Shown: positions 1 to 64,000 of the stretch, piece after piece
How the letters are laid out: every line of letters begins with the position of its first letter
Position numbering within the stretch: position 1 is the stretch's first letter
Source: Chiloscyllium plagiosum
Taxonomy: Eukaryota
Direction of reading: 5' to 3'
DNA: 64,000 bases
NCBI RefSeq assembly: GCF_004010195.1
Contig: NC_057758.1
Coordinates: 6,396,842 to 6,460,841, forward strand
The notes under the pieces: generated by a model
Database searches by the model: none
What the model was told of the DNA's origin: nothing
What the model saw: the letters and a program-made list of their open reading frames with translations, nothing else
Made by a program: the position numbers and the translations under genes

Positions 1-357
1 AAATTTCAACTTTCGTTTGTCTTCAAGGAATGGGAAGAGAATCGTTTTCACCCGCCATATTAGGAAATATAAAGACGTGATCTGTGACTGCTCTCGAGTG
101 ATGAATTGTGTGGGATTGCTTTGGATACATCTATCCTTCTGGATTTATGTCTGTGGATTTAGGGAAGGGGGGTATCTTGTGTTTTATGTCACATTTCTGT
201 CAGTGGTTCCGAACTTCCCATTTCTTATTTCAGCTTCAATTATTTGAATAATTCTCTGAATACAAAAACACATTTCAGAGTCTCAGTCTGTCTTCAATGA
301 AACTGGTCGGTTTGCTTTCTGGCTGATGTATAACTTGTTTATTTTCCTTGCCCACAG

Positions 358-1265
358 TCAATGTAGTGACGGTCTACGTCCTGCTTTATAAAGATTGTGG
401 ATTGTCTCCATGTGTCAGACGTTACCTGGGGGCCATGGCAATGGCGGACCTACTGGTCATTATCCTCGATCTGATATTGAGACACATTCCAATTGTTTAC
501 CGGGAACAGTTTCATTTCCTGTTCTCCATCCCCGTGTGTAATATCCACGCTGTCCTGCTTTATGCAGCCACTGACTGTTCTGTCTGGTTCACCGTCGCTT
601 TTACCTTTGATAGATTTGTGGCCATTTGTTGCCAGAAACTGAAAAGAAAATACTGCATTGAGAAAATGGTGGCTGGTGTTCTGGGAACAGTGACTGTACT
701 GAGCTGTTTAAAGAACATTTTCTGGTATTTTATGCTCACAGGTCGGTATCGACTGAGGGACTATCCATGGTTTTGTGATGAAATATACTATGTTGGATTC
801 TCTCACGTGTGGGTCACAATCGAGTTCCTCCACAACATTTTAACCCCTGGTCTCCCATTTCTCCTGATTCTGATGCTCAATGTGTTCACAGTCAGACACA
901 TTTTAGTGACCAGCAGAACCCGTCGGAAACTCCGGGCTCACAGCAATGGGCACGGTCAGTGCGACACAGAAATGCAAAATCGAAAAAAATCCATTACTTT
1001 ACTGTTTGTGATCTCGGCCAATTTTATCCTGTTGTGGTCAACGTTAATGGTCTATTCTATTTGGCACCGAATGTCGAATATTAGGTATAGTTCTATGTAT
1101 TTAGATTGGTATGTGTTGAAATTGGGATACATGCTGCAGCTCCTCAGTTGCTGCACAAACACTGTGATTTATTCTGTGACCCAGACTAAGTTCAGACAGC
1201 AGCTGAAGCATGTCCTGAAATATCCTTTTACCCAAGTTCATGAAACAATCAAATCCAACCGTTAA
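358..1265 (+). CDS. GPR139-like: GPR139/GPR142-like class A GPCR, large coding exon (TM1 C-half to C-terminus); first coding exon lies upstream of the window
   Basis: Polypyrimidine tract and acceptor TTTATTTTCCTTGCCCACAG ending at 357, phase 1 into (V)NVVTVYVL. Uninterrupted frame to TAA at 1265. 7TM motifs: AMAMADLL (TM2), PVCN..FTFDRF (TM3, DRY variant), ECL2 Cys (PWFC), LPF (TM5), FILLW (TM6), LLSCCTNTVIY (TM7), helix 8 FRQQL. Family call is by recalled similarity; a paralogue, not necessarily the orthologue. Confidence 0.9.
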
Positions 1266-2581
1266 TCAATCCATTCGGAATTTTATCATTTCAATTCAGT
1301 GTTTCAGCGATGAATCACCCTGTCGCCATGGTAAGAGACTTAGGGTAGCGCTAATTTCTCTAACCTTATCCCACAGGAGGTTACAGGGACACAATTCATT
1401 GTTTCTCTCAACTGAGGAGCCAGTAAGAAAAGTCACCATTCCACTGACTGTGTTAATCACTTAATTTCTAAATACAAAAGTGCTCATTAAAAAGTGCCAA
1501 GAAGTAGAATGCATTAAATTGTGGTTTGTCTTCGTATTGAAGAAGCTGAGCTACAGAGGCAGATTCAGCCCAAATCCTGATCCTCAGGGAAGAGGAAAGG
1601 TGGAAACAGGGCCCGAGTTCAGAAGTTGGGTTTCAGGTATTCTGTCCTTCCTTTCACCTCTGGGATACCCACTCTGACCTAGCCTCAGCAATTTTCATTT
1701 CTCTCCCTTTGCCTGTCTTGCTCCATATCTACCTCCCAGTCTCACAATAACTGTTGCTCTCCTGCTCCCATTTTTGTCTCCTTCTGCTTATTTCTTTGGC
1801 AAAATTGATCGGAAAAAAAGCTGTCTGTGTCTCCAAAGACATTGTCTGCAGAAGGATACAACTGTGCAACGTCGGGGATTCACAGGGCTTGATGCATTAA
1901 CTCCTTCACCAAGAAAATCTGCCGCTTGTGTAGTAACGTTGGCATGTCAGCAGAGTGCTGCATTTTAACATTTGTACCGAAAGAAGGATAGAGAAACTCT
2001 CCGCACTGATCCATAATTTTTTAAATTCATCCATTCATTCAAACTTCCTTCCAGCAGGTCCCGTTGCATTTAGGTTTAGACCAGAGATGTACTGATATGC
2101 AAACACACAGAAATATACACAAGTAAAAACACACTGACACACTCAAACAGTCACTATGTTAAATAACTGAAAATGACCTGAGTTTTACTGTCTTTAGTAC
2201 AGTTTGTGTCACTCGAATAACTCTCAAATTTTCCAGATGAAATGTCGATGGGAATGTGGGACACAGTTGCGATGCTTCTTGCTCGGGAAGGATGTGAATG
2301 CGTTTAATAAGCTCATGATTATTTGTGGAATGAACAAACATCCACTCGGACAACAGGTCCATGTCATCCATTGATGTCAACCCGTGAAATGGATTGCGGT
2401 TCACCGTCAGAAACACATTAAAAGTAAACTCATTGACTTTACTGCACGTAGACCCATATCTTGAGTTAGTCTATGTCAACTTACTGTGTTCCAAATTATT
2501 GTGGGATAAATCTGTCTCCTGGATACAGAAGAACCTGTTCCCATACCTTATTGCATTGTACATGGTTTGGAACTGCAGCTT

Positions 2582-2606
2582 TGTGTGTGTGTGTGTGTGT
2601 GTGTGT
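2582..2606. repeat. (TG)n microsatellite
   Basis: About 12 perfect TG units. Confidence 0.95.
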
Positions 2607-3099
2607 ACCAACCCTTTTCATTGCCTCCCAGTTTCTCCCCTCTTTACTCCCCCAAAGGTGGTCCTCACTTTTACCTGTTCACAGTATTGCACCCCAAATC
2701 AAACCTTGTGCCCCCAAAACAATGCTCCCCTTCAAATATTACATTCCCCACGCACACAGACGTTGCCCCCACCTGCCAAATATTTTTCTATGAAATATCG
2801 CGTTTCACAGTTCGGTTTCCTCCCAAATATTGGTCCAAATGCATGCCCTCGGTCCCAATTTTGCAAGCTACTCACTTTGTGATTGCTCAAATATTGCTCA
2901 TTGTAAACGCTTGCACCCCCTTCAAATATTTCCTACCCTGAGTTTCACTTCAGAATTTTTGCCCCTCACAAAATATTTGAGCCTTTCAGATTCTAGTGGC
3001 CCCATAACATTTTCATTCTCCCCTATACCGTATATAAATGCCTTGTTGTCTCCCTCCGTGTATTTTCCTGCCCTTCGCTAAGTCCATACCCCAAAATCA

Positions 3100-3810
3100 G
3101 AGGGCTGCAGGACACAGGGTGTATAGCCCATGAGCCAGAGATTCACCGACCTTTCACTGACTGCCTAACGTCACGCAAGGAGAGCAGACAGGCCGTTGTG
3201 TGATCGAAAACGAAACTCAAGATGTCTAAGATCTGCTGCAGGACCTTTAGAAGGGGGAAGGATGAGCAGCAGGCTGTCGTGGTGCATAGTAGCATCAATG
3301 CTGTCGGTACAAAATCGGTATGAGTCCTACAAGCAGAAATAAGGGAGTTACAAAACGAGTTAAAAAGTAGGACCTCACAGATAGTAATGTCAGGGTTGCT
3401 ACCAGTGCCACGTGCTAGTCAGAGCAGAAGTGAAAGATTGGCAGGATGAACGAGTGATTTGATAGATGGTGCAGCAGGGAGGGGTTAAGATTTTTGGGAC
3501 ATTGGGACCAGTTCAGGGGGAGGTGGGTCTACTAAAAATTGGACAATCTCCTCTTGAACAGAAGTGGAACCAGTGTCCTTGGGGTGCTGTTTGGAACGCT
3601 GTTGGGAGTGTTTCAGCTAATGTGGCAGGGCTGTTGGAACCAAATGAGGATGTTAGTGGACAGGAAGGATGTACTAACTAAAGCCTATACCAAACTAAAT
3701 AGTGATCTCAGCGTGACTGAGGGGAAGAGTAGGCAGAGAGCAGATGTTGATCTCAAAGGGACAGGTGGAATCAGCTGCATTTGTTTTAATGTGAGAAGTG
3801 TCGTAGACTC
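3100..3810 (+). mobile_element. CR1 LINE ORF1 (SGNH/GDSL esterase-like) fragment, decayed
   Basis: Fragmentary translation AVVVHSSINAV..LKSRTSQIVMSGLLPVPRAS..WCSREGLRFLGHWDQF..LLLNRSGT, typical of CR1 ORF1; stops and frameshifts. Confidence 0.8.
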
Positions 3811-4409
3811 TCCAGCTATCCCATCTATATAACATCCAGAACCAAAGAATCCGATATAAGCAAATGTCTATATTCACGACAGACTTCCATACTTCCGTTA
3901 GCTCCTCTATACAACTCCCTTATTTTTGTAAATTGCACCATTCCATAGAATATTCCCTGTCTGTGTAAACCATCTCGGTCCTACCCTGAGAAGCCTTATG
4001 GCCCCTTTTTTCAATCCCTTCAGATCTCTCTGTATCTTCCTTGAATCCACAGACAGCAGTTTGTTTCATGTTATAACTCTTCTCGCTCACATGTTCCTAC
4101 CCGTCTCTGTGATATTGCTCAATTTCTGCAAATCTCGTTTGCTATCACCACACATTCCAATCCACCTGGTCGATGTTAGTTTATTGATCCGTTGTAGCAT
4201 TTTCGCATCTGGAGATGTCTCCAACTCGTAAATGCACTCTGCCCTTGTAACCTCCTCAAATAGTGCAGTGTTTGTGATAAAACACTCTTAATTTCTGTAA
4301 CCGCCTCCAGAGTAGCACTTCACATCTCTGTGTACTTGATGAGAATGCTGCAAACCTGCCTTCACAACTTTCACTAACTCTTTGAGATCCATGGACTGGA
4401 GTAGCTGGT

Positions 4410-4615
4410 GTCGGACTGGGGTGGATAAAGTTAAAAAGCAGACAACATTAGGTGGTAATGCAACAGATTTATTTGTAAGCAATAGATTACAGCGTAATGC
4501 TCCTGCCTCAGGTAGTTGTGACTGAACTAGCTGGTGGAGGAGCAGCACTCCGAAAGCTAGTGCTTCCAAATAAATTAGTTGGACAATAACCTGGTATCGT
4601 GTGAATTTTATCTTA
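4410..4615. mobile_element. Palindromic Penelope-derived miniature element, decayed
   Basis: Imperfect inverted arms around a central spacer. The right arm has CTGGTGG-A-GGAG CAGCA CTCC-GAAAGCTA, a degenerate hammerhead-like core. Confidence 0.6.
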
Positions 4616-5039
4616 AAGCTCATGCAGCCATACAATTCTCATCATGTTTGTTTCCTTCAATCCCGACACTTCTCCCTGTATCTGTGCACTGATCCAGTCC
4701 CTTCGAACCTACCTATTTCAGTAAACACCTGCACTTCCATCTACCACCCCAACGGTGTAATCTCCAGCCTCTATCATCCTCTTTTTCGCTGTAATTTTTA
4801 TTCCGAGAACTTATCTGTTCTCTAACCACCATCACTGCTCTCAGACCAGCCGAACTCTATAGCATCCTCCAGTCTCTACAACCCTGGTTTTCTCTGCAGG
4901 CTTCTCTCGTTTCTGCATTCCCCATTCTCACCGATTATAGATCCTTATTCAGGGGAACCAATATCTCAGTACTGACCTGCAAAAACACCGACAAATCATC
5001 AGTGTATCAATAAATTTGCCTCTGTGTCTAAGTTCTCCT

Positions 5040-5950
5040 TAGTTCAATTTCAATCTTATCCACCTCTTCTCATTGTGCGGATCAGTCTGTTGAATCTTCT
5101 CTAGACTGCCTCCAATGCAAGAACATTTCCCCTCTAGATAGAGGACCAAACCTCTTCACGGTATTCTTAGGGTGGGCTGGCTGGAGCCCTCTCTTATTGT
5201 TGCAAGGCTTCGCTATTGTTATTCTCCATTATCTTTGAAATCAATTCCAGGATTCCCTTTAACTTCTTTCTGACCTGCTGACCCTATATGCTATCTTTCT
5301 GAGATTTATACACAAGGATTTACAAGTTACTCTGCGGTGTAACTTTCTGAAGTCGATCTGAAACCACGAGGCGACATGAATAACAACCAAAGTGTTGGAA
5401 TGCTTGACAAACGATGTTATACAAATGATAACTGCACACTTCGAAACTAATGTAGTCAACACAGTCCGTAAGATCTTCAAATAATGGAGCAGAATTATTC
5501 TATTACGAGCACCGTGTCTGCTTCACCACTTGATTATGGCTGAGTTGTTTCCAAACCCCGTTCTTTCACTTATCCCCTGTAACCATAGTCCCCTGACTCA
5601 TCAAGAGTCTGTTTATCGCTGAGTTAAATACATTGATTTATTTCGCCTCCATAGCCGCCGAAGGCAGTGAGTTCCACAGATTCATCACTCTCTGGCTGAA
5701 TAAATTCCTCTACATCTCCATATTAAATGGTTCTCTCTTCGCTCTGAAATTGTGCCCTTAAGGCCCTAGTGTTTCCTGATAGTGGTAACAGCTTCACCAA
5801 ATTCACTCTCGTCAGGCCCCTCAGTATTATGTCAGGTTGAATGAGGTTTTGCCGCCGTCTCCTAAACTTCAACGAGTACAGAGCCAGAGTCTTCTACTGC
5901 TCCTCACGTGAGAGGCATTTCACCCCGGGATCTTTCTTGGAACCCGGTTT
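5040..5950 (-). mobile_element. CR1 LINE 3-prime fragments
   Basis: Antisense CR1 RT/3-prime UTR signatures (GAGTTCCACAGATTCATCACTCTCTGGCTGAA...). Confidence 0.65.
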
Positions 5951-8939
5951 CCCGTTTCCCTTCACAACCTTTGTCCAGTCTGTTAACATATAGCGTGTAC
6001 AGTGTCATCCCAGCATTGACCTCTGTGGAGCTCCAACTGTCATTGGCTGACTCCTTTATACCCACTCGTTGTCTTCTGTAGGTGAAATTTCATTTTACAA
6101 ACCCTTTGGATTTTTCTTAACCGTCTGTGGACAGTACACGATAAAAAAGAGAGGAATGGCCCTTTGGGATTTTCAGAAACTTTTCAACAAGATCCCACTA
6201 AATAAGCAAAAATGGGACATGTGTGATTGGAGGGATCATGCTGGCATGGATTGAGAATTCCTTCAGAGCCAGAAAACTAACAGGGAACGGATTAGTGTTT
6301 GATCCCTAACTATTCTCAAATTGATTTGGTGGGTGGACAAAATCTAATGTACCACATTTGTCGGTGATACATAATTACATGGGGGTGCGATTTGGATCGA
6401 GAAATCAAAGGGGACAGGACCAGCCCGTGAGTTTCCTTTTTTTCTAATATTCATTGATGGGATGTGGCCATCTCCAGCTCGGCCATAATTTCTTTTCCAT
6501 CTCTATTCAAGTGGAGGTGGTGGTGTTGAGCTGCGTTTCTGGACCACTGCAGTCCTCTGGTGTCGGGAGACACACATTGCGGGGAGAATGGAGTGTAGCT
6601 TTGAGAGGACCTTGGAAATGCTGGTGTTCCCGCGCACTTCTAACTCCTGTCCTTCCAAGTTATAGTTGTTCCGAGTTTGTGAAGAGCTGTTGAAAGGGCC
6701 TTCCTGAGTGAACTTAGCGCTGCTCATCGATCCTTTTCTTCTACTTATTAATTCATTCATCCACTCATTAATTCATTCACTCATTCGTGGACATGGCAAT
6801 TGCTGGCTCGGTCAGCGTTTATTGTTGATTTTGAGTTGTCCCTGAGAAATTGGTATTGAGCTCCCTTCTTGAGCCATTGCACCAGCTGTTTGAACTGTTG
6901 TTATCTGTGTACCCTCCAGCAGGCGTAACAACACTCCTCACGTCTGTAACTGCATACAGGCAATTCAGTTCTCCCTTTATATGTGACAGCCTCTCCACCT
7001 GCAACTCTTATCGTTCCTCACAAAATCTTACCTCCCCTATTCCCTTCTGTGCTATTGATTTCACAAATTATTTCTTATTTGTGTTTCAACTTCTGAACAG
7101 CCATAACTTCTTCCTTTCTAAATTTGTAACCCTCAGTGTCTGTAACCCTCCATTTTACTTTAAACAATAACAGTAGAAGTTCCCCTCCTCAAATCTCTAT
7201 TAATTACAGTGGCTGGATTTGGTAAATTGCCACTTTTCCCCCCTCCTTATACATCTCAGCTCATCCAGCCACTTCAATTCCACGATTTTGATGCTCTCTT
7301 CATGCTCTGACCAATGTACCCATTCACTCTAACTCCTCATATCCTGAGGGCCCTTGAACAACATCAATGCTCCAAATATCTATATATACCACAAGATATT
7401 GCAAGTCTTGTCACTAACATCCAACAATCTCCAGAACCAGCAACACTCCATGGCTGTAACTTTACATTTGCTGATGTCTGCATTTCTCTGTAAGCAGCTC
7501 ACAAGAAGATTTTAGACTCTGCAAAGCTCTGTCACCAACAAGCCACCAAGTCTCTATTTATTTTGTGTTCATCAGTGCCTGCAAGTTTCCCTGTGTCATT
7601 ATGTAACCTGCTTTACGCACTACAAGTCTGCCTACCTCTCCAGATAACCATTTCCATCCCGTAATACCTATTTAATCATTGTAACTACCTCTGTCCACAG
7701 CATTCCTCCTCTTTTGCATTGTCTTCCAGGTACAACGGTGATCCTGTGAGGAAGCAGGTGGGAATGAGCCATTATAAATTTCAGCTGAGGCTTGCGGCCG
7801 ACAATTAATGGGAGTCATAAAAAAACAGAGAAGCTGAGAACGAGAAGCACAGAGGGAGAGAATATAAATCAGAAGCGAGTATGAAGGCCGACTGGGATTT
7901 GGAGTTGGAGAAGCAGCAGAGCAGGAGGTCTCATTCAGTACCGAATCACAGAGCGAGTGAAAATGTGAGGGAGCAACGTGGGGCAGGACCTTGAAGCTAA
8001 TTGACGAATAGTAGTTATAGAGGCAGCAAGTTGGGAGGATATTAATCAGTAATGAGGATCGGATCCCAATCGTACTTGGGAGTCACAGAGACGGTGACGC
8101 TGCGAGGAAGCAGAGTGATGAGGGAGCTGGTGGATTATACGCACCTGGGAGTCACAGAGACACCTTTCTTCTGCTTTGAGCTGGCCGCACTGAGATTGAA
8201 AGTTGGGCAAAGAGGCGTCACAGAAAAAAGCTGAAAGTTCAGAAGCTGATAATACACCATCATTTACAAATGCCTGTAGATTGCTATAAATTAGCAAATA
8301 TATTTTTTTCAAATTCGGAAAGAAGGGTTGAGCTCAGAAACAAGTGGATGAACAAAAGTCAGAGCCAAAATGGTAACAGGTGACCGAGCGGAGATTGATT
8401 TCCCTGTGGAGTATTTGGGAGGGATTGAAACTATCTTAGCGTGCAAATGGGATTCTAAAAAAGAAAGTAGATGACACTAACAGGATACAACCAATACCTG
8501 GAGATGCAGCTGGTACTAATTTATAAAAACAGGTTTAACAGTGGCAGATGAGGTACGAAATAAGGTCTACATCTTAGGTGCATGAATACGCTAAGTTTTG
8601 AGAGTTACAGATGCAGAGTGTTGAGTGGAAATCTGATGTACTAATAATTGAGAGCTGGCTCAAGGATCGGCAGCACTTGGTGTTTAATATTGTTGGGTAT
8701 AAAGTGTTCTGAAACGATAGAAAGAAAGGGAAATGACGATGGGTAGCAGTATTGGTTTAGATTAGCGTCAGTTAAGGAGTCCAAGCACTGAATGAATTTG
8801 GCTGGAGTTACAGAACCATAAGTGAACAGTTGTACTGTGAGGTACAGAGCGTAGGTCACCAACCATTGAAAAAGATGGAGAAAAGAAACATGCAGGGACA
8901 TTTGAGAATGATGACAATCCTACAGAGTAGTTATGCTCA

Positions 8940-9478
8940 GAAACATAAGTGATCCAGATCTACACTTGGATGCTTGTGGTACAGTGTCATGAGAGGCGAG
9001 TGTTCGTGGATTGCATGAAGGAGTACTCACTGAAGGAGTATATGCCCAGACGAAGAGAGCATGTACTATTGGACCTGGTCATTGGGAAAGAGGTGGTTCA
9101 AGTGGATTCAGTGTCAGTCGGAGAACGTTTTCGTGTACAGCAATCATTTTATTCTAAAGTTCAGGATGATGGTCGACAATAATAACCAATAATTGAGAGT
9201 AGGAAACATTATTTGACTGATAGCGGCCTTCAATGAGACAAGTATGGAGATGGGAAAATTTGACGAGAACACCGAGTTGGTCAGATAAAGAAAAAACTGA
9301 GCAATGGGCTTCATTCAAAGAGTAGGTGGTTTGGTTTCAGTCGAGGATTGGTCCCTCAAATAGGAAAGGCAGGATAACCAAACCCAACATTTCCAGGATG
9401 AAGAAGAACAACCATAGAATCGGTGTCAGATAGAGAATAAAATTGGGAACCAAGAGGAATAGAGAGAAGATATATGGG
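8940..9478 (+). mobile_element. CR1 LINE ORF2 endonuclease/linker fragment
   Basis: ..PRRREHVLLDLVIGKE..VSVGE.. matches the CR1 APE-endonuclease C-terminal motif (PTRxxxxLDLV). Confidence 0.7.
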
Positions 9479-9492
9479 TAAACTGAAAGCCA

Positions 9493-9680
9493 GGAGAAAG
9501 TGAGGACTGCAGATGCTGGAGAACAGATTTGAAAATGTCGTGCTGGAATCGACGTTTCCGGCATAAGCCCTTCTTAAGGAATGAGATTTCTGAAGAAGGG
9601 CTTATGCGCGAAACGTCGATTCTCCTGCTCCTCGGATGCTGTCTGGCCTGCTGCGTTTTTCCAGCACCACATTTTTCAAC
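9493..9680. mobile_element. Penelope-derived fold-back miniature element with hammerhead-like cores and 14-bp TSD
   Basis: Inverted arms AATCGACGTTTCCGGCATAAGCCCTTCTT / AAGAAGGGCTTATGCGCGAAACGTCGATT. Flanked by TAAACTGAAAGCCA (9479-9492) and TAAACGGAAAGCCA (9681-9694). Its right arm matches the 3-prime end of the Penelope copy at 21860-21945. Confidence 0.8.
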
Positions 9681-10099
9681 TAAACGGAAAGCCAACACAG
9701 GGCTGCCCCACCCAATACTGAGCGTGCAAGAAGATGGAGTCAGGCTAGGTCGAAAATGGAAACAGGATTCATAACTAGAAATCGTTATCTGCGAGTAGCT
9801 CAGATACACTTGGATATTTTATAGATGTATGTTCAATAGAAACACTCTAGAGAGGATTAGATGATTATTGATGCAAAAACAAATATGTAAGGATATGGGG
9901 TCATAGGAAATCATTACTGAGAAATGAGTTCTTTTGACGAGCTGGTGTAAACAAGATGGGCCAAATGACATCCTTCTGTGCCACTGTGTAGTTCATATGA
10001 TGTCATGAGAGTCTTCCAAATCCAATAATGTCCTGTCTCTTGAAACTCATCGATATGTATGATGCATTCTAATCTCGGCAAACGACATCAGCAAGTGCG

Positions 10100-10600
10100 T
10101 TGCTCTTTATCTCTGTAACTCATCCAAGCCATATAAATTTTCTTCCTCTGGGAAACCCTTACAAATCCTATTATCCTCACTGTCTACAAAATATTCCCTA
10201 AGTATTTATAGCTCTCCCCTTCTCTGCAACTACTCTGATCTATCGAAACCTAAGCTTTGCAATTTCCTCCACTCCACAAAACAATCACCTTTACTAACTC
10301 CCTTTTGACCTGACATGCCGCATGTCATCTTAAATACCTCGGGCAAGTGCAGTATTCATTATATCTTCAACTTTCTCCAGCACCTACAACTCTTCCCATC
10401 GGGTTTGTTTGCTGCAATCCCCTCAATTGTCCCTGAAGTGTAATTTAGCACAATGGCCAACCAGCTGTATAACGTCCTCTAGTCCCTGCACCGCTCCCGA
10501 TTCTGTAACCGATGTCTGCCCCTTCACAGCTCATTATCTCTACAACTCCAGATTCTAAATCCATCCTGATCTGTGGAAACACGGCCAGGCCTCTCTCACT
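10100..10600 (+). repeat. CT-rich decayed L2-like 3-prime tail repeats (similar patches at ~3830-4330, 4660-4930, 6930-7700, 11520-11580, 46700-46900)
   Basis: Recurrent ATCTCTGTAACCTCCTCCAG-like motifs; the family assignment is from memory and tentative. Confidence 0.4.
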
Positions 10601-13600
10601 CTCAGTAATGTTTACCAAATGTTAAAACTGAAATAACTCCACGGAGGTCGGTATCTCCTTTCCAAATCACCTTCAGGCATAGTACACGGCACTGACCCAA
10701 GCTCATTCAGAGCCTGCTCCAATATTGAACAGAACCCCTGACGCTCCTGTTTATTTCTGTCAACCCTGATTCCCACATTACCACGTTAGCAGTGTCATCA
10801 GGAAATACATGTTAATGAGGTTAACCTGACGGAATTCATTCCAATCAATACAGAGCCACTCCAAGTATTAATAAAATTCATTACTACTTACCACTCTCCT
10901 CGTCACTGAAATTTCCTCCAGGTTCTTCAGCCCTCTCTGTCAAATCATTTTCAGTAGTATATCCTCTTGCCAATCTTCTGCAGGGATAACAGAAGCTTTT
11001 ATCTTTCTCTGTTTTCTGCAAACTCTCGATCTCATCCTCCTCCACCCAGAACTCTCTTAGTAATCTCTAACTGCTTCCAAAAAATCGATCCGCCTTATGT
11101 CTGTGGTCTTCCACGCAAGGAGGAAGGGGTTATCGAAGCAGTGAGCTTCATAGTGCATGGAGAAATTTACCGAAGTCAGGATTTTTTGTGGAAACTGTAG
11201 ATTTATAATTGTTGGAAAGGTTATGGAACACGAAGGATGATACAGAAACTGGTAGTTTGTAGGCACAGTGGAAGAATGTTTATTTCAGTTGCAGACAGAC
11301 ACAGGGAACTAAATCATGAGCTACATTGTCCAGGAATCATTTTCATCATTATTCATGCAGCCTTTTTTCTCTCCTGGTCATTTGTGTCCAGATATTGATA
11401 TGGCTAGTCTAGCTCCATTTTCACTTCAATCAAAAACAAAAGCTATTTATGTCTTCGCAATCCCGTTCAGCCCCTAGAACAGAGCATATCCCGGCAATAT
11501 GCCCCAGCATTCATACACCTTCCTATCTATGTAACCTCTTCTGCGATCTCCAGCCATCCTGGTCTCTGGCACTTGCTGCCGTCCCTGAATTCCTTCTTAA
11601 CAGTTCACCGTGTCAAATGAAATGACAGCTTCAAATTGTACGAATCAGGTCAGATATTGATTTCATTCTGGAGATGTGGCTGTCGTGTGACCAAGACAGA
11701 GAACTAAGTATTCAAGGATTTTTACCAATTATAAAGGAAGGATAAGTAGACAAACTCACTGAATTAACATAATGTATAAAGGTTGGGATCAGTATTATAC
11801 TGTCGCTAATCAAATTACTCACTGCTCCTCCCTGCCTTCTCCCCTCATCCCTGCACATTGATCCTATCTGATATTGGTAACCATTGAAAACTTCAGAAAA
11901 TAACGACAGAGATCACTGCGTACACTAGCTGCACTATGTTTTTTTAAAGCCCTTGTTCTGACTACGTGGAGACAATAGGAATTCATGCGCAGATCCAGCC
12001 ACCTTAAAAAATGGGTTTATACTTTCTGCCTCTACTCCAATTCCATGCGTGACTTCCAGATCCCTGCCATACTCTGTGTGAAGTGACAACTTTCGCAATC
12101 ATTTCTCTACTATTTCGAGCAATTATATTAAATATTCGCTGCTGGTAATTAATCTCTCCATCAGGAACAAGATGTTCTCTCCTTCTCGATCCAGGTCCGT
12201 TACAACATGTGCACCCCAATCAAATCACCTCTCAGCATCCTCTGTTCCAATCTTTCCTCTGAACCGCACTTCAACTTTCAAAGGGTAACGGATCTGCTCT
12301 GTCTTCTCTCCATTCCAATTCCATCCTTCCATGTGATGGGGTGACCAGAACTGCACACAGAACACAATCTGTTTCTGAGATCATCACTTCTACAGTTCCG
12401 GCATCGGCTTCCTGCTCTTATGTTCGGCATTTTGCTTGACAGAAGAAATGATGTCATTTGCTGCCTTAACTAAATTATTGATGTGTCCAGCTACCTTCAG
12501 GGACCTGACCATAATTCGCATTTATTGTGTGTTTATCTCTATTGTTGATGTCCCCACATTCCTTGTCTTACACATCTCCGGGTTGTTTGCTCCATTCACC
12601 TGCACCCTACAGACTGTGATCTGTTGTCAAATAAAAGTTAGTCGCATGAAGTTGCAAGTTGCTCATCAATCCATTAGAGTCAGGTTAATTACATGCAAAC
12701 TTCCTTTAACATGTCCAGGCCGACTGTCCCAGAGTCCCTGAGACTTACTCAGTGACCGTTTTTCCTCTGTCTCTGAATTTCAGCCTCGAAACGTTTAGTC
12801 AGCGCCTTGTTCCACATTAAACAAAGCTGCAGTGACAGCCATTCTCTAATCCTCCGCCACGATCCCTGTATCCATTGAGGATTGATTGATAATGGTCAGC
12901 ATAAGGCAGGGGATTTTTCCTCGGTTTCTTTTAACAGCCTGGAATATTGTGTTAGCCCCTGTTAAAGATGTGTCGCTCCTGTATAATGTCCCTCTCCATC
13001 AGTTCATAATTCCCAACATTTTGCACTACACGTATAACACCTCCAAATTGTGTTCCAGACAGGGGCCGAAACCATCTTATGATTTGGTCAATTCTCTTTT
13101 TAATAGAGTTTCATGAGTGTTTCTCTGCACAACTATCTGCCTCAAGAACTACCTTCTCTGCCCGCAAAGTATTCCTCTCATCTCACACTAATCCGATTAT
13201 TATCTTGTGGAACGCATTGTGCAGGAGAGGGACATTATCCTCGTTCAGATGTGGCTGTGGTGACCATAGCACCAGACCCGGCCAGTTTGGTCCGTGGTTG
13301 ACCTCTGGATCTGTGATATGCCAGCCTTTTGTCTGAATGCCCAGCAGTGTAAGAAAGAAGTCAGTGACATTCTCGAACTCCCAGATGAAGTGCCACTATC
13401 CACTTTGTAACCTCGCCCTCACTGTATTTCTGTTACTGAACCCACCTCCCACTAAGCCTCATGTTCTCCCCGTCTCACTGAACGCAGCACCTCCTTTTGG
13501 TCTCTCTGCAACCTCTTTAATCTCCCTCTCCCCAACACTACCTGGTATCTGTGCTGCATACTCCGACACACAGGACACCTCACCACCTTTTCCCACAGAT

Positions 13601-14499
13601 GTGAAGCACTAAAAGCTGTACTAACCATTTACATCTCCCTAATACATCCGGTAATTCTCAGATTCCAGAAGGTACCATCCCACATGAGGGCAGAAAGACA
13701 CAACAGGGTTAGAGGACATCCCAACATTTCGCGCCTCACCCACTAACAGGGGAAGGATCCTGACCTTAACACCCCCGAGAGGGCGACTGACCTTGTCCAG
13801 CTGCTGAACTGGGATCTGAGACTCCCCTTGACTCGTTGTGCTGGACAACGTAACTGTCTGTGGGCAATGATATCAATCTTCATTGTTTTGTGTCTGTGCT
13901 CAGCAACAAGACAATACAGCGGTTGTGTGAGTTGATTAGCTCAGGCTGAGGAGACATTCTGTGAAATGCAGGGTAAGGCAAAGCAATAATTCCGTGAAGT
14001 TCAGAGATAGCTCAAAGCGATTCTGGAAAAACGCCGAGAGAACAGGGCAGAGGTGCAGTCTATGAAAGGTGGGTGTGTCTCTGAGCACGGAGTTCTTGCA
14101 GTCATATTGCAATGAGAGGAGCCGGTGCCCTCTGCAGCACTGAAAGACTGAAGCGTACTCTCAGTGGGTTGGAAATGTGCTGTGATGGCCTGTGAGGCTG
14201 GCATGTGACCGATGCCAGTATTGGAGGGCGTGAAGTACATGCATATTTCGTCTGTGCAGTATCCTCTAAAAGGATGGCGTCCAAAGTAGAAGGTCGCAGG
14301 TTCGAGGGATGAGATAGAGTCACCAGTTACCGACACTGAATTACATGAGAAATTTTCAATATTGATTTTCCTCACAGTGGGAAGGACGACATGAAGTTGC
14401 AAATCGATGAGGAGAGAGCGACATTAATGGGACTGTTGACATCAATAATCATTCAGTCAAAATCTCGCCACTCTCTTTTAAAATCTTGTGTTTAAAAAC

Positions 14500-16350
14500 A
14501 GAATAAATCAGGAGCAGACCTTTGAACCCAATAAGCCTGCAATATTACATGTTGTCTTTCCGAAGTTAAAAAAAGAAAGTGTTAGCTTCTACATTTCGAT
14601 GTAGTTCTATTCCCTGCCTACTTATCTCTGCATCAACATACCTCTGAAAATTTGCTATTTCAACTTCTTCTCCACTATCAGTGCATTCCAGGCACTTTCA
14701 CATTATGTATGAAAAGGCAAATAAATGCCTATGGTATCTCTTTCAAACGTTCCTCTTCTAACGAATACCTTTCGTCCTAAGTAACTGATGTCCTACTCTG
14801 ATGGAAAAAAAAGCCTTCAACTATCATTCTATCTATGACTCTGATAATATTGTAAGTGCTGATCCGGCAGCCGCTCAGCCACCGATGCCCAAGTGAAATC
14901 AAACCAAATTTGTCCAATTTATCCTTATGGATAATGCTCGTCAATGGAGACAACATCCTGGTAAACGTTTCCATACCCTCTCTAACGCCCCCACATCGTT
15001 CTTCTGGTTTGGCAACCAGTACTGTATACAGTGTTCCAACTCGTTATAGATGCAACATAACTTGTCAATTTTTGTATTGTATGCTCTGATTGATGTCTGC
15101 ACGTTTCTCATAAGTCTTCATAAAAACCTTACCTACCCATGTTATCACTTTCAGGGAACTATGGTGCTGTACCCTGAGATCCCTTCAGATGCTGATGCGG
15201 AAAATAGTTTTTTTTTCATTAACTATATATTTCTCTCCTACAGCAGGCCTTCTAAGCTGCATCACCTCGCAATTGTTCAGATAACATTACATCTGCCTTT
15301 TCTCCATCCAGTTCTCCAGCCTATCTGTATTCTGTTGCATCCCATGGCAATCATCCTCATGATCCATAACTTCCCCAATCTATTCACACATCTCCACTCA
15401 TAAAAACTCCATTCCACCACTACTCTGTCCGAGCAGTTATCTATCCATCTTCTCGACTGACCGCTGATCCTATACTACCTCACCTTCTGTATACCTTCCA
15501 TACGGAACCATATGAAAGTCATGGTAAAGGGACATGTGTCCAAAATTCAGCCCCATGCTCTCATCAATCATCTTTGTCACATTCTCAAAAATTCAATCCT
15601 GTTGGTGAGGCGCGATCATCCCACTTCAAAGACATATTGCCTTTTCTTAATAAGTTCACATTTTCTGAATGTGCGTCAGTCATATTTCTGAGAATCTCTG
15701 ATGTTTTCCCTGCCGCTGACGTAAGACTCACGATATGAAATTTTACGATTGATCCTGCTGCCTTTTTTAACAAGGGACAACATTAGCTAATCTCCAGTGC
15801 CCTGGAACCCTTCTTGTGACTGAAGAGCATACAAAGAGTGATCACAACGAACCAGAAATTTATTCCTTCGCCTCCCGCAATATTCTGGGATTTTCCCATC
15901 ATATCCTGGAAACTTGTCTCCTTTGATGCTTTTCCACACACCCAGCACATCCTGCTTTTTTTTAACTTTGAAATGCTCTGCAATCCTTCCTATGGCACAC
16001 TATCCACCATGCGCTTCTTCTTTGTGAATACAAATGCAAAGTCTTCGTTTAGGACTTCACCCATCTTCCACCAGCTCCACACATAAATTCCCTCCTTTAC
16101 CCTTCTGTCCACCTACAGTTTCCCCGGCTACCCTTTTAATTAAAATAAGGTTTGGGATTTTTATGAATCCTGTTTGCCAAAGACATTTCAATGGCGCTGG
16201 TTGTTTCTCCTGAATCTGGGTTTACGTTATTCGAGTTGTTTTCTAATTTCGTTTTTCCAGGCTTCCGACTGCATTCAGTTTCCAAACACTTACATGTATT
16301 CATTTTACATTGTGACTGATATCACAATTACTCTTGTCTCAAGGTTTCCC
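14500..16350 (-). mobile_element. CR1 LINE ORF2 and 3-prime end, heavily decayed
   Basis: Antisense CR1 features; minus-strand peptides such as FTRMLSPL..DKLDKFGLISLGHRWLSG and IVKFHIVSLTSAAGK. Confidence 0.75.
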
Positions 16351-16678
16351 AAATCTTGCGAACATTACAATCGTGTCTCGATGACCAGCTCTCATATTCT
16401 TAAATGTAGTAACATCAAGAAGGGTCTGCTGGGCTTTTCTGGCAATTCTTCCAGATTCATCGAAGTATCCTACATTGTTGAGTTTCCTTTAAGTTTCTCT
16501 TTAAACTTAGAACCATATACAAATGCTTCTACAGCTACATGTGGATTCTAATGTTTGCCTTTTATGTTCCTTACTTGTTTTTGTTCTCTGTGTTGAAAAG
16601 AAATCCTTTAAATATCGCTTGTTGATTCTTGCCAGCATCATTTCACACACAGTTGTGTAATCGATTCTGTCAGACAGG

Positions 16679-17178
16679 NNNNNNNNNNNNNNNNNNNNNN
16701 NNNNNNNNNNNNNNNNNNNNNNNNNNNNNNNNNNNNNNNNNNNNNNNNNNNNNNNNNNNNNNNNNNNNNNNNNNNNNNNNNNNNNNNNNNNNNNNNNNNN
16801 NNNNNNNNNNNNNNNNNNNNNNNNNNNNNNNNNNNNNNNNNNNNNNNNNNNNNNNNNNNNNNNNNNNNNNNNNNNNNNNNNNNNNNNNNNNNNNNNNNNN
16901 NNNNNNNNNNNNNNNNNNNNNNNNNNNNNNNNNNNNNNNNNNNNNNNNNNNNNNNNNNNNNNNNNNNNNNNNNNNNNNNNNNNNNNNNNNNNNNNNNNNN
17001 NNNNNNNNNNNNNNNNNNNNNNNNNNNNNNNNNNNNNNNNNNNNNNNNNNNNNNNNNNNNNNNNNNNNNNNNNNNNNNNNNNNNNNNNNNNNNNNNNNNN
17101 NNNNNNNNNNNNNNNNNNNNNNNNNNNNNNNNNNNNNNNNNNNNNNNNNNNNNNNNNNNNNNNNNNNNNNNNNNNNNN
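16679..17178. other. Assembly gap (500 N)
   Basis: Run of N. Confidence 1.
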
Positions 17179-17224
17179 CATCGGAGTTTAGAAGGTTGAG
17201 GGGAGATCTAATAGAAATTAATTC

Positions 17225-17750
17225 CCAGCGTTCACACTTTCTAAGCCTTGCAACATCACGAACGTTGACACCTGGGAGGCAACAAACCAATCGTGTGTTA
17301 CTTTCTTTCCCACACAACCTCCGATCGCTTCTCCTTACTATGGACTCACCAATGACGAAAGCTCTGCTCCTCTTCCCCTTCCCCACTGAGCAGCAGGGAG
17401 AGACACTGCACCAGCGACCTCTTCCACATTATCTGCGATTGGTTCGTCTTTCCCCCAACAATATGGAAAATGGTATAGTTGTTGCAGAAAATCACCACAG
17501 AAGATCCCTGCACTGCCTAATCGTTCCCTTCCTTAATCCTGACGTTAACCTATCTACCATCGTCGCGTTGCTGTGGAGTAACTAACTCCCTGTATCTCCT
17601 CACAATAACTGCCTCCGCCTTCTGAATGACCCGACGTTCATCCAGCTCCACCTGCTGTTCCCTAACTTGGTTCTCGAGGCACTGGAGTTGGGTGCAATTC
17701 TCACGCATGAAGTCAGCAATGAGCGTGAGGTGACTTACTTACCAAACGTG
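17225..17750 (-). mobile_element. CR1 ORF1 fragment
   Basis: Minus-strand RAFVIGESIVRRSDRRLCG..TRLVCCLPGVNVRDV is the CR1 ORF1 esterase block I. Confidence 0.8.
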
Positions 17751-18116
17751 CAGGAATTCTTTGAACCATCCTTAGTGTATAAAAATAATCATTTTCCCCC
17801 ATTTCAATGTACAGCATAAAACAAAATAAATATTTATTTTAAATGACAATGTATTCCAACAGACCAAGAGTGTTGCTCTCGGTTCTGCGAGCTAAAAAGT
17901 GATTCATACATTCTGTAATTTTCTGAGTTTAGATTGACAAGCTCATTTCAGTTTAACAAAAAAGATATCTGGAATTTTAGGGATAAATGAAGTCATCTGC
18001 TCAGAAACTGAGCATGGAATAAACAATCCTATTAACGGAACCCAGGTGTTGATGATGAATTAATGTCAACTCCATAATTGATGAGTAAAGTCTCTCAGGG
18101 ACGTCTCTCTTTGCTG

Positions 18117-18123
18117 CATAAAA
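18117..18123 (+). promoter_or_regulatory. TATA-like box (CATAAAA) upstream of GPCR gene 2 exon 1
   Basis: About 60 nt upstream of the ATG at 18180; positional inference only. Confidence 0.3.
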
Positions 18124-18179
18124 GGATTCCTGGCTTAACTGCAAAGAGAAACCCTCGACCCATTGGCAGAAAATGCGTC

Positions 18180-18324
18180 ATGGATTTCAATGATTTCTAT
18201 TCATCCATTCTTGAAGTATCCTCCGAAGCATTTTCATGGATTAACGGGGCCTCCTATATCAAAACTTTAATTCAGGAATTCGAGAGGATATACTACCCAA
18301 TACTTGCTGCTGTCAGTGTCCCCC
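18180..18324 (+). CDS. GPR139-like: First coding exon (N-terminus + first half of TM1) of GPR139-like gene 2; splice donor appears mutated
   Basis: ATG 18180 gives MDFNDFYSSILEVSSEAFSWINGASYIKTLIQEFERIYYPILAAVSVP. YYP....(G/S)VP parallels GPR139 TM1 (YY..LL..GLP|AN). It ends in phase 1, matching the acceptor at 22155, and is followed by ATAAGT where GTAAGT is expected. Confidence 0.75.
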
Positions 18325-19004
18325 ATAAGTGCTAAGTGTCCTTATCAAATTTCTAAACCGTGTTGTACCCTTCACTTATTGCCCTGAACAGTTTCCTGAT
18401 CCACATTTCTCGTAGATGGATAGTTGATTCGTCCTTACTCCCCTTGGTATATATGTTGAAGTGTAAAGCTATGTTAGACCAGACTACATTACACTGTCAA
18501 CGTAGTCATTACCGGACACGAATTCGAATGATTCTCTGCTTCTTATCCTCGTGGCTATGGATCTAAGTATCTTCGAGAAAATGTGGAAGGATTACCTGAA
18601 ATCCTCTGCAGTAGTTGGCTATATTTGTTTGATAGACCATGAATATTTGAATCAGAATTCTGCTTCAGTAGATTCAATATATTTAAGTATTTAATATAAG
18701 AGGATAGCGTATCAGGCAAATAGACACACGCACACACTCTCTCACAGATTCTCGCTCTTGCAAAGCTGCATACACCCACTATCACTCACACAAAACCTTT
18801 CAGATGCTTTCCCAAATGCACAGAGAAATTCTCTCTCGTTTTCGAACTCTTTATCACACACAAGCACAAATACAAACACACTCACACACGCACACAGACG
18901 TGAGCTTGCACATAGACACACATGCACAATCAATGGCAAACACTCATATATTCAGATAACCTCACGGAGAGACATTGTCAGAATGTATCCTGTGTCGTAA
19001 TATG

Positions 19005-20560
19005 TGATGCTGGAAAACGCAGATGTTCTGGCAGCATGCGAAGTGGAGGAGAGTTGAAGTTTTGAGCATCAGCCGTTCATCCCGAATGAGGGGGTGGCCC
19101 AAGGGGCCTGAGAGATAAATGGGTGATGCTGGGGAAGGTAACTGAGGATGCCATTTTTAGATGGAGGTGGGCGATGATGGAGATTGTTCGGAAAGGAGGT
19201 TGGAGCAAATTGGTGGGAAGAAAAATGGAGAGTTAAGTCAGTTCAATAAGGGTCTGGAAGGTTGGCTCTGGAATTGGGTGGCGAGTGGGATGGGTGGAAA
19301 GTGAAGAAACTTGTGAAATCTGCATCGATCCCATGTGGTTGGAGGGTGCCATGGGCGGAAGTTGAGGCATTCTTCCTAAAGGCATCGGATGCCTAGAGTC
19401 TGCCGGTGGAGGAGGTCCAGGACTTGCATGTTTTTGACGGTTGGGAGGTGGAGTTACCATGGACGGCAGTGAGTTTGAAGGTGTAGGCGCAAGTTTTCCT
19501 CTTTCTGTGGTGTCAAGGAAAGGTGCCAGGTGTGGACGATGCGGTGGTGGATGCTGTGGCCCTCACAATGGAGTCTCTGTGGTTATCATCTCTGTGGAAT
19601 GCAGGTAGTGGTGGAAAGTGAAATGCATCCCAGGTGGCGGACATGGCTCAAGATGTTGAGTTGAATGTGAAGATTGGTAGGATGCAAGTTGAGGAGCGGG
19701 GAGTTCTGTCCTTGATCCGATTGAAGAGGTAGGGTTCAAGGGCAGAGGTGAGCGAATTGGAGGCGATGTACTTGAGAGCATCATTCACAGCGGGAGGGAA
19801 TTTGCAGTCATTGAAGAAGAAGGCCCATCCGGGATTTTCTTTGGTGGAATTAGTCCTCCTGGGACAAGATGCGGTCGATGATTTGGAAGGAATGGATAGC
19901 GTTTTGACAAATGCCAAGATGTGACGAGGTGTCCTCCAGGAAGCTGTGAGAGGCAGTGAGCTTGACGTCGATGTCTGTTTTGTGTCTGTCAACGGAAATG
20001 AAGATGGAGAGGTCCAGGAAGGGGAGAGAGGTGCCCGAGACGGTCCAGATGAATTTGAAGTCAGGTACAAAGTACTGGTGAAATTGATGAACTGTTCGTG
20101 CTGCTCGCAGGAGCATGAGCTGGCGCCGATCGAGTCATTGATGAGGCAGAGGAAATGGAGGAGATTGATGTCAGTTTCGCTACGGCAGATGAACTGTTCC
20201 ACGTACAAGAGAACGTTGCATGTACAGCTGGGGCCTCTGCGGATACCCATGGTTACTCCTTTTCCCTGGAGGAAGTGGAAGAATTGAATCGAGATTTTTT
20301 TGAGGATGAGGTCCAGTTCAAAAAATCAGACGAATGTTTCAGTGGAAGTATGCAATTTGGGTCATCGTTTGACGACGAAATGGTGGGCCTGGAGGCCTTC
20401 GTCTTGAGAGAAGAATGTCTAAAGATGAAGTCTGCGAGCCAGAGAAACGGAAGTCATGGAGGCGGTGGCATCCCAAACATACATCGGGAGATCCTAGATC
20501 AAGCTGGACAGATTGATGCCAAGGTATGCTGGGGTATTTTCTTTGTGGAAGGAGAAGGAT
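19005..20560 (-). mobile_element. Penelope-like retroelement (RT region + 3-prime end), decayed
   Basis: Minus-strand MGIRRGPS..YVEQF..FLCLINDSIGASSCS.EQFINF / FKFIWTVSGTSLPFLDLSI..TDIDVKLTASHSFLEDTSSH..CQNAI are Penelope RT motifs. The terminus at 19005-19080 is the reverse complement of 21860-21945. Confidence 0.85.
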
Positions 20561-20719
20561 GAGGCATTAGGTCAACCAGAGCAGTCAGGTTTGTGCATTT
20601 TGGGTCGAAGGTAGAACAGGGCAGTGCGATGTCCCCGGACTATGGGTTTTGAGGCTTGATTGGTAGCCAAAGGCAACAGTATCTTTCTCGGCTGTGCCTG
20701 CCTCTTCCTCAATTACAGG

Positions 20720-21945
20720 GAACAGTGTGTTTTCCACAGCTGCACCGGCACCATTTCCAGCCATTTCCTCTGTATCAACGCCACATCGTGCTCCCACCAG
20801 GAGTTTTAAAAGTTCATGAATTTTATTAACATGCTATTCCCTGACCACAAATTCAACTGGATCATCTCGCCCACATCCCTTTCTTTCCTGTACCTCTCCG
20901 TCTTCGTTTCCGTTCACAGACTCAACACAAAGCAATTTCCCCCACCATTTCCCCCTCCAGTACCTCTCTTCCTCTTTTGTGCATCTGTCCTTGAAGCGCA
21001 CCCATCCAATCACAGCAAGCACAGAGCCCTCCTGGACCTCACCTTCTGTCCCAACAACCAGCAAATACAACGCGGCATCCTCGACCATTTCGACTACCTT
21101 CATACAGACCACATCACCAGAAATATATTTCTCGTCCCACCCGGACTTGCGCGCCACAGGGGCCATTCACTCCAGGACTCCTTCGTTCGGTCCAAGACCT
21201 CCAGCAACCGACCATCCTCTCCCAGCATCATGCCTTGCCACCGGACAAAATACAAAACCTCCTCCCACACCTCCATACTCACCACAGTCCGAAGAATCCT
21301 TCCACAACCAACAGAGATTTAACTTGACTTCAACACATATCATATACTGTGTCCGTTGCTGTCGATGTGCTCTCCTCCAACTGAAGCAGACAGAATGCTT
21401 ACTTGCAGAATGGTGCAGAGATCATCTCTGAGACACATGCACTAAAAACCCTATTGCCCTGTAGTCTAACACTTTAAGTGCCACTCCAACTCCGCCGAGG
21501 CTATGCACATCCTGGGCCTCCACGACACCAAACATCTAGCCACCCAACACGTGGGCGAATAGTGCCGCATCATCCACTTTTGGTCCCTGCAACCATACAG
21601 GATAAATGTATATTTCACGCGTTTCATTAATCGCCATCATCCCTCTTTCCAATTTATTCCAGAGCCAACATTCTGACTCGACACCAAACTCTGAACTGTC
21701 CAAACTGTCCATCTTCCTTCCTCCCAATTCCGTTCAGCCTCCTTTCTGACATATCACCATAATACCTCATATCCAGCTACCTATCACATCCCCCGCTACC
21801 TTCCCAACAGTCCATCCCGTTACATTGATGTCTCAGCCCATTGGGCTATTCCCTCATTGCTGATGAAGAGTTTATGCTCGAAATGTCGACTCTCCTGCTC
21901 CTCGGATGCTTCCAGACTGGCTGTGCATCTCCAGCGCCACATGTT
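20720..21945 (+). mobile_element. Penelope-like retroelement (RT C-terminus, GIY-YIG endonuclease, 3-prime end with hammerhead-like core), decayed
   Basis: FMNFINMLFPDHKFNWIISPTSLSFL; QQRFNLTSTHIIYCVRCCRCALL..TE..L.E....HL (GIY-YIG with CxxC); CTGATGA-AGAGTTTATGCTC-GAAATGTC at 21860-21887. Confidence 0.85.
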
Positions 21946-22155
21946 CCATCACTTTCTCCTGCAACTATGTATACAATAATTAGCTACGTCAGAGTAGAGA
22001 ATGCGAATTTGGAAGGTACTGTTTGATGATTATGCCTTCTGAATGGAAAACACAGTCATAACTGTGCACCACTTATGGATGAAGTGAAAATTGAATATTG
22101 CAGTTTTTTCCCTCATCAATCGTTAAGTGTGATATCGTAGTTTCCTTTTCCACAG

Positions 22156-23060
22156 TTAATACAGTGACGATTGTGATCCTGTTCCGTGGGAAGTGTGAAC
22201 TCTCCAGATGTGTCACTCTCTATCTGATGGCCATGGTAGTCGCAGATTTATTGGTGGTCATCCTTGATCTGATATTGAGACATATTCCAATTGTTTATCC
22301 AGAAGTCTTCACTTTCATGGAGGATATAGATGTATGCAACATTCATGCTGTCCTGCTTTATGCAGCATCCGATTGCTCTGTCTGGTTCACAGTCACATTC
22401 ACCTTCGACCGCTTGGTTGCCATTCGTTGTCACACGTTCAAAAATAAATATTGTAATGAGAAAACAGTGGCGGTGGTTCTCGGAACAGTGACTGGACTGA
22501 GCTGTTTAAATAATATCAGCTGGCATTTTATGTATAACAGTAATTATCGTTTATCTAATCATCCTATGTTTTGTGGTATAGAATTGAGTGATGACAACTT
22601 AGAATTATGGGCCAGAATTGAAATTGTTCACTACATTCTCTCACCCTGTCTCCCATTCGTTCTGATTCTGCAGCTCAACATTGTTACCGTCAGACATATT
22701 GTAGTGAGCAGCAGAGCCCGCAGGAGACTCCGGGCTCACAACAATGGGGAGGGTCCCAGAGACACGGAGATGGAGAACCGAAGAAAATCAATTGTTCTTC
22801 TGTTTCTGATTTCAGGCAACTTCATCCTGCTGTGGGCAGTGTTTACCGTGTATGCAATGCTTGAACGAATGGATAATCTGGGCTATTTTATTTATATGCC
22901 TGCGTATGTCCAAGAATTAGGATTTATTCTACAGCTCCTGAGTTGCTGCACAAACACTGGAATCTACGTCGTGACACAGAATAGGTTCAGAGGACAATTC
23001 AAAAATTTGGTGATATATCCCTTCAGTCTGATAACTCATAGAATCAAAAGGCAAAATTAG
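22156..23060 (+). CDS. GPR139-like: GPR139/GPR142-like GPCR gene 2, large coding exon 2
   Basis: Acceptor TTTCCTTTTCCACAG ends at 22155 (phase 1, same position as gene 1). Open frame to TAG at 23060 with the same 7TM motifs (AMVVADLL, VCNIHAVLLYAA, FTFDRL, LPF, FILLW, LLSCCTNTGIY). Confidence 0.9.
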
Positions 23061-23832
23061 TACCTGCCTCTGGTTTCCATTGTATACCCTGACTTCCAAC
23101 GATGATTTAGATTAATTGACATATGATATTCCAAATCTGGTCGGATTGGAGCCTTAAACAACATGAGCAGTATATCCACGGACTTTAATTCTAGCACACT
23201 CAAAATGAATGTTGACATTTCATTTTTCTTCCTACCCTCCAAGTGAAATTGCAAACCAACCTGAAGAAAATCAAGAACCAGGGCTCAAAGACTATCAGCG
23301 CGTAAAAACTCTGACGTTGTTTCTAATTTAGAACATAGTCTATGTCCCTGTTCCTCCAATCAAATTGCATCTCATCCTATTTTTCCACATTGTTTTCCAT
23401 TTTAAAATTGCAGTTGGCTCTCTTGTTGGGAAAGCTTGGACAGTAATTTGGTTATTAAATGTTGATGGACACAACAATTAAATGTAGATATGGATAAAAT
23501 ATGTTGGTTTTTAGACAATCATTAGACAAAATGATTAATAATATTGTCTGCAGCCACAACCTTTCCGATCAACTCGCCCTCCTATCGAAACCTTCCAAAT
23601 TTAGAATATACTTTGCGCATGTAAACATCCTATGAACGTTCATAACCTCAAATTGTATGTCCTTGTGCTCGATTAGTCACTTTATTGTCCACTCTCTCCG
23701 TCTTCCCTCGTCTTTCAGCAGTCTCCCATCTCGTTAACACTCCTGCCAGTCGACAATGGTGCATGATTGACCTCTTGGAACTTTTCCAAAGTGTCGTTCC
23801 CCTGTCTGTACACTAGTGGTCTCCTCCTGTCT

Positions 23833-24655
23833 NNNNNNNNNNNNNNNNNNNNNNNNNNNNNNNNNNNNNNNNNNNNNNNNNNNNNNNNNNNNNNNNNNNN
23901 NNNNNNNNNNNNNNNNNNNNNNNNNNNNNNNNNNNNNNNNNNNNNNNNNNNNNNNNNNNNNNNNNNNNNNNNNNNNNNNNNNNNNNNNNNNNNNNNNNNN
24001 NNNNNNNNNNNNNNNNNNNNNNNNNNNNNNNNNNNNNNNNNNNNNNNNNNNNNNNNNNNNNNNNNNNNNNNNNNNNNNNNNNNNNNNNNNNNNNNNNNNN
24101 NNNNNNNNNNNNNNNNNNNNNNNNNNNNNNNNNNNNNNNNNNNNNNNNNNNNNNNNNNNNNNNNNNNNNNNNNNNNNNNNNNNNNNNNNNNNNNNNNNNN
24201 NNNNNNNNNNNNNNNNNNNNNNNNNNNNNNNNNNNNNNNNNNNNNNNNNNNNNNNNNNNNNNNNNNNNNNNNNNNNNNNNNNNNNNNNNNNNNNNNNNNN
24301 NNNNNNNNNNNNNNNNNNNNNNNNNNNNNNNNNNNNNNNNNNNNNNNNNNNNNNNNNNNNNNNNNNNNNNNNNNNNNNNNNNNNNNNNNNNNNNNNNNNN
24401 NNNNNNNNNNNNNNNNNNNNNNNNNNNNNNNNNNNNNNNNNNNNNNNNNNNNNNNNNNNNNNNNNNNNNNNNNNNNNNNNNNNNNNNNNNNNNNNNNNNN
24501 NNNNNNNNNNNNNNNNNNNNNNNNNNNNNNNNNNNNNNNNNNNNNNNNNNNNNNNNNNNNNNNNNNNNNNNNNNNNNNNNNNNNNNNNNNNNNNNNNNNN
24601 NNNNNNNNNNNNNNNNNNNNNNNNNNNNNNNNNNNNNNNNNNNNNNNNNNNNNNN
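23833..24655. other. Assembly gap (823 N)
   Basis: Run of N. Confidence 1.
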
Positions 24656-25500
24656 GGGCCAATGGGCAGAGAAGTGGCAGATGGAATTTAATTCAGATAA
24701 ATGCGAGGTGCTGCATTTTGGTGTAGCAAATCTTCGCAGGACTTATACACTTAATAGTAAGGTCCGAGGGAGTGTTGCTGAACAAAGAAATTTGGAGTGC
24801 AGGTTTGTGGCTCCTTGAAGGTGGAGTCGCAGCTAGATAGGATAGTGAAGAAGGCGTTTGTTATGCTTTCGTTTATTGGTCAGAGCATTGAATACAGGAG
24901 TTAGAATGTCATGTTGGGACTGGAAAGGACATTGGTTAGCCAAGTGTTGGAACATTGCGTGCAATTTTGGTCTCCTTACTATCGGAATGATGTTGTGAAA
25001 CTTGGAATGGTTCAGAAAAGATTCACAAGGATTTTGCCAGGGTTGGAGGATTTGAGCTAATGGGAGAATCTGAAAAGGCTGGGGCTATTTTCACTGGAGT
25101 GTCGAAGCTGATGGGTGACCTTATAGAGGTTCACAAAATTATTTGAGGCATGGTTAGGATAAATAAGCAAATTATTTTCCTAGGGAGTTGGGTAGTCTAG
25201 AACAAGAGTGCATAGTTTTACGATGAGGGGGGGAAAGATATAGAAGAGACCTAAGGGGCAATTTTTTCACACAAGATGTGGTACTTGTATGGAATGAGCT
25301 ACCAGATGAAGTGGTGGAGGCTGGCAGAATTGCAATATTTTGGATGTTTATATCAATAAGAGGGCTTGGATGGATATGGGCCGATTGCTGGCAGGTGGCA
25401 GGCGGAACAAGATTGAGTAGGGACAGCTCGTCGACATGGACGGGTTGGACCAAAGGGTCTGTTTCCATGCTGTACATCTCTATGACTCTCTGACTCTATG
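24656..25500 (+). mobile_element. CR1 LINE 3-prime portion (duplicate of 29220-30060)
   Basis: WAEKWQMEFNSDKCEVLHFG.. RT C-terminus and the CR1 3-prime tail TCTATGACTCT. Confidence 0.9.
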
Positions 25501-26258
25501 TTCTTATACATAAAACATTTCTGCTGCGTTTTACCCAAAATTCATTGTTCATAGGCAAATGTATTTAGCTTATACCCCTTAAAACTTAGCGTTATACAAA
25601 AAATCATTCGTGCAGATTTGAAATGAGTAATTGATGCAGCAACCTCTGCCATTTGTGCCAGAGTGTTCCAAACATTTTGAACTCCTTGCACGTAGCAGCT
25701 CTTCCGAACATCTCGCCCAGTCTCCGCATGAATCACAGATCATATCCTCGATTGTAGAGCCCCCAACGTGTGGATATGCCATCTCTTTAAATGTTCCATT
25801 TGATTGATGATTTCGATCAGATGACACCACAGCTTTCGAACTTCTCCACAAAGCAGGTCATATTTTCTGTAATCTTCTGAATAACATCAGTCTTGAAGTC
25901 CAAGAAATAGTGTCGTTAAGTTATGCTACATTCCTTCCCAAGGCTCTGGATACTTCTAGCGTTAAAAAATTATCCAGGTGCGCCCTTGCAATGTTCAGTT
26001 TGACAAGTGTATGCACTAGCTAACGGAATTAATGAATTGAACAGTTCGTTGCGTGTTGTTGACATACACAGAAGAGAAGATCGTACTTTGTCCAAGTTCA
26101 ATATATGCTTCCCAAGGTGTGCTGATCACATCTGACCGAAGTACTCCAAGTGGGATTTAATCCAAGTTATATTTGTGCAAAAAAAGGCGACTTCCAAGTT
26201 GCTGAGACAAATACAGCCACATAGTTAAAACATGTTAGGTATTACAGAAAAGTGACCA

Positions 26259-26419
26259 NNNNNNNNNNNNNNNNNNNNNNNNNNNNNNNNNNNNNNNNNN
26301 NNNNNNNNNNNNNNNNNNNNNNNNNNNNNNNNNNNNNNNNNNNNNNNNNNNNNNNNNNNNNNNNNNNNNNNNNNNNNNNNNNNNNNNNNNNNNNNNNNNN
26401 NNNNNNNNNNNNNNNNNNN
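26259..26419. other. Assembly gap (161 N)
   Basis: Run of N. Confidence 1.
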
Positions 26420-27076
26420 TTCGACCGCTTGGTAGCCATTCGTTGTCACACTTTCAAAACTAAATATTGTAATGAGAAAACAGCGGCGGTGGTTCTCGGA
26501 ACAGTGACTGGACTGAGCTGTTTAAATAATATCAGCTGGTATTTTATGTATAACAGTAATTATGGTTTATCTAATCATCCTATGCTTTGTGGTATGGAAT
26601 TGAGTGATGACAACTTAGAGTTATGGGCCATAATTGAAATTGTTCACTACATTCTCTCACCCTGTCTCCCATTCGTTCTGATTCTGCAGCTCAACATTTT
26701 TATCGTCAGACATATTGTAGTGAGCAGCAGAGCCCGCAGGAGACTCCGGACTCACAACAATGGGGAGTGTCCCACAGACACGGAGATGGAGAACCGAAGA
26801 AAATCAATTGTTCTTCTGTTTCTGATTTCAGGCAACTTCATCCTGCTGTGGGCAGTGTTTGCCGTGTATGCAATGCTTGAACGAATGGATAATCTGCGCT
26901 ATTTTATTTATGTGCCTGCGTATGTCCAAGAATTAGGATTTATTCTACAGCTCCTGAGTTGCTGCACAAACACTGGAATCTACGTCGTGACACAGAATAG
27001 GTTCAGAGGACAATTCAAAAATTTGGTGATATATCCCTTCAGTCTGATCACTCATGGAATCAAAAGGCAAAATTAG
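26420..27076 (+). CDS. GPR139-like: GPR139-like GPCR gene 3 (partial, 5-prime part hidden by gap); recent duplicate of gene 2
   Basis: Open frame FDRLVAIRC...IKRQN*, collinear with 22404-23060 at offset 4016, about 20 nucleotide differences and no indels. Confidence 0.85.
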   Translation, partial: FDRLVAIRCHTFKTKYCNEKTAAVVLGTVTGLSCLNNISWYFMYNSNYGLSNHPMLCGMELSDDNLELWAIIEIVHYILSPCLPFVLILQLNIFIVRHIVVSSRARRRLRTHNNGECPTDTEMENRRKSIVLLFLISGNFILLWAVFAVYAMLERMDNLRYFIYVPAYVQELGFILQLLSCCTNTGIYVVTQNRFRGQFKNLVIYPFSLITHGIKRQN

Positions 27077-27849
27077 TACCTGCCTCTGGTTTCCATTGTA
27101 TACCCTGACTCCCAACGATGATTTAGATTAATTGACATACGATATTTCAAACCTGGTCGGATTGGAGCCTTAAACAGCATTAGCAGTATATCCACGGGCT
27201 TTAATTCTAGCACACTCAAAATGAATGTTGACATTTCATTTTTCTTCCTACCCTCCAAGTGAAATTGCAAACCAACCTGAAGAAAATCCAGAACCAGGAC
27301 TCAAAGACTATCAGCGCGTAAAAACTCCGACGTTGTTTCTAGTTTAGAACATAGTCCATGTCCCTGTTCCTCCAATCAAATTGCATCTCATCCTATTTTT
27401 CCACATTGTTTTCCAATTTAACATTGCAGTCGGCCCTCTTGTTGGGAAAGCTTGGACAGTAATTTGGTTATTAAATGTTGATGGACACAACAATTAAATG
27501 TAGATATGGATAAAATATGTTGGTTTTTAGACAATCATTAGACAAAATGATTAATAATATTGTCTGCAGCCACAACCTTTCCGATCAACTCGCCCTCCTA
27601 TCGAAATCTTCCAAATTTAGAATATACTTTGCGCATGTAAACATCCTATGAACGTTCATAACCTCAAATTGTATGTACTTGTGCTCGATTAGTCACTTCA
27701 TTGTCCATCCTCTCCGTCTTCCCTAGTCTTTCAGCAGTCTCCCATCTCGTTAACACTCCTGCCAGTCCACAATGGTGCATGATTGACCTCTTAGAACTTT
27801 TCCAAAATGCCGTTCCCCTGTCTGTACACTACTGGTCTCCTCCTGTCTC

Positions 27850-30060
27850 GAAATTAAACATAGGGATTTCGGATCGTCAAGTTAAAATGAAGTTCTTGTC
27901 ATCAGGGATGACAAGCTGATTTGGGGCAGATTTTCGCAGGTAAAGGGACGGCTGGAAAATGGGAAGCCTTCAATAATTAGATAATGAGAATCCAGAGAAA
28001 GTATGTTTCTCTTAGTGTGAAAGGAAAGGCTGGTAGGGATAGAGAATGGTGTATGACTAGAGAAATTGAGGGTTGGGTTCAGAAAAAAGAAAGAAGCATG
28101 TGTAAGGTAAAGAGAGTTTAGAACGAGTGAATCGTTAGAAGAGTATAAAGGAATGAGGAGCATATTGAGGATGGATATCAGGACGGCCAAAAGGAGACAT
28201 GATTTGGCTTTGGCAAATAGAAGTAAGGAGATCCGAAAGTGTTTTTACAAATATGTTAAAGACGAAAGGGTAACTAGGGAGAAAATAGGGTCCTACAAAG
28301 ATCAGCAAGGCGGATTCTGTGTGGAACCGCAGAAAATGGGGGAGATACTAAACGAGTATTTTGCTTATGTGTTTACTGATGAAAAGGATATGGAAGATCT
28401 CGACTGGAGGGACATAGATTTTGACACCGTGCAAAATGTCCAGATTACAGAGGAAGAAGTGCTGGATGTCTTGAAACGCATAGAGGTGGATAGATCCCCA
28501 GGACCTGATCAGGTGTACCCGAGAACTGGGTGGCAAGTTAGATCAGTGATTGCTGGGCCTTTGCTGAGATGTTTGTATCATCGATTGTCACAAGTGAGGT
28601 GCCGGACGCCTGGCGGTTTGCTAACGTGGTGCTTAAGAAGGATGGTAAGGACAAGCCAGGGAAATGTAGACAAGTGAGCCTGACGTCGGTGGTGGGCAAG
28701 TAGTTGGAGGGAATTCTAAGGGGAAGGATGAACATGTTTTTGGCAAGGTAAGGACTGCTTAGGGAGAGTCAACATGAATTTGTGTGTGGGAAATCCTGTC
28801 TCACAAACGTGATTGAGTTTTTTTTGTAGAAGTCACAAAGAGGAATGATGAGGGCAGAGTGGTAGACGTGATCTATATGGATTCCAGTGAGGCGTTCAAC
28901 AAGGTACCCCGTGCGAAATTGGTTAACAAGGTTAGATCTCACGGACGACAGCGAGAACTAGCCATTTGGATACAGAACTGGCTTGAAGGAGGAAGATAGA
29001 TGATGGTGGTGGAGGGTAGTTTTTCGGGACTGGAGGCCTGCGACCAGCGGAGTGCCACAAGAATCGATGCTGGGCCCTCTACTTTTTTGTCATTTACATA
29101 AATGATTTGGATGCGATCATAAGAAGTAGAGTTAGTAAGTTTGCAGATGATACCAAAATCGGAGGAGTAGTGGACAGCGAAGATAGTTACCTCAGATTAG
29201 AACAGGTTCTTGACCAGATGGGCCAATGGGCAGAGAAGTGGCAGATGGAATTTAATTCAGATAAATGCGAGGTGCTGCATTTTGGTGTAGCAAATCTTCG
29301 CAGGACTCATACACTTAATAGTAAGTTCCGAGGGAGTGTTGCTGAACAAAGTAATTTGGAGTGCAGGTTCGTGGCTCCTTGAAAGTGGAGTCGCAGCTCG
29401 ATAGGATAGTGAAGAAGGCGTTTGTTATGCTTTCGTTTATTGGTCAGAGCATTGAATACAGGAGTTAGAATGTCATGTTGGGACTGGGAAGGACATTGGT
29501 TAGCCAACTGTTGGAACATTGCGTGCAATTTTGGTCTCCTTACTATCGGAATGGTTGTGAAACTTGGAATGGTTCAGAAAAGAATTACAAGGATTTTGCC
29601 AGGGTTGGAGGATTTGAGCTAATGGGGGAATCTGAAAAGGCTGGGGCTATTTTCCCTGGAGCGTCGAAGCTGATGGGTGACCTTATAGAGGTTCACAAAA
29701 TTATTTGAGGCATGGTTAGGATAAATAAGCAAATTATTTTCCTAGGGAGTTGGGTAGTCCAGAACAAGAGTGCATAGTTTTACGATGAGAGGGGAAAGAT
29801 ATAGAAGAGACCTAAGGGGCATTTTTTTTCACACAGGATGTGTTACTTGTATGGAATGAGCTGCCAGATGAAGTGGTGCTGGCTGGCAGAATTGCAATAT
29901 TTTGGATGTTTATATCAATAAGAGGGCTTGGATGGATATGAGCCGATTGCTGGCAGGTGGCAGGTGGAACAAGATTGAGTAGGGACAGCTCGTCTACATG
30001 GACGGGTTGGACCGAAGGGTCTGTTTCCATGCTGTACATCTCTATGACTCTCTGACTCTA
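27850..30060 (+). mobile_element. CR1 LINE ORF2 (RT) with 3-prime tail, 5-prime truncated, frameshifted
   Basis: FYKYVK..EILNEYF..SPGPDQVYPR..SKFADDTKIGG..WAEKWQMEFN..; tail CTCTATGACTCT. Confidence 0.95.
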
Positions 30061-30829
30061 TGTTCCTATACATAAAACATTTCTGCAGCGTTTTGCCCAA
30101 AATTCATTGTTCATAGGCAAATGTCTTTAGCTTATACCCCTTAAGACTTAGCGTTATAGAAAAATCATTCGTGCAGATTTGAAATGAGTAATTGATGCAG
30201 CAACCTCTGCCATTTGTGCCAGAGTGTTCCAAACATTTTGAACTCCTTGCGCGTAGCAGCTCTTCCGAACATCTCGCCCAGTCTCCTCATCAATCACAGA
30301 TCATATCCTCGATTGTAGAGTCCCCAACGTGTGGATATGCCATCTCTTTAAATGTTCCATTTGATTGATGATTTCGATCAGATGACACCACAGCTTTCGA
30401 ACTTCTCCACAAAGCAGGTCATATTTTCTGTAATCTTCTGAATAACATCAGTCTTGAAGTCCAAGAAATAGTGTCGTTAAGTTATGCTACATTCCTTCCC
30501 AAGGCTCTGGATGCTTCTAGCGTTAAAAAAATTATTCAGGTGCGCGCCTTGCAATGTTCAGTTTGACAAGTGTATGCACTAGCTAACGGAATTAATGAAT
30601 TGAACAGTTCGTTGCGTGTTGTTGACATACACAGAAGAGAAGATCGTACTTTGTCCAAGTTCAATACATGCTTCTCAAGGTGTGCTGATCACATCTGACC
30701 GAAGTACTCCAAGTGGGATTTAATCCAAGTTATATTTGTGCAAAAAAAGGCGACTTCCAAGTTGCTGAGACAAATACAGCCACATAGTTAAAACATGTTA
30801 GGTATTACAGAAAAGTGACCATCGGCATA

Positions 30830-31660
30830 TCAAGTCCGGGTGTCAAATGTCAAGGATTCAATTTCAAGGGCATTGGCATCTGTTTTGGAACCAGGGGCGA
30901 TTTGTACTGATGGAAAAGTCTACATCTGAACCGATCTGGAGCCCGTGATCGTACGGAAGTATAAATAGGATGCTCATGCGTACTTTGAAGAAGGGACTTG
31001 GAGAGGGGCGAGGGAAAGGGAAAATGACAGGAAGTATGACTGTAAAAAAAAGATAAGCAGCCGGTTAGCATGTATGCAGGAGGGTTCAAGTACAATTCAG
31101 AGTATGAAAGAAGTAAAAAGGAATGGATAACGCAGGAAATATTATGAGATATATTGGAAATCATGAGGAATTGAATACTGCCATTAGGCACTTTACCTGA
31201 ATTCGTAATAAGATCAATGAGTTAACAGCACAACTCATCACGAATGAAAATAATTTAGTAACCATTACGGAGAGATGGTTACAGGATGGTCACGATGGAG
31301 AGTTGCATCTCCAGACGTTCAGCATATTTGGAAGGACACACAGGAAAGTGAGGGAAGTGGTGTCGCTCTGATATTCAAGAACGATATCATAATAAGTTGG
31401 AATCCACTTGGGTGGAAATTACAAAATTCAAAGACAAAAAAAATCAATTTTACGCATAGTAAAAAGAACACCAAATAATAACATCACATTGTGGTGGCAA
31501 TAAATAAACAAATAATGCCTGTAAAAAGTACATGGCAAATATCGGGGGATTTTAATCTCAGAATTATTGTTCGAACCAGCGCAGTCCGGGCAGCCTTTTG
31601 GACAGGTTTGTTGAGTGCATCCGTAATAGTACACTTGAACAGAATGCAATTGTACCGAAG
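30830..31660 (+). mobile_element. CR1 ORF1 end + ORF2 endonuclease start, decayed
   Basis: F.FKGIG..WNQG.LY..LHLNRSG (ORF1), then ALYLN..RNKINELTAQL..DLVTITE.WLQDG and ISGDFN (APE endonuclease). Confidence 0.75.
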
Positions 31661-31664
31661 ACGG

Positions 31665-31990
31665 AGCAAACTATCCAGTGCCATGGAACCAGATTTGATA
31701 ACAGTCTCGGCCGTCCATCTGCGTGGCGTTGGCACATTCTCCCCATTTCTGCATGGGTGTTTTCTGGGTGCTCTAGTTTCGTCCAACAGGACAACGATAT
31801 GCTGGATAAGTGAATTGGTCTTGCTAAATTGCCCGTAGTGACATATGGTGTTTATCTGAAGTGCATTAGTCACGGAAAATGTAGACTCATGGGTAGAAAA
31901 GGGGGTCTGGGTGGGATACGCTTCAGAGGGTCAGTGTGGACCAGTCAGGCAGAATGACCTGATTCCACACTGTAAGTATTTGATGATCAC
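31665..31990 (+). mobile_element. HE1-like V-SINE, decayed
   Basis: GCACATTCTCCCC..GGGTGCTCTAGTTTC..GCTAAATTGCCCGTAGTG..TTCCACACTGTAAG aligns to the copy at 38214. Confidence 0.85.
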
Positions 31991-32744
31991 TTACCACCAC
32001 ATTAGAACTTGGCCTTGCTCCATTTCGTCTTTTCATTTGGTATTGACCCGAAGAATTCAGATGCCATTTCCTCTGTGTGTTTATTCATTATGGACCGGCT
32101 AGAGCATAGCTTGTTCTTATTTCTTATACTCAAAGGTACTCGCGCCCATCTGAGTGAATTTCCACCATTCACCAATGGGTCAATCAGGCAAGATCACGCT
32201 GATTAATCGGGCCCAAAAAGACATTGACATCTTGATGGCAGGGCGGTCCTTAGGTGTCCATGACTGCAAGTGCTAGTAGCATAAAGAGCCCTCCAATTAA
32301 GAGTGTAATGCGCACCTGTATCTGTTACGCACCTCGACTTTTCCGTTCACCCTGACGATGACATTCCAACCAGTTTCGGGTGTGTGTGGTGGGTTGGCAA
32401 CTACCGGGTTCATTGCTAACTGGCTGTTGGCAGGTGCAGCCTGTCTGGACGATGCAGTATGCGTAATAGCACTGTTATTTTTGTTAATGCTCACCTTAGG
32501 TACCCAGAATTCTTTCTTATTTGTCCATTTTTCTTGAAATCCATCATAAACTTCATGATTTTGAGAGGCCCCTCCAGCCCAAGGCCCGACCTTTGATCCT
32601 GTTGTGATGGATCTCAACATGAAATGCAATGACTGCAGGACCATCCCGATTCAAGCTAAGCCCAACAAATACTGGAGCAACTAAACTGATGCAGATAGGA
32701 TATGAGAAAACGACACTCTCCAGAGATTAATCAAATACAAAAAA

Positions 32745-34400
32745 AAGGTCAACTTTGCGATCGAAGTACGCATTGCTCACGTTCTTTGTCGTCCTTCACT
32801 TGACAGGCGCATTTAGCTGAGTAGTCTTGATGTTCCCAGTGTGATCCTACACTGCTTATTTGTGAACGAGGGCAGTGGATTCTGGTTCTGTGAAATCGAG
32901 GCCATACAGGTATTCGCCTCGCTTTTGGTGTCGGCCTGTCATGCGAGGTTGGTTCTGGAGATCAGACGATGATGTTGCATACCATCATGAGGCCAAACGG
33001 AAGTATTGTCTCCCAGCTTTTCTTATTCTGCTGCACCGTCTTCCTAATCATCCCTTTTCGGGTGTGGTTCAGGCTTTCCACGATCCCACTAAATTGTTTA
33101 GTATACAATGTGGAATTTCTGCTTGATACAAAGCATAGTTATTACACTTTACATGACTCAGTCTTTGAAACGGATTCATCGATCTGACTTGTTACTGCGA
33201 GGTAGACCCCATCCTGTAAATATCTGCTCTGTTATGATATATGCTGTTGCTTTGGTTGTATTTAAATAACAAGGAAAGCATCGACCCATTTTGTGAAAAT
33301 ACCTACGATGATCAGAATGCAGATATGTCCATTGCCACACGTTAGCAGGGGAACTTTGAAGTGAATTTAAAGTATTGGCCGGGGCCCTTCCACTTCTTAG
33401 TTCTTCCCATCGCGTGTAATTGTCTGCATTGTTTTAGGTGGAGACAAAACAGTTCCCTTTATTATGTGCTGCATCTCGACGCAACTCGGGTCACCAACAC
33501 ACAGATTTTAATTGTTTTGTAGTGGCCTTTCTTCCCTTGTGCACGTGCCTATAATGATATTTATATATAATTTGGTCCTTGTTTTCAGTCGAGGCGACAT
33601 ACAATCATGATGTTAGAAATAACCTGTCACCGACGTGTAGGGAACACTTCCATCTGGCAGAGGCATCTGGATAAACTCTTCCCATAATTTGTTTTTAAGG
33701 AATCATCACGGCGTTGTACTTGCCTAATATACTCTATGTTTTACTGACTTAGACTGACAACACTGGCTGCTTACATCTGGGTGTCCACCAGAAAACTCCG
33801 ACAGAAGCCCGTCTTTTGGCGAATTTGTCTGCTCTGCGTTTACATTATGGGATCCCCTGTGATTCGTTCCATCTTTGATTCTGCTGTACTTAACCTCCTG
33901 TGAGGCCTGCAGTTGTTCAGTGAGGGGGCTGATGATAGTGGTTTCACATCAGCGGAAACAAAACCTCGAGCTTCCCAAAGTGGTAAGCATTCATTGAAGC
34001 GTTTGCATACTTGCATGCTGTCTGAACATTTATCTGCGCGTAAATGTAACAGATCACGGTGGTTGAAGATACAGGCTGATCGGTTGGACCAAACGAGCCA
34101 TTGGCATCCATGTTGATAGCAGGATGATTCTTCGATATCCATTACTGCTGGTGCTCGGTGCACGTAGCCTCTTCTAAATAAGGGTGTGAGGCGCCCCTTT
34201 GACTGGATGTTTCTGATCGAGCTGACTCTGTTCAACGCCAAATTCAGATTCATATTTTAGGTCTTCAACTGTCATGCTGATTGCAAACATCCTGTTGGTC
34301 GCTGCAGACAGTCTGGATTCTGTGGCATGTTTAATAGCACAGTCATTTTGCTTGTGTGTTGCCTTAGTGTCCACAATGCTTTCGTCCTTGTCTCTTTTTA
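32745..34400 (-). mobile_element. Endogenous retrovirus-like / LTR-element pol relic (RT thumb - RNase H - integrase)
   Basis: Minus-strand fragments in order: AIKHA..RMFAI; GYVHR (YVDG-like); SDSMQVC..LPLWEARGFVSADVKPL; ADKFAKRRASVGVFWW; GRKATT..W*PELRRD..C (Zn finger); GP..L*IHFKVPL..ILIIVGIFTKWVDAF; EQIFTGWGLPRSNKSD; KFHI..QFSGIVESLNHT..WETILPF; AYFDRKV. Many stops and frameshifts. Confidence 0.85.
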
Positions 34401-35351
34401 ATTAAATCTATCATAAACGTTGTATTTTGAACAAACCATCAGAACATACCTAGAAGTTCAGATGCGAACAAAGAAGAGAAAGCATTACTCTGAATGTAAT
34501 TTGTGCTGATATGTTCTGGGAAATTAGGGTTGAACAATTTGGAAAGTGCTCTGTTCTGTATCTTATAAGTGTTCGACATGAAACGAGTATCTTGTTGCAG
34601 TTATTATTCAGAGTACAAACACGTAGCAAAAATACCCACATTCTCCGATACTCATATCCAGATTTTAAAAATCATTTGAACTGCCAACAGAGTACATGGT
34701 GAATAATTATATTCTAATCCGAGCAGCTATTTTTTTAAAAAAAATATAAGTCAGGAGATGGTGACCTTCGAGAGGGAAGACGCGATTTTTTATGAATGCC
34801 TTGAGGGGTATTTGTGTATCGGGGAGCTGGGGTGCTTTAGTTCTTCTCAGTAGTGCGGGGATAATTTTAAGAATACATAGCCAGAAGATTAGAATCTACT
34901 CATTTCAGACGACTTACTCCGAGGTGGCTCGTCACAGCTAGTGTGCTGTGGGAACGTAAACAAAGAAAAGTCGGAAGATGAGTGAAAGAACTTGTACAGA
35001 AATGGAGAAAAGCTGTGGACATTGAATCTATTAATAACGTGAAAATTGACAGACCACTTTTGACAGGGAAGTGAATTAAAGTGTTTAATAAACATATGTA
35101 GATGACGGGGTGAACACCCTATGTAACTCGAGCTTGGTCTTTTCTTCAGAAAATCGGCGTTAATCGATTTGTCACCTCAAACCTACACTTCCATCCAAAC
35201 GACCAAACGTTCACTACTTAAGTTCAATGTGAAAGGAAGGTTTTGAAATTTCGAATACCTAGCTGGGATGATATCACAGTCATACCCTAAACCACTATCT
35301 TCATCTTGCATGGCCAAGTCACATTTATTGTGTTACGACAAGGGGATAGAT

Positions 35352-35851
35352 NNNNNNNNNNNNNNNNNNNNNNNNNNNNNNNNNNNNNNNNNNNNNNNNN
35401 NNNNNNNNNNNNNNNNNNNNNNNNNNNNNNNNNNNNNNNNNNNNNNNNNNNNNNNNNNNNNNNNNNNNNNNNNNNNNNNNNNNNNNNNNNNNNNNNNNNN
35501 NNNNNNNNNNNNNNNNNNNNNNNNNNNNNNNNNNNNNNNNNNNNNNNNNNNNNNNNNNNNNNNNNNNNNNNNNNNNNNNNNNNNNNNNNNNNNNNNNNNN
35601 NNNNNNNNNNNNNNNNNNNNNNNNNNNNNNNNNNNNNNNNNNNNNNNNNNNNNNNNNNNNNNNNNNNNNNNNNNNNNNNNNNNNNNNNNNNNNNNNNNNN
35701 NNNNNNNNNNNNNNNNNNNNNNNNNNNNNNNNNNNNNNNNNNNNNNNNNNNNNNNNNNNNNNNNNNNNNNNNNNNNNNNNNNNNNNNNNNNNNNNNNNNN
35801 NNNNNNNNNNNNNNNNNNNNNNNNNNNNNNNNNNNNNNNNNNNNNNNNNNN
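35352..35851. other. Assembly gap (500 N)
   Basis: Run of N. Confidence 1.
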
Positions 35852-35938
35852 GTCGATTCTTCTTCTCCTTTGATGCTGCCTGACTGCTGCGCATTTCCAG
35901 CAACACATTTTTAAGCTCTGCAGTCCTCACTTTCTCCT
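35852..35938 (+). mobile_element. Right arm of a Penelope-derived miniature element (same family as 9493-9680)
   Basis: GTCGATTCTTCTTCTCC..GATGCTGCCTGAC..CTGCAGTCCTCACTTTCTCC. Confidence 0.8.
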
Positions 35939-36639
35939 GCGTCCCTCAGTACCTGCTAACAGTGGTCCATCATGTATTCTCCACTTTATCAAAGCAGTCC
36001 TCACCGTTCTCGAGTAAACTAATCAATTTTCTATATTCACTAACTTATTTTTGCCATTTAACGATGACTTCCAAATTAAACTTAGAATGCAGCACATTCA
36101 GAACTTTACATTATTCTGTGTACAACCCTTATTATACCTTATTCGTCTCAATTTGATCACCACACATAATTCCTAAACAGAATAATGTCAACGACCGCTC
36201 AATGGTTTTGAATCCACATTATTTTGCTGATGTTAAAATACACTTGTACAGAACATGTACACCCAGTAAATACATCATCATCGTTTATTGGCAGCTTTGA
36301 AAATCACAAATCTGACAAACAATCCATGAGTTGTCATTGATTTATCAGGAAGAATGTATAAAACCATGCTCGTTTAATGGTGCTTCTGGAGAAATATGTT
36401 TCGGTCACATTTACGCCATTCTGCCAAAGGCATTCATTTTAACTTCATTTTTTTAAAAATGTGATTCCTTTATTCCAAAAATCACAGCGACTGGTCCAAG
36501 GCTATTATGAAACGACAGAGTGTGCAGAAAAGATTTGCAAGATATTCTGCCCAAACTTTTCTGGGATATGGGGTGGCGGGCAGATGGTGGTGTGACTGTG
36601 GTTGAGTTATATAGAGAGGCTGGATAGGCTGGGATAATT

Positions 36640-36920
36640 TTAACTGGAGCCCAGGAAGCTGGTGAATAACAAAGGTCTTTTGCCAAGGAAAGGGAAGCTC
36701 AAAGCAAGAAGGCATAATTTTAAGGCAAGACGGGAAAGATTTCCAAGCGACTTGAAGGGAAATCTTTTCGTACAGACTATGGTTTGTATATGGAATACGC
36801 TGACAGATAAAGTGATTGATGCAGCTACAGTGACAACTTTAAGAAGTCATTTAAATAGATGCATAAATAAGAATGTGTTAGAGGGATATGGCACAAAAGT
36901 ATACAAATGGTATTAGCTTA
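36640..36920 (+). mobile_element. CR1 3-prime fragment
   Basis: KGLLPR..RRHNFK..NLFVQTMVCIWNTL..VIDAATVTTLRSHLN. Confidence 0.8.
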
Positions 36921-36924
36921 GTTT

Positions 36925-38170
36925 TCGGCTAGTTGCACCCAAATAACTTCCCTGGATGTATTTCCGAGAATATCCTCCCTCAGCACAGCTGTGATGCTAT
37001 CCCTTATCAAAAATGCCACTCCTGCCTCTCTTGCCTCCCTTTCTATCCATCTTGTATCCTGGAACATTAAGCAGCAAGTCATGCCCATCCCTGAGCAACG
37101 TTTCTGTAATTGCTGTGATATCCCAGTCCCATGTTCCCAACCATGTCGTGAGTTAATCTGCCTTCCCTGTTCGGACCCTTGCATTGAACTAAATGTCCTT
37201 TATTCGTCGTTTATTGTCCCTGCCTGCGCTGACTGTTTGACTCGCTTCTGTTCCCAATTGTACCAGTCTCAGATTGATCTCTTTCGTCACTATCTCCCTG
37301 GTTCTCACGCCCTCACCTGCTAATTTAAATCCTCCCGAGCAGCTCCAGCAAATTTCCCTGCAAGTGCATTAGTCCCCTTCCAATTTAGGTGCAATCCGCC
37401 CTTCTTGTACAGGTCACTTCTACCCCAAAGGAGATTCCAATGATCCAAAAATGTGAATCATTCTCCCATACACCAGCTCCTCAACCATGCATTCATCTGC
37501 TCCATCCTCCTATTCCTGCGCTGAACAGCTCGTAGCACCCGGAGTAATCCAGATATTACATGTCTCGAGGACCTCCTTTTTAAATTTCTGACTAACTCCC
37601 TGTAATCTGCCTCCAGAATCTCAACCTTTAAACTTCATATGTCGTTGGTTTCAATGTAGACAATGAACTCTTACTGGCCCCTCTCCCCCGTGAGAACATT
37701 CTGCACCATCTCTGAGACATCCTTCATCATGGCACCAGGGAAGCAACGCAGCATTCTACTTTTTCGCTGCTGGCCATAGAAACTTCTGTCCGTAACTCGG
37801 ACGAGAAAATCTCGTAACACGGTTGATCTCGTGGAACAACACGTAGCCCTCGCTGCATTCAAACCTGTCTCAATATCAGAAACTTGGCTGTTCTTGCGAC
37901 GTTCCCCTAAGAATCCATCACCCCCTACATTTTCCAAAACAGCATACCTGCTGGAAATGGGTATATCCACAAAAGACTCCTGCACTAACTGCCTATCTCA
38001 CTTAACTTTCCTGGGGTTACCCCATCTACGTGACTGCATCTGAGACTTCTCTCCTTCCTATATCTGCCATCCATCACATACCGTTGTTGTTGCAAATTCC
38101 TCATTGCTTCTAACTGTCTCTCCTTCCGATCCATTCGATCTGAAAAGATTGGCAGCCAACAGCATTTTCC
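36925..38170 (-). mobile_element. CR1 5-prime portion (ORF1 esterase + endonuclease start)
   Basis: IPISSRYAVLENV..RMLRCFPGAMMKDVSE (ORF1) and GVAFLIRDSITAVLRED..EVIWVQL (endonuclease). Confidence 0.85.
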
Positions 38171-38213
38171 GGTGCTTTACGCTGGCAGTTTCGGCAAAAT
38201 GTGCAAGATTTGT

Positions 38214-38547
38214 GGGCGGCACGGTGGCACAGTGGTTAGCACTGCTGCCTCGCAGCGCCAGAGACCCGGGTTCAATTCCCGCCTCAGGCGACTGACTGTG
38301 TGGAGTTTGCACATTCTCCCCGTGTCTGCGTGGGTTTCCTCTGGGTGCTCTGGTTTCCTCCCACACTCCAAAGATGTGCAAGTCAGGTGAATTGGCCATG
38401 CTAAATTGCCCGTAGTGTTAGGTAAAGGGGTAAATGTAGGGGTATGGGTGGGTTACGCTTCGGCGGGTCGGTGTGGACTTGTTGGGCCGAAGGGCCTGTT
38501 TCCACACTGTAAGTAATCTAATCTAATCTAATCTAAGTAATCTAATC
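38214..38547 (+). mobile_element. HE1-type tRNA-derived V-SINE, full length and young
   Basis: Pol III A box TGGCACAGTGG and B box GGTTCAATTCC, V-domain TGTGGAGTTTGCACATTCTCCCCGTGTCTGCGTGGGTTTCC, CR1-like tail and (TAATC)n terminus. Confidence 0.95.
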
Positions 38548-39812
38548 AAAAATTTATGGACATAAATAACGTTCAAAATGCCCTCTGTCTGTAATACTGA
38601 AAGAAATGCAAACTTGTCCAATTCTGTCAGAAATGTGAATTACGGCCAATAAAAGTATTCACAGTCCTGAACAATGAGGATTGCATTTTGGAGAAGTGCA
38701 TGCGCATATTACTTATTGACATTGTACAGGCCAATTTCGGAATGGCAGGGATGGATACGAGCTCGATAAAACACAATATTTAATATTGTTTAATAATTCG
38801 TTCCCTTCGATGTCAGACCGTTTTTACAATCGGAATGTTGTGGTTCAGAGATTAATTAAGTGGTCAATTGTTGGCATTTGTGCAAAGTGCCCTGTGTTTG
38901 ATAATTCCAGCGGTTTCTGCGTGTTTGTGTCGATCTCGGATAGTGCCAGTGAATATGGATTTCCTTCTGCATTAAATAGCATCTGGTTCTGTATTTGACC
39001 AAGAGTTTCTCCCCATCTCTCACTGTCAGATTCATGATTGTATATAACTGTGGGATTCTGTTGCTGGACATGTACTGATCGCGAGATTCATTCTGTCTCT
39101 GAATCATACTCTCTGTTAGTGTGTATTATTAGTTAAATTCTCCTGTCATGTATGCAAGTTTTAGATTCACTCAGCACTCAGGTCACTCTTATTTTTTGCA
39201 TGCTTGATGAATTATGTCCATACGTTTAATTTTACTGGAAGGGACTTGAATTCCATCTTTAATATTTCAATACAAATGGGAGAAGGGCAGAAACAAAATT
39301 AGTGTCTGCAAATGACAGGATAATGCACACTTACCATGCAATAGTTAACAAAACTAAAGAAAATAAAGGCAGAGGTTACAATCTGTGTTACTGTTTCTTG
39401 TCCTCGTCACTATTTACAAGATACTCAATATCTATCCGATTATGCGTGAATTCTGCCAGATTTCGCAATATAACGCGAAAATGGCTGGTGTCACTCGGTT
39501 CAAAACCATCTTGTTCCAGCAAATGATCCTTGATTAAAGCTACCAGTTCATTGGATTTGCAGAAATGTCAATTCAGTCCCATTTCAGTGTGAAAACACTT
39601 ATGAAGCTTGTCACTGGAATTTGCAGAGCTGGGAGTTTCTTCTCAGTGGATTGTTTCCGACTGCAATCCCTGATTCAAACGTAAACTCACCATGTCTGTT
39701 TCCGATGTAAAATCTTGATGGGCATGACAAATTCCAATAACCGGAATGATTTTCAATTTGAAAATCTAATTCCAGTGTCATGTTTTCATTATTTCAATGA
39801 ACTCATTCGACT

Positions 39813-39884
39813 TGCCTGCCCAGTGAATTGAATCCTAAACGCCCATGATACAGACCGGGATACTAACCACTGTGAGAACGAGGA
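39813..39884 (-). pseudogene. tRNA-Asp-derived pseudogene
   Basis: Minus strand TCCTCGTTCTCACAGTGGTTAGTATCCCGGTCTGTATCATGGGCGTTTAGGATTCAATTCACTGGGCAGGCA resembles vertebrate tRNA-Asp(GTC) (TCCTCGTTAGTATAGTGGT.AGTATCCCCGCCTGTCAC...). Stems and anticodon are corrupted. Confidence 0.7.
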
Positions 39885-40389
39885 ACAGACATTGAAGCCT
39901 TGAAATTTTGGCGTTTCGATCAGATATTGAATCCTCCATTTGCTAATAAAGGGTTGGCCCAGTCCATTCAGATATGTAACTGCACCTATGGGACTGATCA
40001 GCTGTGTTTGCCTTCAGTACATTCGGATTGAGAGTACGAGGATGACAGGGAATAGTTCCTTGTGTGCACTGATTTCGCTTGATTCTTGAATGCAATTTGT
40101 CAAATTTATTAATACAAGATTGAGAAGGTTGTTGAATTGCCGAAATTCTCTGGAACTTCAATTCACCCCAATCTGGATGACAACAGATTCGTTTATCTGC
40201 GTGCGTTTGGGAGCATGCGCAGGTCTGAATATTTCTGGGGTGTTCAAAGTCATTAAATGCCTTCCTTTGTGGCCTCCGGAAACCATGCACAGTCAGCAGT
40301 AGATTTCATCGAAAAGCTTTCGGGAATTCAGTCAGAGGGGCAGAGAACGAGGACAGTAGTTCACAGCATAATACAAAGTGACGGCTCCA

Positions 40390-40585
40390 ACGACACACAC
40401 ACACACACGCGTACACACACACAAACACAGGCACACACATACATACAAACAACACACACAAACACGCGCGCACACTCTCAAACATGCAAAAACAAGCACA
40501 TAGACATACAAACATACACAGACACACAGACTTTCAAGCAGGCACAAAGAAACACACACAGGCGCACACACAAACAAACACACCG
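40390..40585. repeat. Degenerate (CA)n-rich tract
   Basis: CA-rich low complexity; the equivalent tract at 62620-62750 is shorter. Confidence 0.85.
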
Positions 40586-40809
40586 GATTTAAGAAGAATT
40601 GTGATTGGAATGGCAACCCTCAGAGTCGAACGTGCCCATGAGGAGAAATGCTTCTGCTCCTTCTGTAACGAGGAAGTAACTTAATTTTGGGCATCATTCG
40701 TGACACCGAGCATTTACCTGGAACTATATGCAGGTACTTCTGCGTGAAGACTTTTTTCAGAAGTTAAGGTGACTTTTATTGCACATTATCTCTTTTTTTT
40801 AATCTCTAT

Positions 40810-41760
40810 CATTGATTCGGATGAAAATGTACATGGAAAATTCAGTAAGTTCGCTCATGACAATAAAAATTGGATGAATCGTGGACCGTGAGGAAGTTTA
40901 TCATAACTTGCAGTAGGACCTTTATCAGCGCGAGAAGTTGGCCGAGAAATGGCAAACAGGGGTTCATACAGATAAGGGTGGGGTGTTGTATTTTGAATTA
41001 AGCAACGTTCAGAGTTTCATGGTGAATGGTCGGACCTTAAGGAGTGTATTGCAACAGAGGGAACTTGGAGTTCAGGCACAACTTGATTCGAAGTGAAGTT
41101 AGAGGTGGACAGGGCAGTGAAGAAGGCTTTCAGCACACTGGCCTTCATCAGTCAAGGTATTGAGTATTGAAGTTGGGAAGGTATGTTGCAGTTTTACAGG
41201 ATGTTGGCTAGGCTGCAGTTGGAGTATTGTGTTCAGTTTTGGCCGCTTTGCTATAGGAAGGATGATATTAAGCTGGAAAGAATGCAGAATACATTCAGAA
41301 AAAATGATGCCCGAGCTCAATCGCCTGAGTTTTCGGGACAGTTTGGTCAAGTTTGGGTTTTTTCATGACAGTGTAGGACACGGAGGAGTTATCTTGAAGA
41401 CCACGAGAAGCTTGGATAGCAGGAATGCACACAGTATTTTTCTCAGGCTTTGCGAATCGAGGAACGCAGGGAACTAGTTTAATGTTCGAGAGGAAACCGT
41501 AAAAAGGGAAACTGAGGAGTTTTTTTAGACAGAGGATTGTACGCATGTGAAGTGAGCTGCCGTGGAAGTGGTTGAGGTGGGTGCGTTAACAACAAGTATA
41601 CGTCATTTGGACAAATTCCTGGGTAGGAAATTGGTGTGTATGGACCAGTTGCAAGCAACTGTGCTCCGCGTGGTTGGATGTTTTCATTGGCAAGGACCAG
41701 TTTCGATCAAAAGCCCTGACTCCGTTCTGTAAAACTCTCTGCCTCTTTGACTCTATTGCA
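40810..41760 (+). mobile_element. CR1 RT C-terminus and 3-prime tail, decayed (duplicated at ~62975-63905)
   Basis: SKFAHDNK..WQTG..MLQFYRMLARLQLEYCVQFWP.YRKDDIKLERMQ. Confidence 0.85.
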
Positions 41761-43499
41761 GAGACTCCATTGAACAGAGGTGCACAATAGAACACAATCA
41801 TTGTTACACGCATGAACGCGCAAACGCACACAAGATAGACACACACATCTTGAAGTACATAGCAACACAGTTAAAGACACATACTTGGAATCATAGCCGT
41901 GGATAAGTAGATAGAGAAAGAGGCTGATCCACGCACACATAAACACACCCCTCTCCACATAAACACGCACACAGACACACGTTAAACAACACGTTCCCAG
42001 AAACAGCGACATATGCAAACTTACACAGCACACACACATACTTAAACCAAGGCATACATATTAACATATAGACTAACAAATCTGGAGAATCACCAACACA
42101 CACACAAGAATGTGATGCATCTGTTTTCAATATGAGGTCTTTAATTTCTGTGTAGGGTCTGTGTGTTCAGTGTGTGGTCCTGGAGTTCTGTGTCAGGTCT
42201 GCACACTAAATTTGAGGTCCCATGTTCAGTGTGGGCAACTGAGAGAGAGTCCTTCCAAAACGGCACATATTTCCCTTCATGACACCCGTTCTTCCTGAAC
42301 CTATTCAGCCAAAATACATAGAATGCCCATTCCCCAGCTGTATCGCCAGATCTGTACCATGAAACGTGTGTGAATTTAGACGCAGGTGATCACCAATGCA
42401 GTTTTGTTTGTATCCTGAAACCTAGGGGAGTGGCATTGGCCGGAGGGGATTGGCATATGTCAGTGTTAACGGCACCGAAACCTTCTCAGGAATGTCTGAA
42501 TTGGGATTAGTCTCTCTTGGAGATTTGGAGACTGTCATATTTGCTAACATCTCTGAGACCGAGATTGAACTTTCGAGAAGCATGTCAGACACTGGATGCG
42601 GCCTGTGTGTCCCAGGTTTGTTCTGGATGAGAAAGAAGTATGGGGCAGTTCCAATAAGGTTGACATCTGTATTGGAGAAGGCCAGACTCCCTCAAAATAT
42701 TTTAAAGTGACGCACCAGAGCCGAATATTCTTTCTTAGGCGGATGGACAGTGGAAATTCCAGGAGTGGTGAGCTGATCAAACAGAACGTTTTGATGGAAA
42801 ACAAAATTTGTTTGAACACTACGTATGAAACAGGAACAGAATGAAAACAGAATTTTGAATAACTTCACGTAGTTGAAAACCCAAACGCCTCTATTGCAAG
42901 TTAGCGAGGGAGCTGTTCCAATTTCTGCAACATCCCAAAACGCACCACTTAGCAAAAGGCAAATTCAAACTCAGGTTCATACGTACAGGAGAGCTTTCAG
43001 AGAAAAAGCTGGTGATAAACATATGTTGAAGCATGGAACATCTGTTTGTTGTAGCTGTTTCTGTTACCAGGGTATTTCTAACAAACTGCTAAAAATGAAC
43101 AAACTAGAAAATATCATGAACAGGGAGAATTGCAAATTCCCTCCTACTATTGAAAGTAGCCCTCCACAGACATATCAGAAACTCTGTCTTCACGATCCCT
43201 CTTCAATATAAACAAGGCCAACGTAACTTTGTTAAAGGGCCAGAATCGACAAACACGTTAGCATCATTGGTTAAAAACTACAAAGGGAAAACGGATTGCT
43301 GACGCAGCCCATCAGCCCAACAGCCCCACCCTCAGCCTGTTTGACAGATACTTGCACAAACCCAATTATCTTTCAGGTTATCTATTCATGCCTCCCCGCT
43401 TATCCCCCTCATAGCCTTCCGAGTTGGGCCCATTCTCAGTCCTTCAGTCCTTGTTGCCACTTAGACTTCAATTGTGTTATACTCACTGATTTGCTCCCT

Positions 43500-44300
43500 G
43501 CCAACATTTAATGTCCTGAAGCTTACCATTAAGAGAAAATCAAACCATTCCCACTTGACGTTCAATGGTATCTACATTATATTACACACTGACAACCACC
43601 CATTCCCCACCCTGCCACCCACAGCTTTCAACTACTATCATCCTGGGTCTGAAAATTGAGCCAGAAACTAACCTGAACCAGCCATATCAATACAGTGGCT
43701 AAAGTGCGACTCAGAGGTGAGAAATCCTGCAGCGGCTAATTTAGCTCCTTACTCTCCCTTCCACTCACCTCCAACCCTCGCAACTCGCAAAATCTATCTA
43801 CCACTGAGAAGGCACAACTGAGTTGCGTGAAACCCACTTGCCTGGATTTTTGCAGCTGCAATTACACTCAAGAGACTCGATTCAGGGAAAAAAAAGTTCA
43901 ATTGATTGAGAGGACATCCACACACATCATACTCGCTCGACCACCAAATCTCAGTGGCAGTGTGTACCTTCCACAAGGTGCACATCAGAAATTCACCAGA
44001 ACTCCTGATTGAGCACCTTTATACCCCGTGACCATTTCCAGCCAGCTGGACAAGGAATGCAGACGCATGGGATCACAGCCTCTCCAAGCCACTAACCATT
44101 GTGACTTGGAAGTGTATCGCATTCCTTCACTGTCACAGGTTAAAATTCTGGAAGTCCCTCCCATATGGAATCATAGGTCTACACAGAGCACACAGACTGC
44201 TTTGTTTCAAGAGCGCAGTCCACCACCTCCTTCTCAAGAGGAACAATGGAGAGCAAAAATGTTGGCCGAACAAGTGGCTCTCATTTTAAGTGAATGAATA
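43500..44300 (+). mobile_element. Non-LTR retrotransposon 3-prime fragment (CR1/L2 group)
   Basis: HLTFNGI..ILG..I.QKL.*TSHINTVA.. RT C-terminal remnant and tail ..FKSAVHHLLLK. Related tails at ~6450-6900 and 44350-44530. Confidence 0.6.
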
Positions 44301-45235
44301 GGAATGAAAGGTCAGTGAAATATTTCGAGAGTTTCTTCAAAGTCACTGGATCAAAATTGTCTAATTGCTTCACAGACGGCTTATTGTTAGTCTGCGTGCA
44401 GCACACTGACCACTGCAGTTCAAGAAGGAGTTCAGCCACATTCTATTCTCAAGGGGCGCAAATAGGGATGGACAACAAATGGCGGACCGGCCAATGTGCA
44501 CCACGTCTTGTGAATGAAATGTAATGAAGGGTGAGTGAAGACAATGATGATGTGCTTTCAGAGGGTACTGATCTGTGAGATGTCCTTCTTCTCTCCCCCA
44601 ACATCTGAGATCCCGACGCCATCTTATTGCATTCCTATCGCCGAAAGATTTTCTATCACTCAGACTTGATCCAATTTCAGACCTCACTGTGAAAATGTTA
44701 CTTCACAAAAACGCTTAGACATGAATGTAAGAAACCAGGATCATTACGACGATAGAGTAATGTACAATCCTCGAGCTGGCATTTGCTGAACTACATCCGA
44801 GGATATCAGTAACAAAATTGATCACACTGAGATTCTCTTTATCTATCTGTGCTGTTGATTTTCTTTTCACACTTTATTAATTTCTCTCTCCTCCCTCATT
44901 AATGTCTTTGTCGCTGTTTCTATCTTGAACGTTATTATTTTTACTCCCTCGCCTATGTCAAACAATATACGATTCATTCTCTCTGTAAAGTCTTCATTCA
45001 AACACTCTTTCATTCTCATTGCCCAATCTCGCTTACTCCAAATCTTTTTTCCATGTATCTCTCTTTCATTAGTCTTTGTTCCTGTTTTTCCTCTGGAACA
45101 CATTCATCTTCTTTCACTGTCCCTCGTTAATCATTCTCTCACGCACAGTTCTCTCTTCATTCTCTGCTCCGCATTCCACTCGAACACATTTATCTCCTTT
45201 CTCTCTGCCACTCGTTATTCTCTATACCTGTATTT

Positions 45236-46690
45236 CAATAGACAATAGGTGCATTAGGAGGCTATTCTGCCCTACGAGCCTGCACCACCATTCAATATGA
45301 TAATGGCTGATCATCCATAATCAGTATCCTGTTCCTGCCTTATCTCCATGACCCTTGATTCAACTATCCTTGTGAGCTCTATCCAACTCTTTCTGAAATG
45401 AATCCAGAGATTGGGCCTCCCCTGCCCTCTGGGGCAGACCATTCCACACAGCCACCACTCTCTGGGTGAAGACGTTTATCCTCATCTCTGTCCTAAATGG
45501 TCTACCCCGTATTTTTAAGCTATGTCCTCTGTTTCGGCACTCACCCATCAGCGGAATCATGTTTCCTGCCTCCAGAGTGTCCAATCCTTTAATAATCTTA
45601 TATGTCTCATTCAGATTCCTTCTCATTCTTCTAAACGCAAGGGCATACAAGCCCACTCGCTCCAATCTTTCAGCGGAAGTTAGTCCCGCCATTCCAGAAA
45701 TTGACCTTGTGAACCAATGCTGCACTCACTCAATAGCCAGAATGTCTTTCCCCAAATTTGGAGACCAGAACTGCACACAATACTTCAGCTGTGGTCTCAC
45801 CAGGGCCCTGTACAGTTGCAGAAGGACCTATTTGCTTCTTTATTCAATCCCTCTTGTTATGAAGGCCAGCATGCTATTAGCCTTCTTCACTACCTGCTGT
45901 ACCTGCATGCTTACCTTCATTGACTGGTGTACAAGCACACCCAGATCTCTTTGTACTGCCCCTTTACCTAAATTGATTCCATTTGACTACCTGTGCTTGC
46001 CACCAAAGTTGATAACCATACATTTATCCACATCAAATTGTATCTGCCATGCGTCTGACCACTCACCTAACCTGTCCAGATCATCCTGTAATCTCCTAAC
46101 ATTCTCCTCACATTTCACCCTGCCACCCAGCTTAGTATCATCAGCAAATTTACTATCGTTATTACTAATACCATCTTCTATATCATTAATATATATTGTA
46201 AAAAGCTGCGGTCCCAGCACTGCTCCCTGCGGTACCCCACTGGTCACTGCCTGCCATTCCGAAATGGAACCGTTTATCACTGCTCTTTGTTTCCTGTCAG
46301 CCAACCAACTTTCAATCCAAGTTAGTACTTTGCCCCCAACACCATGCGCACTAATGTTGCTCACTAACCTCCTATGTGGAACTTTATCAAAAACTTTCTG
46401 AAAGTCCAGGAGCACTACATCTACTGGATCTCCCTCCTCCATCATCAGAGTTACTTCCTCAAAAAATTCCAAATGATTAATCAAGCATGATTTCCCCTTC
46501 ATAAATGCATGCTGACTCTGACCTATCCTGTTATTACTGTTCAGATGTTTCGTAATTTCATCCTTTATAATAGACACCAGCATCTTTCCCACCACTGAGG
46601 TCAGATGAACTGGTCTATAATGTCCAGCTTTCTCTCTCCCACTTTTCTTAAAAGGTGGTACAACATTAATCTGCAGGAACTGATCCGGCT
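45236..46690 (-). mobile_element. Relatively young CR1 LINE, 5-prime truncated, with internal deletions
   Basis: ORF 45987-46718(-): YRPVHLTSVVGK..QHAFMKGKSCL..LDFQKVFDKVPH..GVPQGAVLGP.LF..SKFADDTKLGG; (CTATTGT)n tail at 45236-45248. Confidence 0.95.
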
Positions 46691-47479
46691 TTCTAACCCG
46701 TTTACCTTCCTTCTGCATACCTCACATTATTCTCTCTAACACATTAATCTTCTGTCTCTGTTTCCTCATTCCGGTTTGCACCTCGATTTCTCTGTAATAC
46801 CTGTATTTACAGTATTTTGTCCCCTCCACCTCTCCTGTTAATCTTGCAATCTCCATTATGCTTCTCTCTTGCTTCCTCATCACTCCCTCGACCTTTATTT
46901 TATGCTCTCTCTCTGTCCATTAAGCCTCCTTCTACATGTCTTAACTTTTATCTTGGCTGCACTTCGTGCCACAGTGTCAATTTCCAAACTCTGCAGGATC
47001 TAACTCAGTGGCAGGCCTGTCCGTAAATGGCAAATCCTGTGCTCAATCTGTGAAGGGTCGTTCACATCAATTCCTGATGGATGAAACCACCTGTGGCAAC
47101 TTACTTAATATTAAACCTCCCACGATCAGTGTTGACCTCCCCAAAATCACGTATTGCGCGGAGCAGTGGCAGAGCTTATATTATCGCCCAACAAGTTCTG
47201 CAGAGTCACAGTGAGATCAATGAAACAAAGGAGCCTTGTTCAGCGGGCTTGGAGATCTCTGTAGTTAATAATCTCTCAAGTACTGAGTTCTTGACTTGTT
47301 CAAGTGACAGTGAGCAGACAATCGAAACGGTGGAGTGAGATCAAATACCATGATAAGAAATGTTCAGTTCCCACCCACCCACCGACCTCCGCACATGCAC
47401 CCACAACCCAACCTCCACCCCCATCCCACCCTATGGCAAGCCAGTCGTTCCGGATTGACGTCCCACCTGTGGCTTTTGA

Positions 47480-48200
47480 ATTCCAGGAGCAGTGTCAGGA
47501 ATTAACTCATGGCTGAGTATAATACATACATCTGTCTGCATCAGTGGTGCTAAGATTAAGATGGTCAGGAGCGTTACCAGACGTAACGATCACCAACAAA
47601 ATGTCCAGAGCTTCCCCATCGATGTTACGGTGAAGAACGAACAAGAATGTCTTTACGTTCTCAGAGGGCTAAGGAAATTCCTTATGTACATCAAGAAGCT
47701 TACTTTTTATTTCTCGTGCACTATACAATGTATCCTGTCTGTGTGTATCACAACTTGGTACGGTAACTGCTATGCCCAATACCGAAAGAAATACCATAGA
47801 GTCATGAATATGCCCAGTGTACTTTCAGATTAGTTGACAATCCATTGACTCCATTTATGCTTCCCGCTGCCTCGGGAAAGCAGCCGACAGAATCAAATAT
47901 CCCACAACTCACCAGGATTATACTATCTTTCATCCTCTTCTGACGGGTAGAAGATTTAAATGTTTTAATTCAAATATCAATAGATTCAAGAACAACTTTT
48001 CCCACTCTGGTCACAACCTTTGAAACAAACCTGCGAAATTCTAATCTTTGTTTTCTCTCTGCTGCGTGTCTGAAGCTGTAACAATGTATTCTGCACTCTG
48101 TTCTTTTCGGATAATGTACTTTTATGATATGACTTGCCGAGATAGCAAGTCTTTTTCATTTTATGTCAGTACATGTTACAATACCGCTAAATCTACCGTT
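47480..48200 (+). mobile_element. Rex1/Babar-like LINE 3-prime fragment
   Basis: SVCISGA..MV..IDVTVKNEQECLYVLRGLRKF..LTFYFSCTIQCILSVCITTWYGNC.AQ.RKK. Confidence 0.8.
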
Positions 48201-49329
48201 AATACTTGCTCAGAGTGTTTCACGTTACTCTGAATTTCTAAATGATTTACTGATACCTCCTTAATAATAGATTCTAACATGTTCCCAATGGTAGACGTTA
48301 AGCTAACTTTAGTTGTGTTATATTTGTCTCTAAATCTTTTTGGATAGGTTCGCTTGCAGTAAGCCAATTTTAAGGACGAACTAGTGATAAAGCCCATGAG
48401 ACCATACGACATCGGAGCACAAATTCAGGCCATCGAGTCTTCTCTGACATTCAATCTGGCTGGTACGTTTCTCAAAAAAAAATCCCTCGCCATCTCATGG
48501 TAACCTTAGGTTTCCTTCATAGTGAGGAACCTATCCCTCTCAGTCCAAAATGAATGTAATTACTTCGTCTACATAACCTTCTGTTGCAATGAATTCCATC
48601 GATTAGCCACTCTCTTTTTGAAGATTGCTTTTACATATCTCTGTTCTTAAGGTTCGGAAAGAGGCTTGAGGGTCTGAATTGCCTGAATCTGTAGCATTCT
48701 AGCAAGAGTATATAGGTTAAACGCAGGAAAGCATGTTCGCGATGACCAGATGAGTTCAAAACCAAGGGGGTCTCAGTCGAAGGCATTCAGGATAGGGCAT
48801 TTAGAACGGAGGTAGGGGATCTTTCCTGACTCAGAGAACGCGGAGACTGTGGAACTGTCTGCCATTTAAAGCAGTCAAGGCGAAAAAAATGAATATTATT
48901 TTTCGAAGTAATAAGATATGGCTCCTGGAACGACATGGATCAAAGGGTATGGTGAGAAAACAGTAACAGGGGTAGTGTTGGATGATCACCAAAGGTCACA
49001 TTGAATGTTATAGCAGGCTCGAATGCTTGAATGATCTATCCCTGCTCAGAGTTTCTGTTTTTCACTATGAAACAAATGGTGCTGTGATTCATTCCAGAAT
49101 AGCTGCATAACTTCGTTTGAAGCCGACAGAATGGCAACCGGCAGTTAATCTGTTCCATGAAGGATGTAAATATTTGACATCATGAAAGTATTCAACAATC
49201 TGTTGGCAACTCAGGTGAAACTTTCTGAAATTTATAAATACAATCTTTCACTTATGTGGGCATCGCTGCCTTAGTGCATCATTTTATGTTTGGTACCGGA
49301 GTAAAGAAAAATATTCTGTTCCCTCTCGT

Positions 49330-49730
49330 TTGTATAGCAATAATGAGGGGGTCCACACTTGCACGATTGTAAATAAGACAGTTAGGAGCGAGAATAAAAA
49401 TAAAGGGATACAGTTCTGAGGCTTTATAAGTCTCTGGTCTGGCCAGACCACATTTTGATCATTGTGAGCAAGTTTGGGCCTATGTCTCAGGAAGGATGTG
49501 CTGGTCCGCGAGCGCGTCTGGAGGACGTGCGACAATACTCCAAGGAATGAAAGGCTTAACGTATGAAGAAAGGTTTAGGAATGTGGGCCGCGAGAATTTC
49601 GAAGGATGAAGGATGAACAAATTGAAACATACAGAATACTGAAAGGCCTCGATGGAGTGGAGGAGGGAAGATGTTCCATTTAGCATGAGAGACCAAGATC
49701 AGAGGGCACAGACTTCGGTGAAGATTGCGA
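49330..49730 (+). mobile_element. CR1 3-prime fragment
   Basis: LRLYKSLV.PHFDHCEQVWAYVSG.DVL.. remnant. Confidence 0.7.
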
Positions 49731-50235
49731 TGCTGGACGGACTTCCAGCCCAACTGCTTGTTCTGTGGTGCTGGGGCGTTCAGGACCAATGATATGTGGG
49801 GTGTTTCATTTTGAGTTTCTTGAAAAGCTTCTCCTCTGCTTTTGGTTGCACGTAAGCCCCACGGTCCTGATCTTTGGACACCCAATACCAATATAAAAGG
49901 ATAGTTCGGAGGAACTCCTCGTGGGTCTGCTACTGCGCCTGTGCAATCTGGTCATAAACAGGTCTCGGCAGCGGGACGTGGAGGGGACCGTTACGACCGA
50001 TTGCCTCCCCGTCTTAAGTGTTCACATTTGAGCCCGGATATCCCTGAAGAAGGAGCACACGGTGCCTACCAACATCCTCGAAGTTTTCAGGGACAGGCGG
50101 GCACAGCTGGGAGTGGAGTGTTTTATCTCTCCCCTCCTACTCTATTTTGATTTTATCCCTGCTCTCCCCTTCATCTTTTTGATCATTGAACATTGCTCTT
50201 TGGCGCGAAGGGCACTTTTTGTCACTAGCCCCTAT
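49730..50235 (+). mobile_element. Tx1-like (L1 group) LINE ORF2 C-terminus
   Basis: TDFQPNCLFCG (Zn knuckle)..LLLCFWLHVSPTVLIFGHP..LLVGLLL.L.NLVINRSRQ..DCLP..FRDR.AQLGVECFI. Confidence 0.8.
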
Positions 50236-50574
50236 GATGCTTCCTTCCTTCCTGCTGGTGGAAAAAGAATAAGGGTTTATGCACATGTTGCTTTTCATTG
50301 TGTCTCGCAACTGCACATGCACAACTTGGATGCTAGGGAAGAACAGAAAGAAAAAATAAATTCAAAACCGATCATTCCTCACTTCGTGCACCAGTCAGTC
50401 TAGCCCAGGAATCAGTTTCGTATCCCTTTATTGCACTTTCTCACTTAAGGATGTCAAAACTGGAGTAATATATTAACTAACATTGCTTCATATTATATTA
50501 TATCATGTTATATTATGAAATATTGTGTTATACCATATCAAGCTCTGTTTGCCACATTTCGATTTCCTTCATTG

Positions 50575-50850
50575 AACAGCACAATGGATCAGTGGTTCGC
50601 ATTCCCGTCTCACAGCACCAGGAGTGAGGCTCCATTCCACAATTGCATACTGGCTGTGCAGAGTTGTACTCTCACCTCTGCTCTGTTGGGTTTCCTCTGA
50701 CTTCTCTAGTTGTCTCGCACATTCCAAAGATGTCGCAGTTTAGTTAAATTAGACTTAGTGAATCAAGGCTAAAAGCTGGAGGATGAGAATTTCATCTGGT
50801 CTTGGAGCTCTTCAAGGGGTCGGCATGAACTCGGTGGTTCTATATCATAA
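50575..50850 (+). mobile_element. HE1-like SINE, highly decayed
   Basis: CAGTGGTTCGCA..TCACAGCACCAGG..GGGTTTCCTCTG..TCCAAAGATG. Confidence 0.65.
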
Positions 50851-52109
50851 TATCTTTATATTCACTGTCTTTTACTGGTCATATATTGACGACATCAATC
50901 AGGTCACCGCTTCACCTTCTCAATTCCAGAAAATACAGGTCTCCTCAAAAGGTAACCCACGAAGTCCATGCATCATTCATGTAAACCCATATTTTATTTG
51001 ATCAAAGGCGAATTAAACCTTTGTAAGATCTGTTTCTCAGATCTGCTCACAGTAGAGAAATGGGGTGTAAACAGGGTTTTGTGAAATCGTAGCACAGCTT
51101 CTATGCCGTCATACTCCATTCCCTCAAGTTGAACACAATATTCTTTCAATAGCCTTGAACATTTTCTGCAAAATGTCGACTTCCAATCATGTTTACTTCC
51201 ATTCACTCCTTTCCACAATCTGTGGTATCGATCTCCTACCCGTGCTGAGCAAGCGAGTGACTGCTCCATTTGTAAAATATCAGATGGATTATTTGATAAT
51301 GGGAACAAACAAAACGTGCCAAGCTTTCTCCAGAGGCCAGGCTTAAGTTCTTGAGGGATATAGATTGGAATGGCATTGAGGCAGATGGAGTAGTTTGAAC
51401 TGAGTAACATTCTCGAAGGAGTTATTGGCGCATGGAGATCAACTGACGATCATTGTGGAAATCTTCAATGATTCCCCGAATACCCATGAATAAGTATATA
51501 TCTATTACCATGTGACTCCGACCGAAACATTGTGGTAACTACGGCACCTACACTGTCTCCACAAGTGATGCCTGACCAACGGCACTGTGGGTACTACTGA
51601 CCTGCTGTGGACTTATTTTCGAATCCACACCCAGTTTACAATGGACTGCTCTGTCTTTGCTTGTGACTCTAGAAACAAGCACTGACTGTACCACAGATCT
51701 GCTCTGCATCTCCATGTGAGTGCACGTTTGCAACCCTCTGCATACCATTGACCTACTGTATCTCAGTATGTGACACAAAGATGTGCTTCCAAAAGATCTG
51801 TTCTGTCTCTGTATATGACCTGAGATGCACAGCACTCTGGTTACAACCGATGTGCTCTGTCTCCATGTCTGCCTCAAGGTAGACTGCATTATGATTACCA
51901 ATGACATGGTCTGTCTCTACTTTGGAATCCAGATTCACAGCACCTTGGTTACCACTCACCTCTTATTCTCTACACGTGACTGCAATCTACTGCACTCTTC
52001 ATACTACTGGTCTGCACTGTGTCTTACGCCAGACCCACAACATCATAGATTCATGTGCTCCCCACAGTGAGGAGTCCTTGCATCAACAAGTCTAGAATGA
52101 GCATCTGAA

Positions 52110-52390
52110 GAGTAACCGAACAAGACGCATTCCTCTCCCCTATTAATCCACATTTCTATGAACTAATGAACCTAACCAACATATCCCTGAACACTACGGA
52201 CATCTTAGCATGGCCAGATCACCTAATCGACGCATCTTCAGATTTTGCGAGGAAACGGGAGCAGCTGGAGGAAACCCAGGCAGAGGCGAGGAGAATGTGC
52301 AAACTGCAACGTGAAGTCGCCCAGGGTTGTAATCAAACACTGGTCGCTGGCATTGTGATACGGTAATGCTAACCACTGAGACACCGTGAT
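52110..52390 (-). mobile_element. HE1-like V-SINE (minus strand) inserted in the satellite
   Basis: TTAGCATGGCC..GGAGGAAACCCA.GCAGA..GAGAATGTGCAAACT..GCTAACCACTGAGACACCGTG is the reverse complement of HE1. Confidence 0.85.
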
Positions 52391-53439
52391 CTTTGGATAC
52401 CAGAAAACATTGATAAGAATGTTGCCAAGAATGGTGTTATTGAGCTTTATGGATAGACACTGTGTGTTTACTCTGCAGCATCAGAAAAACAGCACAATAT
52501 TTTTCCATGATCTGCTCTCTCTCTGCATTTGCCTTCAGACCAAAAACACTGTGGTTATCAATTATCTGCTCAGGCTACGTATCTGAATCCAAATTCACAG
52601 CTCTCTGTTTCACACTCATCTACTCTCCCTCTACCTGTGACTCCAGAACACCAGCACTGTAAATATTCTCATCTACACTGTCTCTTCATTCGACTCCAGA
52701 CCCACAAAACAGTAACTACCACTGAACTGCTCTATATAACTCCAGGCCAAGTGCATTGTGGTAACCACAATCTGCTTTATCTCTGCTTACAACTGCAAAC
52801 CCACAGCACTGTGGGCAACACTGATCGTCTCTGTCTCTACATGAGACTCCAGAAGCGCAACAGTGTATATATTATTAACTGGCTGTCTCTCCATGTGACT
52901 CCAGACACACGGGCCTGTGGCTTCCACTGACCTGCTCCCCCTCTACATCCGCTTCCTGACACACAGCACTGTGGTTACCGCTTACCTACTCTGCATCTGC
53001 ATTCGAATCAGACCCACAGCAATGTGTTTAATCCAACCTGCGCTTTGACTACAGACTCACAGTACTGTTATGAATGACCTGCTCTGTAACGACAGGCACA
53101 AAGCACTGGGTGTTCTATTAATCTATTCTGGCTCAATATGTGCCATATGGCCGACGTAATTTCGCTTTGAAATAACCTGCTCTCTATCTGCATTTGACTC
53201 GAAGCACAAAACATGACGATTACCAATGACTTGCTTTGTCTCAACATGTAACTCCAGACTCAAAGCACCGTGGTTGCCATTGACCTATCCTGTCTCTACA
53301 TTTGAGAGCAGGTCCAAAGCACAGTTGTTCCCACTGACCTGATATCTATCTACACGAGACACCAGTCCACAGCACTTACAGTTACCACTGGTCCACGCTG
53401 TTTCTGCACTTGATTCCAGACTTACAACACTGCCCGTAA

Positions 53440-53885
53440 CACAAAGGATTTGGATGAAATTTGCCAAGGTTTGAGGGGTTGAGCTTTAGGGAGAGCCTCA
53501 GCAAGCTGTTGTTTCTATTCCCTGGAGCCGATGGGTGAGCTTATAAAAGTTTACAAAATCATGAGGGGCATGGATAAGTTGCAAAGTTCATACCTTTCCC
53601 CGACAGTAGGGGAGCCCAAAACTGGAGAGCATTTGCTTAAGGGTGAGAGGGAAAATTGTTAAAAGGGGCATGAGGGGCGACTTTTTTCACACAGTACATG
53701 GTGTATGCATGAAATGTCCTGCCAGCGGACGCGATAAACACTGCAACAGTTACAACATTTTAAAAGTATCTGGATGGGCATATGAGCAGGAAATTTTGAG
53801 AGAGATAAGTGTCAAATGGGAAGTAATGGGGTAGTTGGATCAAAGGTCCTGTTTCCCTGCTGCACATGTCTGTGATTCTATGACA
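53440..53885 (+). mobile_element. CR1 3-prime end inserted in the satellite
   Basis: LPRFEGLSFRESL..VYKIMRGMD.. and tail TGTGATTCTATGA. Confidence 0.8.
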
Positions 53886-53949
53886 CTGGACCGGCAGCAT
53901 TGTGAGTACCAGTGATATACTATGGCTCTACATCTGCATGTCAAACTAA

Positions 53950-55020
53950 ATCATTTATATATATCAGAATTCGTAGAGGTCCCAGTAAGAACCTTTGTGG
54001 ACAACCATTAGTCACGGACCTACAGAAAACAAATACCCTTCTACAGTCATCCGCTTCCTTATTTGGAGAACCCAAAAGTTTACCCACGCGGCCACTTCAC
54101 CATGGATCCCATGCATCTTAAGATTCTGCATGAGGAGGTTTCTTTTCAAAACACTTACAAAAATCCATGTAAGGAAAATACTCTGCTCTACCCTTATCGA
54201 TCATCTTTGTGACCTGCTCAAAAAGTCAATTAGGTCAGAAAAACATGACCTGTACTGCACGAACGTATGTTAACTGCCCCTAATCAGGCCATTCTTTTTC
54301 AAATGTATGTAAATCTTATTCCAAAGAATTGTCTCCAAAATCTTCTCAAACACCGATGTGAGACTGACTGACCTAAAGTTTCCTGTATTACCCCTATTTC
54401 CCTTCTTGAATAAAGGAAAAACAATAGCTATTCGCCAGTCGTCCGCGATCTCTTACGTGGTTAGCGATGACACAAAGCTCTTGTTCCAAGCCGCAACAAA
54501 CATTTCTCTTCCCTCTCTCAAATAACTGTGGGAGATACTTTCAAGCCATGGCAACTTATCCATGTTAATGTTTCTCAAGAGATTCAAAACCACATCTTTC
54601 TTGATCTTACTGTGCCCTGGCATATCTGTATACTCCGCACATATTTCAATCTCCACCATGTCCTTATAATGGGTGACTGCCGATGCAAAATATTCATCAG
54701 TATCTTATCCACAACCTCTGCATCCAAGCACAATTTCCCCCCATTATCCCTGTGTGGTCCATTTTCTGCCTCGTCAGCATCGAATATCTTGGAACATCCG
54801 TTTACTCTGCTTGCCGAAGGCATGTCATGGCTCTTTCTTGCTCCTCTAAACCCCTGCTTTAGTACCTTCCTGCCTTCCTTATATTCTTCATCGGCCTTTT
54901 CCAATTTATAAATCCTAAAACCTACGTATGCTTTTTTTTTCCCATTCACTCAATTCAGAATCTCCCTCGTTATCCATGTGTCCCTTACATTGCTTTCCTT
55001 GCTTTCCATTCATCTATTAC
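53950..55020 (-). mobile_element. CR1 ORF2 fragment inserted in the satellite
   Basis: Minus-strand KKKAY..EEYKEGRKVLKQ.FR.A.K.HDM..GPHRDNGGKLC..ILMN. Confidence 0.8.
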
Positions 55021-55949
55021 ACTATTGTTGTCAATGTCTCGGCAAGTAACTTCAGACAGAAGCACTGTGTTTCCCCTGACCTCCTCTGTCTCCAGACGCA
55101 CAGCTCTGTGGTTAACCTGACATACTCTGTCCTGATGACTGTCGACCTCCAGCACTGCGGTTAGTACTCAACTGTTCTACAACTGCATGTGACTCTTGGC
55201 CAACAGCACTGTCGTATTGCCTGATCTGTTTTTACTCGACATGTGCTTATCAGTGTCCTATCTGGCTCTGTACGTAACTTCAGACACAAAACATTGTGTT
55301 AAGCACTGGCCTTGTCTCTTTCTACATGTGACACCAGAACCTCCGTAATGTCCTTGCCACTGACATGCTGTGTCTTTTCATATGAATCCTGGTCAAATGT
55401 ACTGTGGTTTTCATTTACTTATGCTATCTCTGCATTAAATTCCAGCCCCACAGTACCTTGGTTTCTATTCTCTGCTCTGCCTCCAAAGGTGACTCTAGAT
55501 ACACAGCAATCTGGTTATTATTGACCTGCTGTGAGTATACATGTCACTGCAATCCCACAGCACTATTGTTATGACTGACGTGCTCTGGCTCTGCATGCGA
55601 CCTCAGACCCACAGCACAATGATTGCTGTTGATCTGCTATGCCTATACTTGTGATGACAGCACTGCTTTTACCAACACTCTGGTGTGGGTGTATTTATGA
55701 ATCCAGAACCACATTTGCATTCACCTCCTCTGTCTATACTTCGTAACTAAATGATAACAGCAATGCTATAAATACAGACCTACTCATCCCTTCAATTGAA
55801 TCCAAAGACACAGCGCTATGCGTACTACTGACCTGCCCTGTCCCTATATTTAACTCCAGACTCACAACGTAATAATGATCTTGACCTCGTCTGCTGCTGC
55901 ACGTGAAGACAGACCCACTTCATCAGCGTTGTCACTGACCTGCGAATGG

Positions 55950-56700
55950 AATGTTGGCCTTTCTTTCGGATGGAATGTAGCAAATGCCTTCACCAAGCCC
56001 TCAGGCAGCACATTCTATTTTGGACCATCTGCTGCACCTATGAAACTTATGCACTCTGGTCTTAGACACGGCACTCTTGGGAAAGAGATTTTCATAATCT
56101 ATCCGTCTCATAATTTCCCATTCCTCCTCAGTATTCTGGGCTCCAAACAGAACAAATCCAGCCTTCCCAGTCACTCGTCATAACTGAGAACTTCCATACC
56201 AGGTAACATCATGCTGAATCTCGTCTTTTATGTCTGAGGTGGAAGCAGGACTTTCCACCAGTGTGGTGAGCAGAGCTACACTCAGTATTCCCACTATGGT
56301 TGATGCAATGATTTATAGTTTTGTAAGCAGACTTCCTTGCTTCCAATTTGTAATGAATAAGAAGTGAAAACAACACGTATGCCCTTCGTATAACCCTGTC
56401 TCCAGGCGTTCACATCTTCGGAGACCTACTAACTTGCACACTAAGTTTCCATCGTTCCTCAATACGTCCTGGGGGCCTAACATACATTGTGCACATCCGT
56501 ACCCTATTAGACTTCAAAAAATGCATCAGCTCACACTTTTTGGGATTAAATTCTATCTGTCGTAGATCTGCGAATTGAACAAATGAGCATTATCAAACTC
56601 AAAACTGAGATTATCTTCCTCACGATCAACAACACTATGGAATTCGAGTAATTTGCAAACTTATTAATTGTCGATTTACTTTCTCATTCAAGTTGTGAAT
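55950..56700 (-). mobile_element. CR1 RT/3-prime fragment
   Basis: Antisense CR1 signatures (..AATTTGCAAACTTATTAAT is SKFA.. reversed). Confidence 0.65.
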
Positions 56701-56944
56701 GCATAGTCCATATTCAAGAAATAGACATCCATTACTTTAGAGGAAGGAGGTACCCATTTAAAACGTTATGAGTGCTTGGAATTCCCTTTCTCAAAAGGTA
56801 AGGGATGCAAATAGTTTAGATTTTGCTTTCATGCTGACGTCGACATATTGTCGATCATTGACAGGTGAAAATTGCTCAACGATACGTAAGAAAGCATAGT
56901 TGACGTCTAAAAAAATCAGCCACGACGTTTTTGCATAGAAAACC

Positions 56945-57185
56945 AAAGAACTGTGAATGCTGAAAATCAGAAAGAAAAACAGCAATTCCCGGAAAAGTTC
57001 AGCAGGTCTGGCAGCATTTGTGGATCCAAATCAGATTTAAAGTTTCGGGGCGAGCGACCGTTCCACAGAACTGTAGTGCGTTTCCTAGTTCTGAGGAAGG
57101 ATCACTTGAATCGAAAAGGTGACACTGATTTCCCATCACAAATGCTGCCAAATCTGCTGAACTTTGCCAGCTCTTTCAGTTGGTC
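56945..57185. mobile_element. Palindromic Penelope-derived miniature element (second family)
   Basis: Inverted arms AAGTTCAGCAGGTCTGGCAGCATTTGTG / CACAAATGCTGCCAAATCTGCTGAACTT; core CTGAGGA..GAAA at 57091-57116. Confidence 0.7.
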
Positions 57186-57859
57186 ATGATCTCATTGAAT
57201 TGAATTCTCGTAAGCTGGAATTGCTGAGTGGACTGCTCCTGTTCCTATTTGGTATGTTCGGGTGACCACACATAGTACCCCTGGCAGTGTCTCAGACCGA
57301 TAAGTCGCGATTATACATTGGAAGTTTTTATTTGTCTTCTGCCTACTCAGTGATTCGTTCACCTCATGATGTAAGCCATGGTAGATATTTCCCTTCGTGT
57401 TTGATCAGTGTGGTTCAGAAGTGATGCAACTGACGTTCTCCTGCTTGTAGGCCAACATGACGTATGCATTTTGTCTCATTCCCAGTGCAACTCCTAATTT
57501 TCTTTCCAGTCTTTATGGTCGGAGAGTGATGCATTGGAGATGTACAGGCATCCCTCTGTGCGTAAAAGCACTCTTCCCTTCCCCGAAGTGAAGAGTGTAC
57601 AATGAGCCAATGACATTGCCTGCGAGCTTCTATTTGTGTCTGTTGGAGCAGAGAATCCGAGAACCTAGGAGACTATCTTCAAGTCCTTTCAATTTCTATT
57701 TGTGTCCTCTTATTGGACTCAACGGAGCAGTTGTTTTCTACTCGCTCTGCCCGTGCTCCCCAAAAACTTGTTCACATGGAACATGCCTGCCCAATACGGC
57801 CTTTGCTCTGAAGAAAAAAAGTTCTGTTTAAGTCCAGCCTCTCTCCGAAGCTAAAATTC

Positions 57860-59000
57860 TCCAGAGAAAAGTACAACACAGAAACAAACCCTTCCGCCAG
57901 CCTGTCTGTGACGATCAGTGTACTACTCTAATATAATACCATCTACCTTCATATGGTCAAGATCGCTATATAGTTGACATGTTCATGCGTCTGTCTAATT
58001 TCTTGTTAACCTTTGCTATTATATCCAATTTTACCACTTCCCTGGCAGTGTATTCCGGACATCTACCACCCTCTCTGTAAAAACAAACAGTCTCATGCAT
58101 ATTCTTTCAAACATTTTCCCCTGTGCCCGATATGAAGAGACATAGCAAACTTGGGTGTTTTATGCACTTCTTTCAGATCGCCTCTCAGCATCAAAACTCG
58201 AGGAAAAATCATCCAAATTTGTCAAAAGGGTTTTGGTGACACATCATCGCCGATACAAGCAACATTCTGGTAAAACTCTTTCCGAGGCGCTGCAAACTGT
58301 CCAGGTCCGCCCTACAGTGTAGCGACCTGAACTGCAAACGATCTTACAGTTGTGGCCACACCAAAGGCCCACACGGCAGCTAGGCTGCTGCAGTGTGACG
58401 ATAATCAATGCATCTAACCCATTTTCTGACCACTCGCTTCCTCCATGTCACTGGGATATTGATATGAAAGTTGCTGACTTCCACCCGTAATGACTCTGTA
58501 AACAAACCCTCATCGACGATCTTCCTTTGTGCAGCTGTGACATTATCGCTGATTAGCAATGCCAATCCTCCATTTCTTTTCCGCCCCACACACCCAATTC
58601 GTTTTGAAACATCTAAACGCTGGAACATTCAACAACCATTCCTGCCTCTTTGGTATTCAATTATCCGTAATGGCCACGAAATGACAGTTCCAAGTATTGC
58701 TCCAGATTTGGAGTTCTGAACGCTCATTCTTGATGCTTCTTGTATTAAAGTAGACACATTTCAATACATCACACTGACTGCACCTTTACACAATCTAGCG
58801 CCTGTCCCTAGTCACAGACCCTCTGCAAGCTGTATCACTGCCTACTGCAAAATTTGCTCCATGGTGCTGTTTTCAACACTCCTGCTTATCAAGATTTAAC
58901 TCTCCCAAACATCTCCAGCACACCTCCTGTGGTGCACCTCCAGTTCAGGTGCAATACATACTTCTTCTAAACATCACATCTTTTCCAGAATGTATCCAAT
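57860..59000 (-). mobile_element. CR1 fragments (3-prime end 57860-58380; endonuclease 58380-59000)
   Basis: KRNGGLALLISDNVTAAQR..TESLRVEVSN endonuclease remnant. Confidence 0.7.
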
Positions 59001-59827
59001 ATGATACGGAAATTACGGATTTCTGGTAATCGTGTCTACTCTGACATTAAATCATGGCTGATAGGTTTATCATTCCCATTCCCCGGTTTCCCCCATAACC
59101 TTTCATCCCCTCAATAATCAGGAAACCATCTGTCTCAAAATTAAGTACACGCAACGACCTGACTTGCAAAAACGTCTGTGGAAATAAATTCCATAGATTC
59201 ACCAATCTCTGGCTAAATAAATTTCTCCTTACCTCGTGTTTAAATTCCTTTCACACCCAGGCTTTGCTGTCGGGTCTTATTCTCTCCTATCAATGGAAAC
59301 ATCGTCGCAAAATCGACTCTTATATCTTCCAATTTAGTATTCTGTTTCTGCACTGCGGCGAATGTAAACGCAAATCCCCAAATGTCCATCTCTCTGTCAC
59401 CCTTGTGGGTTTCGGGAAAATGACCAGGATTTTGACCCAGTGAAGAAGGTGGTGAAATTTGGACAGAGTCTCTGAAATGCCGAGATAGTGAGATGGGGTA
59501 ATCCTGGGATATTTCAGAGCGTGTGTTTCGATGTTAATTATTTAAAGCAGTCAAGAACGCGACCTTTCGAATTCCGTACTCATAGCAACGGGGACTCTCT
59601 CGTTGTCTTTTTGTTGGTCTATTAGGCTTTCAACAACTCAGCTCCAGGGAGTTCGGACGGACCTTATCCAGAAACGCTCCACACAATATCTGGCCTGCGA
59701 GTCAGGCAGATATTTCATAAGCAAAACCGACGGACAATATGCAGTGGAAACAGAATACGGAATTAAGGACTTCAAATCGATGTGAAGCGAGTCGACAATC
59801 AAACCAGACAGTTGCAGTTAGAGAATA

Positions 59828-60250
59828 TGTGTGTGTGTATGTGTGTGTGTGTGTATGTGTGTGTGTGGAGAAGGAAAGACAGAAAGCTAGCTAGAGTGAG
59901 CAACGAGTGAGAGAGAGTGTGAGATGCACACAAAGTCACAGATACAAGGGAGACAGAGAGAGTGAGAGGCGGAAAGTGAAAGAGATTGATTCATCTTATT
60001 ACACCGAGTAAAGCTGAGACGAGAGAAAGTGAGTGGGGCAATGTGAGCAAGGGTGACAAGCGACAGTGAGAGAGTGAGAGAAAAGTATATACAGAGGCAG
60101 TCAGAATGAGAGTGACAGAAAAAACTGAAGAAAAGATAGAGTGAAGATCAAAGACAGATTGAGCAACATATTGATGAAAGGAAAATGAATGAGAGAAATG
60201 AGGGAGTGAAAGGTAGACAGGCAGTGATATAGAAACAGAGTAAGATAGAG
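59828..60250. repeat. (TG)n followed by GA-rich low complexity; second GA-rich tract at 60930-61373
   Basis: Direct inspection. Confidence 0.85.
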
Positions 60251-61373
60251 CAGCATAGGTTCCCCACTCACTGGCTGAAGACGTTTCTCCTTATCACTAT
60301 TCGTAAAGATCTTCCATTTCCCCTCAAGCTGTGCTTTAATATCCTATTCTCTCGTGCCAATGAACACATCTTCTCAATATCCACTCTGATCAGACTATTC
60401 ACTATTCTGCTTCTACACCATAGGGATTCTAAATATAAAGCTTCGAATTGCCATCTCCCTGTATCCCGTTGAGATTGGGAAAACGAACATCAGTTGAACC
60501 CAGTGAAGGAGGTGATGAGATTTGCACAGAATCTCTGAAATGCTGATGCAGTGTGCCGGTGAAAGCCCGGGATGTATCAGAGAGTCGGTGCACAATTTAC
60601 TGATTTCAAGCGGCCATGGATTCAGCCGGTGGTGATCTTTCATACCAGGAACGAGGGTGTTCTAATCGTCTTGTTGTGGGTCTGTTCGGTCCAGAACTAC
60701 TCAGCTCCAAGGGGTTAGGATGGACTTTGCACAGAGTCGTTCCTCACAATATTCTCGCGTCGAACAGCACCACCCAAGACAAATCGGCAGACATCGCCCG
60801 GTCACTTTAGAGTAAAGAAGGTGAAGCAGCGGATTTTATTCACCGTGTGAGTGAGTAATGTATTTCATAGGAAAAACTGCTGAAAAATATACAAGGGGAG
60901 CAGAATCCGGAATCAGAAACTAAAAATAGTTGTGAAGACAGTAGACAAAGAAACCAGGCAGCTACAACGAGAGAGTGAGAGAGACAGAGACAGAAACGGA
61001 AATTGGGAGCAAGTGAAGTGTGCGTGTGTCAGCTGCAGAGAGGAATGGAGAGAGAGTGAGAGAGGCAGAGAGGACGGATAGTGAAACAGAGAGCGCGACA
61101 GACAGGGAAAGAGTGGCAGAAAATTGGAGAAAGTAAGAAAGGAGAGGGGAAAAGCGATTGGCAGAGAACGTCGCAGATACAAGTGAGGCAGTGGGAGTGA
61201 GAGGCGGCAAGTGACAGACAGTACGACATATTGTTACACGGTAAGTGAGACTGAGACGACACAGAATGAGAGACAATGTATGTAATGATGACAAGAGACT
61301 GAGAGAGGGGAGAGAATGAGGTGTAAATAGAAATCATCCGAGATACAGACGAAGTGAGAATGACAGAAAAAGT

Positions 61374-61873
61374 NNNNNNNNNNNNNNNNNNNNNNNNNNN
61401 NNNNNNNNNNNNNNNNNNNNNNNNNNNNNNNNNNNNNNNNNNNNNNNNNNNNNNNNNNNNNNNNNNNNNNNNNNNNNNNNNNNNNNNNNNNNNNNNNNNN
61501 NNNNNNNNNNNNNNNNNNNNNNNNNNNNNNNNNNNNNNNNNNNNNNNNNNNNNNNNNNNNNNNNNNNNNNNNNNNNNNNNNNNNNNNNNNNNNNNNNNNN
61601 NNNNNNNNNNNNNNNNNNNNNNNNNNNNNNNNNNNNNNNNNNNNNNNNNNNNNNNNNNNNNNNNNNNNNNNNNNNNNNNNNNNNNNNNNNNNNNNNNNNN
61701 NNNNNNNNNNNNNNNNNNNNNNNNNNNNNNNNNNNNNNNNNNNNNNNNNNNNNNNNNNNNNNNNNNNNNNNNNNNNNNNNNNNNNNNNNNNNNNNNNNNN
61801 NNNNNNNNNNNNNNNNNNNNNNNNNNNNNNNNNNNNNNNNNNNNNNNNNNNNNNNNNNNNNNNNNNNNNNNNN
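61374..61873. other. Assembly gap (500 N)
   Basis: Run of N. Confidence 1.
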
Positions 61874-61889
61874 AGGGGAACGCTTCAGA

Positions 61890-64000
61890 CTGCAATCCCT
61901 GATTCAAACGAAAACTCACCATGTCTGTTTCTGATGTAAAATCTTGATGGGCATGACAAATTCCAATAACCGGAATTACTTTCAATTTGAAAAGCTAATT
62001 CCAGTGTCATTTTTTCATTATTTCAATGAACTCATTCGACTTGCCCGCCCAGTGAATTGAATCCTTAACGCCCATGATACAGACCGGGTTACTAACCACT
62101 GTGAGAACGAGGAGCAGACAGTGAAGCTTTAACATTTTGGCGTTTCGATCAGTTACAGAATCCTCCATTTGCTAATGAAGGTTTGGCCGAGTCCATTCAG
62201 ATATTTAACTGCGCCTATGGGACTGATCAGCTGTGTTTGCCTTCAGTTCATTCAGATTCAGAGTACGAGGATGACAGGGAACTGTTCCTTGTGTGCACTG
62301 ATTTCGCTTCGGTTCGTGAATGCAATTTGTTCAAATTTATTAATACAAGATTGAGAAAGTTGTTGAATTGACGAAATTCTATGGAACTTCAATTCACCCC
62401 GATCTGGATGACAACATATTCGTTTATCTGCGTGCGTTTGGGAGCATGCGCAGGTCTGAATATCTCTGGGGTGTTCAAAGTGATTAAATGCCTTTCTTTG
62501 TGGCCTCCGGAAACCATGCACAGTCAGCAGTAGATTTCATCGAAAACCGTTCGGGATTCAGTCAGAGGGGCAGAGAAGGAGAACAGTAGTTCACTGCATA
62601 ATACAAAGTGACGGATCGAACGACACACACACATACGCACACTCTCAAGCATGCAAAAACAAGCACATAGACAGACATACATACACAGACACACAGACTT
62701 TCAACCAGGCATAAAGAAACACACACAGGCACACACACACACAAACAGACACCAGATTTAAGAAGAATTGTCACTGGAATGATAACCCTCAGAGTCGAAC
62801 GTGCCCATGAGGAGAAATGTTTCTGCTCCTTCTGTAACGAGAAAATAACTTAATTTTGGGCATCATTCGTGACACCGAGTATTTCCCTGGAACTATATGC
62901 AGGTACCTCTGCGAAGACTTTTTTCAGAATTTAAGATGACTTTTATTGCACATTATCTCTTTTTTTAATCTCTATCATTGATTCGGATGAAAATGTACAT
63001 GGCAAATGGAGTAAGTTCGCTCATGACAATAAAAAATGGATGAATCGTGAACCGTGAGGAAGTTTATCACAACTTGCAGCAGGACCTTTATCAGCGCGGG
63101 AAGTTGGCCGAGAAATGGTAAACAGAGGTTAACACAGATAAGGGTGAGGTATTGTATTTCGAATTAAGCAACGTTCAGAGTTTCATGGTGAATGGTCGGA
63201 CCTTAAGGAGTGTATTGCAAGAGAGGGAACTTGGAGTTCAGGCACAATTTGATTCGAAGTGAAGTTAGAGGTGGACAGGGCAGTGAAGAAGGCTTTCAGC
63301 ACACCTTCATCAGTCAAGGTATTGCGTATTGAAGTTGGGAAGGTATGTTGCAGTTTTACAGGATGTTGGCTAGGCTGCAGTTCAGTTTTGGCCGCTTTGC
63401 TATAGGAAGGATCGTATTAAGCTGGAAAGAATGCAGAATACATTTAGCAAAAATGTTGCCCGAGCCCAATCACCTGAGTTTTCGGGACAGTTTGGTCAAG
63501 CTCGGGTTTTTCTTCATGACAGTGTTGGACACGGAGGAGTTATCTTGAAGACCACGAGAAGCTTAGATAGCGGGATTGCACTCAGTATTTTTCTCAGGCT
63601 TTGCGAATCGAGGAATGCAGGGAACTAGTTCAAGGTTCGAGAGGAAACTGTAAAAAGGGAAACTGAGGAGTTTTTTTAGACAGAGGATTGTACGCATATG
63701 AAGTGAGCTGCCGTGAAAGTGGTTGAGGTGGGTGCGTTAACAACAAGTATACGTCATTTGACCAAATACCTGGGTAGGAAATTGGTGTGTATGGACCAGT
63801 TGCAAGGAACTGTGCTCCGCATGGTTGGATGTTTTCATTCGCAAGGACCAGTTTCGATCAAAAGCCCTGTCTCCGTTCTGTAAATCTCTCTGCCTCTATG
63901 ACTCAATTGCAGAGACTCCATTGAACAGAGGTGCACAATAGAACAAATCATTGTTACACGCATGAATGCGCAAACACACACAAGATAGACACACACATAT
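61890..64000 (+). repeat. Segmental duplication copy 2 (partner 39660-41850), runs off the window end
   Basis: Collinear with copy 1. Confidence 0.95.
62042..62113 (-). pseudogene. tRNA-Asp-derived pseudogene (duplicate of 39813-39884)
   Basis: Minus strand TCCTCGTTCTCACAGTGGTTAGTAACCCGGTCTGTATCATGGGCG..GGATTCAATTC. Confidence 0.65.

What the first reader, a model, noticed from the sequence alone, without database searches (positions are those of the whole stretch)
358..27076. Tandem cluster of GPR139/GPR142-like receptors with conserved TM scaffold and divergent extracellular loops: candidate shark chemosensory-type repertoire
Seen: three same-strand paralogues within 27 kb; genes 1 and 2 share a phase-1 intron in TM1. 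Genes 1 and 2 are nearly invariant in the TM2/TM3/TM7 and ICL3 blocks (DLILRHIPIVY, CNIHAVLLYAA.DCSVWFTV.FTFDR, LQLLSCCTNT). They are almost unalignable in ECL2 (LTGRYRLRDYPWFCDEIYYVGFSHV vs YNSNYRLSNHPMFCGIELSDDNLEL) and ECL3 (IWHRMSNIRYSSMYLDWYVLK vs MLERMDNLGYFIYMPAYVQE), with a basic/aromatic versus acidic character switch. Known: mammalian GPR139 and GPR142 are single-copy receptors activated by aromatic amino acids (L-Trp, L-Phe), and cartilaginous fishes have few canonical OR genes. Inference: a lineage-specific birth-and-death receptor family diversifying in ligand specificity, possibly an uncharacterised chemosensory, nutrient-sensing or immune receptor system.
Basis: partly seen in the sequence, partly recalled or inferred. 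Interest (0 to 1): 0.8.

Follow-up and report, generated by a model that had tools for sequence, protein, structure and literature searches.

The report
Thousand-copy shark receptor gene family
The three receptor gene pieces here belong to a family with well over a thousand copies in this shark, whose outer loops change fast while the core stays fixed, so it is likely an overlooked set of chemical sensors in animals thought to have few, though where it is active is untested and none of these three copies is shown to be complete.

Summary
The observation largely holds. The three same-strand pieces are exon 2 of two-exon class A GPCRs. They are not GPR139 or GPR142: both are separate single-copy genes in this genome, about 20% identical. 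They belong to a sister lineage, seen as about one gene per species in amphibians, sturgeon and reedfish, that expanded in sharks and rays and also has a chimaera member. Two motif counts give 1,159 and 1,168 loci; I extrapolate about 1,700-2,100, roughly 40-50% with an intact exon 2. In the gene-1 subfamily the core is under purifying selection, and 16 sites, all extracellular, show dN/dS above 1 (2.4-3 after controls). The GPR139 polar amino-acid site is not kept. Locally the picture is weaker: exon 1 of gene 1 was not found, gene 2 has a broken splice donor, and gene 3 is a truncated 97% copy of gene 2. First exons outnumber second exons about 3:1 in the slice sampled. Tissue and ligand are unknown; a chemosensory role is my best guess (about 0.5), immune sensing the main rival. 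My literature searches found no description. This scan found the same family earlier on other DNA.

The parts
358..1265 (+). Gene 1, exon 2 (mid-TM1 to stop, 301 aa), open frame; AG acceptor at 356-357; exon 1 not found
18060..18123 (+). Putative core promoter of gene 2: TAATG box, degenerate O/E-like site, TATA-like box (motif names recalled; function inferred)
   Evidence: same block in close paralogues L082, L083
18180..18324 (+).
18325..18330 (+). Broken splice donor of gene 2 (AT instead of GT), with an in-frame stop 3 codons later
   Evidence: 13 of 13 related exon 1s have GT; all contigs laid there from 3 DNA runs read G
22156..23060 (+). Gene 2, exon 2 (300 aa), open frame; AG acceptor at 22154-22155; intron about 3.8 kb
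22404..26258 (+). First copy of a duplicated block (22404-23832 and 24656-26258, gap 23833-24655)
   Evidence: 96.7% to 26420-27848 and 97.1% to 29220-30821
26259..26419 (.). 161-nt assembly gap that cuts off the 5' part of gene 3
26420..27076 (+). Gene 3: TM3-to-stop fragment, 93% aa identical to gene 2; no 5' part or exon 1 seen

Best explanation
These pieces are members of a very large family of two-exon class A GPCR genes in cartilaginous fishes that likely grew from one GPR139-related gene, turns over by duplication and decay, and is likely a chemosensory receptor repertoire whose variable outer surface would bind many different external molecules. Shown: copy number, gene structure, separation from GPR139/GPR142, a constrained core and fast-changing extracellular sites. 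Inferred: working members couple to G proteins (D3.49 in 61 of 61, R3.50 60, N7.49 60, Y7.53 61 rows). Inferred: ligands are larger than single amino acids, probably peptides or other waterborne molecules, because the variable sites lie on ECL1, ECL2 and the tops of TM6 and TM7 and the GPR139 polar site is gone. Inferred: a shared core promoter drives expression in one kind of sensory cell. Untested: tissue, ligand, one receptor per cell. In this window gene 2 is likely a young pseudogene or null allele, gene 3 a fragment, and gene 1 possibly intact.
For: Counts: 1,159 and 1,168 exact motif hits, reversed controls 0; 56 of the first 100 overlap, giving about 1,680 as a union and about 2,000-2,100 by capture-recapture. 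Median nearest-neighbour distance among 71 intact copies is 6.6%, with one pair under 1%, so most are not haplotype duplicates. 1,381 homologue clusters; all 120 listed are sharks. Skate, ray and chimaera members. Tree: family plus the amphibian/sturgeon gene at SH-aLRT 99, GPR139/142 apart; no conserved one-to-one shark orthologue of the amphibian gene, best hit 37% of 119 scored. Selection: core dN/dS 0.27-0.36, extracellular 0.72-0.94 over 16 disjoint pairs; site model on 32 pairs gives 16 sites above 1, all 16 extracellular, and still 2.4-3.0 with 2dlnL 24-31 after allowing site-rate variation and multi-nucleotide change. A shared promoter element plus TATA-like box in 6 of 9 family promoters against 2 of 2,376 background windows, absent from the single-copy sister gene (post hoc). 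Family-like reads in one single-cell RNA run. Context: the catshark has 2 OR, 6 OR-like and about 32 V2R genes (PMC11979771, section 13).
Against: No tissue or ligand data. The O/E test fixed in advance failed in distant subfamilies: 1 of 7 promoters against a 12% background (exon 1 found in 7 of 20 stretches, one of the 7 being the single-copy control). No region has dN/dS significantly above 1, and a model with faster sites at dN/dS = 1 absorbs most of the raw likelihood gain. The gene-2 subfamily shows no loop excess (0.41-0.56 against 0.38-0.49). Only 14 of 30 and 11 of 30 motif-picked loci have an intact exon 2 (overlapping samples, 3 and 4 touch gaps). The top 50 genes of the catshark brain-plus-olfactory library held no GPCR (PMC11979771). 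Positive selection on outer loops is also typical of immune receptors (own knowledge). Monophyly of the family alone has support of only 72.
Confidence: 0.5

Rival explanations
1. The family is an innate immune or barrier-sensing repertoire on leukocytes, mast-like cells or skin, gill and gut sentinel cells that recognises microbial or parasite peptides, like rodent MRGPRs or FPRs (comparison recalled).
For: Hypervariable aromatic and charged extracellular sites with 7-16 residue types each fit an arms race; fast turnover; a variable N-terminal repeat with glycosylation sequons; the a priori olfactory promoter test failed.
Against: No GPR139-named gene in the four supplementary files of a shark immune-cell atlas (PMC11372145; weak, since members may carry LOC names). 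Known relatives are neuronal or neuropeptide-type receptors (PMC12208981).
Confidence: 0.27
2. The copy number mainly reflects neutral segmental duplication in a repeat-rich genome; a few members work, most are drifting debris and the loops are merely unconstrained.
For: About half or more of the exon 2s are broken; surplus first exons evolve near neutrally; loop-average dN/dS is near 1; none of the three window genes is shown complete.
Against: Core dN/dS 0.27-0.36 across many recent duplicates (intact copies only); a site class above 1 that survives controls and is confined to the outside; subfamilies shared by sharks and batoids.
Confidence: 0.13
3. The receptors sense internal or reproductive peptides (gut, endocrine, sperm or oviduct recognition).
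For: The GPR139 clade is related to invertebrate MIP/sex-peptide, proctolin and FMRFamide receptors (PMC12208981); catshark chemoreceptor genes are often expressed in testis, stomach or rectal gland.
Against: A fixed internal ligand does not predict over a thousand loci with hypervariable surfaces (inference).
Confidence: 0.1

Closest known systems
GPR139 and GPR142 (L-Trp/L-Phe-responsive class A orphans; PDB 7VUG, 9M42)
   Same: Best solved-structure hit of the family profile (E 5.9e-14); same phase-1 intron before Asn1.50; H5.43, W6.48 and an aromatic 3.33 kept in the window genes; no Pro at 7.50.
   Different: 18-20% identity; true orthologues are separate single loci on C21 and C24; R6.51, N7.38 and E3.32 replaced; Cys3.25 present where GPR139/142 lack it; a family+GPR139/142 clade is rejected at p-AU 0.034; over a thousand loci against one.
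GPR210-type orphans of fish, gar and coelacanth (Rinne et al. 2019, PMC6504862)
   Same: That paper lists three subtypes beside GPR139/142; my tree also shows three such lineages, and the family joins the amphibian/sturgeon one (reedfish).
   Different: The passages hold no mention of sharks or cartilaginous fish (0 hits); about one cluster per species in bony vertebrates; which named subtype matches was not tested.
Birth-and-death chemoreceptor repertoires (OR, TAAR, V1R, V2R)
   Same: Hundreds to thousands of clustered copies, many pseudogenes, constrained core, variable ligand face, shared promoter block.
   Different: Different ancestry (Pfam 7tm_1 in 60 of 60, no olfactory-receptor family hit); split coding region; variation concentrated on outer loops; expression unshown.
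Clustered protocadherin or UGT1-type variable first exons (recalled)
   Same: Several same-strand first exons lie upstream of one second exon at C8:6.67-6.76 Mb.
   Different: Many first exons have no second exon nearby and evolve near neutrally; splicing unshown.

Membership tests
Class A (rhodopsin-like) GPCR | 7tm_1 domain above the curated cut-off and a seven-helix fold | tested here: met
   64-65 bits against a 30.5 cut-off; 60 of 60 members; low-confidence model (pLDDT 64) whose listed matches are class A GPCRs, TM about 0.6
Class A (rhodopsin-like) GPCR | N1.50, D2.50, D/ERY, C3.25, P5.50, W6.48, NPxxY | tested here: met
   57-61 of 61 rows for each; P6.50 and P7.50 mostly absent
GPR139/GPR142 orthologues | Groups with GPR139/142 in a tree; no separate orthologue in the genome | tested here: not met
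   Separate single-copy orthologues; quick tree; AU p 0.034
GPR139/GPR142 orthologues | Trp/Phe site F3.33, H5.43, W6.48, R6.51, N7.38 (PMC5430874) | tested here: not met
   Window genes Y, H, W, L/F, Y/F; the polar pair is lost; positions read from a 20%-identity alignment
Wider GPR139 clade (GPR139/142/GPR210-type) | Nearest solved relative is GPR139 and the TM1 phase-1 intron is shared | tested here: met
GPR210A/B or the third subtype of Rinne 2019 | Orthology to the named coelacanth Ensembl proteins | not tested
   Those identifiers could not be matched to fetched proteins
Chemoreceptor repertoire (functional kind) | Large birth-and-death family | tested here: met
Chemoreceptor repertoire (functional kind) | Diversifying selection on the ligand face | tested here: met
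   Gene-1 subfamily only; not seen in the gene-2 subfamily
Chemoreceptor repertoire (functional kind) | Lhx2/Ebf (O/E) promoter sites as in OR genes (PMC5608512; consensus letters recalled) | tested here: inconclusive
   One-mismatch sites in 15 of 27 gene-1-type upstream windows against 6 of 29 and 7 of 26 controls (homologous, not independent); 1 of 7 in distant promoters; post hoc degenerate element in 6 of 9
Chemoreceptor repertoire (functional kind) | Sparse expression in sensory neurons and activation by external ligands | not testable with these tools
   One run of unknown tissue gave 166 paralogue reads

The most novel reading that the evidence does not exclude
Cartilaginous fishes have a fifth, GPR139-related class of vertebrate chemoreceptors with over a thousand loci, and it adds diversity combinatorially: surplus promoter-plus-first-exon cassettes with hypervariable N-termini are chosen alternatively and spliced to shared second exons, as in clustered protocadherins. 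The chemoreceptor class alone I put at about 0.5; the combinatorial splicing on top of it is much less likely.
Probability: 0.1. Interest if true: 0.95.

Novelty: new variant of a known kind. Interest (0 to 1): 0.74.

Why it matters
Sharks and rays are described as having few olfactory receptors and relatively few GPCRs (PMC11979771; PMC8455134). A family of this size, hidden under the automatic label 'probable G-protein coupled receptor 139', overturns the second statement whatever it does. If it is expressed in sensory cells it makes the question of how sharks smell with a few dozen receptors directly testable, and adds an independent origin of a vertebrate chemoreceptor repertoire from a neuropeptide-type lineage. 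If it is immune, it is a very large variable innate receptor system. Existing multi-tissue RNA-seq can decide this.

Tried and rejected
Single-sequence search of solved structures did not reach GPR139 (3 weak hits); only the profile did. RNA: no RNA holder listed. Run X6 gave 0 reads on gene 1 and X5 gave 0 on exon 1 of gene 2, which is no test. The runs differ from the window at fixed sites, so they are probably from a close relative, and cannot say whether the AT donor is a true mutation or an assembly error. Haplotype duplication as the source of the count: rejected for the gene-1 subfamily, not excluded for gene 3. Assembly gaps as the whole cause of surplus first exons: rejected for one gap-free 80-kb stretch with 3 first exons and no second exon; 3 other 40-kb stretches had small or unsized gaps and stay open. 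Selection on surplus first exons: weak. Gene conversion among paralogues: no decay of linkage with distance over 54 synonymous sites (p 0.63). Strict O/E consensus: 0 hits in all three sets and in the 7 promoters. A tree-based codon site test was not run (no codeml or HyPhy on the machine); my site model is my own pairwise implementation. The folded model is too poor to place pocket residues. Supplement searches for expression gave nothing usable; the catshark multi-tissue supplement was unreadable. No complex was folded because no partner is claimed.
Full report
Observation. The window lies at G000:C49:6396842-6460841. It holds three same-strand matches to one receptor and no fourth: 358-1265, 22156-23060 and 26420-27076. 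The motifs checked are at the stated genes. Genes 1 and 2 are 60% identical and pass Pfam 7tm_1. The first two pieces are second exons that begin with an AG acceptor, two bases and Asn1.50; 107 of 114 full-length loci showed this layout, including the GPR139 and GPR142 orthologues (some loci were fetched twice, and three picks, L107, L139 and L164, are visibly misplaced). The loops are divergent but alignable: ECL2 9 of 29 identical without gaps, ECL3 region 11 of 30, TM3 25 of 28 (strings). The charge contrast is real for this pair but is not a rule of the gene-1 subfamily.

State of the three genes. Exon 1 of gene 2 is at 18180-18324, 3.8 kb upstream. Its donor reads AT. All 13 related first exons with this ending have GT (exon 1 was found in 10 of 12 stretches fetched for close paralogues, plus L016, L018 and L027), and all contigs laid there from three DNA runs read G (probably a close relative, so mutation and assembly error cannot be told apart). 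Exon 1 of gene 1 was not found in 100 kb upstream by a protein or a DNA profile; a 1,100-nt gap touches the window start. Gene 3 starts in TM3 after a 161-nt gap inside a block duplicated at 97% and bounded by gaps, with 20 of 654 coding bases different from gene 2. The 264 kb around the window also hold one open exon 2 at -90.5 kb, an inverted 92% copy of gene 1 with a stop at -16 kb, and several decayed fragments at +136 to +163 kb.

Size of the family. Protein searches of the genome scored 131 of 8,041 and 131 of 8,402 candidates, and every scored one matched below 1e-109. Searches with distant relatives found further subfamilies, many on small chromosomes C37 and C43-C50. Two exact motifs about 550 nt apart gave 1,159 and 1,168 hits, reversed controls 0. 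In the slice listed by both, 56 of 100 hits overlapped, which extrapolates to about 1,680 as a union and about 2,000-2,100 by capture-recapture (the slice is C1 to C8:46 Mb, not a random sample). Intact exon 2 with acceptor: 14 of 30 and 11 of 30 motif-picked loci. Among 71 intact gene-1-type copies the median nearest-neighbour distance is 6.6%, with one pair under 1%. Outside this genome there are 1,381 clusters; all 120 listed are sharks, and all but one are named 'probable G-protein coupled receptor 139'. Look-ups of 30 library proteins added skates, rays and one chimaera protein.

Ancestry. The family profile finds human GPR139 as best solved relative (E 5.9e-14). But GPR139 (one hit, C21) and GPR142 (C24, 55% to it) exist separately and are 18-20% identical to the window genes. 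Two more apparently single-copy relatives lie on C26 and C98156. A quick tree of 76 rows joins the family with a gene found as about one cluster per species in amphibians, sturgeon and reedfish (SH-aLRT 99); the family alone has support 72. That gene has no one-to-one shark counterpart (best 37% of 119 scored), so the family is likely its co-orthologue group. An AU test rejects family plus GPR139/142 at p 0.034 (unnamed long-branch row left out). Rinne et al. (PMC6504862, passages) named three GPR210-type orphans beside GPR139/142 in fish, gar and coelacanth, without mentioning sharks; the match to these is plausible but untested. Genes 1 and 2 each group with whale-shark and zebra-shark proteins, so their split is old.

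Selection. Sixteen disjoint pairs from 32 intact gene-1-type copies gave dN/dS 0.27-0.36 in the core and 0.72-0.94 outside; no region was significantly above 1. A pairwise codon site model on 32 pairs from 71 copies (pairs under 1% or over 17% apart left out) favoured a class at dN/dS about 6 for 6% of sites (2dlnL 647), with 16 sites, all in ECL1, ECL2 or the TM6-ECL3-TM7 top. Allowing faster sites and multi-nucleotide changes cut this to 2.4-3.0 with 2dlnL 24-31 and the same 16 sites; synonymous changes at these sites were 19 of 512, not raised. The copies were chosen for intact frames and high score. Four pairs of the gene-2 subfamily showed no loop excess. Of the GPR139 Trp/Phe site (PMC5430874, passages) the window genes keep H5.43, W6.48 and an aromatic 3.33 but not R6.51 or N7.38, and they have Cys3.25. 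Amino-acid sensing in the manner of GPR139 is therefore unlikely (inference).

Expression and promoters. One single-cell RNA run of unknown tissue (about 2% read, 12.96 million records) gave 166 reads on gene 1 at 80% likeness, none at 99%. One pile lies just past the stop on the strand expected for mRNA in a 3' library (library type assumed); another lies on the opposite strand and covers intron bases. Some paralogues seem transcribed; gene 1 itself is not shown to be. The O/E test fixed in advance was positive only within the homologous gene-1-type set and failed in distant subfamilies (1 of 7). By eye, then by a post hoc pattern, a degenerate O/E-like element before a TATA-like box occurs in 6 of 9 family promoters, in 2 of 2,376 background windows, and not in the single-copy sister gene. 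This suggests shared regulation but names no tissue. Lhx2 and Ebf act on OR promoters and enhancers (PMC5608512, passages); the consensus letters are recalled.

A surplus of first exons. A pattern for the end of exon 1 with its donor gave 1,418 hits, against 525 for gene-1-type exon 2 (it detects 51 of 71 known copies). On C8:0-9.7 Mb 62 first exons face 17 second exons. A gap-free 80-kb stretch holds three first exons and no second; at C8:6.67-6.76 Mb five same-strand first exons, two pairs of them near-identical, precede one second exon. Across 70 sampled first exons, 40 were intact by a strict rule, 28 broken and 2 gapped; in 28 pairs exon divergence was 0.101 against 0.119 in the intron, with 13 frameshifting gaps in 3,748 nt against 25 in 4,112. 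They look mostly like drifting orphans, but alternative use of a subset is not excluded.

Literature. Searches for GPR139 or GPR142 with shark or cartilaginous terms, and for shark GPCR expansions, listed no paper that describes this family (listings and abstract starts only). Passages of four shark and ray genome papers did not mention it (PMC11979771, PMC8455134, PMC10620051, 10.1101/2025.06.08.657570). That preprint's figure and supplementary table of tandem clusters and the catshark supplement could not be seen and may name it; subscription journals are not covered. PMC12208981 (passages) links GPR139 to invertebrate neuropeptide receptors; PMC12294341 (passages) was irrelevant. Earlier notes of this scan report the same family in at least 7 genomes; they are not independent support.

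Verdict. A real, very large and apparently undescribed GPCR family with a constrained core and a positively selected outer face, of which this window shows one possibly intact copy, one likely broken copy and one fragment. A chemosensory role is the most likely reading (0.5), immune sensing next (0.27). Novelty: new variant of a known kind. Interest 0.74.

Noticed in passing
G000:C8:0-9.7 Mb; L272-L291; L304-L311: First exons (promoter, N-terminus, upper TM1) outnumber second exons about 3:1; a gap-free 80 kb holds three and no second exon; five precede one second exon at 6.67-6.76 Mb. Cause unexplained.
   Followed up: partly
L242-L271, L312-L351; P0010, P0037: Gene-1-type first exons carry a 14-residue tandem repeat, many units with an N-glycosylation sequon, in variable copy number (11 units in L271), followed by a hypervariable stretch of about 25 residues.
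   Followed up: partly
L265, L357, L363 and other gene-1-type promoters: A conserved Fox-like box (name recalled) lies upstream of the O/E-like element, also in distant subfamilies.
   Followed up: no
G000:C8: Gene-1-type copies are spread along a 107-Mb chromosome (74 motif hits in the first 46 Mb), whereas older subfamilies sit densely on small chromosomes C37 and C43-C50.
   Followed up: no
L102 (C26:36.6 Mb), L103 (C98156): Two further apparently single-copy GPR139-related orphans, matching coelacanth/teleost and anchovy proteins; likely the shark GPR210-type genes.
   Followed up: partly
G000:C49:6380038-6380937 (L032): Inverted 92% copy of gene 1 with a stop in TM6, head to head with gene 1; no first exon found between them.
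   Followed up: partly
window 300-634: Single-cell reads from paralogues pile on the opposite strand over the acceptor and TM1-TM3, including intron bases: possible antisense or unspliced RNA.
   Followed up: no
window 29020-29379 (+), 45990-46721 (-): Reverse-transcriptase remnants, likely of LINEs (Pfam RVT_1).
   Followed up: yes
window 39655-41848 and 61884-63998: A 2.2-kb direct repeat at 90% identity, unrelated to the receptors.
   Followed up: no
P0183, P0313, P0314: A bamboo-shark gene model joins a coiled-coil piece (one cluster member is named RING-type) to a family exon 2; probably an annotation artefact.
   Followed up: no
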